Shown here piece by piece: positions 1-64,000 of a DNA stretch of 64,000 nucleotides. How positions within the stretch are numbered: position 1 is the first letter of the stretch; each line of letters begins with the position of its first letter. This DNA is from Phoronis australis (lineage: Eukaryota; Animalia; Phoronida), in NCBI GenBank assembly GCA_002633005.1, contig NMRA01000059.1, forward strand, positions 609,883 through 673,882. Reading direction: 5' to 3'. The position numbers and the translations under genes were made by a program. Below the pieces are notes generated by a model. It ran no database searches and was not told the origin of the DNA. It saw only the letters and a program-made list of their open reading frames with translations.

Positions 1-530
1 AACTTACGCGAGATGTCACGAGATTAGGGAACGGCGTACGAGGGTACAGCACACCTTTCGTGGGGAAGGAATAATGTGCGAGAAGAGGGTTGATCCGTGT
101 GCGACAAAACCTATTCACAAGTCACGTGATTAGTATTTAAATCTCAGTTGTTGTCATCCATTTACAAATAAAGTAGAAGGAAGACATGGCCCTTTTAGAC
201 CTCAGTAAATCCGCCACTGGGACCAACTTCATCTTGCATCAGGTGACGCTGGAGAGAAAGATTCCGACCCATTTTACCAGGCATCATGTGTCTTATACCG
301 CTTCATCGCCTCAATTTCCAGAAAAAAATACGTAACTAATTATCCTCTTTGGCCGAACCGATTTCTAACTAAGGATAAGAATGCAACGACGTTCACTGAT
401 GTGTTGAAAAACCCGTGAAAAACGTTTATGTTTCCAGGTCTCTGAATCTACTCTCTGTCCTTTCAAGTGGCGACTAGAAAATTGATCAATGACATTGCAC
501 GCTTCTAGTAAACTTACAACTTAACTTTGT

Positions 531-786
531 CAGTGGCGGATCAAGGATACCATAAGGACTGGCCCCACATTGTGTCTCGGAGAATCGCACCAAGCAAGAT
601 TGCGCGGGCGCACCCAGCCTAAAGTATAGCCGGAGAGCTCGAATACCTGAGGTTATTCACAACTAAAAAAAAAACGGGTAGCCGATTGTGACGGCACTCG
701 CACATACAAAGTGAATCTTATTTCAGCCGCATATTCATGACCGGAGTTAGTTACTGAACTCAATATTTCCTAACGTAAATCCGCCT
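531..786. mobile_element. MITE-like element (CAGTGGCGGAT...ATCCGCC); second copy at about 39707-39997
   Basis: Short terminal inverted repeats, and an internal sequence (TTGTCTCGGA.AATCGC...GCACCCAGCCT) shared with the 39.7 kb copy. Confidence 0.55.
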
Positions 787-1411
787 ATGTTTGTACTCGT
801 ATAACTAAACGTGATTGATTAGATCTTGCGTTTGAGTCGAAGCCAATTCCGGAGATTAGATCCTACACCCAGAATAGTAACGATGAACAATTTTGAAAAA
901 GTATCTGGGATTGTTCACGCGCATTTCTTTTTATGAGGGAGCATACAATAATTAATATGAAAGCATTTTGGTTACCGTGGAAGTACCAACCTATATTTAC
1001 GAAGTAGGGGCTCTTTACCAAAGAAATAACTTGTGTGGCAGTATTCAAATATCTCGAACACAGTATCATCACATTCTCTAAGACATGACTGTAATTGGCT
1101 CAAACTTGTACAATGCATTTTTGTGCTACCTGTAAGGAGCACGTGCATTTTCATCGAAGTTATAACAGAAAAACACATAACATTTTTGTGGATGTTTATT
1201 ATTTGAGAATGTACAAAATTAAATCATTCACTTGAAAAAAGCACAGAGGTTTTCTATCTCCAGAATGAGAGAGTGTTGAAAAGTTTGCCTGTCGTGGGTT
1301 CATTCCTGTTGTTGAGGTCCTGATTGTTCATTTAAACACACAGAGCAGATGACGCGCCTGTGTTAGTGTATACTAGATAAGACAAAAGGAAAACATTGAA
1401 ATGACTGTAGA

Positions 1412-1689
1412 CATGAGCGCACCCAAGGTGTGTGTGGGGGGGGGGGGCTCGGAGAGCTCGAAGGAGCTCCCCATTTAGCGACGTGGGCAAAAATGTCCGC
1501 CTCAGAGAAACAAAAAACCCGAAAAAGTAGAAAACGTGACAAAAGTCCACCAAAAAGGCAGGAACTATCAAAATTAGGCGAATGTACAATTCATAGATCT
1601 GAACGTAACCCGTTTTTTTAACTTTTTTAGTAAAAGGTCCCCATTCTCAAAATTTCGAACCCCCCATTTTTAGGCTGGGTGCGCGTATG
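1412..1689. mobile_element. ~260-bp MITE-like family (CAT..GCGCACCCA...TGGGTGCGCG.ATG); other copies at about 17212-17465, 41696-41930 and 63362-63612
   Basis: Terminal inverted repeats and shared internal blocks (AAAAGTCC.C.AAAAA, AGTAAAAGGT..CATTCTC, poly-G) in four dispersed copies in both orientations. Confidence 0.65.
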
Positions 1690-1806
1690 TTACAGAAGTA
1701 CAAATTTTAAAGGGATTTAACTTTTGCACGATAACCTTCTTGATAATGTTAAAGTCAATTGTGTTACTGAAGCTCTGAAGGTCTTGTGAAGCAAGATGTT
1801 ACGGAG

Positions 1807-3361
1807 TTATCTGTAGAGTTGTAGGCCTACAGGTTTTGTACATCTGCAGTGGCGCACGAGATAGTTGTTGTATTCTTGGCTTTGATCTTTATGCTCTTTC
1901 TTCAGCCAACGACAACGTTTCCGGTAATGAGTTTCCGTAGTTGTCGGATCATACTGCTCACACACGCATTTTAGTGTGAGGCGCTTTGCATAACTGCCGT
2001 CGTCTGTTTTCACCCGTTCTTTCTCCCATTTACAATGTTTACTCTTGTGGTCCTGGACGCCTTGGCCGTAGGTGTACTTAGCTTCATCGTCGCCTGCAAA
2101 TCAATAACACAAGTATGGTGTACTGGGGTCTTTTTCTTTCACAAAATGAAATTAATTTGTTCTTACGGTTCCTTTTCACAGTTGCCTAAAAGGGTTTTGC
2201 CAAGTATTTATGAGCACAGCACGTACACGTACACTAGAACTGAGTTATAGAAATTGTATCAGCAACTAGCAGTTATGTGTATATTCTAAGAGCTTGTGAT
2301 TTTGCTCAAGTAATATTTAATTATTTTTCACAAACAATAGTGTGGGTTTTAAATTTCTGACTTAAGTCACATTTCACGAAACAGACTCCTAGTGAAAACA
2401 AAATGCAAAGTTAACATGCCTGTATTCTACAGTAAATCTAATAATGCTATAAAGCTCAATCAAACCACGTATTTCGGTTTGCCAATGTGTTGCCGGTATT
2501 TAGTCTACGGTGTAACGATACACACTTCGAGTAGAATAATGCGGTATTTCACTTAATTTCCGCGAATCTCGCGGCGGAATATGAAGCCCGGGATCAATTT
2601 GAATGACATACAGTGCAAGGTAGAACATTTTGGGATAATGATGGAGACACAAAAACTTGTAAAATTGGTAAATAATTGCATTTTGGCAAGCTCCATATCA
2701 CCACAACATTTCTATCAAGCCAACTCCAAATTTTAACTTAACTTTTACTACCGCACTAGGCCACCAGCCCACAGTTCACAATATACAAACTTTATACACG
2801 CGTGCACAGATATTAAAGATTCAATATGTCGCTGATGACCACCGTTGTCCTTTACAAATACATTGAAATGTTTATTGTCCTCGAAGATGAGACCGGACAT
2901 CACTGTTTCTAACGTATCAATATGATAAGAGCCTAGTTCTGAAATCTACCAGGACTGGGCAACGTACAGTGTAACATGAAATAATGTGTTTTTGTCACAA
3001 CCTCTCCTGTATTACAAATGTGACATGTTACTTCATTTGGAGGAATACCATATTCTTTGCCGTTTTCAATTTCTAATTTGACAGTTGAACATCTTATATT
3101 CGCTACGTAATATATCTGCTGTTGCCTCAACTCAGCCGAACTACAGTAAACCAACACTGAATAATAACATCTCTCTGCCTTTTTGAAGTCTGGCAAGATA
3201 TTGTTCATCGCAAGTTTCCTGGTTAAAACCATACATGTCCAAAACCAGTTGTATAAAACAGGTTTTTAATAAATTTTAAATCACTTACCTCCACTTTCAC
3301 TGGAATCGCTGTCCGACCCGCTGCTGGAATCAGGGGGGAGTTCGTCACTATCCTTCGGCAT
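1807..3361 (-). CDS. Double H-x4-C-x-W...CxC family member 1, 119 aa; exons 3361-3289 and 2093-1807
   Basis: Exon 1 is MPKDSDELPPDSSSGSDSDSSESG, ending G|GTAAGT (phase 1). The acceptor is TTGCAG|GC. Exon 2 is DDEAKYTYGQGVQDHKSKHCKW...LKCVC...HYRKRCRW...YLVRHCRCTKPVGLQLYR*. Spliced length is 73+287=360 nt. TATAAA lies at 3449-3444. Confidence 0.8.
2933..3232 (-). mobile_element. Non-LTR retrotransposon (LINE) ORF2 C-terminal remnant in the intron of member 1
   Basis: KLEIENGKEYGIPPNEVTCHICNTGEVVTKTHYFMLHC resembles the LEIETGRY..IP..ER.C..C....EDE.HF...C C-terminal motif of LINE ORF2 proteins. Confidence 0.7.
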
Positions 3362-3443
3362 TGTCTGTTTTTTACGTTCCGTTCGCGCTTAATTTGACTT
3401 GACAAAACGTAAATTCTACCTGTTCTTGCAAGTCTGATGCTCA

Positions 3444-3680
3444 TTTATACTCGGTGGTGGGGAAGTTTTTATTGGTGACGTTCGGTAAAACCCAGGATGG
3501 CCTTTGGTCAGATGCGCAACTTAGGAAAATTCCCGCGGTCTTGTATTTCAAGACCATGAATGCAAAAATTCTAGTGTCATGGGTTATTCCACTGGATTTT
3601 TTAAGTCGCTTGCTTTAAAATCCAGTACTAATGCGATTCCTATTATTAGAGTGCGCTACAAATGACGTGGGGAATTTACG
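3444..3680 (-). promoter_or_regulatory. TATA box and kB-like sites upstream of member 1
   Basis: TATAAA at 3449-3444; GGAAAATTCCC at 3524-3534; GGGTTATTCC at 3581-3590; GGGGAATTT at about 3669. Confidence 0.55.
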
Positions 3681-5951
3681 CTGACTGAACGTTTCCAGTG
3701 TCGTTTTATGAGCTTTGAGTTGTGAAATTTTGTTTTTTCCATGACGTGCTAATCAATACCCTGTGCTGAGTAAATGTGTTTGAAACTGTTTTTAGACGCC
3801 GACACATTATCGAGTACGTTTGGTGTGTGCGAGCGAATGGAATTTTTTGAGGTTCGTTGGAATACGCTGGAGTTTGTCGATGCGCATTGCCGATTCTGTC
3901 CACCCGACCTCTCACGAACGTATTCGCTTGGAATTTTGAGCGTGTAAATATGCTTGTAACGTTGATTTCTTTATTTCGTTATAACGAGACGGTGTTCATG
4001 ATCACAATAGTTTATTGCTCTTCAACGTTCACTGGTTTTATAGTAACGATCAAGTAACGTGCTTAACACTGACCTATGACGAGCGACTGCGTCTCAATCC
4101 AAAACAAGTCTATGAACGACAAGGTAGGCTATTTGTGACCAAAGTGTAAAAGTTAGAACTTTCTTGTGGCGTTTTGAATGACGTGTCATTCAAGCACGGG
4201 ATAATCACAGAAATATATATAAGACTTTAAACACACATGTAGTATAAAGTGGTTAAATACGTTTGTCCAGTATTCGGCAAAATTCGCTGACAGAGCAGAA
4301 AACATTTTTCAAGATATCCCCTGTATAGTGAATCGTCAGAAAATTGAAAAGTCAACTTGTGTTCACATACATGTAAACTTTTTGATATTGCAATAACGGA
4401 TTAGATTCTCGGCACCCCCACAAATTTGTAGATAAGATTTGCAAATAGTGTGCTCTGAAGCCAACTGTAAGCAAAAAGAGGCCCAAGGTAAGGGTAAAAA
4501 TAATATGGAAAATGCAAGTATTTCCCTGAAAACGGTAGTTATTTGGTAAGGTAAAGGTGGTCGCGCTCGAACTGTTTTCATGCAACCACACCTTTGGTAT
4601 TTCAAGCCCATTACACGTGTACGCTTCACCCGTTTGATTACATAATCAACTACATTATTTTGCAGCACTAAGGGCCATCCTATGGCTTTCTTCACTTTTT
4701 TGTACCGGTAGCCAAACCGCGCTAACCCCTTCCTTCTTTCTTTGGAACATAATAATAAATAATAATATTAATAATAATAGAATAAATTTTATTTCTATAG
4801 GATAAAATACAGTAGATATAAAACATGCTTTAGCCAAAGGCTAATATACAGAATGGTCATCTGTAGCAAAATATTCACTCTATATGGGCTGCTCCATAAC
4901 AGAGCTGTTAGTTGAGGGTAGAGAATGATCAATTATGGCCATGACATTTACTTAAGTGCACTTAATTACAACAATCTAATGTTGAGACATTCGTTGACAT
5001 TTTAGTGCTAACATGCGAAGCAAATATTGCCTTAACTCTATTAAAACTGCATCTTGCGCTGTTGAGCAAGTTAAAAACGAAAATCGACTTAGTTCCTTCA
5101 CTCTCATGATGCAGTCTCGTAATATTCCTTGCCGTGACAGAATTTCATTTCCATTTTTGGATAACTGAATTTTTAATCGATTTGTATACGAAACAATGCA
5201 CGAAGAGACGCAGTGTTGTCAAAAATGAATGCATTCAAGTTATAAAATTACAGATAACACTAAACACTCTTCAATACTTAATGAGACTGAAATAAGAGGC
5301 ATTTTGAAGAGTCACCGACGGTAAAACCCAAAATGTCTGACTGCAGGAATTTCCAGGTATCATTAAAATTGCTCAGTGAAACACAGACAATGACGTGGGT
5401 TTGAATTTGAGAACACATGGAAAAGCGGTTGCAGGCATAAATGAATGGACCGAGGTTTGATGATAAAAAGCATGACATCTCATTTGAGTACACCGTTTAG
5501 GCAGTTAAGGTTAAAAGAAACGTTGTCTGAGTCACCTTTTATCATATGTATGGCTCTGCGCGTACTACGTCAGGCTACGCTCTCCAGGACTAGACGTAAT
5601 GGAAAGTAGATGGCACATCAACAAAGCGTAATACAAAACATATATTTCACAGGTATTTATCAAAACAAATACAAAATCTAAAAAGAGCTATATATACATA
5701 TTGATAAGACTTCTGACGAAATACTTTTTAAAAGCTTTTGAAAAACGTAGGCTCATATTAACACATCAAACGAAGAAATGGTTCTCAAACAGTAACCTTT
5801 CACCAAAACATGTGGTTCAAATTTGTAAAACTTGACTTGACTGTAATTCTCACTCAAGATGGCAGTTCGATCAGGAACTTCATCAAAACTGCTACGACTG
5901 TTGGCCGGTCCACGCAGAGGTCGAGAAATCAGAACGTCGCAGTTATAAGAT

Positions 5952-7017
5952 TTAGTTCTTCGGTTTGGTACACCGGCAGTGACGAACAAGGTAGTTATCG
6001 TATTTGAACTTATTTCTGCGTAGTTTTTGCAGCCAGTTACACCGTCTGGAGTAATGAGTCTCTTCGTACTCCCTGTCATCAAACTTTCCGCAGTCACGGT
6101 GGCACGACAGTTTCAAGTACACTACGTTCACGTCCGGCTCCTCTCTCACCCACTTACATTCCTTACTTGTATGATTCTGTACCGCCTGGCCGTACGTGTA
6201 GCGAATCTCTGGCTTGCCTACAAAGAGGTCAAATTAACATAAATCAATATATGAATTCTTTATCAGCTCTTAGCGGCAACAAACGGACATAATGGTTGAT
6301 TTTTTGATACTAGGTTTCATGACTACGGAGGATAGTTTAATATGTATAAAATGCCTGCGTGATAATGCCTGCTACTAACTATAGGAATGTCAGAAGTACA
6401 CGCTTTTAGGCAATACAACTTATGTAGACACAGCGCGGATGTGTGAAATGCAAACAACACAAAACGCCCTAACTATTCACTCTTAGCCCCCTTTTGTTGC
6501 GTTTGACCAAGTTATTTCGCACGGTCACGAAATGAAAAATAAAACATCGTTTAAAGATAAAACTGTTTAAGGTTTTGTCAGATTGTTGTTGATTCAAGAT
6601 GTATTAATACACATTTAGTGGTCAGATCAAAAGTTTGCGTGTCTAGCTGTTGTTGCGACAACATTGTATAATGCCAAAATATAGCATATCAATTAGTTCT
6701 CGTCTGCGCCGGACTCATTTTGAAAGCTCACAACGGGCATCAGCTGACAGTGAAGCAATTAAAAGCACGATCCCGACCCATTTCAGTTGGCATCAGATGA
6801 AATTTTCTTTTTTCGAAAACATGGACAACTTAAAAATAACCCATCGCAGCATCAGTTTTCAAGAAAATACGAATAGAAACAATTGTGTTGTTTTGTTTGA
6901 CTTGACACAACTAAAACTTTTTAACGAAAGGCACTTACCAGAGATGAAATGAGAAATATCTTCATCCGATTCGCTACTGGAAATAGGTTCAATCCAATCT
7001 TGATCTCTGCATGACAT
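5952..7017 (-). CDS. Family member 2, 114 aa; exons 7017-6939 and 6217-5952
   Basis: aaaATG starts exon 1 MSCRDQDWIEPISSSESDEDISHFIS, ending G|GTAAGT (phase 1). The acceptor is TTTGTAG|GC. Exon 2 is KPEIRYTYGQAVQNHTSKECKW...LSCHRDC...HYSRRCNW...YLVRHCRCTKPKN*. Spliced length is 79+266=345 nt. Confidence 0.82.
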
Positions 7018-7099
7018 TTTCTTCGATTCAGGTTTAAAACGCTACCGCAAAATATTCCGCGAAGGTTAACACAAAAACTGCTTTACACGGTGAAGCGTT

Positions 7100-7415
7100 T
7101 AACTTATAATCTTCGGGTAATTATAGCAAATGGGATTTCCTTGAGATGATTCGTGGTAATACCCACTTGCTAAATGAGTAAAAAGTTAATTAAGTTCGAA
7201 TTCAACAGAATGGAATACTTACGAATGAAAACAACGAGTGACATATGCGCAATATAATTCCAGGTGTCATGGGGTTTCCCCTTGGAAGTTTTTGTTGTGA
7301 CTCAGGTAAAGCCCAACGCAATCGCACTTGAATGGAAACGAACTGAAGGGCTTGAGCTTGCGTAAAACTTTACGGACAAAAATTCAAAGTGTCATAACTA
7401 GGAAAAATACCCGCG
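7100..7415 (-). promoter_or_regulatory. TATA box and kB-like sites upstream of member 2
   Basis: TTATAA at 7104-7109; GGGATTTCC at 7132-7140; GGGGTTTCCC at 7271-7280, which fits the GGGRNWYYCC consensus. Confidence 0.55.
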
Positions 7416-9399
7416 TTTTAAGCATGACATGCATTTTGTCCCGCTACGAATTGATCACTTTTAAGGTTATGTACAATAGGACCATACCGTCAAGTCTGAG
7501 CGTTTAGTCAAATACCTACATACTAACTGAAGATTTTAATTCAGTGATATATGCATTTTTTGAACATAGAAAGTCAAGTTGGATTGCTGACTAAGTACAA
7601 ATATCGTATTAATATGGTCACGTGACCATGTCTTTTCAGTATTATTTAGCCAAATAAAAAGGTACATTCATAATAAAACAACAGTTTCAAGAACATGGAC
7701 AAATTTCATTTCGGACAGTTGCCACCAGGTCATCCTGATCAAGCTCGCCATCTCGTGGGAGAGTAGGGTAGAAGAGGCACACGAGCGGCAGAACTTGAAG
7801 TATGGAGACCTGAAGAATGACTGCCACGTAAACGGCTGGAGATTTTGGAGTTTTTCTGTGGAGGTTAGCTGCCGTGGTTTTCCGGCTAGTTTAGTCACTA
7901 CTATGACGAGGTCTCTAGGCGTCTCTGTGATAGGAATGAAGGCTCTTCTATGCGATGTGGCCACCGAAGCTGAACAGGCATCTTGTTGGATTTGGATGAA
8001 GCACCAACAACAATGCCATCAACAACCGTCAGACAGAGCCTGATCAACTCTGTTGTCCTGCCTACTGGAGATGGTCTTGGTTTAGGGACGAAACCATTAA
8101 GGACAGTAGGAGACCAACGGATGATGACTGTTGAGCACAGTTACATCAAGTGTTTAAAGTATGTTGATGTACAAGATAAAATCTCAGACACGCTATTACA
8201 GTTTTTAAATTACCATTTTGTTTCCATCTTTTGCGACTTGTGAGTTTCTTTATTGAATTCACAAAAGTCCTATTATTGATCGCTCCTGATGCAAAGTTGG
8301 AACACTTAAAAATAGTCTCTAACATCTAACAAAATTTTGTGGAGCAGTTAGGCTTAATTACAATTCCTGAAAGTTCATACGAATCCAATCAGACATATCT
8401 TAAATATAATGTTCCCAAGTTAGCTAAATACTCCCACATGACCATAACGCGTTAGACTTCTATATTTCTCGCAAGTAATATCATATTATTTAATCCGTGA
8501 CGTAAATAAATGAAAATAAACTAAAGCAAGCCAGTTATTTTCAAGTTTTTATTCGCAAATTTCATTCAGATTTTTGAACCTCCAGAATCAGAAGTAACAA
8601 ATTATAATTTTGAAATTTCACTTTTATGCGAAGACTTTTATAAAAAGTACACATAAAATACTTTTACGAATTGTTAATCTTACTTTTTGAAATAAATGTT
8701 ATGAGTTATCCACTCCTGCGAGCTTCTCGAAAACTCACCCACGCAGGAAAACAATTGTTTATCGAAAATCAACTGTCATTTTGAACTAAAAGTACCAGAA
8801 CCCTGCCACTAACTTTTCATAACTTTCCGGAGGATTCCCTGATTGCGGAAGTTGAGGGAGTTGACTGAGAGTGAAACAACCATTTCTTTATTTCATCTTT
8901 ATTCGATTTAAAAAATACATATTACCTGTTTTTGATTTAACTTGTTACATAAAATGTTCATGCAAGTCTTTTGTGCTAAATTTTCCAGAAAATTTCCACA
9001 AAATTTTTACTTAATGGGAGAAGAAAGCCAACAATTCCTCACTTTTTGTGTGCTCATGCGGCAAACTTTTAAAAGTGCGAAAGGCACTCTGGAAAATCCG
9101 CAAAAAAGACTCGTATCAACGGGCCTGTTAGGGTCGTTACCATTGGTTACAATAACTAAGAACAACCCCATATTCATGTTTTATTCCTTTACCTGCTACG
9201 TTATAAAGGCAGACAATTTGTAAGTATCCTGAATAGAGACCCTTGGTAGATTCAAACGAGAACTCAACCTCAATTTGCACGATTGAGGAAATATACATTG
9301 AAATGTGCACGTCGTGTTATATCCAAAGTTCCGACAACGCAAATGACGCCTATATTGAAAAACGGAAAGTTGAAACAAATATCAGCCTCTTAACTTCCT

Positions 9400-9909
9400 C
9401 TACAAAATGGTGCAACCACATATATCATCCGATATTTGCCTCAAGGGCGGTTCCCTTGGTGTCGTGCACCTGCAATGGCGTATGCAGTATTTATCGATAC
9501 TCCTAGTATGATGGTGGTTCAAGTCGATTTCGAGCCACGTGCAGTTATTGCTGAAATGAATTTCTCTCTTTCCGTCCTTGTACTTGCCGCAAGAACATTT
9601 GAGACGAAACGTGCCGGTCTCTTCATACCATTTGCAATCTTCTTTCTTGTGGTTTTGAATTTCCAGCTTATACCTATATGGCGACCTTTCAAAACCTACA
9701 AAAAGACACTGACAGGATAACAATCATAATCTGAAAACAATGCAAGATATCCACTTTCAGTTAACAGTTTTAATCACGGCTGTCATGTCAATTTAAGGAG
9801 ACCCGTTAATACTTTTTCAAATGGTAAACTGAAAGAAATTCAAAATTCTACCGTAGTTGTTCTCGTACGAACTGTATTCAGACTCATATTCTATAGGAAC
9901 TTCATCCAT
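9400..9909 (-). CDS. Family member 3, 117 aa, ending in CGCTIL; exons 9909-9852 and 9695-9400
   Basis: aaaATG starts exon 1 MDEVPIEYESEYSSYENNY, ending G|GTAGAA (phase 1). The acceptor is TTTGTAG|GT. Exon 2 is FERSPYRYKLEIQNHKKEDCKW...LKCSC...HFSNNCTW...IRHCRC...DDICGCTIL*. TATATAA lies about 86 bp upstream of the ATG. Confidence 0.78.
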
Positions 9910-12059
9910 TTTATTGCAAGAAGATACACGAAATAAATGTTGTTCACCAAAAGCAGAGATCAGCATAAATGGTCTCAAAATATTCGACTTATATATCCTC
10001 TTGCGTGGAAAACCCCCCCCACCGAATGGTTCAGTTTCATCAGGCAAAAGTGATTCCGGGTTTTTCAGATTCTCATTGCCAAGCAGCAGGAAATTTTGCT
10101 CGACGTAAAATCCTGGCGTAATACACGGTTCGATGAGCGTCGTCTGATCTTGGTACGACAAAGAACTATGGAGTAATGTTAGCTTGGAAATATTATCGAT
10201 TGCAAGGATGTCGAGAGAAGAATAAATTTCGTTTGTCTTGGATGGGGATTTAACTTGACAAAGACTTGATGACGGAGGAAGAAGGTAGACTCACCCTTCT
10301 CCCGGCTCCCGGAGAGGTATTCACTATTTTTACAAGGGTAAGCTGTTAGAAAAATAGTTAGTTAGAAAGTGACCTCTATAATACAATTTGTAGGGAGCTT
10401 CAACGATGAATAGCCGCACCTTCCTACAGCTTTGCCCCTTTAAAGTCATAGAGGACGAGACTAAAATTGTGCGTTCCAAGCTCTTTTCCAGAAACGAAAA
10501 GGAGACTAAAGGTTACTATAAATAGGTCATAATTCTATGACTTGTGAACAGTGGTACAAAATAGTGTAGGAGAATAGTAAATGGTTATAAAATAACATTA
10601 TCATTTGAAAGGTGGACATTAAAAAACAGCAGCATGGAGGATCGAGAACAAACCCAAGGAGGAGTAGGGCGGGGGGCGGGGGTGACGTTGACATAACCTA
10701 ACATTATCTTGTGCAAAATCACCCCCTGCCTTTTTCAGCTGCTGCAAAAGGCTGATTCGAAATTGTCATTTTGAGCCTTTCCTTGACAACATGTAGAACA
10801 CATAAGGCGGTATGGTATTTAAAGTAAAACAAGACATTTGTAGATGTCTGCCGCACAATAGTGTATTCTAAGCAAATGTGAGGTTCATTGACAATAGTAG
10901 GAAGAAGATTGTCACATCTTGCTCTAGCTGCAACGCTCCGTTTTTTATCCATTTTGCCGGTTTTGGGGGAAAATTTTATCGATTTTATGGGTCACATACA
11001 ATGAGACAAGGCCATATGTGACAACGATTTCCAGTAAAGTTATAATTGATTACATGTACTTTTAAACGGAAAAGACATAGATAGTGAAATGGCGCTGTGC
11101 ACTCTCGTTCGGAACTGGAAAGGATAATTACTGCGCGATGGGGGAGTTGATAATGGCACGGACACCCCAGTAAAATATCGATATAAAAGTTTAATTTCAC
11201 AGGAGTTCCATTATCCAAAACTAAGCTTCACTGTTCCATATGTTACACACATGGACACTTCAAAGGAAATGTCTGTAATTTTGGAGTTGCTCGATGACAT
11301 TATTAATGCTTTGAAAGTAAATAACTATCATTTAAAGCGGCTGTAAATTCGGGAATCGAACTTTTGATTTGGACTACTTACAGTCATGAAATCTGTTTAA
11401 AAGTGTTCCTTATTCAGATCGAGAAGCGATTTAGGGGTTTGCAAAGAACTGACATTTTATGCTTAGCGCATAAAATGAAAAGTCTGGAGAAGCCAATTTG
11501 TGGAGCCTGGTGTCAAACAGTAACGGAAGTAGCCATCTTGTGGCGCCTGATGACACTAATTACCAGTTTTTTGAAGCCCTGAAATTGTCACCTCCAATTT
11601 TACCAAGGAACAGTTTTGTAGCAGTAAGTGGGTCTTATTCAAAAGTTATTTTTGATATGGAACTCGGTTTAAAAACCTCCTTAATTAACGACGGAAAGAC
11701 AATAAACGCTAAAAAGTGGTGACACTTTATTCTTTTTGAATGTGAAAATAGTATTATAAACCTATATCATAGATCACAGTACATAACACTGATAAAAGTT
11801 ACAAGTGGAATAATCAAAAATCCAACTGTAGTAGGCTTTCACAAATAAAGGGTACACTAAATACCATGCTTTGATAGTACTTATTGTAGAACGACTGAGA
11901 AATCTGCTAAGAACGATATCCACTTCGTGTAAACACTTTTGAGAAAACACCACCGTAACTGTGCCCGCATATATCACACTAAGTGTTTGACATTGACTCA
12001 ATAATAGTACACAATGTTGGTGGAGGTGCAAGCCGCCACTTGCCTTCACTCTAGAGTCC

Positions 12060-12216
12060 TGCCTCCCGTTCAGTAACGCTAGGACCTCGCTAAAAAGCAA
12101 GACTTCGCGAAATTACGTGAGATATTGCCGTGAATTTTAAATGAGAACACGTGACTTTGACTAGGTTTTAGCTAAGTTCTAGCGAAGGTCCCAAATTTCT
12201 ACTGAACGCACGCCTG
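12060..12216. mobile_element. ~155-bp MITE; inverted copy at about 33770-33924
   Basis: Inverted termini GTTCAGTA...TACTGAAC. It has high reverse-complement similarity to 33770-33924. Confidence 0.7.
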
Positions 12217-12321
12217 ATACTAATCATGACAAAAACTACACTACCATAACCAGCAAAAACATTGCAACTCTAGTATGGCTTTCTCCGGTTCATCCTTACA
12301 AAAGCGTAAATAAGGCTTACA

Positions 12322-12512
12322 ACACATTATCCACATAGTCGCCATTTTAAAAGTGAGCCTCTTTTTAGGTTTGAAAACAACGCATTAGGCATAAATATCA
12401 AGGAGGCATGCTAAAAATCCCGCGTTGCATTGTTATCAAATGCGGAATGCATTGTTTTTAAAACCCAAAAGGAGGCCCACTTTTAAAATGGCGACTGCGT
12501 GAATAAGGTGTA
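12322..12512. repeat. Foldback (hairpin) MITE-like palindrome
   Basis: Arms of about 65 bp: AGTCGCCATTTTAAAAGTGAGCCTC versus GAGGCCCACTTTTAAAATGGCGACT. Confidence 0.7.
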
Positions 12513-12819
12513 GTGCAGAAATTACCGATTTTTGAATCAACAATTTAAAAGTTGCTCATTTGTCACACTGGTTTATAAAACTTGTACAGAAGATATGAAA
12601 CAAATGATACTCTACACATATATTCACTTGCTTTGTTGATTTCTTCTCGCGAACTATAACTTTACAAGTTATTAACAAACCGATTTTCCTAGGTGATCTC
12701 TTGAATCCTGGCTACTTCTGTATTCACTTTAGGAGTCCTCACGGATCTGAGGAGAACTATGAGTTGTATTATTGGGGACAAATAAAACAACAGGAATAAC
12801 ATATATTTTAAGTTGTATT

Positions 12820-13200
12820 GGGAATTTCAGGGTCACATCTCTACAAATAAATATTTCACAGAAGGAACCCGGTGGGTTACTTAATTACAAGAGATAACAC
12901 ACACATTTCCGATACCCAAAGTGTAACTGAGTATCGGAGCATAGTACCAAATGGGAATGGCCCGTATTGGCCGATTGCCTACCAACTGGGTCGAGCAAAG
13001 CGCCAAATTCAATAACAAGTACAAAGTGGGTACAAACTGCCAAATGGGCAAATATCATATAAAGTACCAAGTGGGTACACCAAACAGCCAACTGAGCTAT
13101 AACAACCTGCAAAGCAGGTTCCGGACAAGCTGAGTGAGCAGATCAGCCGGAGTGATAAAAGAGATATTGTAAGGAACGTGGTGTTGTGGCTCAGTATGTA
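12820..13200. mobile_element. Interspersed repeat; inverted copy inserted at about 47735-48168
   Basis: Reverse-complement similarity over about 380 bp (shared ORF-track peptide MQVVIA.LAVWCTHLVLYMIFAHLAVCTH) and internal TGTACCCACTTGGTACT subrepeats. Confidence 0.75.
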
Positions 13201-16200
13201 CCGAGAGCTGTGACCGGGGTGGAGAGAAGCAAGCTGCAGTGACGGATGCTCGAGTACAGGTCGGGTGGCTAGCCAATGATGTCGGTTCTTGCCTGACGGT
13301 AACACGCTCCGGGATTGAAGAAGGCACCAGCAGTGACTGAACAACAATGACCAACAGCAGATTTTGTTCGACAAAAGGGAGGGAGCGTGGGAAAGGTATA
13401 AATCGGTTGAAATGAGATTTTGTGGAACCCAGGGTAGGGAGGGTGGGGAAGGTATAAAATTAGGAAAACTTACGACTGAATGTGCTGTTGCTTGAGGCTG
13501 GGCCAAAGGAAGCTCTCGAGAGAAAGAACAAACAGCGCTACTATCGGACTTGGTAGGAACTAACTAGGAGTTGGATATGAAGGATGAAGGGGTGTGTAAT
13601 AGTATTTGCCCAAATAATAGGATTTATGTCAGAGTGCCATGAATCCCATTATTACGCCAACTCTTCAATACGATGGTCGGCTATTCAGTGCCACAAAACA
13701 CAAAACGAAAATTGCTATACAAGCCGTTTTTTGTGACTATTTGCAGTACCAAAGTTACAAGGCATACTACAAAAGATGGTGCATTGTGAAAAAAACCTAT
13801 GGTCTTAGGGAGGAGGAACTTCATTGAATTAACTGTGTGTATGTCTATTTGTTGCTTGTTTCACGTTCTAAACGTTTTCATTGCCTAAAGGACATAAGTC
13901 CGAACGGTACATTATTACATAATTGTGAGTCTAGAAAAACGTAGAGAAGGACTAGATGGAAAAAATTATCATTCAAGCACGTGAAATACTTTAGTTGTGC
14001 GCAAAATTTAACTTTACAGATACTTTGTGGGAAGAATTTTCACTAGTGATAGCGCGGTTCCGAATGACACTGCACGTTACGTGCACATCTGACCTGTGTG
14101 ACACTGTTCCATGTCAAAAGCCAAGTCTCCGTCCTGTAGTTGGCCGATGCATCGCCGTTTGAAGAAAATCGCACATAGAAGGCTCCCTGAAATGAGATTT
14201 GTGGTCGTTTCGTTAATTTAACTGGGATCACTTTCTTCACATCAGGTTCACGAAGGTTATATATAGCACCGGCGGATATTGTTGTATAATTTACAAATTA
14301 GACTGTAGGTGTGAGACTTTTCTAATGTCAGGGAGGTGTCTGAAAACCTTTTCGAGAAATTGGAAGGAAGGACGTTTTCAACGACTAGTCTTTTGTTTGC
14401 GCAAATTTCCCATACTGCATTAAACGATAGCATATAATACTTTTTCATCAAACTTTTCAGTTAACACGGCACCTCAATTAGCATTTGCAAGGTACTTACA
14501 AAAGACGTCACTCTGTGCAGGACTGCCTGTAGTTATGCGACCCAAAACTACAGCCGATAGAGGGCGCGAGAGATCAGCAGCAACCAAGCGACAAACCGAA
14601 GAGCGCTGTAGTCAAACTTTCTCCCATATACGCACGATTTCCTTCGTCATATTGCGAGCCCTGGGAATCAGTTTACAACACCAGGCTGGCAGCTGTAGGG
14701 TCTACACACATTCGTGGACCCCGACAGAGTTGAGATATAGTAGCTGTATTCGGGATCAAACAATCTATCACGTAGAATGATCTGAAAATCACGGAAATAA
14801 AATAGCATTGACAGAACTTTTCATGTTGCTTAGAAGCGTACATGGAGACACGATGGTACAGATTTTGCGACATAAAGATACCTTCTACAGGTACACACTA
14901 GTTGGAACTGTGAACGGCAATCACGCCAATAGGGGGCAGCACAAACGGGGTACTTAAAGTAGGCCTACAAAAGTCAAAGCCATATGAGGTTCTCATCAAT
15001 TATCCGTCAACATTGTTCTTGAAAATTCAAAGAACAAGTTCACTAAGACAACAACATGTAATAAGGAGATCTTGAAGATACACAAAGAATTTGAAAGCCG
15101 TGCCACACATTTATTGTATCCGATCCGAGTTTGAACCCGCCTGATGCGAAATTCACCGACGGCGTTGTGGTAGTGCGACGATAGATGGCGGTAAGCAATT
15201 ACCCTAAACAAAACGACTGCAACAACCATACCTACTGCCACAATGTGTTAAAAGGCCATGGACGATCAAAGAAAGGTCGTAGCTCGAGCATTGGTTTCTT
15301 TATTATTTATGGTTCGGCCGTTTGTACAAACTGAGGACAGTAGTCCGCTACTGCACACTTTCGAGAATGCAGAGCCGACACACTGTGGAAAACGTTTACG
15401 GCAGCTTTGGAAATAGGACAGATAATGTGGCGATTAGATTTGTCAGAAAGATTTATAGGCTTACACAATCTGAACCGGCTACAATAGTAATGTAGCAATT
15501 ATTGGAGTTGTTGCAAAATAACATCAACTATACTCGAAACTTATGAGACCTTTTTGAAGAGCCCTTATGTTTACGACATTGAGTGCGTAAGAATCGGGTC
15601 AGGTGGGAATCCCAGATTACCAAATACTTTGCAAATGAGTCAGTAATTTGAAAAAATATTTCGTGTCAGGCAAGCAAGTAAGTCCGTTTGCACTGGGAAT
15701 TACGAAAACCCGAACGTAATTAATAACAGTTCCAACCCACTGCAAGGTTATTCTTTGTTTTGACAATGGGAATTCCCGTGTTGCAATCAATTAGTTGACC
15801 CCGTGAAAGGTAAGGTCATGAATCACTGTTAACGATCATGTTGCCAATGGTTACGGGGGGTGGTGAAAATAGTTATATGTAATATTTGTCACGCCGTTGA
15901 ACGTCAGAGAATGTGATCAGTTGCTCCCAGATGTCCAATTTATGCACGAAAGCGACATTATTGTGGAAGATTTTCATTTTTAAAGTTCATTTACTTCAAA
16001 ATCACGAATCACAATTGCATATTCATTGGTGCACGAACCCGAAAGCGAACATCAAAATTAAAATGCAATAAAACTTACAAGTGTATCAAATAAAATGGCG
16101 AGCCACACATGTAAAATTAACACTCTGTACATCTAACCATTTAATCCACAGTTTTAGAAATATATCGTTTCATGAGCGACTGACTTACATGTATGTATTA

Positions 16201-17761
16201 GAGCTTGATCGAATGCCAGTCTGTAAAGCCACTGCCAATCAACTCAAGATTATTCAGTGTTACCTATTCACGTCATCAGACTGAGTGCTTAAAGGATTTC
16301 CATGACATTCCATACTAAAGATCGATTTGTGTTTTTATTTAGTCGACATGCACCACTTAAGTCAGGCTAAATTATCAAAAATAGAAAAAAGACTTTTGTG
16401 GCTGGTTTTATGAAGTAGTAATTATTCATGTGCATAAAGTAGCAACACCCCCCGGTGTTCTTTTACGAAATATCACGAGACTGGAATTTCTTTACGTCAT
16501 TGGAAAGTTGTACACAACCAAAACAACGCATATGTTTTGTTGTCGATTACACAGATTCACTGTGTGGCGGGAATTCCGCACAGTTCAGACAGCAATGAGA
16601 AGCATCAATAAGTGCTAAAAATAGTGCATACGTTCACACGTCGGCCGGGAAGTTTTGAATCAAACACATGCACTGATGTTAGTAACAGCTTAGCACTGAA
16701 GACAATTGACTCCATTTTCAGCACCGTCGTAATCTACATTCTTCAGCAACGGAAATTTATAAAAAACCCTGTGACTCAAGTAACTGGGTGGTGTTGTGCC
16801 ACGTGGCACACCCGTCATTCGCTGCATGAGAAGGTGACCATTTTACGGGTGATAGAACCTTTTGTCCAACGCATTCCTCGGATTTGTAAACAATACAATT
16901 GAATGTTCTGTGCTACCCGAATGGATTCTGCAAACTCATGAGCGGCATGTGCAAGCGTGTGACCCACTTCTTAGGAATCAATGAAATAAAGAGAAAAACA
17001 CCATAATGAACTGTTCGTTGCATACAAATCAAAATATATTTCGTGCTATTTATGTTAAATCGGACCACGCACTGTAGCGGCTTTGGTAGACAGAAACTGT
17101 CGGTTGTACATGAGCGTGGCGAAAAAGAAGGCCCTTAGGGGATTCTCACACTACTGGGTGTTGAGACTGAACACTAACCTAAACAGATAATATAACACGA
17201 CACAATAGAATGCACGCGCTCACCCAGCCTTCAATATGGGGGAGGGGGCTCGAATCCCTCGTGTTGTGGACCTTTTGCTAACAAAAGAGCGGGCGGACTA
17301 AAAACAATAAAAAAAAACAAAAAAAAAAAACGGGAACAGCACTGTGAATTGCGCGTTTGCGCTTATTTAGTGGGCTTTAGTCCCATTCTCTCGGACTTAT
17401 TGTCTCTCGGGGGCGGACCTTTTTGCCTACTTCGCCAAATAGGGGGCCCCCTGGGTGCGCGCATGTTATGGTGTTGGTTATTATCAAAGTTTGAAAGGAA
17501 AGTTGTGTTTAAAAGGGCAAACTGATATGTCTTTCGCGTGTTCGTTTCTCATTGGTTAATTCTCAAGGTATATTGAATATACTATTCATGCATACTACTA
17601 TACAAATTCCAACCATTAAGCGAAGGTTATTGGATACCTTAAAGAAAGGTCATAGCCGAATGTGTAAATAGTCCTAAAAGGAGGTATTCATCTTTTGAAA
17701 TAGTAAGAACCCACTCGTTTATGTGAGGGCAATGAGCTATACCTCCTGGTATAGCTCATTG

Positions 17762-17865
17762 GTGAGGGTGAAAATCACAGTACACAAGTAAGGGTGCAAA
17801 CCACTGTACACATGTGAGGGTGCAAACCACAGTACACATGTGAGGGTGCAAACCACAGTACACAT
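17762..17865. repeat. 26-bp minisatellite, about 4 copies
   Basis: GAGGGTGCAAACCACAGTACACATGT units. Confidence 0.85.
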
Positions 17866-19000
17866 GAAACAGTGTTTTGAAAAATGAGCAATACCCAATA
17901 AAATGAGCCTGAAGACAGATTTGAGTCTTTTTTCAGAAATGTGATAAGCACAATATATTGTATACTTAAATGGGATAAGCATTATACATGTATATTGTAT
18001 ACTTAAAATGTATTTCCTTGCGGAACAGCTGCGTTGTGTGCGATGAATTACGATCGAGTAAAATGTAAATGAGATGAACAATTTATTTTAACCTTTCTTC
18101 AGCACAATCGAGTAAAATGTATCTCCAGTTCCACGATTTCCAAGATTCAAATTTAATTTTGAAGAACATTGCTATTGAAACTGTGACAAAATTTTGAGTC
18201 TTGGACATGCCATTTTGTATCACAACATGTTTCACTTCAGAGAACACATCGGAATTTGCTTTCAGTCCGCACCTAGAGTCACTACATTTTGTCTCATGTC
18301 ATCTCATGGCATTAGTTACGTTTATTGATTTGTGCTGTTTTAAAATTTGTTCTATCAAATATTAATAAATTTTGATGTTAAGTGTTTCATATTTTCCTGT
18401 TACGAATTTGGAAATATGGATTTCTGGGACTTTATAAGATAGTCACAGTATTATATGGGAATAAGACAGTGTCAATATTATTGTTCGGGAATCTATTGGA
18501 TATCGGTGTAACATTATCAAGACAGTGCTTAGTACTATCATGGGAATTACTATGCTTATCAGTATTGTCATTACTATCAATTAATAGCAAGTGTTATTTT
18601 TGTAATAATATAATATATAATATTAAAATAACAATAATAATAACAATAGTTGAATACTGATGATGACGATGATGGTGATTGTGATGGTGGTGACAGTGAT
18701 GATGAAAAACAAATAAACAATAACGATAAACAACTAAATTGTATTTTTATAAGTCATTAATGATCATAATCAAAATAATCCATTGTAATTTTACTTGTAT
18801 TAACCTTGGAAAATTTAGTGCACAGAAATATATATAGGATTGTAATTTACGAAATGTTACTGTTTTAAAGAAATATAATCAATTTATGGCAAAAAGGAAG
18901 GACTATCTTTAAAAATGCACTTAAATTTTAAGAATACGATGGCCCGAAAGTATCATCACTATTTTAGTTTAATTATTGTTTTATTTTTAATTTTCACCTT

Positions 19001-19133
19001 GGTGGAAATTATTTTCACCCAGTTAGAAATTATTTTAACGTAGGTGGAAATTATTTTCACCCAGGTAGAAATTATTTTAAAGTAGGTGGAAATTATTTTC
19101 ACCCATGGAAAAATTATTTTAACCTAGGTGGAA
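19001..19133. repeat. 42-bp (2 x ~21) tandem repeat, about 3 copies
   Basis: GGTGGAAATTATTTTCACCC alternating with AG.TAGAAATTATTTTAA..TA. Confidence 0.85.
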
Positions 19134-22100
19134 CCTTACAACACTACCATAACAAACAAGACATATTTCTTTAACATTTTATTTCAGTCCGAGATTTTGC
19201 GTTTACACGTGAGAGCAGATAATCAACATTCAGGCCATGGCAGAAGTACGCGACTGTTAACGCATGCGCATGGCGAGTATTTGAAGTTTTATTCTTCTTC
19301 AAGATTTCAATGAGTGTTTCCGTTAACACAGGTGGGTACACTCCATACAACTGTAATAACTCCTGAAAAAAGTCAATAAACATTCAGCTTACTTGAAGTA
19401 TAAATTGGCAATAACTAGCTGCGAAAGAGACTTGTAAATAATGGCTAGTGATGCTTGTGTAAAAAGTAATTGGATATTTTTAAGTTGAATGATTTATGTA
19501 TTGGCAAAAAGAAAATGTGTCAAACAACAACGCTGACAACTCGTAGTTTGATAGCACCTGCATTTGTAATTTGACTGTGTTTATCAGACTTTGAATAAGT
19601 AACTGACATGAAGGCATTACCACGCTTTTCTTTTACACGTAATAAAGTATCACATGCTTATTAAAATTACACTTAACAAACAAAAAACAGAAAACCTGGA
19701 GTTAACTTTACTTTTTACCAGATTCCAAACGATCGTTAAATTTACCGAATTCCACAATCAAAAACAGAACTTGCACGGATTGTCTGAGATGCAAAATGTT
19801 TTTCTTCGATATCACAACATAAAAGAGTCATATACAAATCTGCAAGACTTACAGTACAGTACGTCCCGTGTTACAACCCGCTCTGGACCGGTATAGCTAC
19901 GTCGCTTTTGTTGGTGGCCAGATTAGGCATTAAACTATACAATTGTGAATTTCACAAATAAACTCAGTCAAATTAATTTCTGATTCACATTAAGAGCTTT
20001 TTCTCAAGAAATACGATTGCGTTTGCGTCAGACAAGTGCAGATATTATTTCAGGCTTGTTCATAGGGACTACATGACATGATAGAATTCTCGATCACATC
20101 GCGACACAACAGATTAGTCAAGTAATTTCTGAAAAAAAACGATGCGAAATTTATGGATTTCAGAAACATTCAGGAACACTGGTACGTAGTACTGTTCAAA
20201 ATACGCCCAATTGCGGTTTGAACAATGGCAAATAAACTAAACTCAACCCCTTCTGTCCATACGTCGCATCTATATTTGGAGGTTTGGGTCCAATAGCATG
20301 TCCTGGACGGTTTCAGCAAACAAATTCGACACTCACGTGTCTCGATACGGTGACATTTACATGTCTACGTACCAAGCGATTCGTATCTGTCATTCATTCC
20401 ACAAGAGCTAGAAACTGACGTTTCAAATAAATAATCCTGAATACTGTAACAACGGAACGTTTTCACGGATATCATTATCTTTCTAAGAAAATCAAAATCA
20501 TATCAGTTGCAAAACGTCACCATGGCACACATCAAGAAATTTCAAAAATGGTCAACGGTTTTCCATTCGCCAATGATCTTTATGCCACATGTATTCATGA
20601 AGTTGTCAACTGATATTTATCAATCAATGGCGCCCCCACCTCACGAGATATTAAGAATTATTTCTTGGAAATCTTCGACCACTCAAACGAAGTAAGTAAA
20701 AGAAAACATTCGCAAAAGAACAAAATCGTCAAAACAAGAGTTATAGTACGTCACCTGTGGAAATTCATACGTCCGATCAAACAACGAACATAAAAAGGTT
20801 TAGTTTACACATAAGAACATGACCCAAAACATAATAATGAACATTTGCAACAATATTCTCTCTAATTAAGTTATGGCAACACGATACGTGTAGAACTACA
20901 TATTAGCAAAGGTGATCAATTTATGATCAGACCACAACAATCAATGGCAACCCTTAATCAAAACTAACACGCGTGCCACAAACACAAGAAATGGGAGTAA
21001 ACTGCTGAAATTTGAGACGCGCAATAACTTACTCCACACATAAACAATGGTCGAACGTGGCGCATTCAAATAAACACTTTGATACTCAATGAAAAACGAT
21101 ATTGATTTTCTGGTGTCAGCAACGGAAGCTTCAACATGTGCAGTTTCCATTTGTAGCATTTAGGAGACAGTTAACCAAATGTCGATGTTTTAATCATAAC
21201 CCGAGAGAAAAATAAACATTTAGTACACCGGAAGTGGATACTTATGCACTACTTCTACTGTAATAAAGATGAATGTTTTTTGTTTCAGTGTTCCAATTTC
21301 AATTACCATTGAAGAGAACTACTCTTACGTGGTATAAATGAAAAAGTATTCCAAACATTCCAACTTAATGAGCAATGAACATGCTTCGCTGGTCAACAGA
21401 ATATAGTCGAAATTAAAAAGCCAACGAGAGAAAGGTTATTTGCGTTGAAATAATTTCCGTGCATAATTGACAAAATGCTACGACTAGTATATATTCGGCA
21501 ATAAATGATTCGAAATAAGAATGAGTAGACTACAAAGGAATGTATAATCTACAAGTTCATGATCATGCAACTCTATTTTTGACGATGTGAATCTAATCCA
21601 ACGATAATAGACTCGCTCTATGGCGCGCCTAGTCACAATGTCTTTAATGTCGTGTATTGGTCAAACAGTTTTTTAATCTATTTGAAACAATAATGCCTGG
21701 ACTCTGTTTCATGACGAGTGACTTTGTCTTAAGTCAGATTTTTTTCTCACGCTCCTAATAAATATTTCTGAAAAATTAAAAATTAAAAATTAATATTTGA
21801 TGCAGAAAGAAAGTGATTTGATTGTTTTTCGAACATATTTTTCATCGAAATTAGTGATAGGACTTTTGAGTGCAACAATAGTGGGAATTATGACGCAGGA
21901 AAAATAGACAAGAACTTATTATTGACAAACGAGAATAACAAAAACGGTAGCGACAACTGGGACTACATGTAGTCAATGGAAACGGTAATAACACCGCAAA
22001 AGCGTAAGACACACATTACTGAATATAGTAAGAAATAATTGTTTTCGTCACTAAGTGTAAACTCATGTAAAAGACGGATGGTCGGTGGGTTAAATAAAAA

Positions 22101-25100
22101 GTTTTTAAAGAACAGAGAACGAATAGAAGATTCTCTTTAAGTCAAGATACGAAAATACTAAGTGGCAACATTAAAACAACAGCATAAACAGGGAGGGGTC
22201 TGGGGCATTTTAATGGAAACCACGCGTGGTGGAATAGGAGTACAGTTTCTCTTTTATTCAAATTAGGTTGAAGACACGATTGTGTTTTTTGTTTGACAGC
22301 ATACAATACTCGCTCGTAGTCTCCAAACAATCTCCTATCTTCAGGCGTGCAGCTGTGAAGCAATAAATAGGTCTCTTGCTGCAAATATCTGTTATTAACT
22401 AACACTGATATCACGGTAACCTTTGATGGACATGACTTACCCACGCTGTGAAGCAGAAACTGTAATACTCGAAAAAATGAAACACGATCAATAAAAACTC
22501 ACCGACATCTTCCAGAGGAGGGCAGGAATAATCTCGTCACTTGGAGGTTGGTGGAATTGAAATAATGATAATTGTAGAAGTGTCCTGCGTACATTCCCAG
22601 TATTATAAAAACAGGCAAACATTATTTATGCAGTTTAATGTTTATAAAAACGTATTCTTGTTGTTACTGGTGGTCTCCAGTAATAAACAAGTGTCATCGA
22701 GAGTGTTCGTCATTCAGGTTTCGACGAAGTCTTTCTCGAAAATTTCTCTCGTAAAAATCGAAAAACATCGACAGTAATTTTTCACCAAGAGACAAGAAAG
22801 CAAAGGAGCGACCAACTATGACAGAGCAGGGAAGAACCGTTCCACCGTCGAGTGCAGTTTTCAACGGTACGGTGTCGCTATTTAACGATGTTATGCATCG
22901 CAATTTCTATACCATTTAGTAATGATGGCGTTGTTGTTTTGATCAGTCTAAGAATAGCCAAATTTCGTTACAAACTACACGAAGTTGTTTTTGGCTCAAA
23001 AATCAAACTGAGCATAACTTTCGTGTGCCGTTTTGGAGAAAAACATCAGCCCTGAAAGCGAGATTTTTGTGTTCTTGTCAACGTCTTAATGTTCGGCCAT
23101 TTTGTTGCGAAACCGGATCGTTAGACTAGAATAGGCCTGCCCAGTGATTTTTTTCTACTAGTCGTCAGTTTCACGAGTGATTTTTAAAATTCTGTCGCAT
23201 ACTAGAATTTGATTGATGGACGTGGAATTTGCGTTATTCAAGCTTCGTTAAACTTCACAGAGTAGTAAAGGGAGAACAAGCGCAATGTAGATTGTCAAGC
23301 CCTCGTAACAAACGTTGAGACATCCTTAGGGTATGCGTGTGAGAATTATCAAAGGCGAAGGAAGGCTTGGTTCAGTGTGGGAGGGAGGGGGGGGGGGGGG
23401 GNGTTATACCCGCCAGCAACAGTTTTACCTCTTCTTTGGTCACTTTAGAGAGTGAGCGACAAATTAATTGATTTCGCTAAAGTTTTACATCTGTGGTCCC
23501 AAAATCAGTTTTCTACAGGTGCCATCAACGAGCCTCCTCTAAGAGTTGGGTTGTATATCAAATGATACACACTTTCTACAAAAAGAGAGTGACAGTAGAT
23601 TCGATTATTCCTTGCCAGAGAAGGGTTCCCGGAAAAATACAATTTTGAAATTGTCGACTCTTGAAAATCTGCGTGGTCTAAGGCCTTTTTTAAACTGGGA
23701 CTGCCTGACAAAAATGTCCTGACCAGGTACCCGAAGAGTAAACCCTTCACTCACCGTTTACAAATGCTCCCTAAATTTGTCTCCTACATGTTTTGCTTTG
23801 AATTTCTTTTCACGACTATCGCTGACCCACGCTGCCCGCCTATGGTGGCCTCCACGAAGGTTTCACCGTCACGTCTGCCAAATATTGAAGGCACATACCC
23901 TTCGGTTCACCTCACTCCCTTCTGAAAACTGAATTAATTTATTTTGGACAGTATAATACTACTTCATCTTTTTCGTAGAGAACTTTGGTTTGACCGATTT
24001 TTAAAATCAGCTGTTTCGAAAAACTTGTGTAAATTGATAAATACAATTTATGATTAGACGAAAAGATCATAGACTCTTTGAAATAGAATGTTTATCTTAC
24101 TGCAAACTTAGTTTCAAGGCAAATCGTCCGCGTCTATAACAAATCCTTACTTGCAAATTCGCGGCACCATACATGTACATAAGGAAATTTAACAGAAGGA
24201 AAAATTGAAACGTAAGTATTAAATTTTCAATTTGTTTTTAAAGAATCCTTAATTAAAACTCTTTTGTGTAGCCTTGTGGTTAATCACGAATCTTATTTAT
24301 TCAATTCCTACTTTTATATATTTCGATCAATGTGAGAAAATACAAAAAAAAAATCACCGTACACAACCATTCTACTGTTCACGTCCTGATATACCTGATT
24401 AGATTATAGAATAGACATGTGCGCATTGCTCTAGTCTTTATCCACTCACATTCAAGCAGACAAAATCTTGTATCCAATAACAATTTAGTTGCTGAATGGG
24501 TATCCAAATACCAATTCCTTAAGTCCGATTCTCACGTTTTGGTACATATGTGATAAAAATCTCTAATTATCCTCAAAATATGTTGATGCTACCGGAAGTA
24601 GAAGTCATGAACTCAGTCTCATATCAAAAAGAATTCTGAACGGTTATCTTAAAAAAATACCTTGGAATAGAGCATATATTCTTTTGTTGTTTTAATCGAA
24701 CAATCTATACTGTTACTGGTGTATGTCCTCCAAATCATTCAAGCAATCATTTCTTTGTCAAGTAACACTGCGTGGCAGCAAGCACAAAATAATTATAAAT
24801 AAATAAAACGCTATTTCTAGTACATCTAACTTAAGTTACAATAAGATTGCATGACCACGCCTTTCAAATACCCCAAGGCATAATTTTTAAGGCATATTTG
24901 ATTAATTCCAAAGATATACTACAATTAGTTTCATTCACCTTGAATGATACTAATCCACCCAAACACGATTGTGACGCAGGAGCTGAAAGGTCAGCTTGTG
25001 CAAGACTTGCAAGCATCCTCATTTTTGTCCATACGGCCATTTTGAAGTGTTTTTTGATCCTGATACCAATATCATCATTTGTATGCATACATGAATCTAG

Positions 25101-26366
25101 GGCTTGATTTATTTTTGATACTTGCAGTCATCATGATTCAAGGTTAATATCGAATGATTATTTCCCTAGCTGTCATTTCTCCAAAATATACATGGTAGAC
25201 AAACAAGGACAAGGAACTGCAACTTTTATAAGTTGTTAGCAATGTTTGTCCACATGACCAAAGATCCTCGGATTGCGTCAAGTTCTTCGGGAGATATAAA
25301 TATTTACGATTTCAGCTAATTAGTAACTGATTATGTAACTCAGGATTAATGAGGTCAAAATTGTTTGCCGCTTGAGTATTGGTAAAAAAAAGCAAGTTAA
25401 AATTCTCATTTGGACATAACATTTGCACATAATTGCCTTATTTTGAGTGTTATAGACATATTCAGTAGGAAATAGTAGTGATTGTGAAATTGTAACGTGA
25501 CCTTGACCTTGAATGAAAGCAACTAAATCGAGTTCCTTGGATAACAAATCGGGGTAAAAATCCTCAAGTTTCTTCCAGTGGCTCGAGATATTTTATTTGT
25601 TTAAACATTTAAAAACTATTGTTAATTAGGACGTAATTATGCATGAATATCACGATTACTGCAGTCAAAATTGTTTGCTCTATATTGAAATTGAAAAAAG
25701 CACGTCTGGTCATATGTACAAGGGATGTCAATTTCTTCAAAAACCTGCACAGAGGTGCCTTATTTAGACCCTTATAGTGGGTACCTCCTGAACAAAAAAG
25801 AGTAGACTGTAAAAGTTGTTATTAAATCGTAGTGAGAAAGCGTGTAAATGTTGAAGGATTTAATTTTGAGCCACGACACAAAGAGTATATTCTATAAAAC
25901 ACAATCTTACGTTAAGGACTAAACTGCTTAAAACTAGAAATTTTTGGTGTGATGACGAAGTGTTTCCAAGTACAGTTTCTAAAATTAACTGATTGGGTAA
26001 TCAAGTTTGCTTAGTAATGACACCTGTTAGGTGAATTTTGAAAATAATTCAAATCGAAGTTTGAGCAACGAAAACAAAAAAATAGACGGTTTCAGAATAT
26101 AAGAGTTTTAACTTTTTGTGCTTGTTGACATTCCTTCGGACAAAATATCATCACCCCAATTGATCATCAGTAAGTGGTCTTCACCGAAACTCAATTTTCA
26201 CCTCACATGCTACAGTTTGCACAATATTAGCTCACATTGCAAGGTTCTACAAACCTACGTGTTAGAGTTTTTGGCACACCAGTTAAGACCGAAATATCGC
26301 GAATTGAGAAGCGTTTGTCAAAAGTAGACACCCTTCAATTGCGGCTACGTCTTCTTGCTTTCACAG

Positions 26367-26593
26367 GAAATAAATGGACGGCAGACTACGAGTACCATTC
26401 TCATCCCAACTGTGTTTGGGTTTGTGGACAGGTCCAGAACATAAGGGGCACTTCATACTATCCATGGAGTCTTGCATGCGTGTGTGGCAGGCATGGTACA
26501 CGTGAAGATGGGCACTACAGGGAGGAATGTCAGTACTTACGTCTGAGACAGAACCAAGAGCAATTTTACATATGTCGTTGTCGGTGCCGTTAA
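26367..26593 (+). CDS. Family member 4, exon 2 only (exon 1 not located)
   Basis: A polypyrimidine tract and TTCACAG|GA give a phase-1 acceptor. The exon reads NKWTADYEYHSHPNCVW...LACVCGRHGTREDGHYREECQY...YICRCRCR*. Both motif repeats are present, with W replaced by Y in repeat 2. Confidence 0.72.
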
Positions 26594-27825
26594 GAACAGG
26601 AACTAATGTCAAGACCAAATATTTTTTTCAGTGGAGAAACTTCGAAAGACTTTAGTGACCGAAAATTGCGCAAAAATACATGCTCCGACGTGACCTTTCA
26701 CGTGGTCCACAAAAGGACGTTCGTCACGAAACGAGATATATTGTCGAAAGAAACTCAAATAAGGTCGTGTGACGTCAGTTTAAAGTTTCCTTTGTACTTC
26801 TGTCAGAATGCATTTTGTTTTTAAGCTACTCTACAATTACATTCAATTATGAATACGTTTTTCAACAGTGTGTGTTTTACATTATTACAAATGATTGTAC
26901 AAAATGTAATAAATTTTTACTTCTTTTACTCTGGGTTGAATTTTTCTTTTTCATGTTTGCAATAGTACACATGACATACGAATTCCTAAAGTCGAAACAA
27001 ATAGCTAAAACTACAAAATGTCAACTCTTAGCACGCCGTAATATTTCACTGAGTCGTCGCTGACACTAAGACGGCATAAGATTTCATTATATTCGAAGTA
27101 GTCTTTTCGCTACATCAGTTGCGTCACAACTGATACTTTTTGGTCTTGTTGTCACATTGATGCCCAAACCTTTTGTAGCTGTCAAATCCACGGATGTTAA
27201 TGATATACCGGTAGTCTTTAATTGCCGATTTGGATGTTTCCGGAACATTTTCGGCCTTGTTCGTGCTAAAATGTAAAATGTTTGTCGTTCTACCGCTGTG
27301 TATATCTAACTCAAGAACAATGCCATGTGTAAGGCCAAAGCCTCACAAGCGAAACTATTCAAATCCTGAAATCATTATGAATGCGACGCTTCTCAATATG
27401 AGGTAACGACCTTAAAGTCTAAATACGGCATTTTCTGTTAGCACTTAAATGAAACAATCCTCAATATCACACCAGAGCTGAAGTGAGATTAAATTGATTT
27501 TCTGAAAATAGTGGGTGGAGCAAATAGAAAACTATATATTTTTTGTCTAAAATTGACACTGAAGCCATGTCCAACTTAGCTATGAGGTAATAGAGACTTG
27601 TACCAGTTATTTTAAGAATTTAAAAGTTTACTGACGTAGCCACGGGGGTGCACAGCGGAGCCTTGATCTCCCTGGTCGGAACTCATTTCAATTTTGCGTT
27701 ATCACCAGGCTATCTCTCATTTCAGACCGAAATCAGGCTAAGGCAGAAATTGTGTTTACAACTCAAAGCCAAAAAGACAGAAACGCGTACTCTGCTCGGG
27801 AGCAAACAGAAAAACAAAACCAAAA

Positions 27826-28358
27826 GACAAAAAATCTAGTGTCTGTAAACCCTTCGAGAAACAGGTACCGGGCTACCTCAGTCACTGAGCGTATATTTCA
27901 ATAATCTCTTTCGACCGATGAAATGTATTCCATTTTCTTAAAAGGGTGAAAAAACGAAAATCAAATTCAAGAGCCACGCAGCACAATACACCTTCAGTGC
28001 GTTGTAGAGCCTATCTCAGTGGGAGCGTGGTACTTATATAAGGACACGTTACACTGTTGATACTTCAGAAAACAATAAATGATGGCACGAAAATGTGAAT
28101 TATTACAGCGTCGATTCCAAACAATGGGACCTGCCAACGCCACAGTGACGATAAATGCAAGTGGGAAAAAGTTGGAACTAGAAAGTGGAAAAGTACGTGC
28201 ACAGACAACTGCAAAGGGAAGCATCCGGATGGAATGACAGACGAGCACAAGTCGGACACGTGCGAGTGGATTAAAGGAACCTATTGCGGGGCGAACCTGC
28301 GGAGTACTACTACTTCTGCCGTTGTGTCTGCGGTCGCTACACGTTGACTAATCTCTAA
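27826..28358 (+). pseudogene. Frameshifted family member 5 with a decayed exon 1
   Basis: Acceptor TTACAG|CG at 28109. The exon reads SIPNNGTCQRHSDDKCKW...STCTDNC...EHKSDTCEWIKGTYC, then shifts frame near 28287-28292; the terminal YYYFCRCVCGRY is in another frame (stop at 28358). An upstream relic at about 27826-27864 encodes SVNP and has a GT donor, like exon 1 at 50180 (MSFRSVNP), but lacks an ATG. Confidence 0.7.
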
Positions 28359-30581
28359 GGTCAGGCGAAACCATCCGAAAATAAATGAAGAAACGTTTTC
28401 GAAATAGTCCTTATAATCTGAATGCTATTGCTATTCTTTGACCGAGCTTATATTATAAAACTTTAATCAGCTTTTTAATTACTATTTTATCTTTTTCATA
28501 TTAAGTATTTGCGCGCAAGTTTTAATGTTATTTCATTCGCGTCTTCACTCCAAAACATTTCATGGTTATAGCGCAACGTAATTGTAGCCTGTGATATAAA
28601 CAGCAGATGATCCACGATTTTAATGGACATTTGCGCAATCGTAGTTCTAAACAGAGAACTGCATAACCATTAATGTCGTGATCAGAATTATGAAAGTCTA
28701 TGTGAGCTTCACTTTTTACGTCAATTCCCACCAATTTCAACGCGTGGTCAAGTTCGCCCAACAAATCTACAATTATATGAAATGTTTGCGCACGTTTACT
28801 TGAGATGATAATGTAATGATTGTCACTTATAGTAATTGTGATTGTAATATTGCAGAGTTTCCTTAATTAAAAGTGTGACTGTAGTGAAGTCATTGAGCCT
28901 TTGTCGAAGCATACGATAGCGGTGCGAGTTACTGGGCCTTCCGTCACACACCGTTACTGGACAACCTGAAAGTCGTTATACTAGGCAACTCTCTGAAAGT
29001 CGTTATACTAGGCAACTCTCTCGTCGTACGTGTTACATGAGACACAAGCTTGCCCTTTGTCCAGTAGGGCCTGGCTGGTAATGGTTTGGTGATGCCCGGG
29101 ACGATTTGTTATGAGATGCCCCTCTCTACAATATTACTGAAAAATGTTTGAAAGATGAAACATAAAGTGAAACTTAATTCAATTTCACAACAAATCAGTC
29201 ACAATTTTCAAAAGATTTGTTCGTAGTGATTGAGTGGATGTCCCCATCACCTCTTTAAAAAGAGTCTTAAATCGTTCCTTACTCACACCACAAGTGATTT
29301 TTGGGTTTGTAAAGAACTGTCGACTGTTATTGCTTGAAATCATAAGTTGGATTCACTCGATTGAAGGTTTCATACGCCAAGCTTGGACAGAGACCATAAA
29401 GTACGCGCCCAGACGTCACTTCTGCTGTCAACAAGTGACAAGTAAGAGTTGTAGAGATACACGTTAGTCACGATATTCATTAAGAAATACAATTGCGTTT
29501 TCATGTTAAATTAATCTTAAAAATAATTATAGCAACCCCGTGAAAGGCCAGAAGAGTACGCCGGCTACGGAGCAACTGCAGCTATTGAAACCAGGGCTGA
29601 GTGAGTTCCTTAGCCGAGATCCAAGAGATCAGTATAGTTCATGCTTATCTTGGTCACACTTATCCGTTTAGCAGACTTTATAAGGGGTTTACAATTGTTT
29701 GTAAAAACTTTTGAGGATTGTTGAAAGTTACAGAGCAATAGTTTATTTCAGAGAACTGGATTGGAAAGTGGTTATTACTATAATATGTTATATGGCCAAA
29801 CCGGGTTGGGTGTCCTTTTAAGTTTTACTGGAAGCGTAGCCTCTGTTAGGAATCGTTGATTTATAACAAAATCCCTAAAACACAACAATCCTTCCCAAAA
29901 GCACGCCCAAAATGCAAAACCCCTTATGTAATTTTAAACAACAGGTAAATTCCAAAAGGTCCGCCCGTAGAAACGCTTGATAAAGAACCTAAATAAACGA
30001 AATCGTGAGCAATTATGCGCATCCCATACGCCTTATGCAATTAAGGGGATTGTTAATTTATTTCTGTTTTTGTTGATAAAGGAAGTTGTTACATCCGAAA
30101 ATTTCAAATTTCAGTTGATCCATTCTTGTTGTTTTATTTACCGATTTAATTTGAAAAAAATCCCGACAATATAAAAGATCTTTTTAAAATCATAGAAAAT
30201 CAAAAAAATGAAAATTCAAACTAAACGACTTTCACAAAATCCTAATAAGCAAACTTAAAAGCTACCAGGTAAATTAATTGACAAGAGGAATTGGACGTTT
30301 TATTGTTATGCATGCAATTCGCTCGATTGAAAATCCCTAATCAAGTAGACCACACGATTGTGCGGAATTTGGCAATGAGTTAGCGCAATCGGTGCGAAAA
30401 ACAAGCACTGCAGCTTAATGATAAAGCTACGCAGACGAGATAAAACCAGTCAATGAATTAGAACTTCAGGACTATACAACTGAATAGTTAATGTTGCGTA
30501 CTTAGTCAGTCTGGATAAACGAATAAACTCAGTGGTACAGGAGTAAAGGAGAGCAAGTGTAGGACGAAACACAACAGAAGT

Positions 30582-30842
30582 ATGAGCTTCAAGCAAGTCC
30601 CGCTCAGGAGACAGAACGAGGCTCAAAGGGTTCCTTCTTGGAGTGTCAAGCTTAGATATGATTATGAAGTGCACAAACATAGCGAATGCAGATGGACTCA
30701 AAAGGGGGATGAATGGACTCGGACATGCAAATGTGGTAACCAAGAAGACGGAGAAAAGGAATTCTGTGGATCGGGAGAATGCAAATGGATGAAGAAAATG
30801 TACAAGAACGATCATTACTTGATCCATCGCTGTCATTGTTGA
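30582..30842 (+). CDS. Family member 6, intronless, 86 aa
   Basis: Single ORF MSFKQVPLRRQ...YEVHKHSECRW...RTCKC...FCGSGECKW...YLIHRCHC*. An exon-1-like basic MS N-terminus is contiguous with the Cys domain. Confidence 0.8.
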   Translation: MSFKQVPLRRQNEAQRVPSWSVKLRYDYEVHKHSECRWTQKGDEWTRTCKCGNQEDGEKEFCGSGECKWMKKMYKNDHYLIHRCHC

Positions 30843-32580
30843 GGTTACAGCTTGGATACAAGAAAATGTGGAGGCTATACGCGATCAAACGTGGAGGCTT
30901 TACGCGATCAAATGTGCAGGTATACGCAATCAAACGCCCAGTAATAGAGCTCGTGGCGGATGCAGTACAATAGCGAACTAAGTAATTATATGTCAAACAT
31001 CCGCATGGGAAAGGTTTAAAGTCCCTCTATGGTAGTCGCACTGGAACCTTTTGTTATTGACGGTCAAGAAGAGTAAAAAGTATAAAGTAAAATAACGAAC
31101 GTCGTAACTAAACTATATTAAAAGATTTTGAGATACATTAGTACCGATGTTCGTCGTTTTACTTACTGTTTTACTGAACCTTTTATGTTATGTTATAGAG
31201 AAGTTATAGTAAAGAGAATGTTTCTTATTTGCTTCGTTGCAGGCCACATGAATTTGAAGGCGAGTTTCTCAAAATACACAATGTATGTCGAGCTCGGCTA
31301 TGTTTTGGTGACCCAAGACTTTAGCCTGCTCTTGCTGCGAATCTTTTTCGCTTATGAAACAAAACATGAACAGCGAATTCTAACCCATGATTCATGAATT
31401 GTATTGTATAATTGAACAATATTAATGTCCTCAACCTCATCGACCTATCACTTTGTTGGGTTACGCTGGTAAGACCTCGAGTGTAATCGCGAAACACTTG
31501 CAAGTCTCGCGTGATGTGCAATCTGCTTGTTCTTGCTTTTCTCGCAAGAAACTTGGCCAGAAGGCTACCCTGATCCTGAACCAGCACATTCTCAGTATAA
31601 ATGCAGGATGTTTCAAGTCGCCTTTTTCAATGAAGCTAAAACTTAAATATTGTAAATTGGACAATCATTACTTTTATGAGATGTGACTATTTGTGATAGG
31701 ATTCACAACCTTGCAAGTGACACGGGCTGAAATAAATCGGCCAGGGGAATTGCAACAGACGGTGGATTATTCATTGGATGCGACCCAAGGATAAATAAGC
31801 TAAAGATATACATGTACACGGATATAGATTAGAAACTACATTAGCAAAATCGGATTATTCCGTTAATCTCGTAAACGTGACAAATAGCAGGGGGAAGTTG
31901 CCAAGCGAGATTATGAGAGATTATGCGCGCTTTTGGAAGAGAAATCCTGCAACTTTTACGTGACATTATGGCTAGAATGTTCTACCGCAATATGTATGGA
32001 AGGCACGGTCACAGCGGTTTACAGTTCGACGCTTTGCTAATAGAGCTAAAGCCAATGTGACAAGATATGGTCACTGGACTCGACTCCAGATAATTCTACT
32101 GAATGACTAGAAGTCAACGTTGGGAATGGCCAATTTTAATGAAATGATAAAAACACCACGGATTTTGGTATTTTATAGGTCAGATCAAATAACTTCACAA
32201 AGATTATCAAAATGAAAAATCGCTTGTCATTTCACCTCAACAAACGCTACATTTGACCATAGTAACTTTACCATGTTTCACATCTTTGCCCTTTTATTTC
32301 CATAAAAAAGGAAGTCAAGCTCAGAAGAATTTGGCAGAAAACGCAACATTGATACTGTTCATCCCTCAGCCACCGCAGGTCCAAATGGTCAAAGCGTCCC
32401 AAACTATCAAAACCTGTGAACTGTAGCATTTTAGGTCAGCGTTCATTGCTGGCTCAAATTGTCATAATCGCTTGCCAAAACTGTCGCAACAACGTATAAC
32501 GTGTCAATGGAATATTATGGCTACAGTGACGGAATGCTATATCAAAAAGGTGTGGATTCCCCATTACGAACTGAAATGTA

Positions 32581-33744
32581 TGGTGGGCCGTTAAGAGGAA
32601 AGTGTCGACGTAAAATTACGCTCGTAATTACGAGCGTAAATTAAATTGCAAAAGTGTTGCGGTAAAATTACGCTTGTAAATTAAATGGGGGAAATGTCAT
32701 CGTAAATTACGCTTGTAAAATATTTAGAACGTTTCAAACCAATCAGTGTTAACCTAACATACACGAAAAACCAATATGGCAACGAATAGACATGGAGATG
32801 ACTTTCTGTTGAATGTGCAGCGAATTGTAAATGACACGCAGCAGCGATTTGATTAGCCATCTCGATGATTCAGTGCTCGTAACCTGTCAGTAAATAAGAA
32901 TTTAGGTGGCACTGGACAGTTAGACTGGTGCCGTGGCCAATTTGCACTCCCGAAATGTTAAAATGTAGGGGTAGGCCAGACTTGGGGACATTTTTAGTTA
33001 GGTATTGTATGTAGGCCAAGTGAATGTGGTTTGTTTGTATTTGCTGAGAATTAAAAAGGCCACTTGCTCGGCTGTAGCTGCACTCTTCTTCAAGAAGGCG
33101 GCCCCCTGTTGCAATTGTGCATTGCTGTGTAGCAACTGAGAAATTGGCCGCGATTTCAGGTGGACCTCAAACAAGCCAGATTTACAAAAAAACTAGTAGG
33201 TTGACAGTACTTTTAGACCACATTTTTGGAACTTGTAGGAAATTTGCTTTCGGAATCTAATGTTGGCTTTAGTCGAGGATCGGCAGGGAAGTGGTGGTTT
33301 TGGGGTGAAAAGTGCCGATTTTGCATTTTTGCCCTTACTTTTCTTAGTCTAGCTTGGTTTCTACTGGTAGTGAAAGGGTCAAAAGTATAAGAGAGAACAA
33401 ACTTTCTGTGCTCATCTGTAGGGCTTGTGATCTGTAATGATTCAAAACTTTTCTTTATTTGCATGCAGTTTTCGACAAAGTGAAGAAAGGGTGAAGAGTC
33501 CATTGACGTGTGTTCTGATAGGCAAACCCCTCTGAGAACTGCTAAGTGCCTCCTTACATGAGCACGCGCGAATGTGAGTTGTAAAACCAAACGTCATTGG
33601 CTAAGTCGGAATTCAAATTCAATTACGAGGGTTAATTTAAGCCGTAAAAATTAAATCACGCTCGTAATTTTACGGCGTAATTAACGGTGTAAGTAACGGC
33701 ATAATGTATATAATTACGCTCACTTTCCCCCCAACGGCCCATCA
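32581..33744. mobile_element. ~1.16-kb non-autonomous DNA transposon
   Basis: TIRs TGGTGGGCCGTT...GGAAAGTG and CACTTTCC...AACGGCCCATCA, flanked by TA on both sides. Subterminal AATTACG repeats occur at both ends. No transposase ORF. Confidence 0.7.
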
Positions 33745-35336
33745 TAGAAAACACTGCTGTGTTAAAACCAGGGGTGTGTTCAGTAGACGCTAGGACCTAC
33801 GCTAGGACCTAGCTAAAACCTAGTCGAAGTCACGTGTTCTTATTCAAAATGCACGGCAATTTCGCACGTAATCTCGCGAAGTCTTACTTTTTAGCGAGGT
33901 CCTAGCATTACTGAACGAGAGGCTGTAGTTGCAACGCCGGGTGTACGCAAACGGTCGCCAGCAGATGAGATTCACGCGAGTACATGAATGGACTGCGCTA
34001 GTGTCAGAGCATTTTAATATCATATCTGTATTAGTAGGCCTAGGTTACGTAAGGATTGACTTTATTTGAGGTTAACAATTTACTGTCTGCACCTAGAATA
34101 ACAGTTATGAGCAACAAGGTTTGCGATGACGCTAGCACCTTCTCAAATCTTTGTGGTAATTTTGCACCGTCAGGTGTCGTGCGTATGCTCAATAACGACT
34201 CGACTTTACTGCACTCTTTCCTATTAGTACGACCGGTGAAGCTATGACGGGGGACAAGGGTACGCTTGTTAGCTTCGCTAACCCTGCCGAATGAGGTCTT
34301 CCAATATAAGACAGTCAGGGGCATACCACGTACACTGGGTTACTCTTGCTAACGATTCTGCATATTTGTATCGACTGAAAACTGTCAGTCACATATCAGT
34401 AAACTTAAACTTCTAACTACTGTCATAGTCAACCTTGGTTTTTAAGAATAATTTAGTTCAACTCTGGTCTCTAAAAGTACAAGGAGTCAGACGGTATGCT
34501 AAGTTTTCATTAATACATGTGATTACTTCGAAGTAATAACCCTAAAATATATGATAAAATGATGATTTAGAGCAGGTAATAAGGCTATTAGTTACGAGAT
34601 GAAATGCGTTTTTATTTTGTATAAAAATAATTTAATGCCTAACTTTAAGTAACTGAATGGGCGACTATTGGATGGAAACAGAACACATCTTTGGTCACTT
34701 GAAATAACACTATACACGCGGTGGCACTCTTAAAAACAAACCTTTGAGAAATTTGCTCAAAGTGTGCCAATCACTAAAATCAATCTTACAGTATTGAGTT
34801 TTGTATTACGATGAGTCACAAACCTTCCAGGTCTTTCTATATCTCGTTCGGAAAACCCAAACACAACCAAAGTAGGCCAAGAACACGCATACCAGAGAAT
34901 AAAATGGCGTACAATTGTTTTAGAAACACCATGTGTTTACAGTTGTTGGACAGCAGGGAATCCAGTGTTATAGTTGACCTGAGAAATCTTCTTTATTCAA
35001 TGCCGATGATCAATTACGACCGGTTAGTTATCGCTAAAAATAACACGGCCGAGAAATTTCCCGTAAAACCAAAAACCATTAACGCAAGACATCAACTAAA
35101 CAGCTTTCAACTGAAAACTCCTGACGGGGAATCTAGAAAATATCCTGATAACTTTAAGTAATACAATGAGTTTTAGGCCCTGGTTCAGGTCGCCGGCTCG
35201 ACATAAGATACATTGCTTAGATATTTCCTTCGAATTTTCTTAAAAAGAAGTGGATAAAACCAAGAAAAATGAGACGATCATGTAGCTCAAAGTGAAGAGC
35301 GTATTCACTTGAAACTAACAATGAATCAAGCGCGAA

Positions 35337-35375
35337 ATGAGTGCTCGACCTCCAATTCCCCACAGAAAGTGGAGA
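35337..35375 (+). other. Orphan exon-1-like sequence (MSARPPIPHRKWR|GTAAGT)
   Basis: aaATGAGT start, Pro/basic peptide, strong donor, and a kB-like GAAATTTCCC upstream at about 35053. It is phase 0, however, and I found no matching exon 2. Confidence 0.35.
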
Positions 35376-35709
35376 GTAAGTCAACTTTTATACTACTTAT
35401 CTTGTGGATTCATATATGTCACGGGTTCGCGGTTCACAAGAAAATAAAATAAGACCAGCCACTGCAATTTGAACACATATCAACGATACAGCCACGTTTC
35501 ACAAACTGCGATAAAAGACTGACTCAAACCACGAGGTCTCCAGAGAATCTGCTCGGGCATTTGCCTATTAATGACTAGCAAATAAAAAGCTTGAAGTAGA
35601 CGTCACAGTGGACATCGGAATCATAGCGACTCGCGCGAACGGGGTCAGCTCATCCCGCCACACATACAAGGACTATTTGCCAAAATAAAATTCCCAAGAT
35701 GAATTATCA

Positions 35710-35850
35710 GCGAAAAAATTCCGTATAACATAACATAAATGAAGCCCCGCGTATAGCAAACCCCCGGCGATTGCGATTAAGCGAGTTTCCTGATCTTTCT
35801 TTTTCGGGTATACGAAACGAGCAAACCGGTGCATCCCAGATTCGAGATAT
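35710..35850 (+). pseudogene. Relic promoter and exon 1 of the MSRPV-type subfamily (ATG changed to ACG at 35817)
   Basis: ggtatacgaaACGAGCAAACCGGTGCATCCCAG and the upstream ~100 bp align by eye with ggctatacgaaATGAGCAGACCTGTTCATCCCAG at about 47350-47471. No donor or exon 2 follows. Confidence 0.6.
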
Positions 35851-37899
35851 CAGGACTTCAAATATATATCAGCAACGGCAATTTTATAGAAATAAACACA
35901 TTTCATTTCGCCTTGTGCTTAATTGTAATCTTCCGTGCTGCCCGTTCAGTCACACGTAAACTCCATTCACTACATTCGATAGAGTCTAATAATTCAGTTG
36001 GGGAAAACCAATTTTTGAGTAAACTACGCACGACCTATCCTCTACATACTTCGACTTTAAGAGTAGCAAACAAGCGATTGTGATAATTTCTTTTAAGAAA
36101 AACAACGTTTCAAAATGTTAACTGATTCATTATATGAGTTTATTTCCTGAGTTTGCTTACGTGCTCTTTTGTGAATCGCACCTTTGATGACTCTTAAAAC
36201 ACCTTGAAATTCCTAGAACTCTAGAAACTGTTTTTATTGAATAAATATTCGTGAACGTAAGGAACATCCTTGTGTTTTGGTTTTGGGCTTCTCGTGTATC
36301 AAGAGAACATTTCTGAATAAAATTGAACAAAATAGACGCCATTATTCATTAATTATACAATAAGTCTATAGGGAGATACGTGAAGCAGGATTCAAGCTAT
36401 CAACTTAAAATTTATATTTGCAACAACAATTTTAAGGAAATGAGCACATTTCATCTCGTTATGTGTTTAATTATAAACATTCGTGCTGCTCGTTCAGTCA
36501 CGAGTTAAATTCCTTCACTGTATTCAATAAAGGCACAGTGTGTAAAATACATGTGTGTTTATATTCAATGATTGATATGATAAATTGCCATAAAACAAAA
36601 CACTTGTGCCTATGCGAAACACTCGACTACTGTTCGAGACTTCACTCGAAAACTGACCTGATTCACATCGAGCTAAGTTAGACTCCTGCTACACAATTGG
36701 CCAGTTTCCTCGTGAGGTCTCCGGTCATTTATCCTGCACACTTCAACAAAACCAACCGCACTTGCAAGTAGGACAATGCAAAAATGGAGAAATTGAATAG
36801 AAATACATGTGCGTCATCACTGTTGACGATGACGATTAATTGCAAGGGGTAGTCGTGGAAAAGCTAAATTGACAAATTGATGCAGAAAGACAAATTTTTG
36901 TAATTTTGCCGAGATTACGGTGTAAATACATGTACCTTTAAGGCTGTTTTAACAATCAGTCGAGGCACCAATGTCCACCTGTCAATAAGTTAAAGCCACG
37001 CCTTTATTGACTTCACTAGGAGCTGGCATAACGAGAAAAGTGATTTTCTAATGTCAGATTCAACGTGTGATTGAACCTGGAACCCCCTCGCCCCTTACCA
37101 AACGCGGTCCTGGCGGAGAAAACTCCCTCTCGATAACTGTTACACCATTAAACTGGTTGAAACTTCACATTAGATCAAAAGATAACATTAGTTTTGGTGG
37201 CCATGAAAATAATGTATAGAGACTCAAGATGACTTATTGAATGACTTATTGAAACAAAAGAAAATATGTCATTCATAGCATGCGTAAGGTCGACTTTATT
37301 TTTTTCACCAAGTCATCGCGTATTTATGAAGAATTTATAATTGTGTTTTTAAAGAAGCGAACGTAATTTATCGCTCCACAGTTGTTCGATTATAAACACG
37401 AAACCCCGAAACATGACTGATTGCAAAGCAGGCTTGGTGTAAGCTGACCGTAAAGTGCGAGAATAACGCGGCAGGATTCGTTAAGTTTCGAGACTAAGTG
37501 CGAGTCGAGACTGAGTTCGGAGCAGAAACTCTCATGGGATTTGGTTTGTAACATCTTCAAAATTTTGGAGCTCACACTTTCAAGAGTTTTAATTATGAAT
37601 TCATTACGATTTCATGCTATATTTAGTTCTTTAAAAAAGGCCCGAGTCACTGAGATGGGAAAACCCCCGTTGAGTTACAAGTTTTATTTTGCAGCTTGCA
37701 GGAACATTCGTGCCACAAAAATAAGTGTGATGCGGAAAATTTTCCATAATTCGGAATTACACAATACAAGCGTGCGGGAAATTTCTCGTAAAATTCCAGT
37801 ACAATCTTATAAATTCGTTATTCTCGAATCTAAATTTAGTCCAATGAAGGAAATTTTCTAAATACAACCACTAACCAGAAAAACTTGTGGAGAAGAAAG

Positions 37900-38979
37900 A
37901 TGAGCGGCAAGAAACCGATTGGTCCAAGAAAACAAACAAGTAAGACTGTTGTATTTCATTGGAAATTATTTGGGATGAATTTTGAATAGAATAAACTTGT
38001 GGAAGTTAGCTTTGAGCGAAGTTATAAAACTACAAATGCATTGTGACTTTGTAAATTTATTACAAATTTCCAATTACCGCAATTGCCTGTCAAACTTTCG
38101 GTAAAACCTAGGCAGACGTCTTTCAATAAGTACTCGCGTGTGATCTGGCTCAGTGGTAAAGCGGTAGGCAGCTACTTCAGAGTTAATGAGCATGATTACG
38201 CACTGTTGCTAAAATCTGCAAGATTATTTCTCTCGCAGAGAATGTCCCTGCAACAACTAAATAGCAATGAGTATTGTTATTTGCATTAAATATCGGTTTA
38301 AATCCATCCAATTGCACGCTAAATACCCGTGACGGTCACTACATGCAATACAGCAGTATTTTTGTACCTTGGTTAAATTATGTACTCATTTCTCCTATTT
38401 TTACTTACACACATAATTCTTTTAAACACAAATCTAGAAAACAGAGAAACTTGCAATATTGGAGTGAAGGATATCTGCCTACTGTAGACAAAGGAATCTT
38501 ATTCGCATTGGTGAGAATATGCAACTTTTAACTTAAAAATTACAGGAATACGAGAGATTTACGCCTTCGTATTCGGTACTTTTTCAGTTGAATATGGCAA
38601 TCGTACCAACGAAACCACACAAAGAACTTGGTCTGGATGGTTGAAGCCAGTTGGGAGTGCACTCAGTGGATCTTGGCGCTGTGTTTGTAAATGGGTGCCA
38701 AGCACACAGGCGGGTGTCGGTTCCGTGGGCGGTGGTACCTCAAGTGGCGGTTCCCGGAAGGGCAATCCCCCGAGCTGTCGTCCTTGTGGCGGTAGGCCCT
38801 TGGGCGGCAGTCCCGGGGCTGGCAGTCAATCGAGTGGTGGCAATTGGCGCGGCAATGACCGTAAAGGCGCTAGCTCGAGCGGTGGTCACCGGAGCGCTGG
38901 TCACCGGGGCGGCGGTCACCGGGGCGGCGGTCATTCGAGTGGCGGTTCCCGAGCCGGAGGTCGGTCTGGAAAGAAATAA
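37900..38979 (+). CDS. Gly/Arg/Ser/His-rich derivative A, 143 aa; exons 37900-37939 and 38588-38979
   Basis: Exon 1 is MSGKKPIGPRKQT, ending A|GTAAGA (phase 1). The acceptor is TTTTCAG|TT. Exon 2 is EYGNRTNETTQRTWSGWLKPVGSALSGSWRCVCKW followed by a Gly-rich tail (GGHRGGGHRGGGHSSGG...GRSGKK*). Spliced length is 40+392=432 nt. TATAAA lies at 37808. Confidence 0.72.
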
Positions 38980-40719
38980 TTCCTCCCAAAGTTGCTTCAA
39001 CAGAGCTAAGCTTTAAAATCAAGAAATAGGACAGCATCACACTCGTAGAAACGAACGGAATATAAAACGACATTTATACGATTGTGTCGACAGATAAAGA
39101 AACAGCAAGAAATATCAGCTGATACAACGTGTGAGCATAGAGGGAATCAAGAGGGTACTGCGGCCCAGCAGTTGTGACGCTATAACATCTACCAAAAACA
39201 TTTTTACCAAATTAACTGCTATTAGTTTTCTTTATTCAGTTGTTTACTCAGATCCATAAACCATTCACCGTTCATGTAGACAGTCTTTTGAAAAAATAAA
39301 ATTCTTTTCTCACGAGTTATCTTTTCTCACGAGTTATATTTTCTCACGCACCTCATTTTGTTTTTCGAATAAATTTCTTGTCTCATGAACCACACTTTTT
39401 GCTACGCGACCGAATGCACGAGGAATCACGCTCTGGATACAATTTATCAAGACTGCCTGCACATCACAGACCTGATTGGGTACGAGTAACTGTTGGTGCA
39501 AATAGAACGTTGTTCGTTAAGACGCAAAAATGTGGTGAATGAGAAATTAACAAAATTTCGTTGATAATGGTGTCCGTGGAAAAGGACGCTGTTAGTGCGC
39601 GATTCACAAAAGAGAACGAGTGAATAGATTTTGGTTGTCTGGTAGTCTATTGCGAACCTGGTCCTGAGTAGTTTTTTAAATGTCTTGTTGGGCAATATCT
39701 TTACAACAGTGGCGGATAAAGGCTATCACAAGGATGACCCAATATTTTGTCTCGGATAATCGCGCAAAGTACGGTTGCATGCGGGCACCCAGCCTTAAAT
39801 CTAGGGGCTTGAATTTCAGGTCTGAGCCCGGCCCCACACACAAACTAAAAAATTACACATTTTTAAATCTTGTTTCAGACGCATGCTAATTTCCGGGGTT
39901 AATTACCAAACTTAACATTTTCTCACACTCTTGCTCTTTTATTTTTTGTGGCAGCCAAGGGGGGGGAAGCGGTCCCCCCGCACCCCATATATCCGCCTGT
40001 GTACATGGACCACGTGGCGGCTTTTTGTTCTCGTATTTTCTGTATAGGGTGGAGGACTTTTTCATAAAAACTGCTGATTTATGTAAAAACAGTTGAACTC
40101 TGATGCAGACACATGTCGTTAAAAAACGGACTCAATTTGTTCCTTTCTCAGACGAGAAGTATTTTGGGCTAAGAATGAATCGAAAAGGTGACAGTTGGTA
40201 ATAATTACTTGAAGCCATAAACTGATCACTATAGTGTCAGGCAACATTACAGAGCTTGAACCCAAAGAACACTAACTGTTAAGTCACATCAAGTCCTGAA
40301 ATCATATCTAATCTGGGTAAGGAACCTTTTTGAGGCTAATTTCATACAACAGTTATTTGTCTAATTAAAAAGTTCTTTTCTTTAACTATGCATGTTTTAA
40401 AATTGAAGCTCATCTTTGCTGGTAATTTTGAGCGCTTGAAATATCAGGAGTCCCGAGGTGTACAGTCTTAGTGACTGTTTCTCTCCTAACTTATTAGGCT
40501 CACACCACCTATCACCATTGCTCAATAATTCGATTTTATTCAGTAAAGTCTGCGTCACTTGGAAAAACCATTCTTGTTGGACATTCTTTAGGAAAAATAT
40601 TACCGAAGAAATTCCCATTCTCCTAACTATTACGCGGGATTTTCCCCTGTAAACGTCTGGAATATCGAGCAATACATACTTTAAGCTATACATTTTCTAT
40701 TAATAGCCTGTGATATTTT

Positions 40720-41977
40720 TTCTAAAATTCCCGATATGAAGTCTTTGTGCGGCAAGACAAATCCAGTTGAATAATATTCTACGACTAGATCAGTGTAGCT
40801 CATCACAGCAAATTTATAAAACTAAGCTTGTTTTTAATTCCCATGGTTTCTTTTGCATTAAGTGCATCTCGTGTCACATAACGTTTTAAATCGATGCCCA
40901 ATTTGCCCAGCTTCGTTCATGTGGGAATTTTTAATAACTGAATTAGATTTATTGTAGTTACAGTAGGATAGGATTCCTTTGGTAAAGTCCGCCTCATTGA
41001 ACGTTTATTGGACAGACTGGGGTCCTCCAAAAGTAACTATTAAGCTGGAAATTTTGGTTAATTTCCTCGACATTGAATTGCTCGTTACTCAGTCGCTGTT
41101 GTTAGCAAAATTAAGATAAAAGAGAACTTCTCGATATATAGCATACACCTCACTCGACAAAGATTGTGGCTGGGCAAATGAACAATGAAAACAACTGATT
41201 AAATAAAAATAAAAATATAAGACAGTTATGTTTCATTGAAAACTGGTACCGTAATGCTGCAGAGATTTGAAACACATTTTGTTCATGTATTCGGTAACTG
41301 ACTGTCCTATTTGACGTGATGAACTACATGGTTGCAAAATGTGAAGCAGTGGCCATCAAATCCGCGTTCCGTCGAGGAAACTAGCTTTTGAATTGGACCA
41401 TTTGCCGCTGCAAAATTGGTCTCAACTACTTTCTTGCTCAGATGAGAAGTACGTTTTGGTCTAACAAAGAACTGACATCTCATTATTGCCCGGCCATGTT
41501 GGTCGGGAGCTTTCATGGTGTTAACAACTCTTTAGACGGTTCGCTTAGGATAACTTACTTTTTCAAAACTTCTGTCGGGCACCCATGACTGAAGAGCGTT
41601 AAATACTCGTAATGTGAAAACAGCATAATCAGTAAAACAACGCGTTCTACTAGTGTCAAGGTGGTCAACATTCTGAAAATGTAACAGTGAGAATCCACGC
41701 GCGCACCCAGCTTGTAATATGGGGGGGGGGGGGCTCNTGTGGGGGCTCTAATTTCCGACGATGTGGACCTTTTACTAACCAAAGAGCGGGAGGACTGAAA
41801 CACGGGGTACCACGTCCGGAGCTGTGAATTGTGCGATTATGTCTTTTTAATGGACTTTCGTCTCTTTTTCTCGAACTTTTTGTTTCTCTGAGGCGGACAT
41901 TTTTGCCCACGCCGCCAGATGGGAGGGCTCGTTCCGATCGAATATTTTCTCGTTGTCGATGCAAAGAGTTCAACTAG
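40720..41977 (+). pseudogene. Deleted paralog of the 58203-61121 gene
   Basis: The promoter at 40720-40808 matches 58090-58188 and joins directly to sequence matching ~59873 onward, so exon 1 is deleted. Only the 3' end of exon 2 survives (41933-41977, RCRCKEFN*), behind a MITE insertion. Confidence 0.8.
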
Positions 41978-43014
41978 TGTTAACATTAAGATGAGAACTG
42001 TATCGGGAAATAAAAAATATTTAATTTCGTTATATGTATTTGATTATAAAATATTAAACATTATCTAAGCATTCATGGCCAATGCTGACTTGTTTGGGCT
42101 CACACCGTTCAATCACGCATTCAATGTCATTCATTGCTTTACCTAATACAGGGCTGCCGGTCTTCCACTCTCACGATCCGCATGTGCGCAATTATTTGCC
42201 CACCCCACGACTTGTAGTTTACTTCCACGACAAAGTTCTAGCAAACTCAGTTCTTTTCACAATAAGCACATTTTCCTTTCTCATGAAGGGAATTCTTTTT
42301 TACTGGACTTCTTCTATGATTTCGGATTGACTATCTCCATGGTTGGAGGGCGCTTAATAAGTGAAAAAAAAACACGATCGACACATGTTAAATTTAAGAA
42401 AGATGTAGATTTGTACAAATAGTCTCAAAAATATTACAGTTGTTTTCTGAAACCATTCACCATAGCGAAATGTGTCTAAAAAGACCTAAAAGTCGGGAGA
42501 TTGACATTGGGTTTCTTTGACGTATGAGATTTTGCTCGAAATTACAAAGAGGGGAAGAGGATGCTAAGTACTAAAACGAGACACATCCCAAGCGCCAATT
42601 GTAAAATCTGAGATATCATGAACAAATACATTTTGTAAATGAATATTTGTCCTTAACAAATACCTACAAAACTGCAAATTATAACTCAGTAATAGTACAT
42701 ATTTTGTGAAAGTAAAATGTTTGTAGACTTTGAGTTTTGATTTCGTGCCAATTTCCTATTAATTGGGTCACGTGACCACGCACGTATTTTTAGTGAAATG
42801 TACATCCATAGCAAAACAATGGTATCAAAAACATGTGTTTGATTAGAAACATTCGTGCTGCCCGCTCAGTCACACGTGGAATCCATTCAATGCATTCGAG
42901 GGACAAATAATTCAGTTGGGGAAAACCAATTCATGTAGAGTAATTATAACTGAGTGGGGAATTTTTCGAAAATCTTCCAAAGATTGAGCTTTGTGTTACT
43001 TACTTCGCGAAGAA

Positions 43015-43345
43015 AACACTATAAATTACACCACGCATTTAGCAAAACCCAGTTGGGATCAAGCAATAGAGGCTAATAATTCAGTTGGGGAAAACCCGAG
43101 TCATGAACTGCGCGGGAAATTTTTCACCAGACTTTCAAAGGTAGATTTTGGTGTCACTCATTTCGCCGAAGAAAACACTTTGGAATTTTTTCCAAAATTT
43201 CCAGAGAAGAACAGTATAAAAGATCTTGTTCCGTTAGCAAGACGAATTTCTCTGTCTAACTAAAACTACCAAGACCGACGAAGAGGCAAAATGAGCTGCA
43301 GAGGCTTTATTGCTCCACGAAAACAAAAAGGTAAGAAAGGGTACA
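43015..43345 (+). repeat. Promoter and exon 1 cassette duplicated at about 52980-53305
   Basis: Near-identical from TATAAATTACACCACGC to CAAAAAGGTAAGA. Confidence 0.9.
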
Positions 43346-44049
43346 TGTACTTATCTCGTTGATTCATACACAATTATCATACAATTATAGCCTTTTGGAA
43401 AAGTAAAATTGTAGTAGTGATCAAGCCAAGTTTTCTAATCTTTCTTTTCCGGCTATACGAAATGAGCAGACCTGTTTATCCCAGAAAACAGAAAGGCCAC
43501 GGTAAGAACAATTTACACGTTAATTGGAAAAAAATCAGCAGTATACTTCTGATAAACGAATATAACCACAGTTCGTCGTCTATGATCTTCGTTTTGTAAA
43601 CATTGTACAAACCGCTGTATTTCATATCTTTCTGAAAAAAATACCTAATTAGATTTTGCCACTAGAATAAAAAACAATTGTTACACTTTATGTGTTTTTG
43701 TTAAACATGTCTTAAGAAAGATTTGCTCCCGAAATACATTTTTAAATGTAAACATTTCATTTCAGAGCCTGTGTGGGAGCACGGTAATAAGTATTTACAC
43801 GGGTCGTGGGAGATGCACCTAGATCCTTCGTGTGCATGGGTCTGGAAGGAAACAACAGAGCCAGGCTTTTTCTTTGGAAGTACAAAGAAGTGGATATTGA
43901 CACGGCACTGTCAGTGCAAACGTCACAAGGACGGGCACAGCGAAGAACACCGCAATGCGGAGTGTAATTGGATCAAGAAAGAATACTACAGCGCGAATCC
44001 TAACGAATTTTATTGGATGCGTCGCTGCCGTTGCAAGAAGTTCGAGTAA
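43291..44049 (+). CDS. Family member 7, 107 aa; two candidate first exons (43291-43330 or 43462-43501) and exon 2 at 43766-44049
   Basis: MSCRGFIAPRKQK G|GTAAGA and MSRPVYPRKQKGH G|GTAAGA are both 40 nt and phase 1. The acceptor is TTTCAG|AG. Exon 2 is PVWEHGNKYLHGSWEMHLDPSCAW...RHCQC...HRNAECNW...RRCRCKKFE*. AATAAA lies at about 44133. Confidence 0.85.
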
Positions 44050-45064
44050 GAAGAAACAAACTATTGGTAAAAAACGCACCAAGAAAAAGAAAGCAAATTC
44101 TATCATGGTTTTNACACATATATATGACTCATTAATAAAAAAATAAAACAGGTGCTTGCATTCCTAGGACTCCTGCATAAAAGACAACAATTTTCTCTGC
44201 CTTCTACGCATCATGTGAGTTTATTTCTTATGATATTGTTTGAGTAAACTTTTGTGAAAAAGCGCGCAGTTGTTAGTCCTTTCAAAAGCTCCTGAGCTCT
44301 GGTCAATGTGTTGTAAAATAATGTGATTAATGACACTCTGACATAAATCCTATTATTTGGCAAATACTATTCTATATTATCCTTGTTTTGTTTTATTTGT
44401 CCCCAATAAAGGTTCATTAATAGAGAAACATTCTTGTGATAAGGTTAAAGTTTGAATTATAACGACTGCCGTATTATCGGGGACGTTTTTCTTGAAATAA
44501 TAGACTTGAGAGGCTTGAAATACAATTATATAAATGGTTTACAACCTTCCGAGAACTAGAAAGTGTGAGTTTCTTGATTATTTATTGTATTCGGGAAGTA
44601 ACAACAGTATCTCTATTTGTCATCAGGAGCACACACCTCCTTGTAACAATATTCATTGTTGCCGAGTGTTCTAGCCCACATCAGCTGGGCCTAGCTAGGT
44701 GGCCACTATATTCTCCCTTGTGATGATGGTGTTTAAATAAATGACACCGAAACCTGTCAAGTCCTGTGGTTGTTTTTATTAAAATAACAGTAAACAGCGC
44801 AAATACATGTACATTGAAGCTCGTAATGTAGGAATAGCTCAAATTTCTTTATAAAATTCAAATTCAATACATAAACACATTTCATTCGGCAGTCACCAGA
44901 CGATTTATGCTGGTGATGCCGGGCTCGAAAAAAGTCTTTCAAACTGTCCGTGTTTAAGATCAATGCAATAGCACCTGATTCGGTGGGGAAACCTGCTGTT
45001 CGGAATATTTATTTACAAGAACAACAGCTTGTGTATTACACAATCGTCGATAAATTACGTAACT

Positions 45065-45192
45065 GTGCAAGGGAATTTTACCAAAGCATCGAACAATATA
45101 ACACTCGAATCTACAAAAACAAGGAGCGGGAATTTTTGTAAAATTCCCGAGCGGGAATTTTTGTAAAATTCCCGATGGGAGCTATATTAACC
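45065..45192 (+). promoter_or_regulatory. kB-like palindromic tandem and TATA upstream of member 8
   Basis: The 25-bp unit GAGCGGGAATTTTTGTAAAATTCCC occurs twice (45124-45173). TATATTAA lies at 45183. Confidence 0.55.
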
Positions 45193-45273
45193 GTTCTTCG
45201 GGTTGTAAGGATAATCCAGTAGGAGATTTTGTCTACATCGTTACAAGCAAGGCAACCGCAGTGAACGGACAAA

Positions 45274-46181
45274 ATGAGTTGGAGACACGTTTATCCAAAA
45301 CCTCAACGAGGTAAGATGTTTATTTTTAATGAACACTACTTCTAGCTTTTGTAAATTGTGAAAAATATTCATTTAACTTGATATATGACTTTGTCTATGT
45401 CGTCATATTGTTGTAGGTTCTTAGCAATTTTCAAGTGGGACTGATTTATTTTTTAACCAAAGGTATACAATAGGCAGACAAAATGTAATTGAAATAAATT
45501 TTCTTTTACCTATAAGTTGTGGATAATGACTGATATTTCCCATTTTACTGGGTTTGACGAGGAACTCTAACTTGCTATTTATGTTAACTGCGCATATTCT
45601 TGACCTTGAACTTCAAGACGCACTAGTTTTCAAAAACGTTTAAATTTGTCCTCGTCGAGATTCCATAAAATCTGTCAATGAGTCTGTATATGGGTCGCAA
45701 TGTAAGCTTATGTGATCACGGGCTTCGCTTGTAATACATGGCGATATTTCGCGAAGTCTTGCGTGTTTTTTCGTTTTCGTGAATTTCTCGCCTATTACAG
45801 AACTCATCAGTTGGAAAGCAGGTGGGTTGTCGTGTTTTGACAATCCGATAACTCGATAGGAACATGACATAAGCCCAACTATATACAGCCCAACTATACA
45901 CAGCGTTGCCCCTAGCAATTTGACGTTTTGTAATTATAGATGACTACTTCAACCCCAGCGACCTACCTAAAAACGGAACATGGGAGATGCATACAAATAG
46001 TTCTTGTCGATGGGAACGGCACTGGGGCAGTAACTGGATGCGACGGTGTTACTGCTCCCGGTACACTTCCAACTACGAAGACTTCCACGGAACGCATGAT
46101 TGTGTTTGGTTTCGACGAGAATATAATGGAGAGTACTTCTTCATACGCCGCTGCGTCTGCGGAAGCACGTACTCCGGCTAG
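45274..46181 (+). CDS. Family member 8, 92 aa; exons 45274-45310 and 45940-46181
   Basis: Exon 1 is MSWRHVYPKPQR G|GTAAGA. The acceptor is TTATAG|AT. Exon 2 is DYFNPSDLPKNGTWEMHTNSSCRW...RRCYC...FHGTHDCVW...RRCVCGSTYSG*. Spliced length is 37+242=279 nt. Confidence 0.87.
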
Positions 46182-47448
46182 TGAACCAGTGGCGGAGACG
46201 ATGCCATTAGAGTAGACTGAATGGACAAATGGAACTCTCACCAAACACACTATTTCTGAAACTTGTTACCTTGAACAAAATTCAGATTTTCAATTGTATT
46301 GTAACGACATTTTCATGTACACTTACAATAGCGTACAATCGAAAACTGACCCTCACAACTGTCAGGTTGGAAAACGTCGATTCTGTATTTCCTCAATTTG
46401 ACGTTAATCCTGTATGTCATGTGTTACCGCATCGCAGACCTGTGTATTGTAACAATAAATAGTAAAAGTGTGAAGTATTTGTGTTCACATTCTATGACGT
46501 AGGAGAGAGGGAGGGGGGACAGGGAGACGGAGGGAGGGAAGGCATCACGGGGAGATGGGGGAGAGTCACAAATATGGGTAGTACAAGAATAAAGAAATAG
46601 TAAATTAAACAAAAGAACAAAACCTATTAAAGAATCTTTTAATTTACTTCTTTACCCGATCTATAATTGTTGTATTGTATTAATTTACAAAACAACAGCA
46701 TCATTGCGATATAAACTCAGTGCTCAGGCTCACTGATTTAAGACGCATTCTTAGACAACCCAAAATTACACGGGAACATTTTGTTGTCCCAACCGAATTA
46801 TTCTATGATAAAATTAACCATGAAAACAAATGCACAGTGAGTTGATTGAGATAACGGTGCCTCCGCAAAATGAGTGGCCGTCATCAGAATGGAACAAAAA
46901 TGCAGTCGGGGATATAATTAGTTTTCTGCTGGATGGCTTCGGGAGTACTCATTATCATTACAACTATGCGTATTGTGGTGATTCACTATCAATGGTGCTA
47001 TTCTACTAAACAAGTATGATAGGAAATGTAATCAAAAAGTGCACAAAACGGACCAATCAGAACGCCGTTTAGTAACGAGCTGAACAATCAGAAAGCGGCC
47101 TGAGCTGAAATGTTTACAAACAAAGTTAAGAATTGAACAAAAGGCCACGTGCTTAGGATTAAAAGATTAAGCTGCACGAGTATGCTGGGCACAAATTTAA
47201 AAGCTATACACTAATGTGAATGGCTTCTCTAGCAAACAAAAAATTAAACGTAAACAAAATATAATTAAGTAAAATTAAATAAGCCGGCTGCACCCATAAA
47301 GTAACTAAAATATGGCAACAGAATGCAGATTCTATAGGTAATTATAGCGATAACTTCCCGTAAAAAATGATAGCAATGACCTCCCGCGTATTGCAAACCC
47401 AGTAGTGATCAAGTTAATTTCCTGATCTTTCTTCTTCGGCTATACGAA

Positions 47449-48471
47449 ATGAGCAGACCTGTTCATCCCAGGAAACAGAGAGACCACGGTAAGAACAATT
47501 TACACGTAAGCTGAAAAAAAAATCAGAAGAAAACATTTGATAAACTAATTTAATCACACTTCGTCTATGATATGTTTTGTAAACATTGTATGAACCGCTT
47601 TACTTCACATGTTTCTGAAAAAATGTCTACTTAGATTTTTTCTCTAGAACCAAAAAGAATTGTTACATTTTAGATGTTTTTGTTAACACGTCTTAAGAAA
47701 AACGTGCTCCCGAAATACGTTTTTAAATGTAACAACCCTGCCCATGTGGCACACACTGAGCCACAACACCACGTTCGTTAAAATATCTCTTTTTATCACT
47801 CCGGCTGGTCTGGTCACTCAGCTTGTCCGGAACCTGCTTTGCAGGTTGTTATAGCCCATTTGGCTGTTTGGTGTACCCACTTGGTACTTTATATGATATT
47901 TGCCCATTTGGCAGTCTGTACCCACTTGGTACTTGTTATTGAATTTGCCGTTTTGCTCGACCCAGTTGGTAGGCAATCGGCCAATACCCATTTGATATTA
48001 TGTACCCACTTGGTACTATACTAACATGTGCCACTTAGTAGCCGACACTCAATTACACGTTGGGTATCGCAAATCCAGTGTGATCACTTATTTAAGGTAC
48101 CCATCTGGTACCGTCTGTGAAATAATTATTTTAGAGCTGTGAGCCTGAAATTTATTTATCCCCAATAATTCATTTCAGAGCCTAGAGTGTGGAAGCACGG
48201 TGATAAATATTTACACGGGTCGTGGGAGATGCACCTGGATCCTTCGTGTGCATGGTCCCAGAAGAAAATAGAAGTTCCAGACTTTTTCTACGAAATTACA
48301 TGTACAAGGACGTGTAAATTGACGCGGCACTGCTCTTGCAAACGACACAAGGACGAGCCCAGAGAAAAGCACTACAATGCGGAATGTAATTGGATCAAGA
48401 AAGAATACTACAGCGCGAATCCTAACGAATTTTATTTGATGCGTCGTTGCCGATGCAAAGCGTTCAACTAA
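47449..48471 (+). CDS. Family member 9, 110 aa; exons 47449-47488 and 48179-48471
   Basis: Exon 1 is MSRPVHPRKQRDH G|GTAAGA. The acceptor is TTTCAG|AG. Exon 2 is PRVWKHGDKYLHGSWEMHLDPSCAW...RHCSC...HYNAECNW...RRCRCKAFN*. It is a close paralog of member 7. Confidence 0.85.
47735..48168. mobile_element. ~430-bp insertion in the intron of member 9
   Basis: Absent at the equivalent position of paralog member 7 (tttaaatgtaaacatttcatttcag, 43741-43765). Homologous to 12820-13200. Confidence 0.8.
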
Positions 48472-50179
48472 GAAAACGCAAAGGGCTGGTGGAACACATA
48501 AAAAGCGAACTCTGTCATAGTTGTTCAACCCTATCACCTTTTAAATTTAATTGGAGTTGCTTGGACATTTTGCAGCGATATTTTTGTCTATAATATACTC
48601 ATAAACATTTTTGACTATCTTCTTTAAACACTTAATTGTTGCCCTAGGACTCCTAGTTTATAAAAGACTTTCTTTACCTTCTACGCATCATATGTCAGTC
48701 TATTTCTTATGATATTGAGTGGGCTTTTCTGAAAAACCGCACAATTGCTAGTCTTTGTCCAGAGCTCTAGACAATATTTTGTTAAATAAAGATTCGTTAA
48801 CAATAAGAAGCATTCTTGTGATTGGGTTGAATTTTGAAATCTAACACCTCCCGCATTATTAAGGATATTTTTCTTGGTTACAGATCGGAGAGAAAAGAAA
48901 GACTTGAAAATATGGTTAATTTACGTTACACTGTTTGGGACCAGGGCCCGGGGTCTAATCTTTGCACTCGAAATCGGACTCGAAAAATATATGACATTCT
49001 CCATTCTACTCAAATATGATGCACATCTATTATTTTGCGTTCAACTACGATATGATTTACTTAATAAGTGTCAATTAGTATGATTCCAGCACTAAAGCGA
49101 CAGGTTCAAGTATAAACTCGAAATTTCGAGTTTTTACTTGGATTTGAGGCTTCAATCTAGGGGTCACCACCTTTAAAGTGGATTAAAACCCCCCATCGGC
49201 GTATATGATAATGTAGGCTACAGAGTAAAAGAGACTAATTTTGAGTTTGTATTAAAAGTTAATCATAATTTCGCGTTCGATTTCGAATTAAAATACAAGA
49301 CCCTATGCCCAAAACTCCGTAGATTATCATGTTTCCGGTAGCAATAAGTGCGTGTACAGTTGTAAAAGCATTTACGTACCTAGTGGAAATCCATGGAAAC
49401 CATAGGTGAGATAATGTTTCAAGCTAATTTCCAGTTTGTTAAAACACCGAGTAAACAGCCCTGGTAGTGTTACGTAATCTGACGTTAGAATTCTCGAACA
49501 TAAATTGTTGTCTACTGCTAATTTCAGAATATCGCGCTCACCTAAATACAAAGCACTACATCTCGTCTGATTGTGTGGCTCACCAAGGGCGTTGAACAGG
49601 AGTGTTTCCTTTAGATTATTCTTTGGAAATAAGTTTACTAGATAAGTTGATTTGCCGTTACATAAACTGATGAATTTCACTATGACGTGTTTTCATTTTG
49701 TTTGATCGGTGCCCCTGAGGATTATAAAATACATACAATGTATTACCCTATCCATAAATACTTGCTCTATCAATACATTAGGCGTATAGAAATATTAGAA
49801 ACTTTCTAATCTACTGATTTTGATTCGTCATGGTCATAAAAGTACACTACCGTGGCTTTCAATGGAGCCAACTACATGTAGGCGTACACGGATCCGCTCA
49901 ATAGAACATTCAGTTCCAATGACTCTGATCAATACACACCTGACAGAAAAAACCCGGCCGTCAATATCTGTTTATAACCACAAGGAAATTCACTGGAAAT
50001 AAGTACTACGGCTATTTATAGTTTTGCTGTTGTAACATTTTATTGTGTCGAGTTAGTCATGATTTTTAGTGAAATTCCCGATGGGGGCCATATAAACCGT
50101 CCTTCACGTTGTAAGGATAATCCAGTAGGAGATTTTGTCTACATCGTAACAAGTCAGGCAACCGTAGTGAACAGACAAA

Positions 50180-51425
50180 ATGAGTTTCAGATCCGTCAAT
50201 CCACGACCTCAAAAAGGTAAACTGTTTAGTTTTAAAACTACCACACTTAGCTTTTGTAGATTGTGAGAATTATTCATTACGCTTTATCTATGACGTTGTC
50301 TATGTCGTCATATTGCTACAATTTCTTCGCAATTTTTTACGGAGACTTGTATATTTTTTAACCAAAGGTATTCAATTTGTAGGTTAAATGTCATTGAAAT
50401 AGATTAATTTTTGAGTTTAAGTTGAGGATAATGACTGATATTTCGCATTTTACTGGATTTGACGAAGACGGCTTTTTTGATGTTACGTCTGCTGTTAACC
50501 AACTTAAAGGGACAGTAGTTTTCAAAAATAATTAAATTTCCCCCACTCGAGAATTCATTGAAATCCGTTAATTTTTAAACTGTTGTTGTGCCCTTTGGGC
50601 ACTGCGCGTTTGTGCGTTTTTAGTATCAATTTGCTCCCGAAAAGTGAAGATGAATGTTTTCTAACTGTGGCGGACATGCATCTTTTTGCGTGTTCTGTAT
50701 TAAACTACTTTTGTTTTAAAACATATGTGTCAAGTAGTCATTGTAAATGTCGACTAAATTCATTTCATAAAAATTGGACACAACTCAGCTACAAATTTTA
50801 AAAGTCATTTCAGCTACAGAGGGCAGACTTTAATCAAAGATAAACAATAACAAATTGAACGATATGTTTGACACCCTGTATAAGTGAACTGTGGTAACTT
50901 GTATCCGAGAGCATATTTATTCGTATGTTATCGTCGTGTTTTGTAGATATAAGGATTTTCCCAAGAAAGCTAATGTAATCACGTGCTTCGCTTGAAATAC
51001 AAGGCGTATTTCGCGAAGTCTTGTGTTAATTTGCAAGATCCTTGCCTCTACGAAACGCACACCCATCAGTTGGAAAGCAGATGGGACGTCGCGTTTTGAC
51101 AATTCGGTACTTTATAAGAACACGTCACAAGTTCAAACATATGTGCATACACCCCTAACAATTTGACGATTTTTCAATTATAGATTACGAAGCCCCCCCT
51201 ATCGATCTTGCTAAGAACGGTACATGGGAGATGCATACAAAAAATTCCTGTGCATGGACGAAGTATGACAGTACTAAGTGGAGGAGGACTTGTAATTGCC
51301 AACCGAATAATAGGTCACGAGTAGATTACCACGAAATGTCAGCTTGTGATTGGTTTAGACAGACATATCAAGGAAAGTACTACTTCGTCCGCCGCTGCGT
51401 GTGCGGATCCACTTACGCCGGTTAG
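50180..51425 (+). CDS. Family member 10, 92 aa; exons 50180-50216 and 51184-51425
   Basis: Exon 1 is MSFRSVNPRPQK G|GTAAAC. The acceptor is TTATAG|AT. Exon 2 is YEAPPIDLAKNGTWEMHTKNSCAW...RTCNC...YHEMSACDW...RRCVCGSTYAG*. TATAAA lies at 50091. It is a paralog of member 8. Confidence 0.87.
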
Positions 51426-51995
51426 AAAACAAGTGGCGGAGATGATGTCGTTTGAATAGACAGCAATTGGACAAATGGAACTCTCATCGAACACAGTATT
51501 TCTGGAAGTTTTTAACTTGAATAGAATTCAGGTATTCCAGTCAGTGACAGTTTCCTGTGCAATCGAAAATTTATCCTTGATTCACAATTGCCAATTAAAA
51601 TAAAACTTCATGTTTTACCGAGTTTGTCTTTGAACACCCGCGTCACACACCTGCGTATTTTAACAATAAATAGTAAACGTGGGAAATTGTGTTTGCATTT
51701 TATGACATAGGAGAGTGGGGGGGGGGGGGNGGGGGCGAGGGAGGAGAAATGAAGATAGAGAAAGGAATTCAATTAACAAGTCTTTGGATAATGGTAATTA
51801 AGAAAGCAGATTTAGGGGAAATCTTCGGGACAAAATCCAGGGAACTCTCCGCTTATCAACAATTTCACTTTCACATTTCATGCACTTTCGTCTCTCATAA
51901 ATCTTTTTTCAGGCATTATTTTTTACAGTTTGTAACATGCGCGACGTATTGTAGTTACGAGCGCTGGGACTAAATCGAGTGACAACTGATGAACT

Positions 51996-52293
51996 GCTAA
52001 TGCGCGCATATATTACATTGGGGACATTTACTGCTCACTAAACCACTAATGTGCGCATATATTACATTGGGGATATTTACTGCTCACTAAACCACTTATG
52101 TGTGCATATATTACATTGGGGATATTTACTGCTCACTAAACCACTAATGTGTGGGTATATTACATTGGGGATATTTACTGCTCACTAAACCACTAATGTG
52201 TGCATATATTACATTGGGAATATTTACTGCTCACTAAACCACTAATGTGTGCATATATTACATTGGGGATATTTACTGCTCGCTAAACCACTA
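51996..52293. repeat. 49-bp minisatellite, 6 copies
   Basis: ACTAATGTGTGCATATATTACATTGGGGATATTTACTGCTCACTAAACC units, head to tail with no unique spacers. Confidence 0.9.
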
Positions 52294-53252
52294 CATCCTC
52301 ACTTGTCGGTTTTACAACCGGTTTTTAGCCCAGTGGCCGTACCAAAAGTTACAATCTACCAGTTTGTGCAGGACAAGTCTATTCTTTCAGTCAAATTTGT
52401 ACAAAACTAAAAATTAACTCTGTAAGATTTCGTACTTTCTGAGTTAGTAGAAAGCTTTTATTTTATGCTATCAATGGGGGAGTCACATTATGTCCATGTC
52501 TTTGTATCAAATTGTCGTCTTAAAAATAAAAAGGGGACATTCATAGCAAAACAACGGCATCGATAACAAAGTTCATTTGATTTAAATGTCTTTAAACACC
52601 ATATTACAAATATGAAACCCCAAACACTACGCTGCTGGAATTTTCTAAATTGGTCTTAGTTTCATGCATTTTTTTTTGATTTTTCAGACATGTAACACAA
52701 GTCCTATTTTGATAGACCCTCGTACACAAGGGGAACATTTCAAAGACATTTTCTAGCAGTGTTTTGTAAAGCAGCGCACAAAGCGTAGTTTGTGGATGTT
52801 ACAGCGATTTCTGAAATATGAGGTTCCGAAGTTGGTCAAGTCGTATTTAAATGTTTACTCAACCACGCCCACAAGTGCCTTTGTACTGGTTCTGACCATC
52901 CAGGCATTACGTTCCACCCATTCTAAATAAAACAGACCTTCACGAAAAGAGAGACCTCGGTTCGAACAGAAAACTACAGTATATAAATTACACCACGCGT
53001 TTAGCAAAACCCAGATGGGATCAAGCAATAGAGGCTAACAATTCAGTTGGGGGAAACCCGAGTCATGGACTGCGCGGGAAATCTTTCACCAGACTTTCAA
53101 AGATAGATTTTGGTGTGACTCACTTCGCCGAAGAAAACACTTGGGAATTTTTTCCAAAATTTCCCGAGAAGAACAGTATAAAAAATCTTGTTCTGTTTGC
53201 AAGACGAATTTCTCTGTCTAACTGAAACTACCAACACCTACGAAGAGGCAAA

Positions 53253-53923
53253 ATGAGCGGCAGAGGCTCTATTGCTCCTCAAAAACAAAAAGGTAAGACT
53301 GGTACATTAATCAGCGTTTCCTTTTTGATACCCACTATACAGATTAATTTATATTTTGTGAACGCTTTCAGTATGCAGCTTCGATCCAATTTTCAAAATG
53401 GATCAAAAACAGTGTCAACACATATTAATTAATATTGAGATTTTCTTTTTAAAATCAATGTCAGCACTAACGCGTTGTCATGTACAAAAGTTCATAACCG
53501 CCACGGGTACTCAAGCATTTTTATACAAAGTCAACCAATGGCATATTACGTTGCATAAAATACGTAATTTTGCACAGATTGTCTAATTTTAATACAAACA
53601 AAAATCTTGCTTTGGAAATACAACATGAAAATTCCATAAGGTCAACCGCACTGACGCTCATTTAATTGCAGATAATTACTACGACAGTCCTTACGATTTC
53701 GAACTACCACCAAATGGTACGTGGGAGGTGCATGAAGATGAAGAGTGTGTATGGGAGAGGAATAGCGACCAAAATTGGATTCGACGGTGTTATTGCGCGT
53801 AACTATGAAAACGACGTCAAAGACGAACATGATACACCCGATTGCGTTTGGTTTAAACGGGAGTATCGGGGGGAATATTTCTTCATTCGCCGTTGCGTTT
53901 GTGAAAGTCCATACTGCGGCTAG
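53253..53923 (+). pseudogene. Family member 11 with a single frameshift; exons 53253-53292 and 53672-53923
   Basis: Exon 1 is MSGRGSIAPQKQK G|GTAAGA. The acceptor is TTGCAG|AT. The exon reads ...PNGTWEVHEDEECVW...RRCYCA* with TAA at 53800-53802. Repeat 2 (EHDTPDCVW...RRCVCESPYCG*) is intact in a shifted frame. Confidence 0.78.
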
Positions 53924-55928
53924 TGTCAAACCGTTTTAGATTTACAGATGGAACTTTGAACAGACACAATTATTTGACTTTACAAGTTCGTCATTAGGAA
54001 TATTTAGGCATTAGCGTTGAAAGACGATTTGACATATTTCAACTTACGGAACACAGCCCTTGATGAGCAATGAACACTGAGACGATGATGATCTCATGTT
54101 TTTTATGTCTTACAAGAAACATTTACCTTCATCTCTAGTTAAAACATTTAAAGCAGTCATTTGTCACGTAAGGATTGCGACAGGGAGAGGAGCGTTCGAT
54201 TTTCGAAGCACATCCTCAATGTGCTATTTTGGCTTTGATACATGTATACTGCACCCGCCGCGTGAGGTGCAACAAGGAGTTAGTCTTCGTACACCTGTAT
54301 TTCGATATGATTAATTAACGTTTTATTAATAAAAGTACATGTGTAAGATATATGTGTGTTTATATTCAATGATTGTTATGATAAATTGCCATAAAACAAA
54401 ACACTTGTGCCTATGCGAAACACTCGGCTACTGTTCGAGACTTCACTCGAAAACTGACCTAACTCACATCGAGCTAAGTTAGACTCCTGCTACACAATTG
54501 GCCAGTTTCCTCGTGAGGTCTCCGGTCATTTGTCGTGCACACATCAACAAAACCAAACGCACTCGCAAGTAGAACAATGCAAAAATGGAGACATTGAATA
54601 GAAATACATGTGCGTCATCACTGTTGACAATGACCATTAATTGTAAGGGGTAGTCGTGGAAAAGTTAAATTGAGAAGATGCGTTCTAATGCAGAAAGACA
54701 ATTTTTCTAACGTTGCCGAGATTGCGGTGTAAATATCTTTAAGGCTGTTTTAACAATCAGTCGAGACGCCAATGTCCACCTGTCAGTAAGTTAAGGCCAC
54801 GCCTTTTAGTGACTTCACTAGGAGAAGGCATAACGTAAGTGTAGAAAAAGGCGTATTTAAGGGGATACTATCGGCGAGAAAATTTTCTAATGTCAGATTC
54901 AACGTGTGACTGAACCTGGAAGCCCCTCGCTCCCTACCAAACACTGTCCTGGAGGAGAAAACTCCCTCTCGATAACTGTTGCACCATTGAACTGGTGTCA
55001 CCGGCTTTGATTTTAGCGAATGTCTGACAGAAAAGCTATGATGATTGAGGATTCGTAATTAAAAAAAACCAACGGATCTTGTTGTTTTACATCTTTGGTC
55101 ATAGCTAACATCAGAAGCATTTACAAAGCCATGGCAACGGGTCACGAGGTTACACCTTTAACTTTTAACTTCGTCACCGGCTTGTGCATATGGATTGGTT
55201 TAAACTTCACATTGGATCAAAAGATAATATTAGTTTTGGTGGCCATGAAAATAATGTACATAGACTCAAGACGACTTATTGAAACAAAAGAAAATAAGTC
55301 ATTCATAGCATGCGTAAGGTCGACTTTATTTTTTCACCAAGTCATCGCGTATTTGTGAAGAATTTATAACTGTGTTTTTAAAGAAGTGAAGGTAATTTAT
55401 CGCTCCACAGTTGTTCGATTATAAAAACGAAAGCCCGAAACATGACTGATTGCAAAGCAGACTTGGTATAAGCTGACAGTAAAGTGCGAGAATAACGCGG
55501 CAGGATTAGTTAAGTTTCGAGACTAAGTGCGAGTCGAGACTGAGTTCGGAGCATAAACTCTCATGGGATTTGGTTTGTAACATCTTCAAAATTTTCGAGC
55601 TCACACTTTCAAGAGTTTTAATTATAAATTCATTACGATTTCATGCTATATTTAGTTTTTTAAAAAAGGCCCGAGTCACTGAGATGGGAAAAACCCCGTT
55701 GAGTTACAAGTTTTATTTTGCAGCTTGCAGGAACATTCGTGCCACAAAAATAAGTGTGATGCGGAAAATTTTCCATAATTCGGAATTACACAATACAAGC
55801 GTGCGGGAAATTTCTCGTAAAATTCCAGTACAATCTTATAAATTCGTTGTTCTCGAATGAAAATTTAGTCCAACGAAGGAAAGTTTCTAAATACAACAAC
55901 AAACCAGAAAAACGTGTGGAGAAGAAAG

Positions 55929-56858
55929 ATGAGCGGCAAGAAACCGATTGGTCCAAGAAAACAAACAAGTACTGTAAGACTGTTGTATTTCATTGGAAAT
56001 TATTTGGGATGAATTTTGAATAGAATAGACTTGTGGAAGTTAGCTTTGAGCGAAGTTGTAAAACCACAAATGCATTGTCTTTGTAAATTTATTACAAATT
56101 TCCAGATATCGCAATTGCCTGTCAAACATTCGGTGAAATCTAGGCAGACGTCTTTCAATAAGTACTGGCGTGTGATCTGGCTCAGTGGTAAAGCGGTAGC
56201 CAGCTACTGACGAGTTAATGAGTATGATTACACACTGTTGCTAATATCTCAAGATTATTTCTCTCGCAGAGAATGTCCCTGCAACAATTAAATAGCAATG
56301 AGTTTTGTTCTTAGCATTAAATATCGGTTTAAATCCATCCAATTACATACTCAATACCCGGTGACGGTCACTACATGCAATACAGCAGTATTTTTGTACC
56401 TTGGTTAAATTATGTACTCATTTCTCCTATTTCTTTTAAACACAAATCTAGAAAACAGAGAAACTTGCAATATTGGAGTGAAGGATATCTGCCTACTGAA
56501 GACAAAGGAATCTTATTAGCATTGGTGAGAATATGCAACTTTTAACTTACAAATTACAGGAAAACGAGAGATTTATACCTACGTATTCGGTACTTTTTCA
56601 GTTGAATATGGCAGTCGTACCAACGAAACCACACAGGGAACTTGGTCTGGATGGTTGAAGACAGTTGGGAGTGCTCTCATTGGATCTTGGCGCTGTGTTT
56701 GTAAATGGGTGCCAAGCACACAGGCGGTTTTCCGTTCCGTGGGCGGTGGTACCGGGGTTGGCGGTCGCTCGAGCGGTGGTCACCGGGGCGCCGGTTACCG
56801 GGGCGGCGGTCATTCGAGCGGCGGTTCCCGGGCCGGAGGTCGGTCTGGAAAGAAATAA
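55929..56858 (+). CDS. Gly/Arg/Ser/His-rich derivative B, 98 aa; exons 55929-55968 and 56602-56858
   Basis: Duplicate of 37900-38979 with a tail 135 nt shorter, in frame. The donor is altered to A|GTACTGTAAGA by a 5-nt insertion. Confidence 0.6.
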
Positions 56859-58202
56859 TTCCTCCCCACGTTGCTGCAACAGAGCTGGCAGTTATTTTGC
56901 TAAGCTTTAAAAACAAGAAATAGGACGGTACCACAACCATAGATTGAACGAACGGACTGTAAAAAGACATTGATGCGATTGTGACGACAGATAAAGAAAC
57001 AGTAAGAAATACCAGCTTATACAGTGTGTACGAGGTCATATCGTCGATAATTATAAACACATAACGTTGGGACTGCATCAAAAATGTACTGCTGGTCCAG
57101 CAGTTGTGACGCTATAACATCTACTAAAAATGTTTTTTTACCAAATTAACTGCTAATAGTTTTCTTTATTCAGTTATTTACTCAGGTTGATTAATCAGCA
57201 TTCACCGTACATGTAGCTTAAGTGTACAGACAGTCTTTTGGAAAAAGTAAAATTCTTTTCTCACGAATTATCTTTTCTCACGCACCGCATGTTGTCTTGG
57301 CCAAAGGAGACTGTTAATGCACGATTCACAGAAGAAGACGACTGAATAGATTTTGGTTGTCTGGCAGTCTATTGCGAACCTGGCACTGAGTAGTTCTTTA
57401 ATTGTCTTGTTGGGCAATATCCTTACAAGGACTGACGGGTTTTTGTTCTGATATTTTCTGCATAGGGTGAATGATTTTTTTTCATAAAAACTGCTGATTC
57501 ATGTAAAAACAGTTGAATTTTGATGTACACTAATTCTGTTCCTTTCTCAGACAAGAACCAATTTTTGGGCTAAAAATAAATTGAAAATCTGACAATTGGT
57601 AATAATTGCTTGAAACCATGCTTGGCGCATAAACTCATCACTATAGTGTCAGGCAACATTACTGAACTTGGTCTTAGAGAACACGAACTGTTAAGTCTCA
57701 TCGAGCCCTGAAATCATATCTAATCTGGGTAAAGAAGGAGTTGAGGCCAATTTCATTTAACAGTTAGTTTTCTAAATAAAAACTTGAACTGAGCGGCCGC
57801 TTGAAATATCAGGGGTCCCAAGGTCTACAGTCCCAGTGAGTGTTTCCGTCTCAACTTATTAGGCTCATACCTACTACCACGCTTACTCAATAAATCGATT
57901 TTATCCAGTAAAGCCTGCGTCACTTGGAAAAACCAATCTTGTTAGACATTCTTGAGGAAAAAATATTACCGAAGAAATTCCCATTCTCCTAATAACTATT
58001 ACGCGAGATTTTCCCCTGTAAATGTCATGGACATCGTTCAATACACACTTTAAGCTGCATTTTGTCTATTAATAGCCTGTGATGTTTTTTTCTAAAATTC
58101 CCGAAGAATACCGTATAAAGTCTGTGTGCCGCAAGACAGATCCAGTTGAAGAATTTTCTACGACTAGATTAGTGTCGCTCTTCACAGCTGTAACGAAGCA
58201 AA

Positions 58203-61121
58203 ATGAGTGTCAAATCTGTTCCACCTCCAAAGCAAAAAGGTAAGACAAATTTGCCTAAATATAAACATCGCAACTAGCATAAGTGTAAGCCTTGACAACG
58301 TAGTTTTTTATTTTCAAAATTACACTTTTCGTACGCCATCAGAATTGCAAACATTCGTTGAAAATTTCCCTGCTTGGTAGAGGTTCCCAAAATGAATATT
58401 GATATTGACCTTGAATCAAAAAGGCTGTATGAGAAATAAAACACGTTCTCGGTAAAATATATTTTTAACGGTACCATTGGTAACCTAAATTTTCTTTATT
58501 GTACACGCAGGTTAGGGTTCGTCATTACCGAAATGTCCCTGAACAAGAATATGAGTTCCTTTCAAAAAGAGATACCGGTATGCTAAATGTAAGACTCATG
58601 AATTCCAATACAACTTTAGATAGCAGTATTTTTTCATTGGACTTATTTCGTAACCCTGAAGATGGTACAAGACTAAGGCGAAACGTTGCCGTGACTTACG
58701 AACTTTTTGTAGTTTTTGTTCATCGCGTTAGTTCTCACACATGGTGATTTAATTAATTACACTCTATAATGTAACGTTATTTTTTCATATAGAGGAGAGT
58801 TTGTTATTATGAATTAATTTTGCCGCTCACTCTGCGTGGCTCTCTGTAAACGATAAAAAACCCCGAGGGGATAAAAACCAGGTCCGTTTTTACTTTGCGA
58901 TGAACAATAGTTACTGTACATGTAGAATACTGTAGTCAGACGGGATACAATATCACGACCTGCGCTGTGAAAAAGTAAGCGAAACGTTGTTTGGTTTGAA
59001 ACAGTTGACCAAGACCACATACGAGTGTGTGTAATTTAATAACCAAAAAGCCACTTATAGAGAATAAGATATTTTACAACTTTATACACAATTTACTTGT
59101 TTTGAGGGTGTTCACATACTTAGTCGTTGATGTTTCGATGTTTTCGTTTGTAACATGTTCAAGTCCTACCACGAAGAGAAAATATTTGAGACCGAGTTTA
59201 TAGGAATGAAAGACCCAAGTCGATTCTCTTTTTAATTAAACAAAATGAAATGCAGAGAATAATTACATTACTTTCGTGAAAAAAGATTTTTACCATAAAA
59301 ACGATAATTTCGCTGTCAATATTGGCCTAGAAAATGTTAAATTTTAGTGTGCGCATTTTCTTTGTGTTGAGTGTCTTAAACTATTTTTGTTAATGAAATT
59401 TACGAAATTCCCCTAAACAAACGACTGTTTAATTTTCTATATCAATTTAGTTTCAACTATTGTGCTTTGATACCTTATGATCACCAACATTCTTATTTTG
59501 ATCTATTTTGAAAGTCTTTTTCATATCACCGGCTCATTCACAATTGATTTATATCAATAATTTCACTCACTTCGATCAATAAACACCTACGCTAAACTAA
59601 ATGGAAAAACCGATCGTTAAAAACTGCCTGCGAACACAGACAATGCATTTTACAATATACTTTGGAAAATAAAATGTTCTTAAAGAGACTTTCATGTACT
59701 TTTGATATTTTCTTTTAAATTCGAATAATTTGCGGATGAATGTTTGTGTAAGTTCGGTCAAGGCATTCACGGAGCATTTGCCTTAAATCGATATCGTTTA
59801 CAAACTCAGGTTGAGATACCAAGAATTGCAACTTTCACGGGCCAGTAAGTATTAACTATGAAACTAAGAATGCAAATTTATAAAACTAAGCTTGTTTTTA
59901 ACTCCCATGGTTTCTTTTGCATTAAGCATATCTCATGTCACATAAACATTTTCAATCGATGCCCAATTTGCCCAGCTTCGGTCATGCGGGTATTTTTCAT
60001 AATTGAATTCGATTTATTGTAGTTACACTAGGGTCGGATTCCTTTGGGAAAATCCCCTTCAATGAATGTTTATTGGACAGACTAGGGTCCTCCAAAATAA
60101 CTGTTAAGCTGGAAATTTTGGTTAATTTCCTCGACATTGAATTGCACGTTACTCATTCACTAAACACAAACAATTGTATAACAGTGGGTACTTTATTATT
60201 TTATTTTTGCTGTTAGCGAAATTAAGATAATAGAGAACTTCTCGATATATAGTACACCTCACCTCAAAAATTGTGGCTAGGGAAATGAACAATAAAAACA
60301 ACTGTTTTAAAAATATAAAAATATACGACAGTTATGTTTCATTGGAAACTCGTACCGTAATGCTGCAGAGATTAAAAACACATTTTGTTCATGTATTCGG
60401 TAACTGACAGTCCTACAGTGTATTTGACATGATGAACTACGTGGCTGCAAAATGTGAAACATCAAACCCCGTCCCCTCGAGGAAATTAGCTTTTGATTTG
60501 GACCATTTGCCGCTGCAAAATTGTTTTCAACTTCTTCCATACTTAGATGAGAAGTACGTTTTGGTCTAGCAAAGAACTGACAGTCGGTTATTGCCCGGCC
60601 ATGTAGGGCGGGAGCCTTCAGGCTGTTGAACAATTCTTTAGACGATTCGCGTAGGATAACCATGACTGATGAGCGTTAAATACCGGTAATGTGAAAGAAG
60701 CATAATGATTAAAACAAAGCGTTCTACTGGTGTCGAGGTGGTCAAAATTCTGCCAATGCAACAATGAGAATCTGATAAACCGAATGATACGTTTTAATGT
60801 ACGTAATAAACACTGCAATGAAGAGCTTTGTCATTTTTAGAGGCTAAATGGGAGCACGGGAAGAAGTATATACATGGCTCGTGGGAATTGCACGTGAAGT
60901 CTTCTTGCCATTGGACCAACAAGCAAATCTGGGAGGAAGGCATTTCTAACGAGGGTAAATGGAGGTGGGAATTGACGCGGCACTGCGATTGTGATCTGCA
61001 CAAAGAAGACAAGGAAAAGCACTACAGCGAGGAATGCCATTGGGTTAAAAAGGAGCACCGCGGCCCAAATCCGACCGAATATTTTCTGGTTCGTCGTTGC
61101 CGATGCAAAGAGTTCAACTAA
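58203..61121 (+). CDS. Family member 12, 105 aa; exons 58203-58239 and 60841-61121
   Basis: Exon 1 is MSVKSVPPPKQK G|GTAAGA. The acceptor is TTTTTAG|AG. Exon 2 is AKWEHGKKYIHGSWELHVKSSCHW...RHCDC...HYSEECHW...RRCRCKEFN*. TATAAA lies at 58114 and AATAAA at 61136. Confidence 0.85.
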
Positions 61122-62489
61122 TGTCTGTATCTGGAAATAAAATATATTTAACTTCGCTATATGTATTTGATTATAAAATAAACATTATCTAAACATTTAT
61201 GGCCAATGTTGAAATGTTGGGGCTCATACCTTGTGCATTCAATTACACATTCAATGTCATCAATTGCTTTACTTAATACAGGTTTACCGGTCTTCCTCTC
61301 TCACGATCCGCATATGCTCAGTTGTTTCCCCGCAACCTGTACTTCAGTTCCACGACAAACTCAGTTCTCATTGAGCACATTTTCCTTTCTTTTTTTACCG
61401 AACTTCGTCTATGATTTCGGATTGACTTTCTCCATGGTTGGAGGGCGCTTAATAAGTGAAAAGAAACAAGATCGACAGAAATTAAAATTAGGAAAGATGT
61501 AGATTTGTACAAATAGTCTCAAAAATATTACAGTTGTTTTCTAAAACGATTCACCATAGCGAAATGTGTTTAAAAACATCCACATGTAAATGTCGGGAGA
61601 TTGGCATTGGGTTTTATTTGGCGTATAAAATTTTGCTTGAAATGGTGAAGAGGATGCCTAGTACCAATGGTGACATTACGAGACTGAAACGAGACACATC
61701 CCAAGCGTCAATTGTAAAATCTGAGGTATTATGGACAAATACATTTGTAAATGAATATTTGTCCTTATCAAGGTGTCGGTGTATTTTAACAAATACCTAA
61801 AAACTGCAGATTATAACTCAGTAATATTACATATTTAGTGAAAGTAAAATGTTTGTAGAATTTGAGTTTTGATTTCATGCCAATCTGCTATTAATTGGAT
61901 CACGTGACCTCGCACGTATGTTTTGTGAAAAATGTACATCCATAGCAAAACAATGGTATCAAAAACATGATCAAATTTTGCTTACAACAAATGTACAAAA
62001 GCGCTGTTCCAGTTTTCTTAATAATCACCTCATTCTCGTTTTATTTCACTCAGGACATTTTTTATAGAAATAATTACTCGTATTTTTGACAGCCTACATG
62101 CAAAAATGAAAAGAATTCCTGACAGTTTTTTGAGAATTCATCCAAACAAACATTTCTGGGATATGATGCTCCAAATTTGGCCATTTTTTGAGGGTCCTAC
62201 ATAACCCTCATGGCATGAACAGGGGCCATCTGAGAGCTACGTGTGTTGTATAAGGTTTGATATGTATTGCGAAACGGAAGGAGAGGAGTTTTATAGGAAG
62301 ACTATGTATGAATAGTGTCATAATGCCGTGCAGGAGAAAATATTTGTATACATGGACAAGGAGTTGCTTTTATGATCTGCTCAACTGAATTATTAAGAAC
62401 CGAAATGTGGTTGATTAGAACAGAAATACAACACCAAAGGAAAGATTTGCCTTATGAGAAAAGTATGCGTATTCAAAGTGCCGAATTTA

Positions 62490-62760
62490 TTGAGCTGGAA
62501 AAATCCAGCTGCTGGAAGAAAACTCATACATGTACTACGAACATAACTCAGATGCGGAAAAATCCGAAGTTGAAAGAAATTCATTTTCTTTTTGCTAATA
62601 AAAGTAAGCGGGAAGTGTTTCAAGAAAAATTCCAACAAAAATTTTGCAAAATGTTCATGCTTAAAAAATCAATTCAAAGACGTTTTTAACATCATTGTAC
62701 TGTATTAACCAGTGAACATTGCGGAGGACAAAATGAGCGGTAAAAAGAATAAGTCGTTGA
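62490..62760 (+). other. Candidate promoter and start of a further family member (ATG at 62733)
   Basis: ggacaaaATGAGCGGTAAAAAG matches the family start context (MSGKK). GGAAAAATCC occurs at 62497 and 62556. No exon 2 was found within the window. Confidence 0.4.
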
Positions 62761-63151
62761 AATCATTAAAATCGCTGAAAATCATATTCTAAATCTTGTC
62801 TTCTAACAACACGGATTTCTGCACCAGGGGTAAACCATTTTGCAGGTTAGGTAGAAGGCTATCGGCGGAGGAAAATTGGGACCTGTGCTTTAATCAACAA
62901 ACTGCACCTTTATTAGTTTGACTTAACAACGTTTTAGTAGCTTTGATCCACGATACTTTTGGGTTTCTTAACGACAGTAAGGCACAACGTTTACTAAAAT
63001 TACACCGAAAATACCATTCCTCATATCGTCATTTCTGGAAACAACCACAGTGATTTTTTAAAATTTACAGTACATGCATGCCCCAAGATTTGCAAAATTC
63101 GACCAAACACTTTAGCATGCGTGCGTACAGCAAGGAGCTAACGTTTGGCTG

Positions 63152-63340
63152 TTATTGATTGAGATATATGCTATTAATGTTACTTCTCGATGCCTGTTGA
63201 TTCAAGAATTCATTTAAACCCAAGACAAATAGTAATGGACTTATCATGAAACCCTGACGAGAGCAAACAGTACCACCACAAACTCTATAGGTACATGTTG
63301 AAATATTAATTTTAGTAATAATCCTTGAGCAACACTCTTT
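63152..63340 (-). mobile_element. LINE reverse transcriptase fragment
   Basis: SRQGFMISPLLFVLGLNE resembles the RT motif GVRQG..LSPLLF.L..N. Confidence 0.65.
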
Positions 63341-64000
63341 TAGTAATACCCCTTTAGTACTATGCACCCGGGGGGTGCTCTAGGGTTGGAACAAACCCAG
63401 CATTTGGCAAAGTAGGCAAATAGGTACGCCTCAGATAACCCAAACTCTGAAAAAGTAGACAACTAGACAAAAGTCCGCTAAAAAGACGGGAATCACAAAA
63501 TTTCGGCGAATGCATAATTCATAGCTCTGAACGTACGCTATTAATCTTTAAGTAAAAGGTGCACATTCTCAAAAATTCGAGCCCCCCATATTTTTGGCTG
63601 GGTGAGCTCATGATATTCCTTTAGTAATATTACAAAAATTAACTAATCAGTTGACTCGCTTACAGTAAAAGTTTCAAATTTCTCAGTTTGCACTGACAAG
63701 GTACACGCACGTTGAAAAATGACAAACAAGTATTGAAAATTCCAGACATTTCGTGAAGTCAATCAAAAAATAATTCAGCAAAGATCAGTTTTACACCAAA
63801 ATTGACTAATTAACGAGTGAAAGAAGAGACAAAAATTAAGCCCTGTTGTCAAAAACAAAAATGGTCGCTTGGCATTACTTTTGGTTCCCAATATTTCAGG
63901 ATAATGTCACTGACTTTTTCATCTGAAATTATTGCACGTGTTTACATGTGGAGATAGCTTAGTAAGACAGTCTTGGCTTACGAAGTAAAAGTCCCGCAAT

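Follow-up and report, generated by a model that had tools for sequence, protein, structure and literature searches.

The window, a 64-kb stretch of Phoronis australis DNA analysed as a whole, carries a cluster of small genes for a doubled H-x4-C-x-W...C-x-C motif, spread over 12 loci from 1807 to 61121. As the initial annotation supposed in calling it possibly undescribed, the family has no name in the libraries (Pfam, PDB sequence, fold) or the literature searched. The reading that we favour, and to which we give about an even chance, is that of an unnamed module that works inside the cell and has two predicted zinc sites of the His-Cys3 type; its variable hairpins would bind targets, probably for defence, and the family would have expanded through birth and death of copies. 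The zinc binding, the targets and the immune role are what we infer.

The 12 loci were found by six-frame scans, and a search of every frame with a profile recovered the same 12, with a 13th of comparable score absent within the window. Full matches to H-x4-C-x-W-x5..32-C-x-C number 19 in the window, as compared with a mean of 0.02 and a maximum of 1 in 100 block shuffles. Exon 2 is open in 10 of the 12 copies and, in this assembly, frameshifted in two (28.1k, g05; 53.7k, g11), which bears out the earlier count of at least 12 tandem copies, 10 intact and two frameshifted. Membership of two neighbouring genes with Gly/Arg tails is unsupported, 30–79 of 500 shuffles scoring equally high. The cluster proteins are 86–119 aa long, and the features are as follows.

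1807..3361, minus strand: g01, predicted acidic exon 1 3361-3289, exon 2 2093-1807; 119 aa; sequence only
5952..7017, minus strand: g02, predicted acidic exon 1 7017-6939, exon 2 6217-5952; 114 aa; sequence only
9400..9909, minus strand: g03, predicted acidic exon 1 9909-9852, exon 2 9695-9400; 117 aa; sequence only
21976..26593, plus strand: g04, exon 2 26367-26593 transcribed (RNA contig piece 26368-26487), candidate exon 1 21976-22003 from sequence
22818..28347, plus strand: g05, exon 1 22818-22866, exon 2 28109-28347; 6 join reads, 1 RNA contig; in this assembly a frameshift near 28290 deletes the last C-x-C
30582..30842, plus strand: g06 (30.6k copy), intronless, 86 aa, second His replaced by Cys; weak sense-strand RNA depth
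41951..41977, plus strand: 3' remnant of a g12 duplicate within a segmental duplication; sequence scans
43291..43330, plus strand: extra first exon, 90% identity to g11 exon 1; one RNA contig
43462..44049, plus strand: g07, predicted exon 1 43462-43501, exon 2 43766-44049; 107 aa; sequence only
45274..46181, plus strand: g08, exon 1 45274-45310, exon 2 45940-46181; 92 aa; 9 join reads and RNA contig
47449..48471, plus strand: g09, predicted exon 1 47449-47488, exon 2 48179-48471; 110 aa; sequence only
50180..51425, plus strand: g10, exon 1 50180-50216, exon 2 51184-51425; 92 aa; 22 join reads and RNA contig
53253..53923, plus strand: g11, exon 1 53253-53292, exon 2 53672-53923; 5 join reads; frameshift near 53796
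58203..61121, plus strand: g12, exon 1 58203-58239, exon 2 60841-61121; 105 aa; 4 join reads and RNA contig

RNA reads from four runs matched by species label revealed the GT-AG joins 45310/45940 (9 reads), 50216/51184 (22 reads) and 58239/60841 (4 reads), all three of which had been put forward for checking, and further joins at 53292/53672 (5 reads) and 22866/28109 (6 reads). All five confirmed introns are in phase 1 and follow a coding exon of 37–49 nt. The remaining first exons were predicted, those of the minus-strand genes g01–g03 being 58–79 nt long, and no splice join is listed in the RNA reads for g07 (43.5k) or g09 (47.4k). The common phase-1 intron after an exon of 37–79 nt, proposed for all spliced members, is confirmed in the five genes; g06 is intronless, and the candidate exon 1 of g04, at 28 nt, lies under that range. 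Expression is low (4–22 join reads per gene in ~35 million records). In-frame stops lie 4–34 codons upstream of the ATGs, and TATA-like boxes 76–93 nt upstream in 6 of the 11 starts examined. ORF-based annotation easily overlooks such two-exon genes.

The His and Cys positions of the motif are under purifying selection. In 23 repeats, 90 of 91 H/C/C/C positions are kept and the sole change is His to Cys. Both codons are used at the Cys and His positions, where 461 of 990 codon pairs differ synonymously and 22 in the residue, all 22 tracing to one His-to-Cys copy. Across phyla (22 sequences), five His/Cys positions are invariant and three are conserved at 90% or above. A zinc-binding domain is generally expected to keep, by purifying selection, four Cys/His ligands at each site, and the pattern here agrees with this. 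Exchange of His for Cys and shifts from C-x-C to C-x3-C, the spacing of the first Cys pair in g02, suit metal ligands better than disulfides. The initial annotation had held that a lack of spliced reads together with dN/dS near 1 at the motif residues would speak against function; neither was found, as spliced reads exist and the motif is under purifying selection.

Outside the ligands the proteins vary. Between RNA contigs and genome, 4 of 396 bases differ in exon 1 and the 5' leader, as against 90 of 1515 in exon 2 (Fisher p 6e-6); the variant reads may derive from paralogs missing in the assembly. The coding changes listed (40 of 216 variant rows) affect chiefly the linker and the first hairpin and leave the ligands untouched, and 17 of the 20 codons changed among them are non-synonymous, as compared with ~78% expected by chance. 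Exon 2 of g08 and g10 is 65% identical and their introns and 3' flank 75–78%, the latter being stretches picked from blastn hits, with an upward bias in identity. Positive selection was not significant in six paralogs (M2a versus M1a, p 0.15); 60% of sites in the same analysis fit an omega of 1, and relaxed constraint therefore accounts equally well for the variable part. The plus-strand copies are basic (pI 8.5–9.3) and rich in aromatic residues, with 6–8 Cys and 12–19 W/Y/F in 92–110 aa in the intact ones tabulated. Six Cys are also compatible with three disulfides.

A signal peptide was found in none of 11 window proteins and 13 relatives by a simple hydrophobicity scan, not SignalP, the top hydrophobic 8-mer in the first 30 residues scoring no more than 1.25. 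The earlier suggestion of an effector finds no support if a secreted peptide is meant by it: a hydrophobic leader is lacking in every copy and relative, and the domain is fused to RING/B-box-like proteins (see below), a class that acts inside cells. Defensins and knottins, which are secreted Cys-rich peptides, were ruled against by the missing signal peptide and the lack of a family profile match.

Two AlphaFold models (pLDDT 80.2 and 79.6) are six-stranded and all-beta, with a common strand order and hairpin register. Each repeat is predicted to form a strand plus a beta-hairpin, with the first Cys opposite the first Cys of C-x-C across the hairpin base and Trp paired with Arg, so that insertions would fall at the hairpin tip. 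Foldseek returned nothing at E <= 0.001 against PDB and viral sets, and a VIA-align fold search placed 0 of 48,161 chains at Z >= 5. The first or tied-first row for both models was the N-terminal beta-sandwich of vaccinia A46 (PDB 5EZU; Z 4.5, rmsd 2.5, 58 aligned, and Z 4.9, rmsd 3.0, 65 aligned), tied with small heat-shock domains, at 3–5% identity and at a Z below 5, which may mean merely a common arrangement. A46 binds fatty acid (PMC5156371).

No Pfam family reached its cut-off for 11 exon-2 proteins or 23 single repeats, and the exon-2 proteins gave none at E <= 1. The CSL zinc ribbon (PF05207) weakly matched 2 of the 23 single repeats at the hairpin and C-x-C-G (E 0.0074 and 0.024). It was rejected because the scores, 16.4 and 14.8 bits, fall short of the cut-off of 29.2, the whole protein is unmatched and the C-x2-C pair is missing. 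PDB sequences contained nothing meaningful for members A1, A2, A4, A5 or one repeat, the ESM Atlas had no usable match for two members, and scans of PHROGs, NCBIfam, Rfam, phage, viral, prokaryote and metagenome sets gave nothing relevant. Word-seeded protein searches were fruitless (A1 near, 18 candidates; A1 longer, 998; A2 near, 56). The literature, supplements aside, where gene tables of genome papers could list them, contained no description of the motif, the family or six accession numbers; the motif in PMC11218377 is an unrelated viperin motif.

Relatives were reached solely by a full HMMER scan; with each window copy left out in turn, its profile still picks up 9 of the 11 at E < 1e-3. 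The scan revealed 13 relatives at E <= 1e-3 among 1.84e9, the nine named here coming from bryozoans, a clam and two amphioxus species; window and relatives match profile to profile with a probability of 98.8 and E 5e-17. The family is hence not lineage-specific, as had been assumed, but extends to Bryozoa, Mollusca and Cephalochordata. The window copies cluster together and a single clade is not rejected (p-AU 0.53); as judged from these sequences, only the expansion, not the family, looks local. An animal domain in at least three phyla without a Pfam family or clear fold match is uncommon.

The same two-repeat domain is carried by uncharacterised proteins of Watersipora subatra (XP_067949187, XP_067949371, XP_067949236), Bugula neritina (KAF6039737), Mactra antiquata (KAL4220697), Branchiostoma floridae (C3YCW5) and B. 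belcheri (KAI8505070). Like the window genes, they have the His/Cys positions, are leaderless and, at 100–145 aa, small, often with an acidic Ser/Asp/Glu head as in g01–g03. Relatives are unnamed as a family and without a Pfam entry, often have Tyr or Phe in place of the first Trp, and in Watersipora show a His-to-Cys spacing of 4–9, unlike the H-x4-C of the window.

In two further Watersipora proteins, XP_067948808 and XP_067951882 (34% identity over 376 columns, domain included), the domain lies at the C-terminus of a RING and B-box-like protein. XP_067948808 is above the Pfam cut-off for three RING models and is named 'tripartite motif-containing protein 5-like' at NCBI, whereas the RING match of XP_067951882 is below the cut-off (E 0.007). 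The B-box-like Cys/His pattern in both is a regex match, with no Pfam B-box at E 0.1, and the TRIM-like fusion was found in this one species only. TRIM ligases often bear a substrate-recognition domain at the C-terminus; the window genes, unlike TRIM E3 ligases, are stand-alone, two-exon and lack both RING and B-box. The TRIM C-terminal domains (PRY-SPRY and others) named in part of a figure legend of PMC10445537 do not include this one, but the paper also mentions TRIM proteins whose C-termini are uncharacterised.

The same zinc module could be intracellular but non-immune, binding nucleic acid or a partner in the germ line, transposon control or development while its variable parts drift. 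We regard this as possible though distinctly less probable: the basic, aromatic-rich plus-strand copies and the neutral fit of most sites with non-significant positive selection agree with it, but the far greater divergence of exon 2 than of exon 1 and leader in the same RNA contigs, the lower identity of g08/g10 exon 2 than of introns and flank (the flank figures biased upward) and a TRIM-like fusion suited to substrate recognition do not.

Disulfide-bonded, leaderless beta-hairpin antimicrobial proteins are an unlikely solution. The hairpins of the window resemble arenicins, which are BRICHOS-derived, in being cationic, aromatic and closed by a cross-strand Cys pair, six Cys permit three bonds, and the Cys-to-Cys ring has 18 residues in 5 of 23 repeats, as given for arenicin-1/-2 (PMC10608444). 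However, ring size ranges from 14 to 29 and net charge from 0 to +5, the signal peptide and BRICHOS propeptide are both absent, the repeat is doubled, neither the invariant His nor the His-to-Cys swap is accounted for, and fusion to a RING protein suggests the cytosol. A BRICHOS precursor was likewise rejected, the entire window proteins having 86–119 aa and no Pfam match, whereas the BRICHOS domain alone takes up about 100 residues (PMC10608444). Metal buffering or detoxification of the metallothionein kind appears more improbable still. The proteins are small, leaderless, multi-copy and conserved in Cys/His, some with an acidic head, but metallothioneins have ~30% Cys and almost no aromatic residues, as compared with 6–8 Cys per ~100 residues and 12–19 aromatics in the intact plus-strand copies tabulated, and the predicted ordered beta fold and TRIM-like fusion also speak against it. 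A divergent cystine-knot-like signalling family (two fingers plus heel, six Cys) is highly improbable: its layout resembles the order C-hairpin-CxC-linker-C-hairpin-CxC, but the ring closed by two C-x-C pairs would be smaller than a knot requires, and a leader and any Pfam match at E <= 1 are lacking. The Foldseek and VIA-align searches gave no clear family, and cystine-knot proteins are absent from their convincing rows, a result still compatible with such a fold.

In the favoured zinc module with variable hairpins, each repeat would hold one zinc via one His and three Cys; the zinc would clamp the hairpin base, while specificity would lie in the variable tips and linker. On a TRIM-like ligase the module would choose substrates for ubiquitination, a function that the fusion makes testable, and the stand-alone copies of the window would act on targets directly, by binding or sequestering them, or be competitors of the fused forms. 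Immunity domains are reported to have expanded in marine animals that are sessile or aggregate (PMC8195603). A bolder version, which we consider rather unlikely, is a new zinc-finger fold of bilaterian age that marine invertebrates would use instead of PRY-SPRY, as a polymorphic sensor inside the cell with hairpin tips resembling antibody loops, present on TRIM-like ligases and in free clusters, in which interleaved exons would add splice combinations. If a recognition module, it would be a new small variable binder for invertebrate cell-autonomous immunity and, at ~65 residues with two variable loops, a compact scaffold for structural work. As a new domain it deserves curation whether or not it has a role in immunity.

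In the favoured reading, turnover of the cluster comes from tandem duplication, loss of introns and frameshift. First exons are interleaved with other copies: exon 1 of g05 is spliced over the g04 exon, and in one RNA contig the extra first exon at 43291..43330 is joined to a g08-type exon 2, skipping over g07. The frameshift of g11 (53.7k) is missing from the covering RNA of other samples (3 of 3 reads in X3, a contig in X4), and it is therefore either an error of the assembly or a null allele that segregates.

The initial annotation had described a tandem cluster of genes for small proteins with a doubled H-x4-C-x-W...C-x-C repeat. Twelve loci (g01–g12, in window order) were confirmed, three on the minus strand (at 1.8, 5.9 and 9.4 kb) and nine on the plus strand, and 19 full motif repeats were observed versus 0.02 in 100 shuffles. 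The window is repeat-rich animal DNA with 38% GC and no CpG depletion. Spliced gene models give proteins of 86–119 aa sharing 15–73% pairwise identity, and three sub-groups are present: g01–g03 (with acidic heads), g07/g09/g12 and g08/g10/g11. The g06 copy is intronless. A segmental duplication (36.5–42.8 kb versus 54.3–62.0 kb) is 76–93% identical, and in its left copy the g12 duplicate has lost its first exon and all but a remnant of the second. A degenerate g07/g09 first exon without its ATG lies at 35780–35840, and an ATG at 62734 (+), in family first-exon context with no clear donor, may be another decayed copy.

Four RNA runs, all under the same species label, were mapped to 22000–41900 and 42500–62400, stretches that lie beyond g01–g03, using ~18–19% of each raw run. 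The predicted phase-1 intron was borne out by GT-AG joins for g05, g08, g10, g11 and g12, all in phase 1 and all five on the strand expected of a stranded library. Among the joins listed from the reads there was none for g07 or g09; g04 and g06 showed weak RNA coverage and nothing beyond. In-frame stops and TATA-like boxes lie close upstream of the short exons, which argues that coding begins in the short exon and hence that no exon for a signal peptide is missing. The g11 frameshift is absent from RNA reads spanning that site. First and second exons are interleaved or nested at 21976–28347, where an exon at 22818 is spliced past the g04 exon, and at 43291–46181, where one RNA contig links an exon at 43291 with a g08-type exon, skipping g07. 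Alternative first-exon use is possible, and the latter join could instead be a haplotype difference.

No family was found for these proteins in Pfam, NCBIfam, PHROGs or PDB, and the suggestion of an undescribed family held in a literature search, which gave no description of it. Its supposed lineage specificity did not. Scanning 1.84 billion representatives with HMMER yielded 13 proteins with E ≤ 1e-3, the lowest value being 7e-7; they include five from Watersipora subatra and one each from Bugula neritina, Mactra antiquata, Branchiostoma floridae and B. belcheri. Thus, the family is common to protostomes and deuterostomes, a minimum range from one search round, and has expanded locally. The relatives retain the His/Cys pattern, one cluster lacking the last C-x-C, and their profile matches the window profile with a probability of 98.8. 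Four of the five Watersipora matches lie on a contig of equal size (61.08 Mb), a hint that the genes are clustered in that species as well. Two Watersipora proteins (P0008 and P0009) combine RING, a B-box-like segment and the motif-family domain; they are 34% identical along their whole span, hence a one-off gene-model fusion is unlikely. A tree of 24 rows was built with g11 omitted and the two long proteins trimmed to the domain; in it the window copies form one group, which is weakly supported and has long branches. An acidic Ser/Asp/Glu head is common to g01–g03 and the relatives P0004, P0005, P0007, P0010 and P0013, with eight identical residues in g02 and P0013; this head may be a cluster of kinase sites.

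Over 23 repeats, 90 of the 91 positions taken by the His and three Cys, the predicted zinc ligands, are conserved, with synonymous codons mixed; at the one exception, in g06, His is replaced by Cys. Trp is present in 22 of the 23 repeats and its paired Arg in 16. Codon models of six plus-strand paralogs gave an omega of 0.41 overall, with a value of 0.10 for 40% of sites and of 1 for the other 60%, and adding a positive-selection class was not significant (p 0.15). In RNA contigs from one run (X4), mismatches to the genome numbered 4 in 396 bases of exon 1/leader and 90 in 1515 bases of exon 2 (p 6e-6), counted on the pieces that fall on motif-family genes among the 16 listed of 279. Seventeen of 20 changed codons altered the residue (40 of 216 variant rows), near the 78% expected without selection, and none lay at a ligand. 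The variant reads may derive from paralogs absent from the assembly. Taken with ligand conservation, these results indicate a constrained scaffold and a remainder that is fast-evolving or free; an arms race is no more than suggested.

AlphaFold2 models of exon 2 of g08 (pLDDT 80.2, pTM 0.66) and g07 (pLDDT 79.6, pTM 0.68), built from 11–13 sequences, have the same order of strand, hairpin, strand, hairpin. In both, the strand boundaries read from the secondary-structure strings would set Trp against Arg, and the first Cys of the repeat against the leading Cys of C-x-C. The hairpins comprise 14 to 29 residues, with insertions at the tip. Fold searches with both models gave no clear structural relative; the best match was the vaccinia A46 N-terminal beta-sandwich (Z 4.5, rmsd 2.5, 58 aligned; Z 4.9, rmsd 3.0, 65 aligned), tied with small heat-shock domains.

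Since the domain lacks a signal peptide and is fused to RING proteins, it would most likely reside under reducing conditions, and one His plus three Cys in each repeat would then make two zinc sites per protein; we consider this arrangement likely. We regard the domain as new; it probably acts in the manner of established recognition modules of the zinc-finger and TRIM kinds. TRIM C-terminal domains often serve in substrate recognition, including of pathogen proteins and nucleic acids (excerpts of PMC10445537), and expansion of immunity domains is reported for sessile or aggregating marine animals (excerpts of PMC8195603). Given that the hairpins vary, some copies are null and an intron has been lost, the best reading, about as likely as not, is that the motif genes encode recognition modules acting inside the cell, probably in defence, in a cluster that evolves by birth and death. 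The main alternative, an intracellular role outside immunity, is rather unlikely. Three other readings fit less well: leaderless antimicrobial hairpins (compare excerpts of PMC10608444) are improbable, metal buffering is more doubtful still, and kinship with cystine knots is barely credible.

Other features of the window are as follows.

37900–38979 and 55929–56858, plus strand: two copies of a Gly/Arg-tailed two-exon gene with a 40-nt first exon and a phase-1 intron, like the motif family.
7591–8043, plus strand: 150-aa frame with no Pfam match, which we take to resemble a non-LTR retrotransposon fragment.
51997–52293: tandem repeat with a 49-bp unit, 6.1 copies, 95% matches.
47740–48150, 12823–13202 and 33760–33925: interspersed repeats whose high RNA depth stems from elsewhere in the genome.

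Homology of the Gly/Arg-tailed genes to the motif family was not significant, and a Pfam search with them gave no match. Each has one R-C-V-C, a Gly/Arg-rich tail and a pI of 11.5–11.8, and three RNA reads support the splice join 55968/56602. One interspersed repeat immediately precedes exon 2 of g09.

Follow-up and report, generated by a model that had tools for sequence, protein, structure and literature searches.

The 64-kb stretch of DNA analysed here (the window) contains 14 short coding units that form a tandem family (Table 1), with gene models of 86–143 amino acids. Twelve of the 14 units encode a signal-less, all-beta domain, and ten neighbouring small genes of the family share a TATA promoter with Rel-type sites. 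Splicing was confirmed by RNA reads for six genes (G1, G2, G10, G12, G14 and G15), drawn from three similarly sized samples whose conditions are coded (X1, X2 and X3). Paralogs differ with a dN/dS of 0.21–0.54 (six usable of nine comparisons). The product of G7 combines a degenerate half-domain with a Gly/Arg/His-rich tail, and the frameshift that the assembly shows in G13 at 53796 is missing from three of three X3 reads.

Table 1. Genes, promoters and relics of the array; read counts and depths are for X1/X2/X3.
Feature	Position	Strand	Details
G1 exon 2	1807..2093	-	Cys/His two-repeat domain; spliced reads 7/8/34
G1 coding exon 1	3289..3361	-	acidic Ser-rich leader; phase-1 intron
G1 promoter	3443..3770	-	TATA 3449; Rel-like sites ~ -10, -44, -75/-85, -132/-141, -220
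G2 exon 2	5952..6217	-	spliced reads 2/1/25
G2 coding exon 1	6939..7017	-	
G2 promoter	7102..7420	-	TATAAG 7108; strict kB site 7271; more at -7, -24/-32, -293/-304
G3 exon 2	9400..9695	-	minus-strand depth 0.57/0.8/9.0
G3 coding exon 1	9852..9909	-	acidic; spliced model is an open 117-codon frame
G3 promoter	9989..10250	-	TATA 9995; strict kB site 10007
G4 exon 2	26367..26593	+	neither exon 1 nor promoter found
G5 exon 2	28109..28358	+	frameshift near 28295 in assembly; exon 1 uncertain
G6	30582..30842	+	intronless, possible retrocopy; start like exon-1 peptide; promoter uncertain
X35, orphan exon 1	35337..35375	+	relic; Rel half-sites upstream; no TATA, no exon 2
G7 promoter	37490..37814	+	TATA 37808; sites 37657, 37734; head-to-head pair -32/-11
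G7	37900..38979	+	exon 1 37900-37939; exon 2 38588-38979
P8, promoter relic of G15 copy	40415..40810	+	kB site 40636; TATA mutated ~40735; exons deleted
G9 promoter	42900..43221	+	TATA 43215; seven GGGRAW half-sites, partly from internal ~130-bp duplication
G9	43291..44049	+	exon 1 43291-43330; extra G11-type exon 43462-43501; exon 2 43766-44049
G10 promoter	44980..45189	+	TATATT 45183; head-to-head Rel-like pair, tandemly doubled, -55..-10
G10	45274..46181	+	exon 1 45274-45310; exon 2 45940-46181; spliced reads 0/2/7
G11	47449..48471	+	exon 1 47449-47488; exon 2 48179-48471; no TATA or Rel sites
G12 promoter	49950..50097	+	TATA 50091; one GGGAATTT half-site at -12
G12	50180..51425	+	exon 1 50180-50216; exon 2 51184-51425; spliced reads 1/2/19
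G13 promoter	52980..53183	+	TATA 53177; 94% like G9 promoter
G13	53253..53923	+	exon 1 53253-53292; exon 2 53672-53923
G14 promoter	55520..55843	+	TATA 55837; 98% like G7 promoter
G14	55929..56858	+	G7-type, Gly-rich; exon 1 55929-55968; exon 2 56602-56858; spliced reads 0/0/3
G15 promoter	57920..58120	+	TATA 58114; half-sites 57974 and -12
G15	58203..61121	+	exon 1 58203-58239; exon 2 60841-61121; spliced reads 2/0/2

Promoter architecture

An initial annotation had placed TATA boxes 75–92 bp before the start codons. All nine boxes that it listed lie at 76–92 bp, one of them at 43215 instead of 43214; it did not mention that the first three genes lie on the minus strand, and a tenth box, at 55837 (G14), escaped it. 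In the direction of transcription, the distances to the ATG are -88 (3449), -91 (7108) and -86 (9995) on the minus strand and -92 (37808), -76 (43215), -91 (45183, TATATT), -89 (50091), -76 (53177), -92 (55837) and -89 (58114) on the plus strand. Across the window, such a box stands at -95 to -70 for only 89 of 2213 ATGs (4%). Transcripts begin 44–51 bp after the TATA, as in G1, where read 5' ends pile up at 3398, 51 bp downstream. A reversed half-site 7–13 bp before the TATA is found in 10 of 10 family promoters and at 4 of 244 other TATAs; this pattern was chosen post hoc, after seeing the data, and represents about four independent cases because common ancestry links seven of the ten promoters.

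All six kB-like motifs quoted in the initial annotation are in place, ending 12–163 bp upstream of their own TATA with strand respected, and the expected Rel/NF-kB enrichment over the rest of the window is present, as scored with consensus strings instead of measured matrices. GGGRAW occurs 33 times in the 400 bp upstream of nine ATGs, against an expectation of 5.12 derived from the remainder of the window (about 6-fold), a count reached by none of 300 dinucleotide shuffles (mean 7.95, maximum 17); counting each near-identical pair once (seven genes) gives 27 against 3.98. Unbiased k-mer ranking, on a set that took in the guessed TATA of G6, put GGGAA first among 512 5-mers (20 versus 3.4), with GGGRAW in eight of eight promoters. 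Family TATAs have 1–6 half-sites within 300 bp compared with 0.42 on average at 183 TATAs outside the family, the initial 300 bp of nine introns hold two, and 28 of the 64 window hits of GGGRNWWYYY fall within 5.7% of the window. Most promoter sites are T-tailed or half-sites, not strict 10-bp kB sites; the strict GGGRNWYYCC is confined to three of nine promoters (3 versus 0.12 expected). Clustering before every TATA, as originally described, fails for G12 (50091) and G3 (9995), which have a single GGGRAW each, and the 400 bp before the presumed ATGs of G5 (a guessed start), G6 and G11 contain no such site.

Are the shared motifs simply inherited leftovers of one ancestral promoter, devoid of present function? 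Plus-strand segments spanning the core promoter and exon 1 are 55–62% identical across subfamilies, above the shuffled mean of 47% and maximum of 54%, and are therefore weakly homologous, so that the proposed independence of the grammar from alignment does not extend to them. Local duplications in G9 and G10 supply some of the site counts, and sites persist in a dead promoter, the pseudogene promoter at 40636, confirmed here as the remnant of a copy of the 58114 gene that has undergone deletion. The proposal does stand for G1, G2 and G3, whose promoters alone are unalignable (43–51%) and still enriched (GGGRNWWYYY, 6 versus 0.56; GGGDWWWWCC, 4 versus 0.10). With enrichment and fixed spacing kept in three promoters of no detectable similarity, and with co-varying expression, we regard functionless inheritance as highly improbable.

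NFAT or NFAT5, responding to calcium or osmotic stress, could instead act on GGAAA half-sites, in which case the family would answer salinity or injury and not microbes. Many sites are indeed half-sites, and the NFAT-type words WGGAAAW (12 versus 3.24) and TGGAAANNY (6 versus 1.18) are enriched. These counts overlap the same sites as the Rel counts, however, the strongest word carries a third G, and full pseudo-palindromes such as GGGGTTTCCC occur, which makes this alternative quite unlikely. Loose C/EBP-type sites are present in seven of eight promoters (14 versus 4.95), whereas GATA partner sites (WGATAR, 2 versus 5.27 expected) are not enriched in the promoters. Homodimers of c-Rel and RelA recognize T-tailed sites and half-sites of GGAA type, which at Il12b are arranged in tandem (10.1101/2024.01.23.575293), and RelA binds GGAA(A)TTTC (PMC3936734). 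On the motif statistics, co-regulation of the array by a predicted Rel-homology factor is well supported, and a Rel-family factor probably acts on these promoters, the logic of which is textbook.

Expression of the array

Spliced reads of the six genes number 12, 13 and 90 in X1, X2 and X3, respectively, a 7.8-fold higher level in X3 after correction for library size (P<0.05 in five of six genes). The depths of G3 and G13 are likewise higher in X3, and a neighbouring repeat transcript is down about 5-fold. G11, which has neither a TATA nor Rel-type sites, is almost silent. Expression does not track the number of sites: G9, with seven half-sites, yields little RNA that is not raised (0.3/0.43/0) and G15 barely responds, whereas G12, with one half-site, is raised about 14-fold. 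Reads are mostly 90–99% identical to the window, and alleles, paralogs or gene presence may therefore differ by animal.

The concerted rise in X3 is compatible with a shared on/off switch; differences in tissue, stage or individual could also account for it. The earlier interpretation is partly supported, in Rel-type co-regulation and co-variation, with infection or stress as a putative trigger; the high state corresponds to one coded sample of three. A Rel-homology factor might accordingly drive tissue- or stage-specific expression, with X3 differing from the other two samples in tissue, stage or animal. In favour of this, expression of G1 is seen in each of the three samples, and developmental functions of NF-kB are documented in holozoans (PMC13042239). 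Against this reading, which we consider unlikely, stand the dense proximal Rel-type sites, the loose C/EBP-type sites and the focused TATA promoters, as well as the fusion of the encoded domain to TRIM proteins, which leans to immunity. Inducible genes typically combine dense Rel-type and C/EBP-type sites with a focused TATA. Induction of the array by challenge or stress is fairly likely.

The encoded domain and its distant homologs

The domain consists of two His-x4-Cys...Cys-x-Cys repeats (a doubled Cys3His pattern). All 18 aligned sequences share His17 and six Cys, and 17 of them share His49, which is replaced by Cys in G6; the alignment left out the frameshifted G5 and G13, the truncated P0004 and the degenerate G7 and G14, and ligand conservation is partly built in because homologs were found with a Cys/His-rich profile. 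G7 and G14 are unmatched by the family HMM and most of their ligands are missing. No Pfam or PDB match was found for the domain, and a Pfam scan of 10 exon-2 products showed neither RING nor B-box. AlphaFold models six strands (pLDDT 76.5), and the first hairpin is variable, with 12–27 residues between fixed Cys. Signal peptides are absent from 11 exon-1 peptides (maximum 7-residue hydropathy 0.86), and no upstream leader exon is seen because RNA 5' ends lie just after the TATA. The products look cytosolic, and zinc binding by the conserved His/Cys residues is predicted as likely; a cytosolic zinc-type binding module is the likely identity of the domain.

Small, signal-less proteins with eight conserved His/Cys could also be stress-induced metal buffers of metallothionein type, or redox sinks, to which a TRIM fusion would be incidental. 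However, there are only about six Cys per 80–95 residues, together with conserved aromatics and a folded beta model; the promoters have no metal-response element (TGCRCNC, 0 versus 1.87 expected), and the variability of the hairpins and the attachment to an E3 scaffold are in keeping with a binding module. We find this option improbable. Slightly more so are direct antimicrobial effectors resembling insect peptides, disulfide-bonded and released non-classically. The exon-2 domains are mostly cationic (pI 7.8–9.3 in 10 of 11) and Trp/Tyr-rich, G7 and G14 bear Gly/His/Arg-rich tails, and the insect kB consensus GGGRAYYYYY (PMC11116330) occurs five times in seven promoters. Yet signal peptides are lacking from the exon-1 peptides and from seven standalone homologs, His occupies ligand positions and is swapped for Cys in G6, GATA partner sites are not enriched, and the domain occurs in cytosolic TRIM proteins.

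Nine distant homologs were recovered at modest E-values (3e-6 to 8e-4): five named standalone proteins from bryozoans and bivalves, two unnamed ones and two RING proteins of the bryozoan Watersipora, one of them named 'tripartite motif-containing protein 5-like'. A profile built from outside homologs recovers the window genes, and standalone and TRIM forms match each other by BLAST (E 3e-12 and 2e-15). In the two Watersipora proteins, P0005 and P0008, the domain sits C-terminal to RING, B-box-like and putative coiled-coil segments. The RING of P0005 scores 35.2 bits against a Pfam cutoff of 27 (zf-C3HC4_3), whereas that of P0008 is weak, below the cutoff (E 0.007); the B-box is a regex Cys/His pattern match only, with no Pfam B-box at E<=0.1, and the coiled coil a crude heptad score. 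Many TRIMs are not immune proteins. In TRIM5, capsid specificity is determined by the C-terminal domain, and the fusion of domains is a sign that they are functionally coupled (PMC2533329). The fusion seen here points to intracellular immunity. The domain is absent from the TRIM C-terminal domains in the excerpted texts of PMC2533329 and PMC3503706; both the domain and its fusion to TRIM proteins seem to be undescribed so far.

Model and comparison with known systems

We propose the following model. An NF-kB/Rel factor would switch the ten genes on together upon an immune or stress signal, presumably infection. Rel dimers would bind T-tailed and half-sites, the kind accepted by c-Rel/RelA homodimers, and the site 7–13 bp before the TATA may put the factor beside the basal machinery. 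The His/Cys residues would hold zinc in a predicted two-zinc beta-hairpin domain, with the variable first hairpin setting specificity. The domain would bind targets inside the cell, a role that it would also have when placed at the tip of a TRIM ubiquitin ligase, and free domains could serve cell-intrinsic defence as sensors, adaptors or decoys. The genes of the cluster likely form an inducible immune module that works inside the cell, not a set of secreted antimicrobial peptides, and on balance we lean towards a Rel/NF-kB co-regulated array of cytosolic, probably zinc-binding, target-binding modules for intracellular defence. Immune target recognition by the domain is possible, if short of likely. 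We also speculate, with considerable doubt, that invertebrates possess in this domain a new cytosolic module for pathogen recognition, the functional counterpart of the TRIM5 SPRY/cyclophilin tip, deployed both TRIM-fused and as an NF-kB-inducible free array with a hypervariable hairpin, and diversified by swapping promoter–exon 1 cassettes against exon-2 domains across a uniform phase-1 intron.

Sea-urchin IL-17, SpTransformer clusters and coral SCRiPs are tandem, short, few-exon, Cys- or Gly-rich invertebrate families that are defence-linked and secreted with signal peptides. The array resembles them in being tandem, short, few-exon and Cys- or Gly-rich; searches by sequence and by fold gave no match to any of them. 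Cystine-knot cytokines (IL-17, Spaetzle) were not among the listed fold-search matches, and the missing signal peptide argues against such an identity. The highest-ranked of the listed structures for both domain models was the N-terminal domain of Vaccinia A46 (PDB 5EZU), with Z 4.3, rmsd 2.9 and 59 aligned residues for the first and Z 4.8, rmsd 3.0 and 63 of 67 aligned, a lead of 1.6 over the runner-up, for the second; both Z-scores are below the tool's chance range (7–8), identity is 10–12%, and Foldseek returned no match at E<=0.001, so we treat the apparent likeness as a lead only.

As in insect antimicrobial peptide genes and mammalian Il12b, a TATA core is combined with several proximal kB-like sites, many of them T-tailed or half-sites (PMC11116330; 10.1101/2024.01.23.575293). 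Unlike kB-driven immune promoters, those of the array have no GATA partner and a reversed half-site at a fixed 7–13 bp before the TATA, and unlike the peptides of such genes, the products lack a signal peptide and belong to no known peptide family. The Drosophila antimicrobial peptide analogy drawn initially fails on both the signal peptide (none) and GATA (2 versus 5.3 expected). TRIM C-terminal domains, too, are found in unrelated proteins (PMC2533329). Like TRIM5alpha with its SPRY domain and TRIMCyp, which have a C-terminal recognition domain, the two Watersipora proteins place the present domain at the C-terminus, behind a RING, a B-box-like pattern and a heptad-rich segment, whereas the window genes, in contrast to TRIM E3 ligases, encode the free domain alone, without RING or B-box.

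Gene family and its cassettes

We consider it somewhat probable that the genes described here form a Rel-switched array of intracellular target-binding modules. The window, with 38% GC and spliced animal genes, holds a tandem family of 14 coding units and two relics. For eleven units the model has a short first exon, separated by a phase-1 intron from exon 2; G6 is intronless, and no exon 1 was found for G4 and G5. The block at 36.5-42.8 kb duplicates that at 54.3-62.0 kb, which makes G7 and G14 a pair, differing at 2 of 26 synonymous and 4 of 91 non-synonymous sites, and the promoter relic P8 a deleted G15. The tail of G7 and G14 replaces most of the domain and varies in length between copies.

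G9 and G13 have a promoter and exon 1 in common (92%) and an exon 2 from different subfamilies. One contig from the RNA run X4 links a G9/G13-type exon 1 (43263-43327) to a G10-type exon 2 (45944), and may represent another allele, a paralog or an assembly chimera. Such mixing of promoter-plus-exon-1 cassettes with exon-2 types always falls across phase-1 introns. The exon-1 leaders of G7 and G9-G15, on the plus strand, are basic, Pro-containing and 12-13 residues long, those of the minus-strand genes acidic and Ser-rich, possibly as different localisation signals; none of the exon-1 peptides is hydrophobic. Frameshifts occur in G5 near 28295 and in G13 at 53796, the latter absent from the reads of RNA sample X3 (3/3) and therefore either a fault of the assembly or a null allele.

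Coordinates and RNA of individual features (RNA as X1/X2/X3, three coded samples of similar size)
Feature	Position	Description	RNA
12 units		His-x4-Cys-x-Trp-hairpin-Cys-x-Cys, twice	
G1			7/8/34 spliced reads
G2			2/1/25 spliced reads
G3			depth 0.57/0.8/9.0
G7	37900-38979	degenerate half-domain + Gly/Arg/His repeat tail, 143 aa	
G9 vs G13	43020-43346 vs 52982-53307	promoter and exon 1 similarity	
G10			0/2/7 spliced reads
G12			1/2/19 spliced reads
G13			depth 0.15/0/1.18
G14	55929-56858	degenerate half-domain + Gly/Arg/His repeat tail, 98 aa	0/0/3 spliced reads
G15			2/0/2 spliced reads
Repeat	12768-13653	strong minus-strand transcription	depth about 380/360/77
Repeat copy	47748-48152	partial, inverted, inside G11 intron	
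Repeat copy	44317-44409	end fragment	
Remnant	7670-8150	frame 7591-8040; presumably akin to a non-LTR retrotransposon in its C-terminal endonuclease region	light, both strands
Dispersed repeat	12061-12216, 33769-33923	short, inverted ends	abundant, from many flanks
Tandem array	51997-52293	about 49-bp unit	
Palindromes	15605, 15768, 16569 (within 15600-16700)	three good kB-like sites, no family exon nearby; possibly an enhancer or dead promoter	none in any of four runs

Rel-like sites in the family promoters

The initial annotation had described a TATA box before each ATG with clustered NF-kB/Rel-like sites, and had read this as infection or stress inducibility; the observation stands with corrections, the interpretation as a whole in part. 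A TATA lies 76-92 bp before the ATG in the nine genes it named and in a tenth that it had missed (TATA at 55837), and chance alone places a comparable TATA before 89 of the window's 2213 ATGs. All six kB-like motifs it quoted are where it placed them; its TATA boxes at 3449, 7108 and 9995 belong to the minus strand, and their motifs lie upstream when strand is taken into account.

The predicted enrichment is borne out. With general consensus strings (save GGGRAYYYYY, given in PMC11116330) and the rest of the window as background, the half-site GGGRAW occurs 33 times in the 400 bp upstream of nine ATGs against 5.1 expected, a count reached by 0 of 300 shuffles; with one gene kept per near-identical pair the figures are 27 and 4.0. 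An unbiased k-mer ranking placed GGGAA first of 512 5-mers and GGAATTT top of the 7-mers. Half-sites within 300 bp number 1-6 per family TATA, against a mean of 0.42 at 183 other TATAs; in the first parts of nine introns there are two in total. A guessed G6 TATA (30170) is included in the k-mer ranking, the family-versus-other-TATA and intron counts and the 20-motif panel below; the 33-versus-5.1 count, the minus-strand and T-tailed counts and the TATA-adjacent rule are without it.

The strict 10-bp site GGGRNWYYCC is present in only 3 of the 9 promoters, the remaining sites being mostly half-sites or T-tailed variants (GGGRAWTTYY, 7 versus 0.11 expected, in four plus-strand promoters). Among the family promoters scanned, no Rel-like site was found upstream of G5, G6 or G11. 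The signal had been said to hold between flanks that do not align. This is so for three unalignable minus-strand promoters, which are enriched (GGGRNWWYYY, 6 versus 0.56 expected; GGGDWWWWCC, 4 versus 0.10), whereas weak homology links the plus-strand promoters (55-62% identity versus 47% shuffled), so that about four cases are independent. That the shared motifs are an inherited relic, as the homology might suggest and the minus-strand promoters do not, we regard as highly improbable.

A reverse-oriented Rel-like half-site ends 7-13 bp before the TATA in 10 of 10 family promoters and at 4 of 244 other TATAs (9 of 10 and 5 of 244 in a stricter version), a pattern chosen post hoc from sequences already viewed, with P values accordingly overstated. 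In G7, G9, G10, G13 and G14 this half-site belongs to a head-to-head pair, which begins at -30 to -34 and of which it forms the right arm.

Among 20 motifs tried, STAT, IRF, RBPJ, GATA, CRE, ARE and MRE showed no enrichment in the family promoters, and AP-1, HSE and ETS were borderline. NFAT-type words are likewise enriched, which counts against the Rel-array reading and favours NFAT or NFAT5 as the factor, in our judgement a distinctly unlikely assignment beside the GGGAA-type signal. An E2F-like TTTSSCGC was rejected as a general explanation: it overlaps a site in G7/G14 and G9/G13 only (2 versus 0.15) and is absent from G1-G3. AU-rich elements numbered two across five 3' regions, with no enrichment.

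Transcription of the array

The RNA comprises three stranded runs from a single study and an older set of contigs, and was compared with 1.5-17.5 kb and 42.8-61.3 kb of the window. It confirms the predicted GT-AG joints of G1, G2, G10, G12, G14 and G15, and read or contig 5' ends fall 44-51 bp after the TATA in five cases, the distance expected when a TATA directs the start. Together these six genes have 12/13/90 spliced reads (X1/X2/X3), 7.8-fold after library size; G9 shows no rise in X3 and G11 is near zero. The repeat transcript at 12.7-13.7 kb drops five-fold in the same sample in which the family rises, so the rise is not global. It is co-variation, not induction, the high state being that of a single coded sample, and control of expression by tissue or stage, though unlikely in our view, could take the same form. 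Expression does not follow the number of sites (G9 versus G12), a further point against the Rel-array reading.

Reads joining 13647 back to 12768 (233/198/10) indicate a circular RNA or head-to-tail copies of the repeat elsewhere. Rfam gave no match in the window, and for the element at 12.6-13.8 kb only two rows attributable to chance.

The encoded domain, its relatives and a model

The six usable comparisons between paralogs give a dN/dS of 0.21-0.54; the proteins are therefore under constraint. Among the differences listed (40 of 102), 18 of 20 read-versus-window differences in G10 and G15 change a residue, mostly in or beside the first hairpin, against a neutral share of about 80%, which hints at relaxed or diversifying change. 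The domain tree separated the members poorly, with 1 of 15 branches starred. AlphaFold predicts an all-beta fold containing two hairpins (pLDDT 64 and 76.5 for the two models); VIA put the N-terminal domain of vaccinia A46 at the top for each (Z 4.3 and 4.8, within the chance range) and gave no Z of at least 5 for either, which does not establish a new fold. There was no real Pfam match for 10 exon-2 products and 7 standalone homologs, no PDB match by sequence, no usable ESM Atlas match for two family members, no hit in an exact look-up of 5 ORFs, nothing at E<=0.001 with Foldseek in PDB and viral libraries, and no confirmed case among 83 pattern matches in a metagenome scan.

Word-based homolog searches gave 18, 523 and 23 candidates, none passing; relatives were recovered only when HMMER was run in full over 1.84 billion representatives, with nine matches (E 3e-6 to 8e-4). 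Their occurrence in bryozoans and bivalves hints that the window comes from a lophotrochozoan. Of the nine, five are standalone proteins with names, 102-138 aa long and found in Watersipora subatra, Bugula neritina, Mactra antiquata and Mya arenaria; two more are unnamed, and the last two are Watersipora proteins of 376-383 aa, XP_067948808, named 'tripartite motif-containing protein 5-like', and XP_067951882. Both of the latter have a RING at the N-terminus (passing the Pfam cutoff in XP_067948808 only), a B-box-like pattern and a heptad-rich middle. They end in the domain, and this part matches standalone Watersipora proteins (E 3e-12 and 2e-15). The RING/B-box/coiled-coil plan is common to TRIMs, which regulate immune signalling, according to PMC3503706 and PMC9334734, respectively. 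The family genes are not TRIMs themselves. Many TRIMs are not immune proteins, which also counts against the Rel-array reading.

All 18 aligned sequences keep one His and six Cys, a second His is present in 17 (Cys in G6) and Trp residues vary; the profile-profile probability is 98.8%, and an outside standalone-homolog profile recovers the window genes, checks that are not fully independent, the relatives having been picked by a Cys/His-rich profile. The same residues would suit metal buffering by the products, to which we give little credence; MRE is among the motifs without enrichment.

For the Rel-switched array we propose the following model, in which we infer Rel binding, the trigger, zinc and the target alike. 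A signal would free a Rel dimer, several such dimers would load on the proximal sites, the TATA-adjacent one included, and the loaded array would be transcribed together. The products would stay intracellular, their fold built about a pair of Cys3His metal sites and displaying a variable hairpin; the domain would bind a target, and free forms may act as sensors, adaptors or decoys. This last step follows TRIM5alpha, whose C-terminal domain sets capsid specificity, and the logic of TRIM C-terminal fusions as a mark of functional coupling, both from PMC2533329.

What is the relevance of these genes? Here a promoter motif leads to an unannotated family whose domain is met again in bryozoans and bivalves and stands at the end of TRIM-type ligases, and promoter motifs can point to the function of orphan genes. 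No description of the domain or its TRIM fusion was found in sequence and structure libraries or the literature, nor of the fixed TATA-adjacent site in databases or the literature, which is weak evidence of absence. Tentatively, and with considerable doubt, the domain may be a new module for cytosolic recognition in invertebrates, with shuffling of cassettes. Should its targets be microbes inside the cell, or products of these, it would be an extra recognition module for invertebrate cell-intrinsic immunity, and the 80-residue domain, compact promoters and fixed site next to the TATA would make a cheap testable system.

TATA with clustered kB sites is an ordinary, known promoter type, also that of the Drosophila antimicrobial peptide genes with which the initial annotation had compared the family. 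The comparison fails beyond this type, and direct antimicrobial action by the products seems to us slightly less credible even than metal buffering. Unlike the antimicrobial peptide genes of insects, those of the family encode proteins without a signal peptide, from promoters without GATA enrichment.
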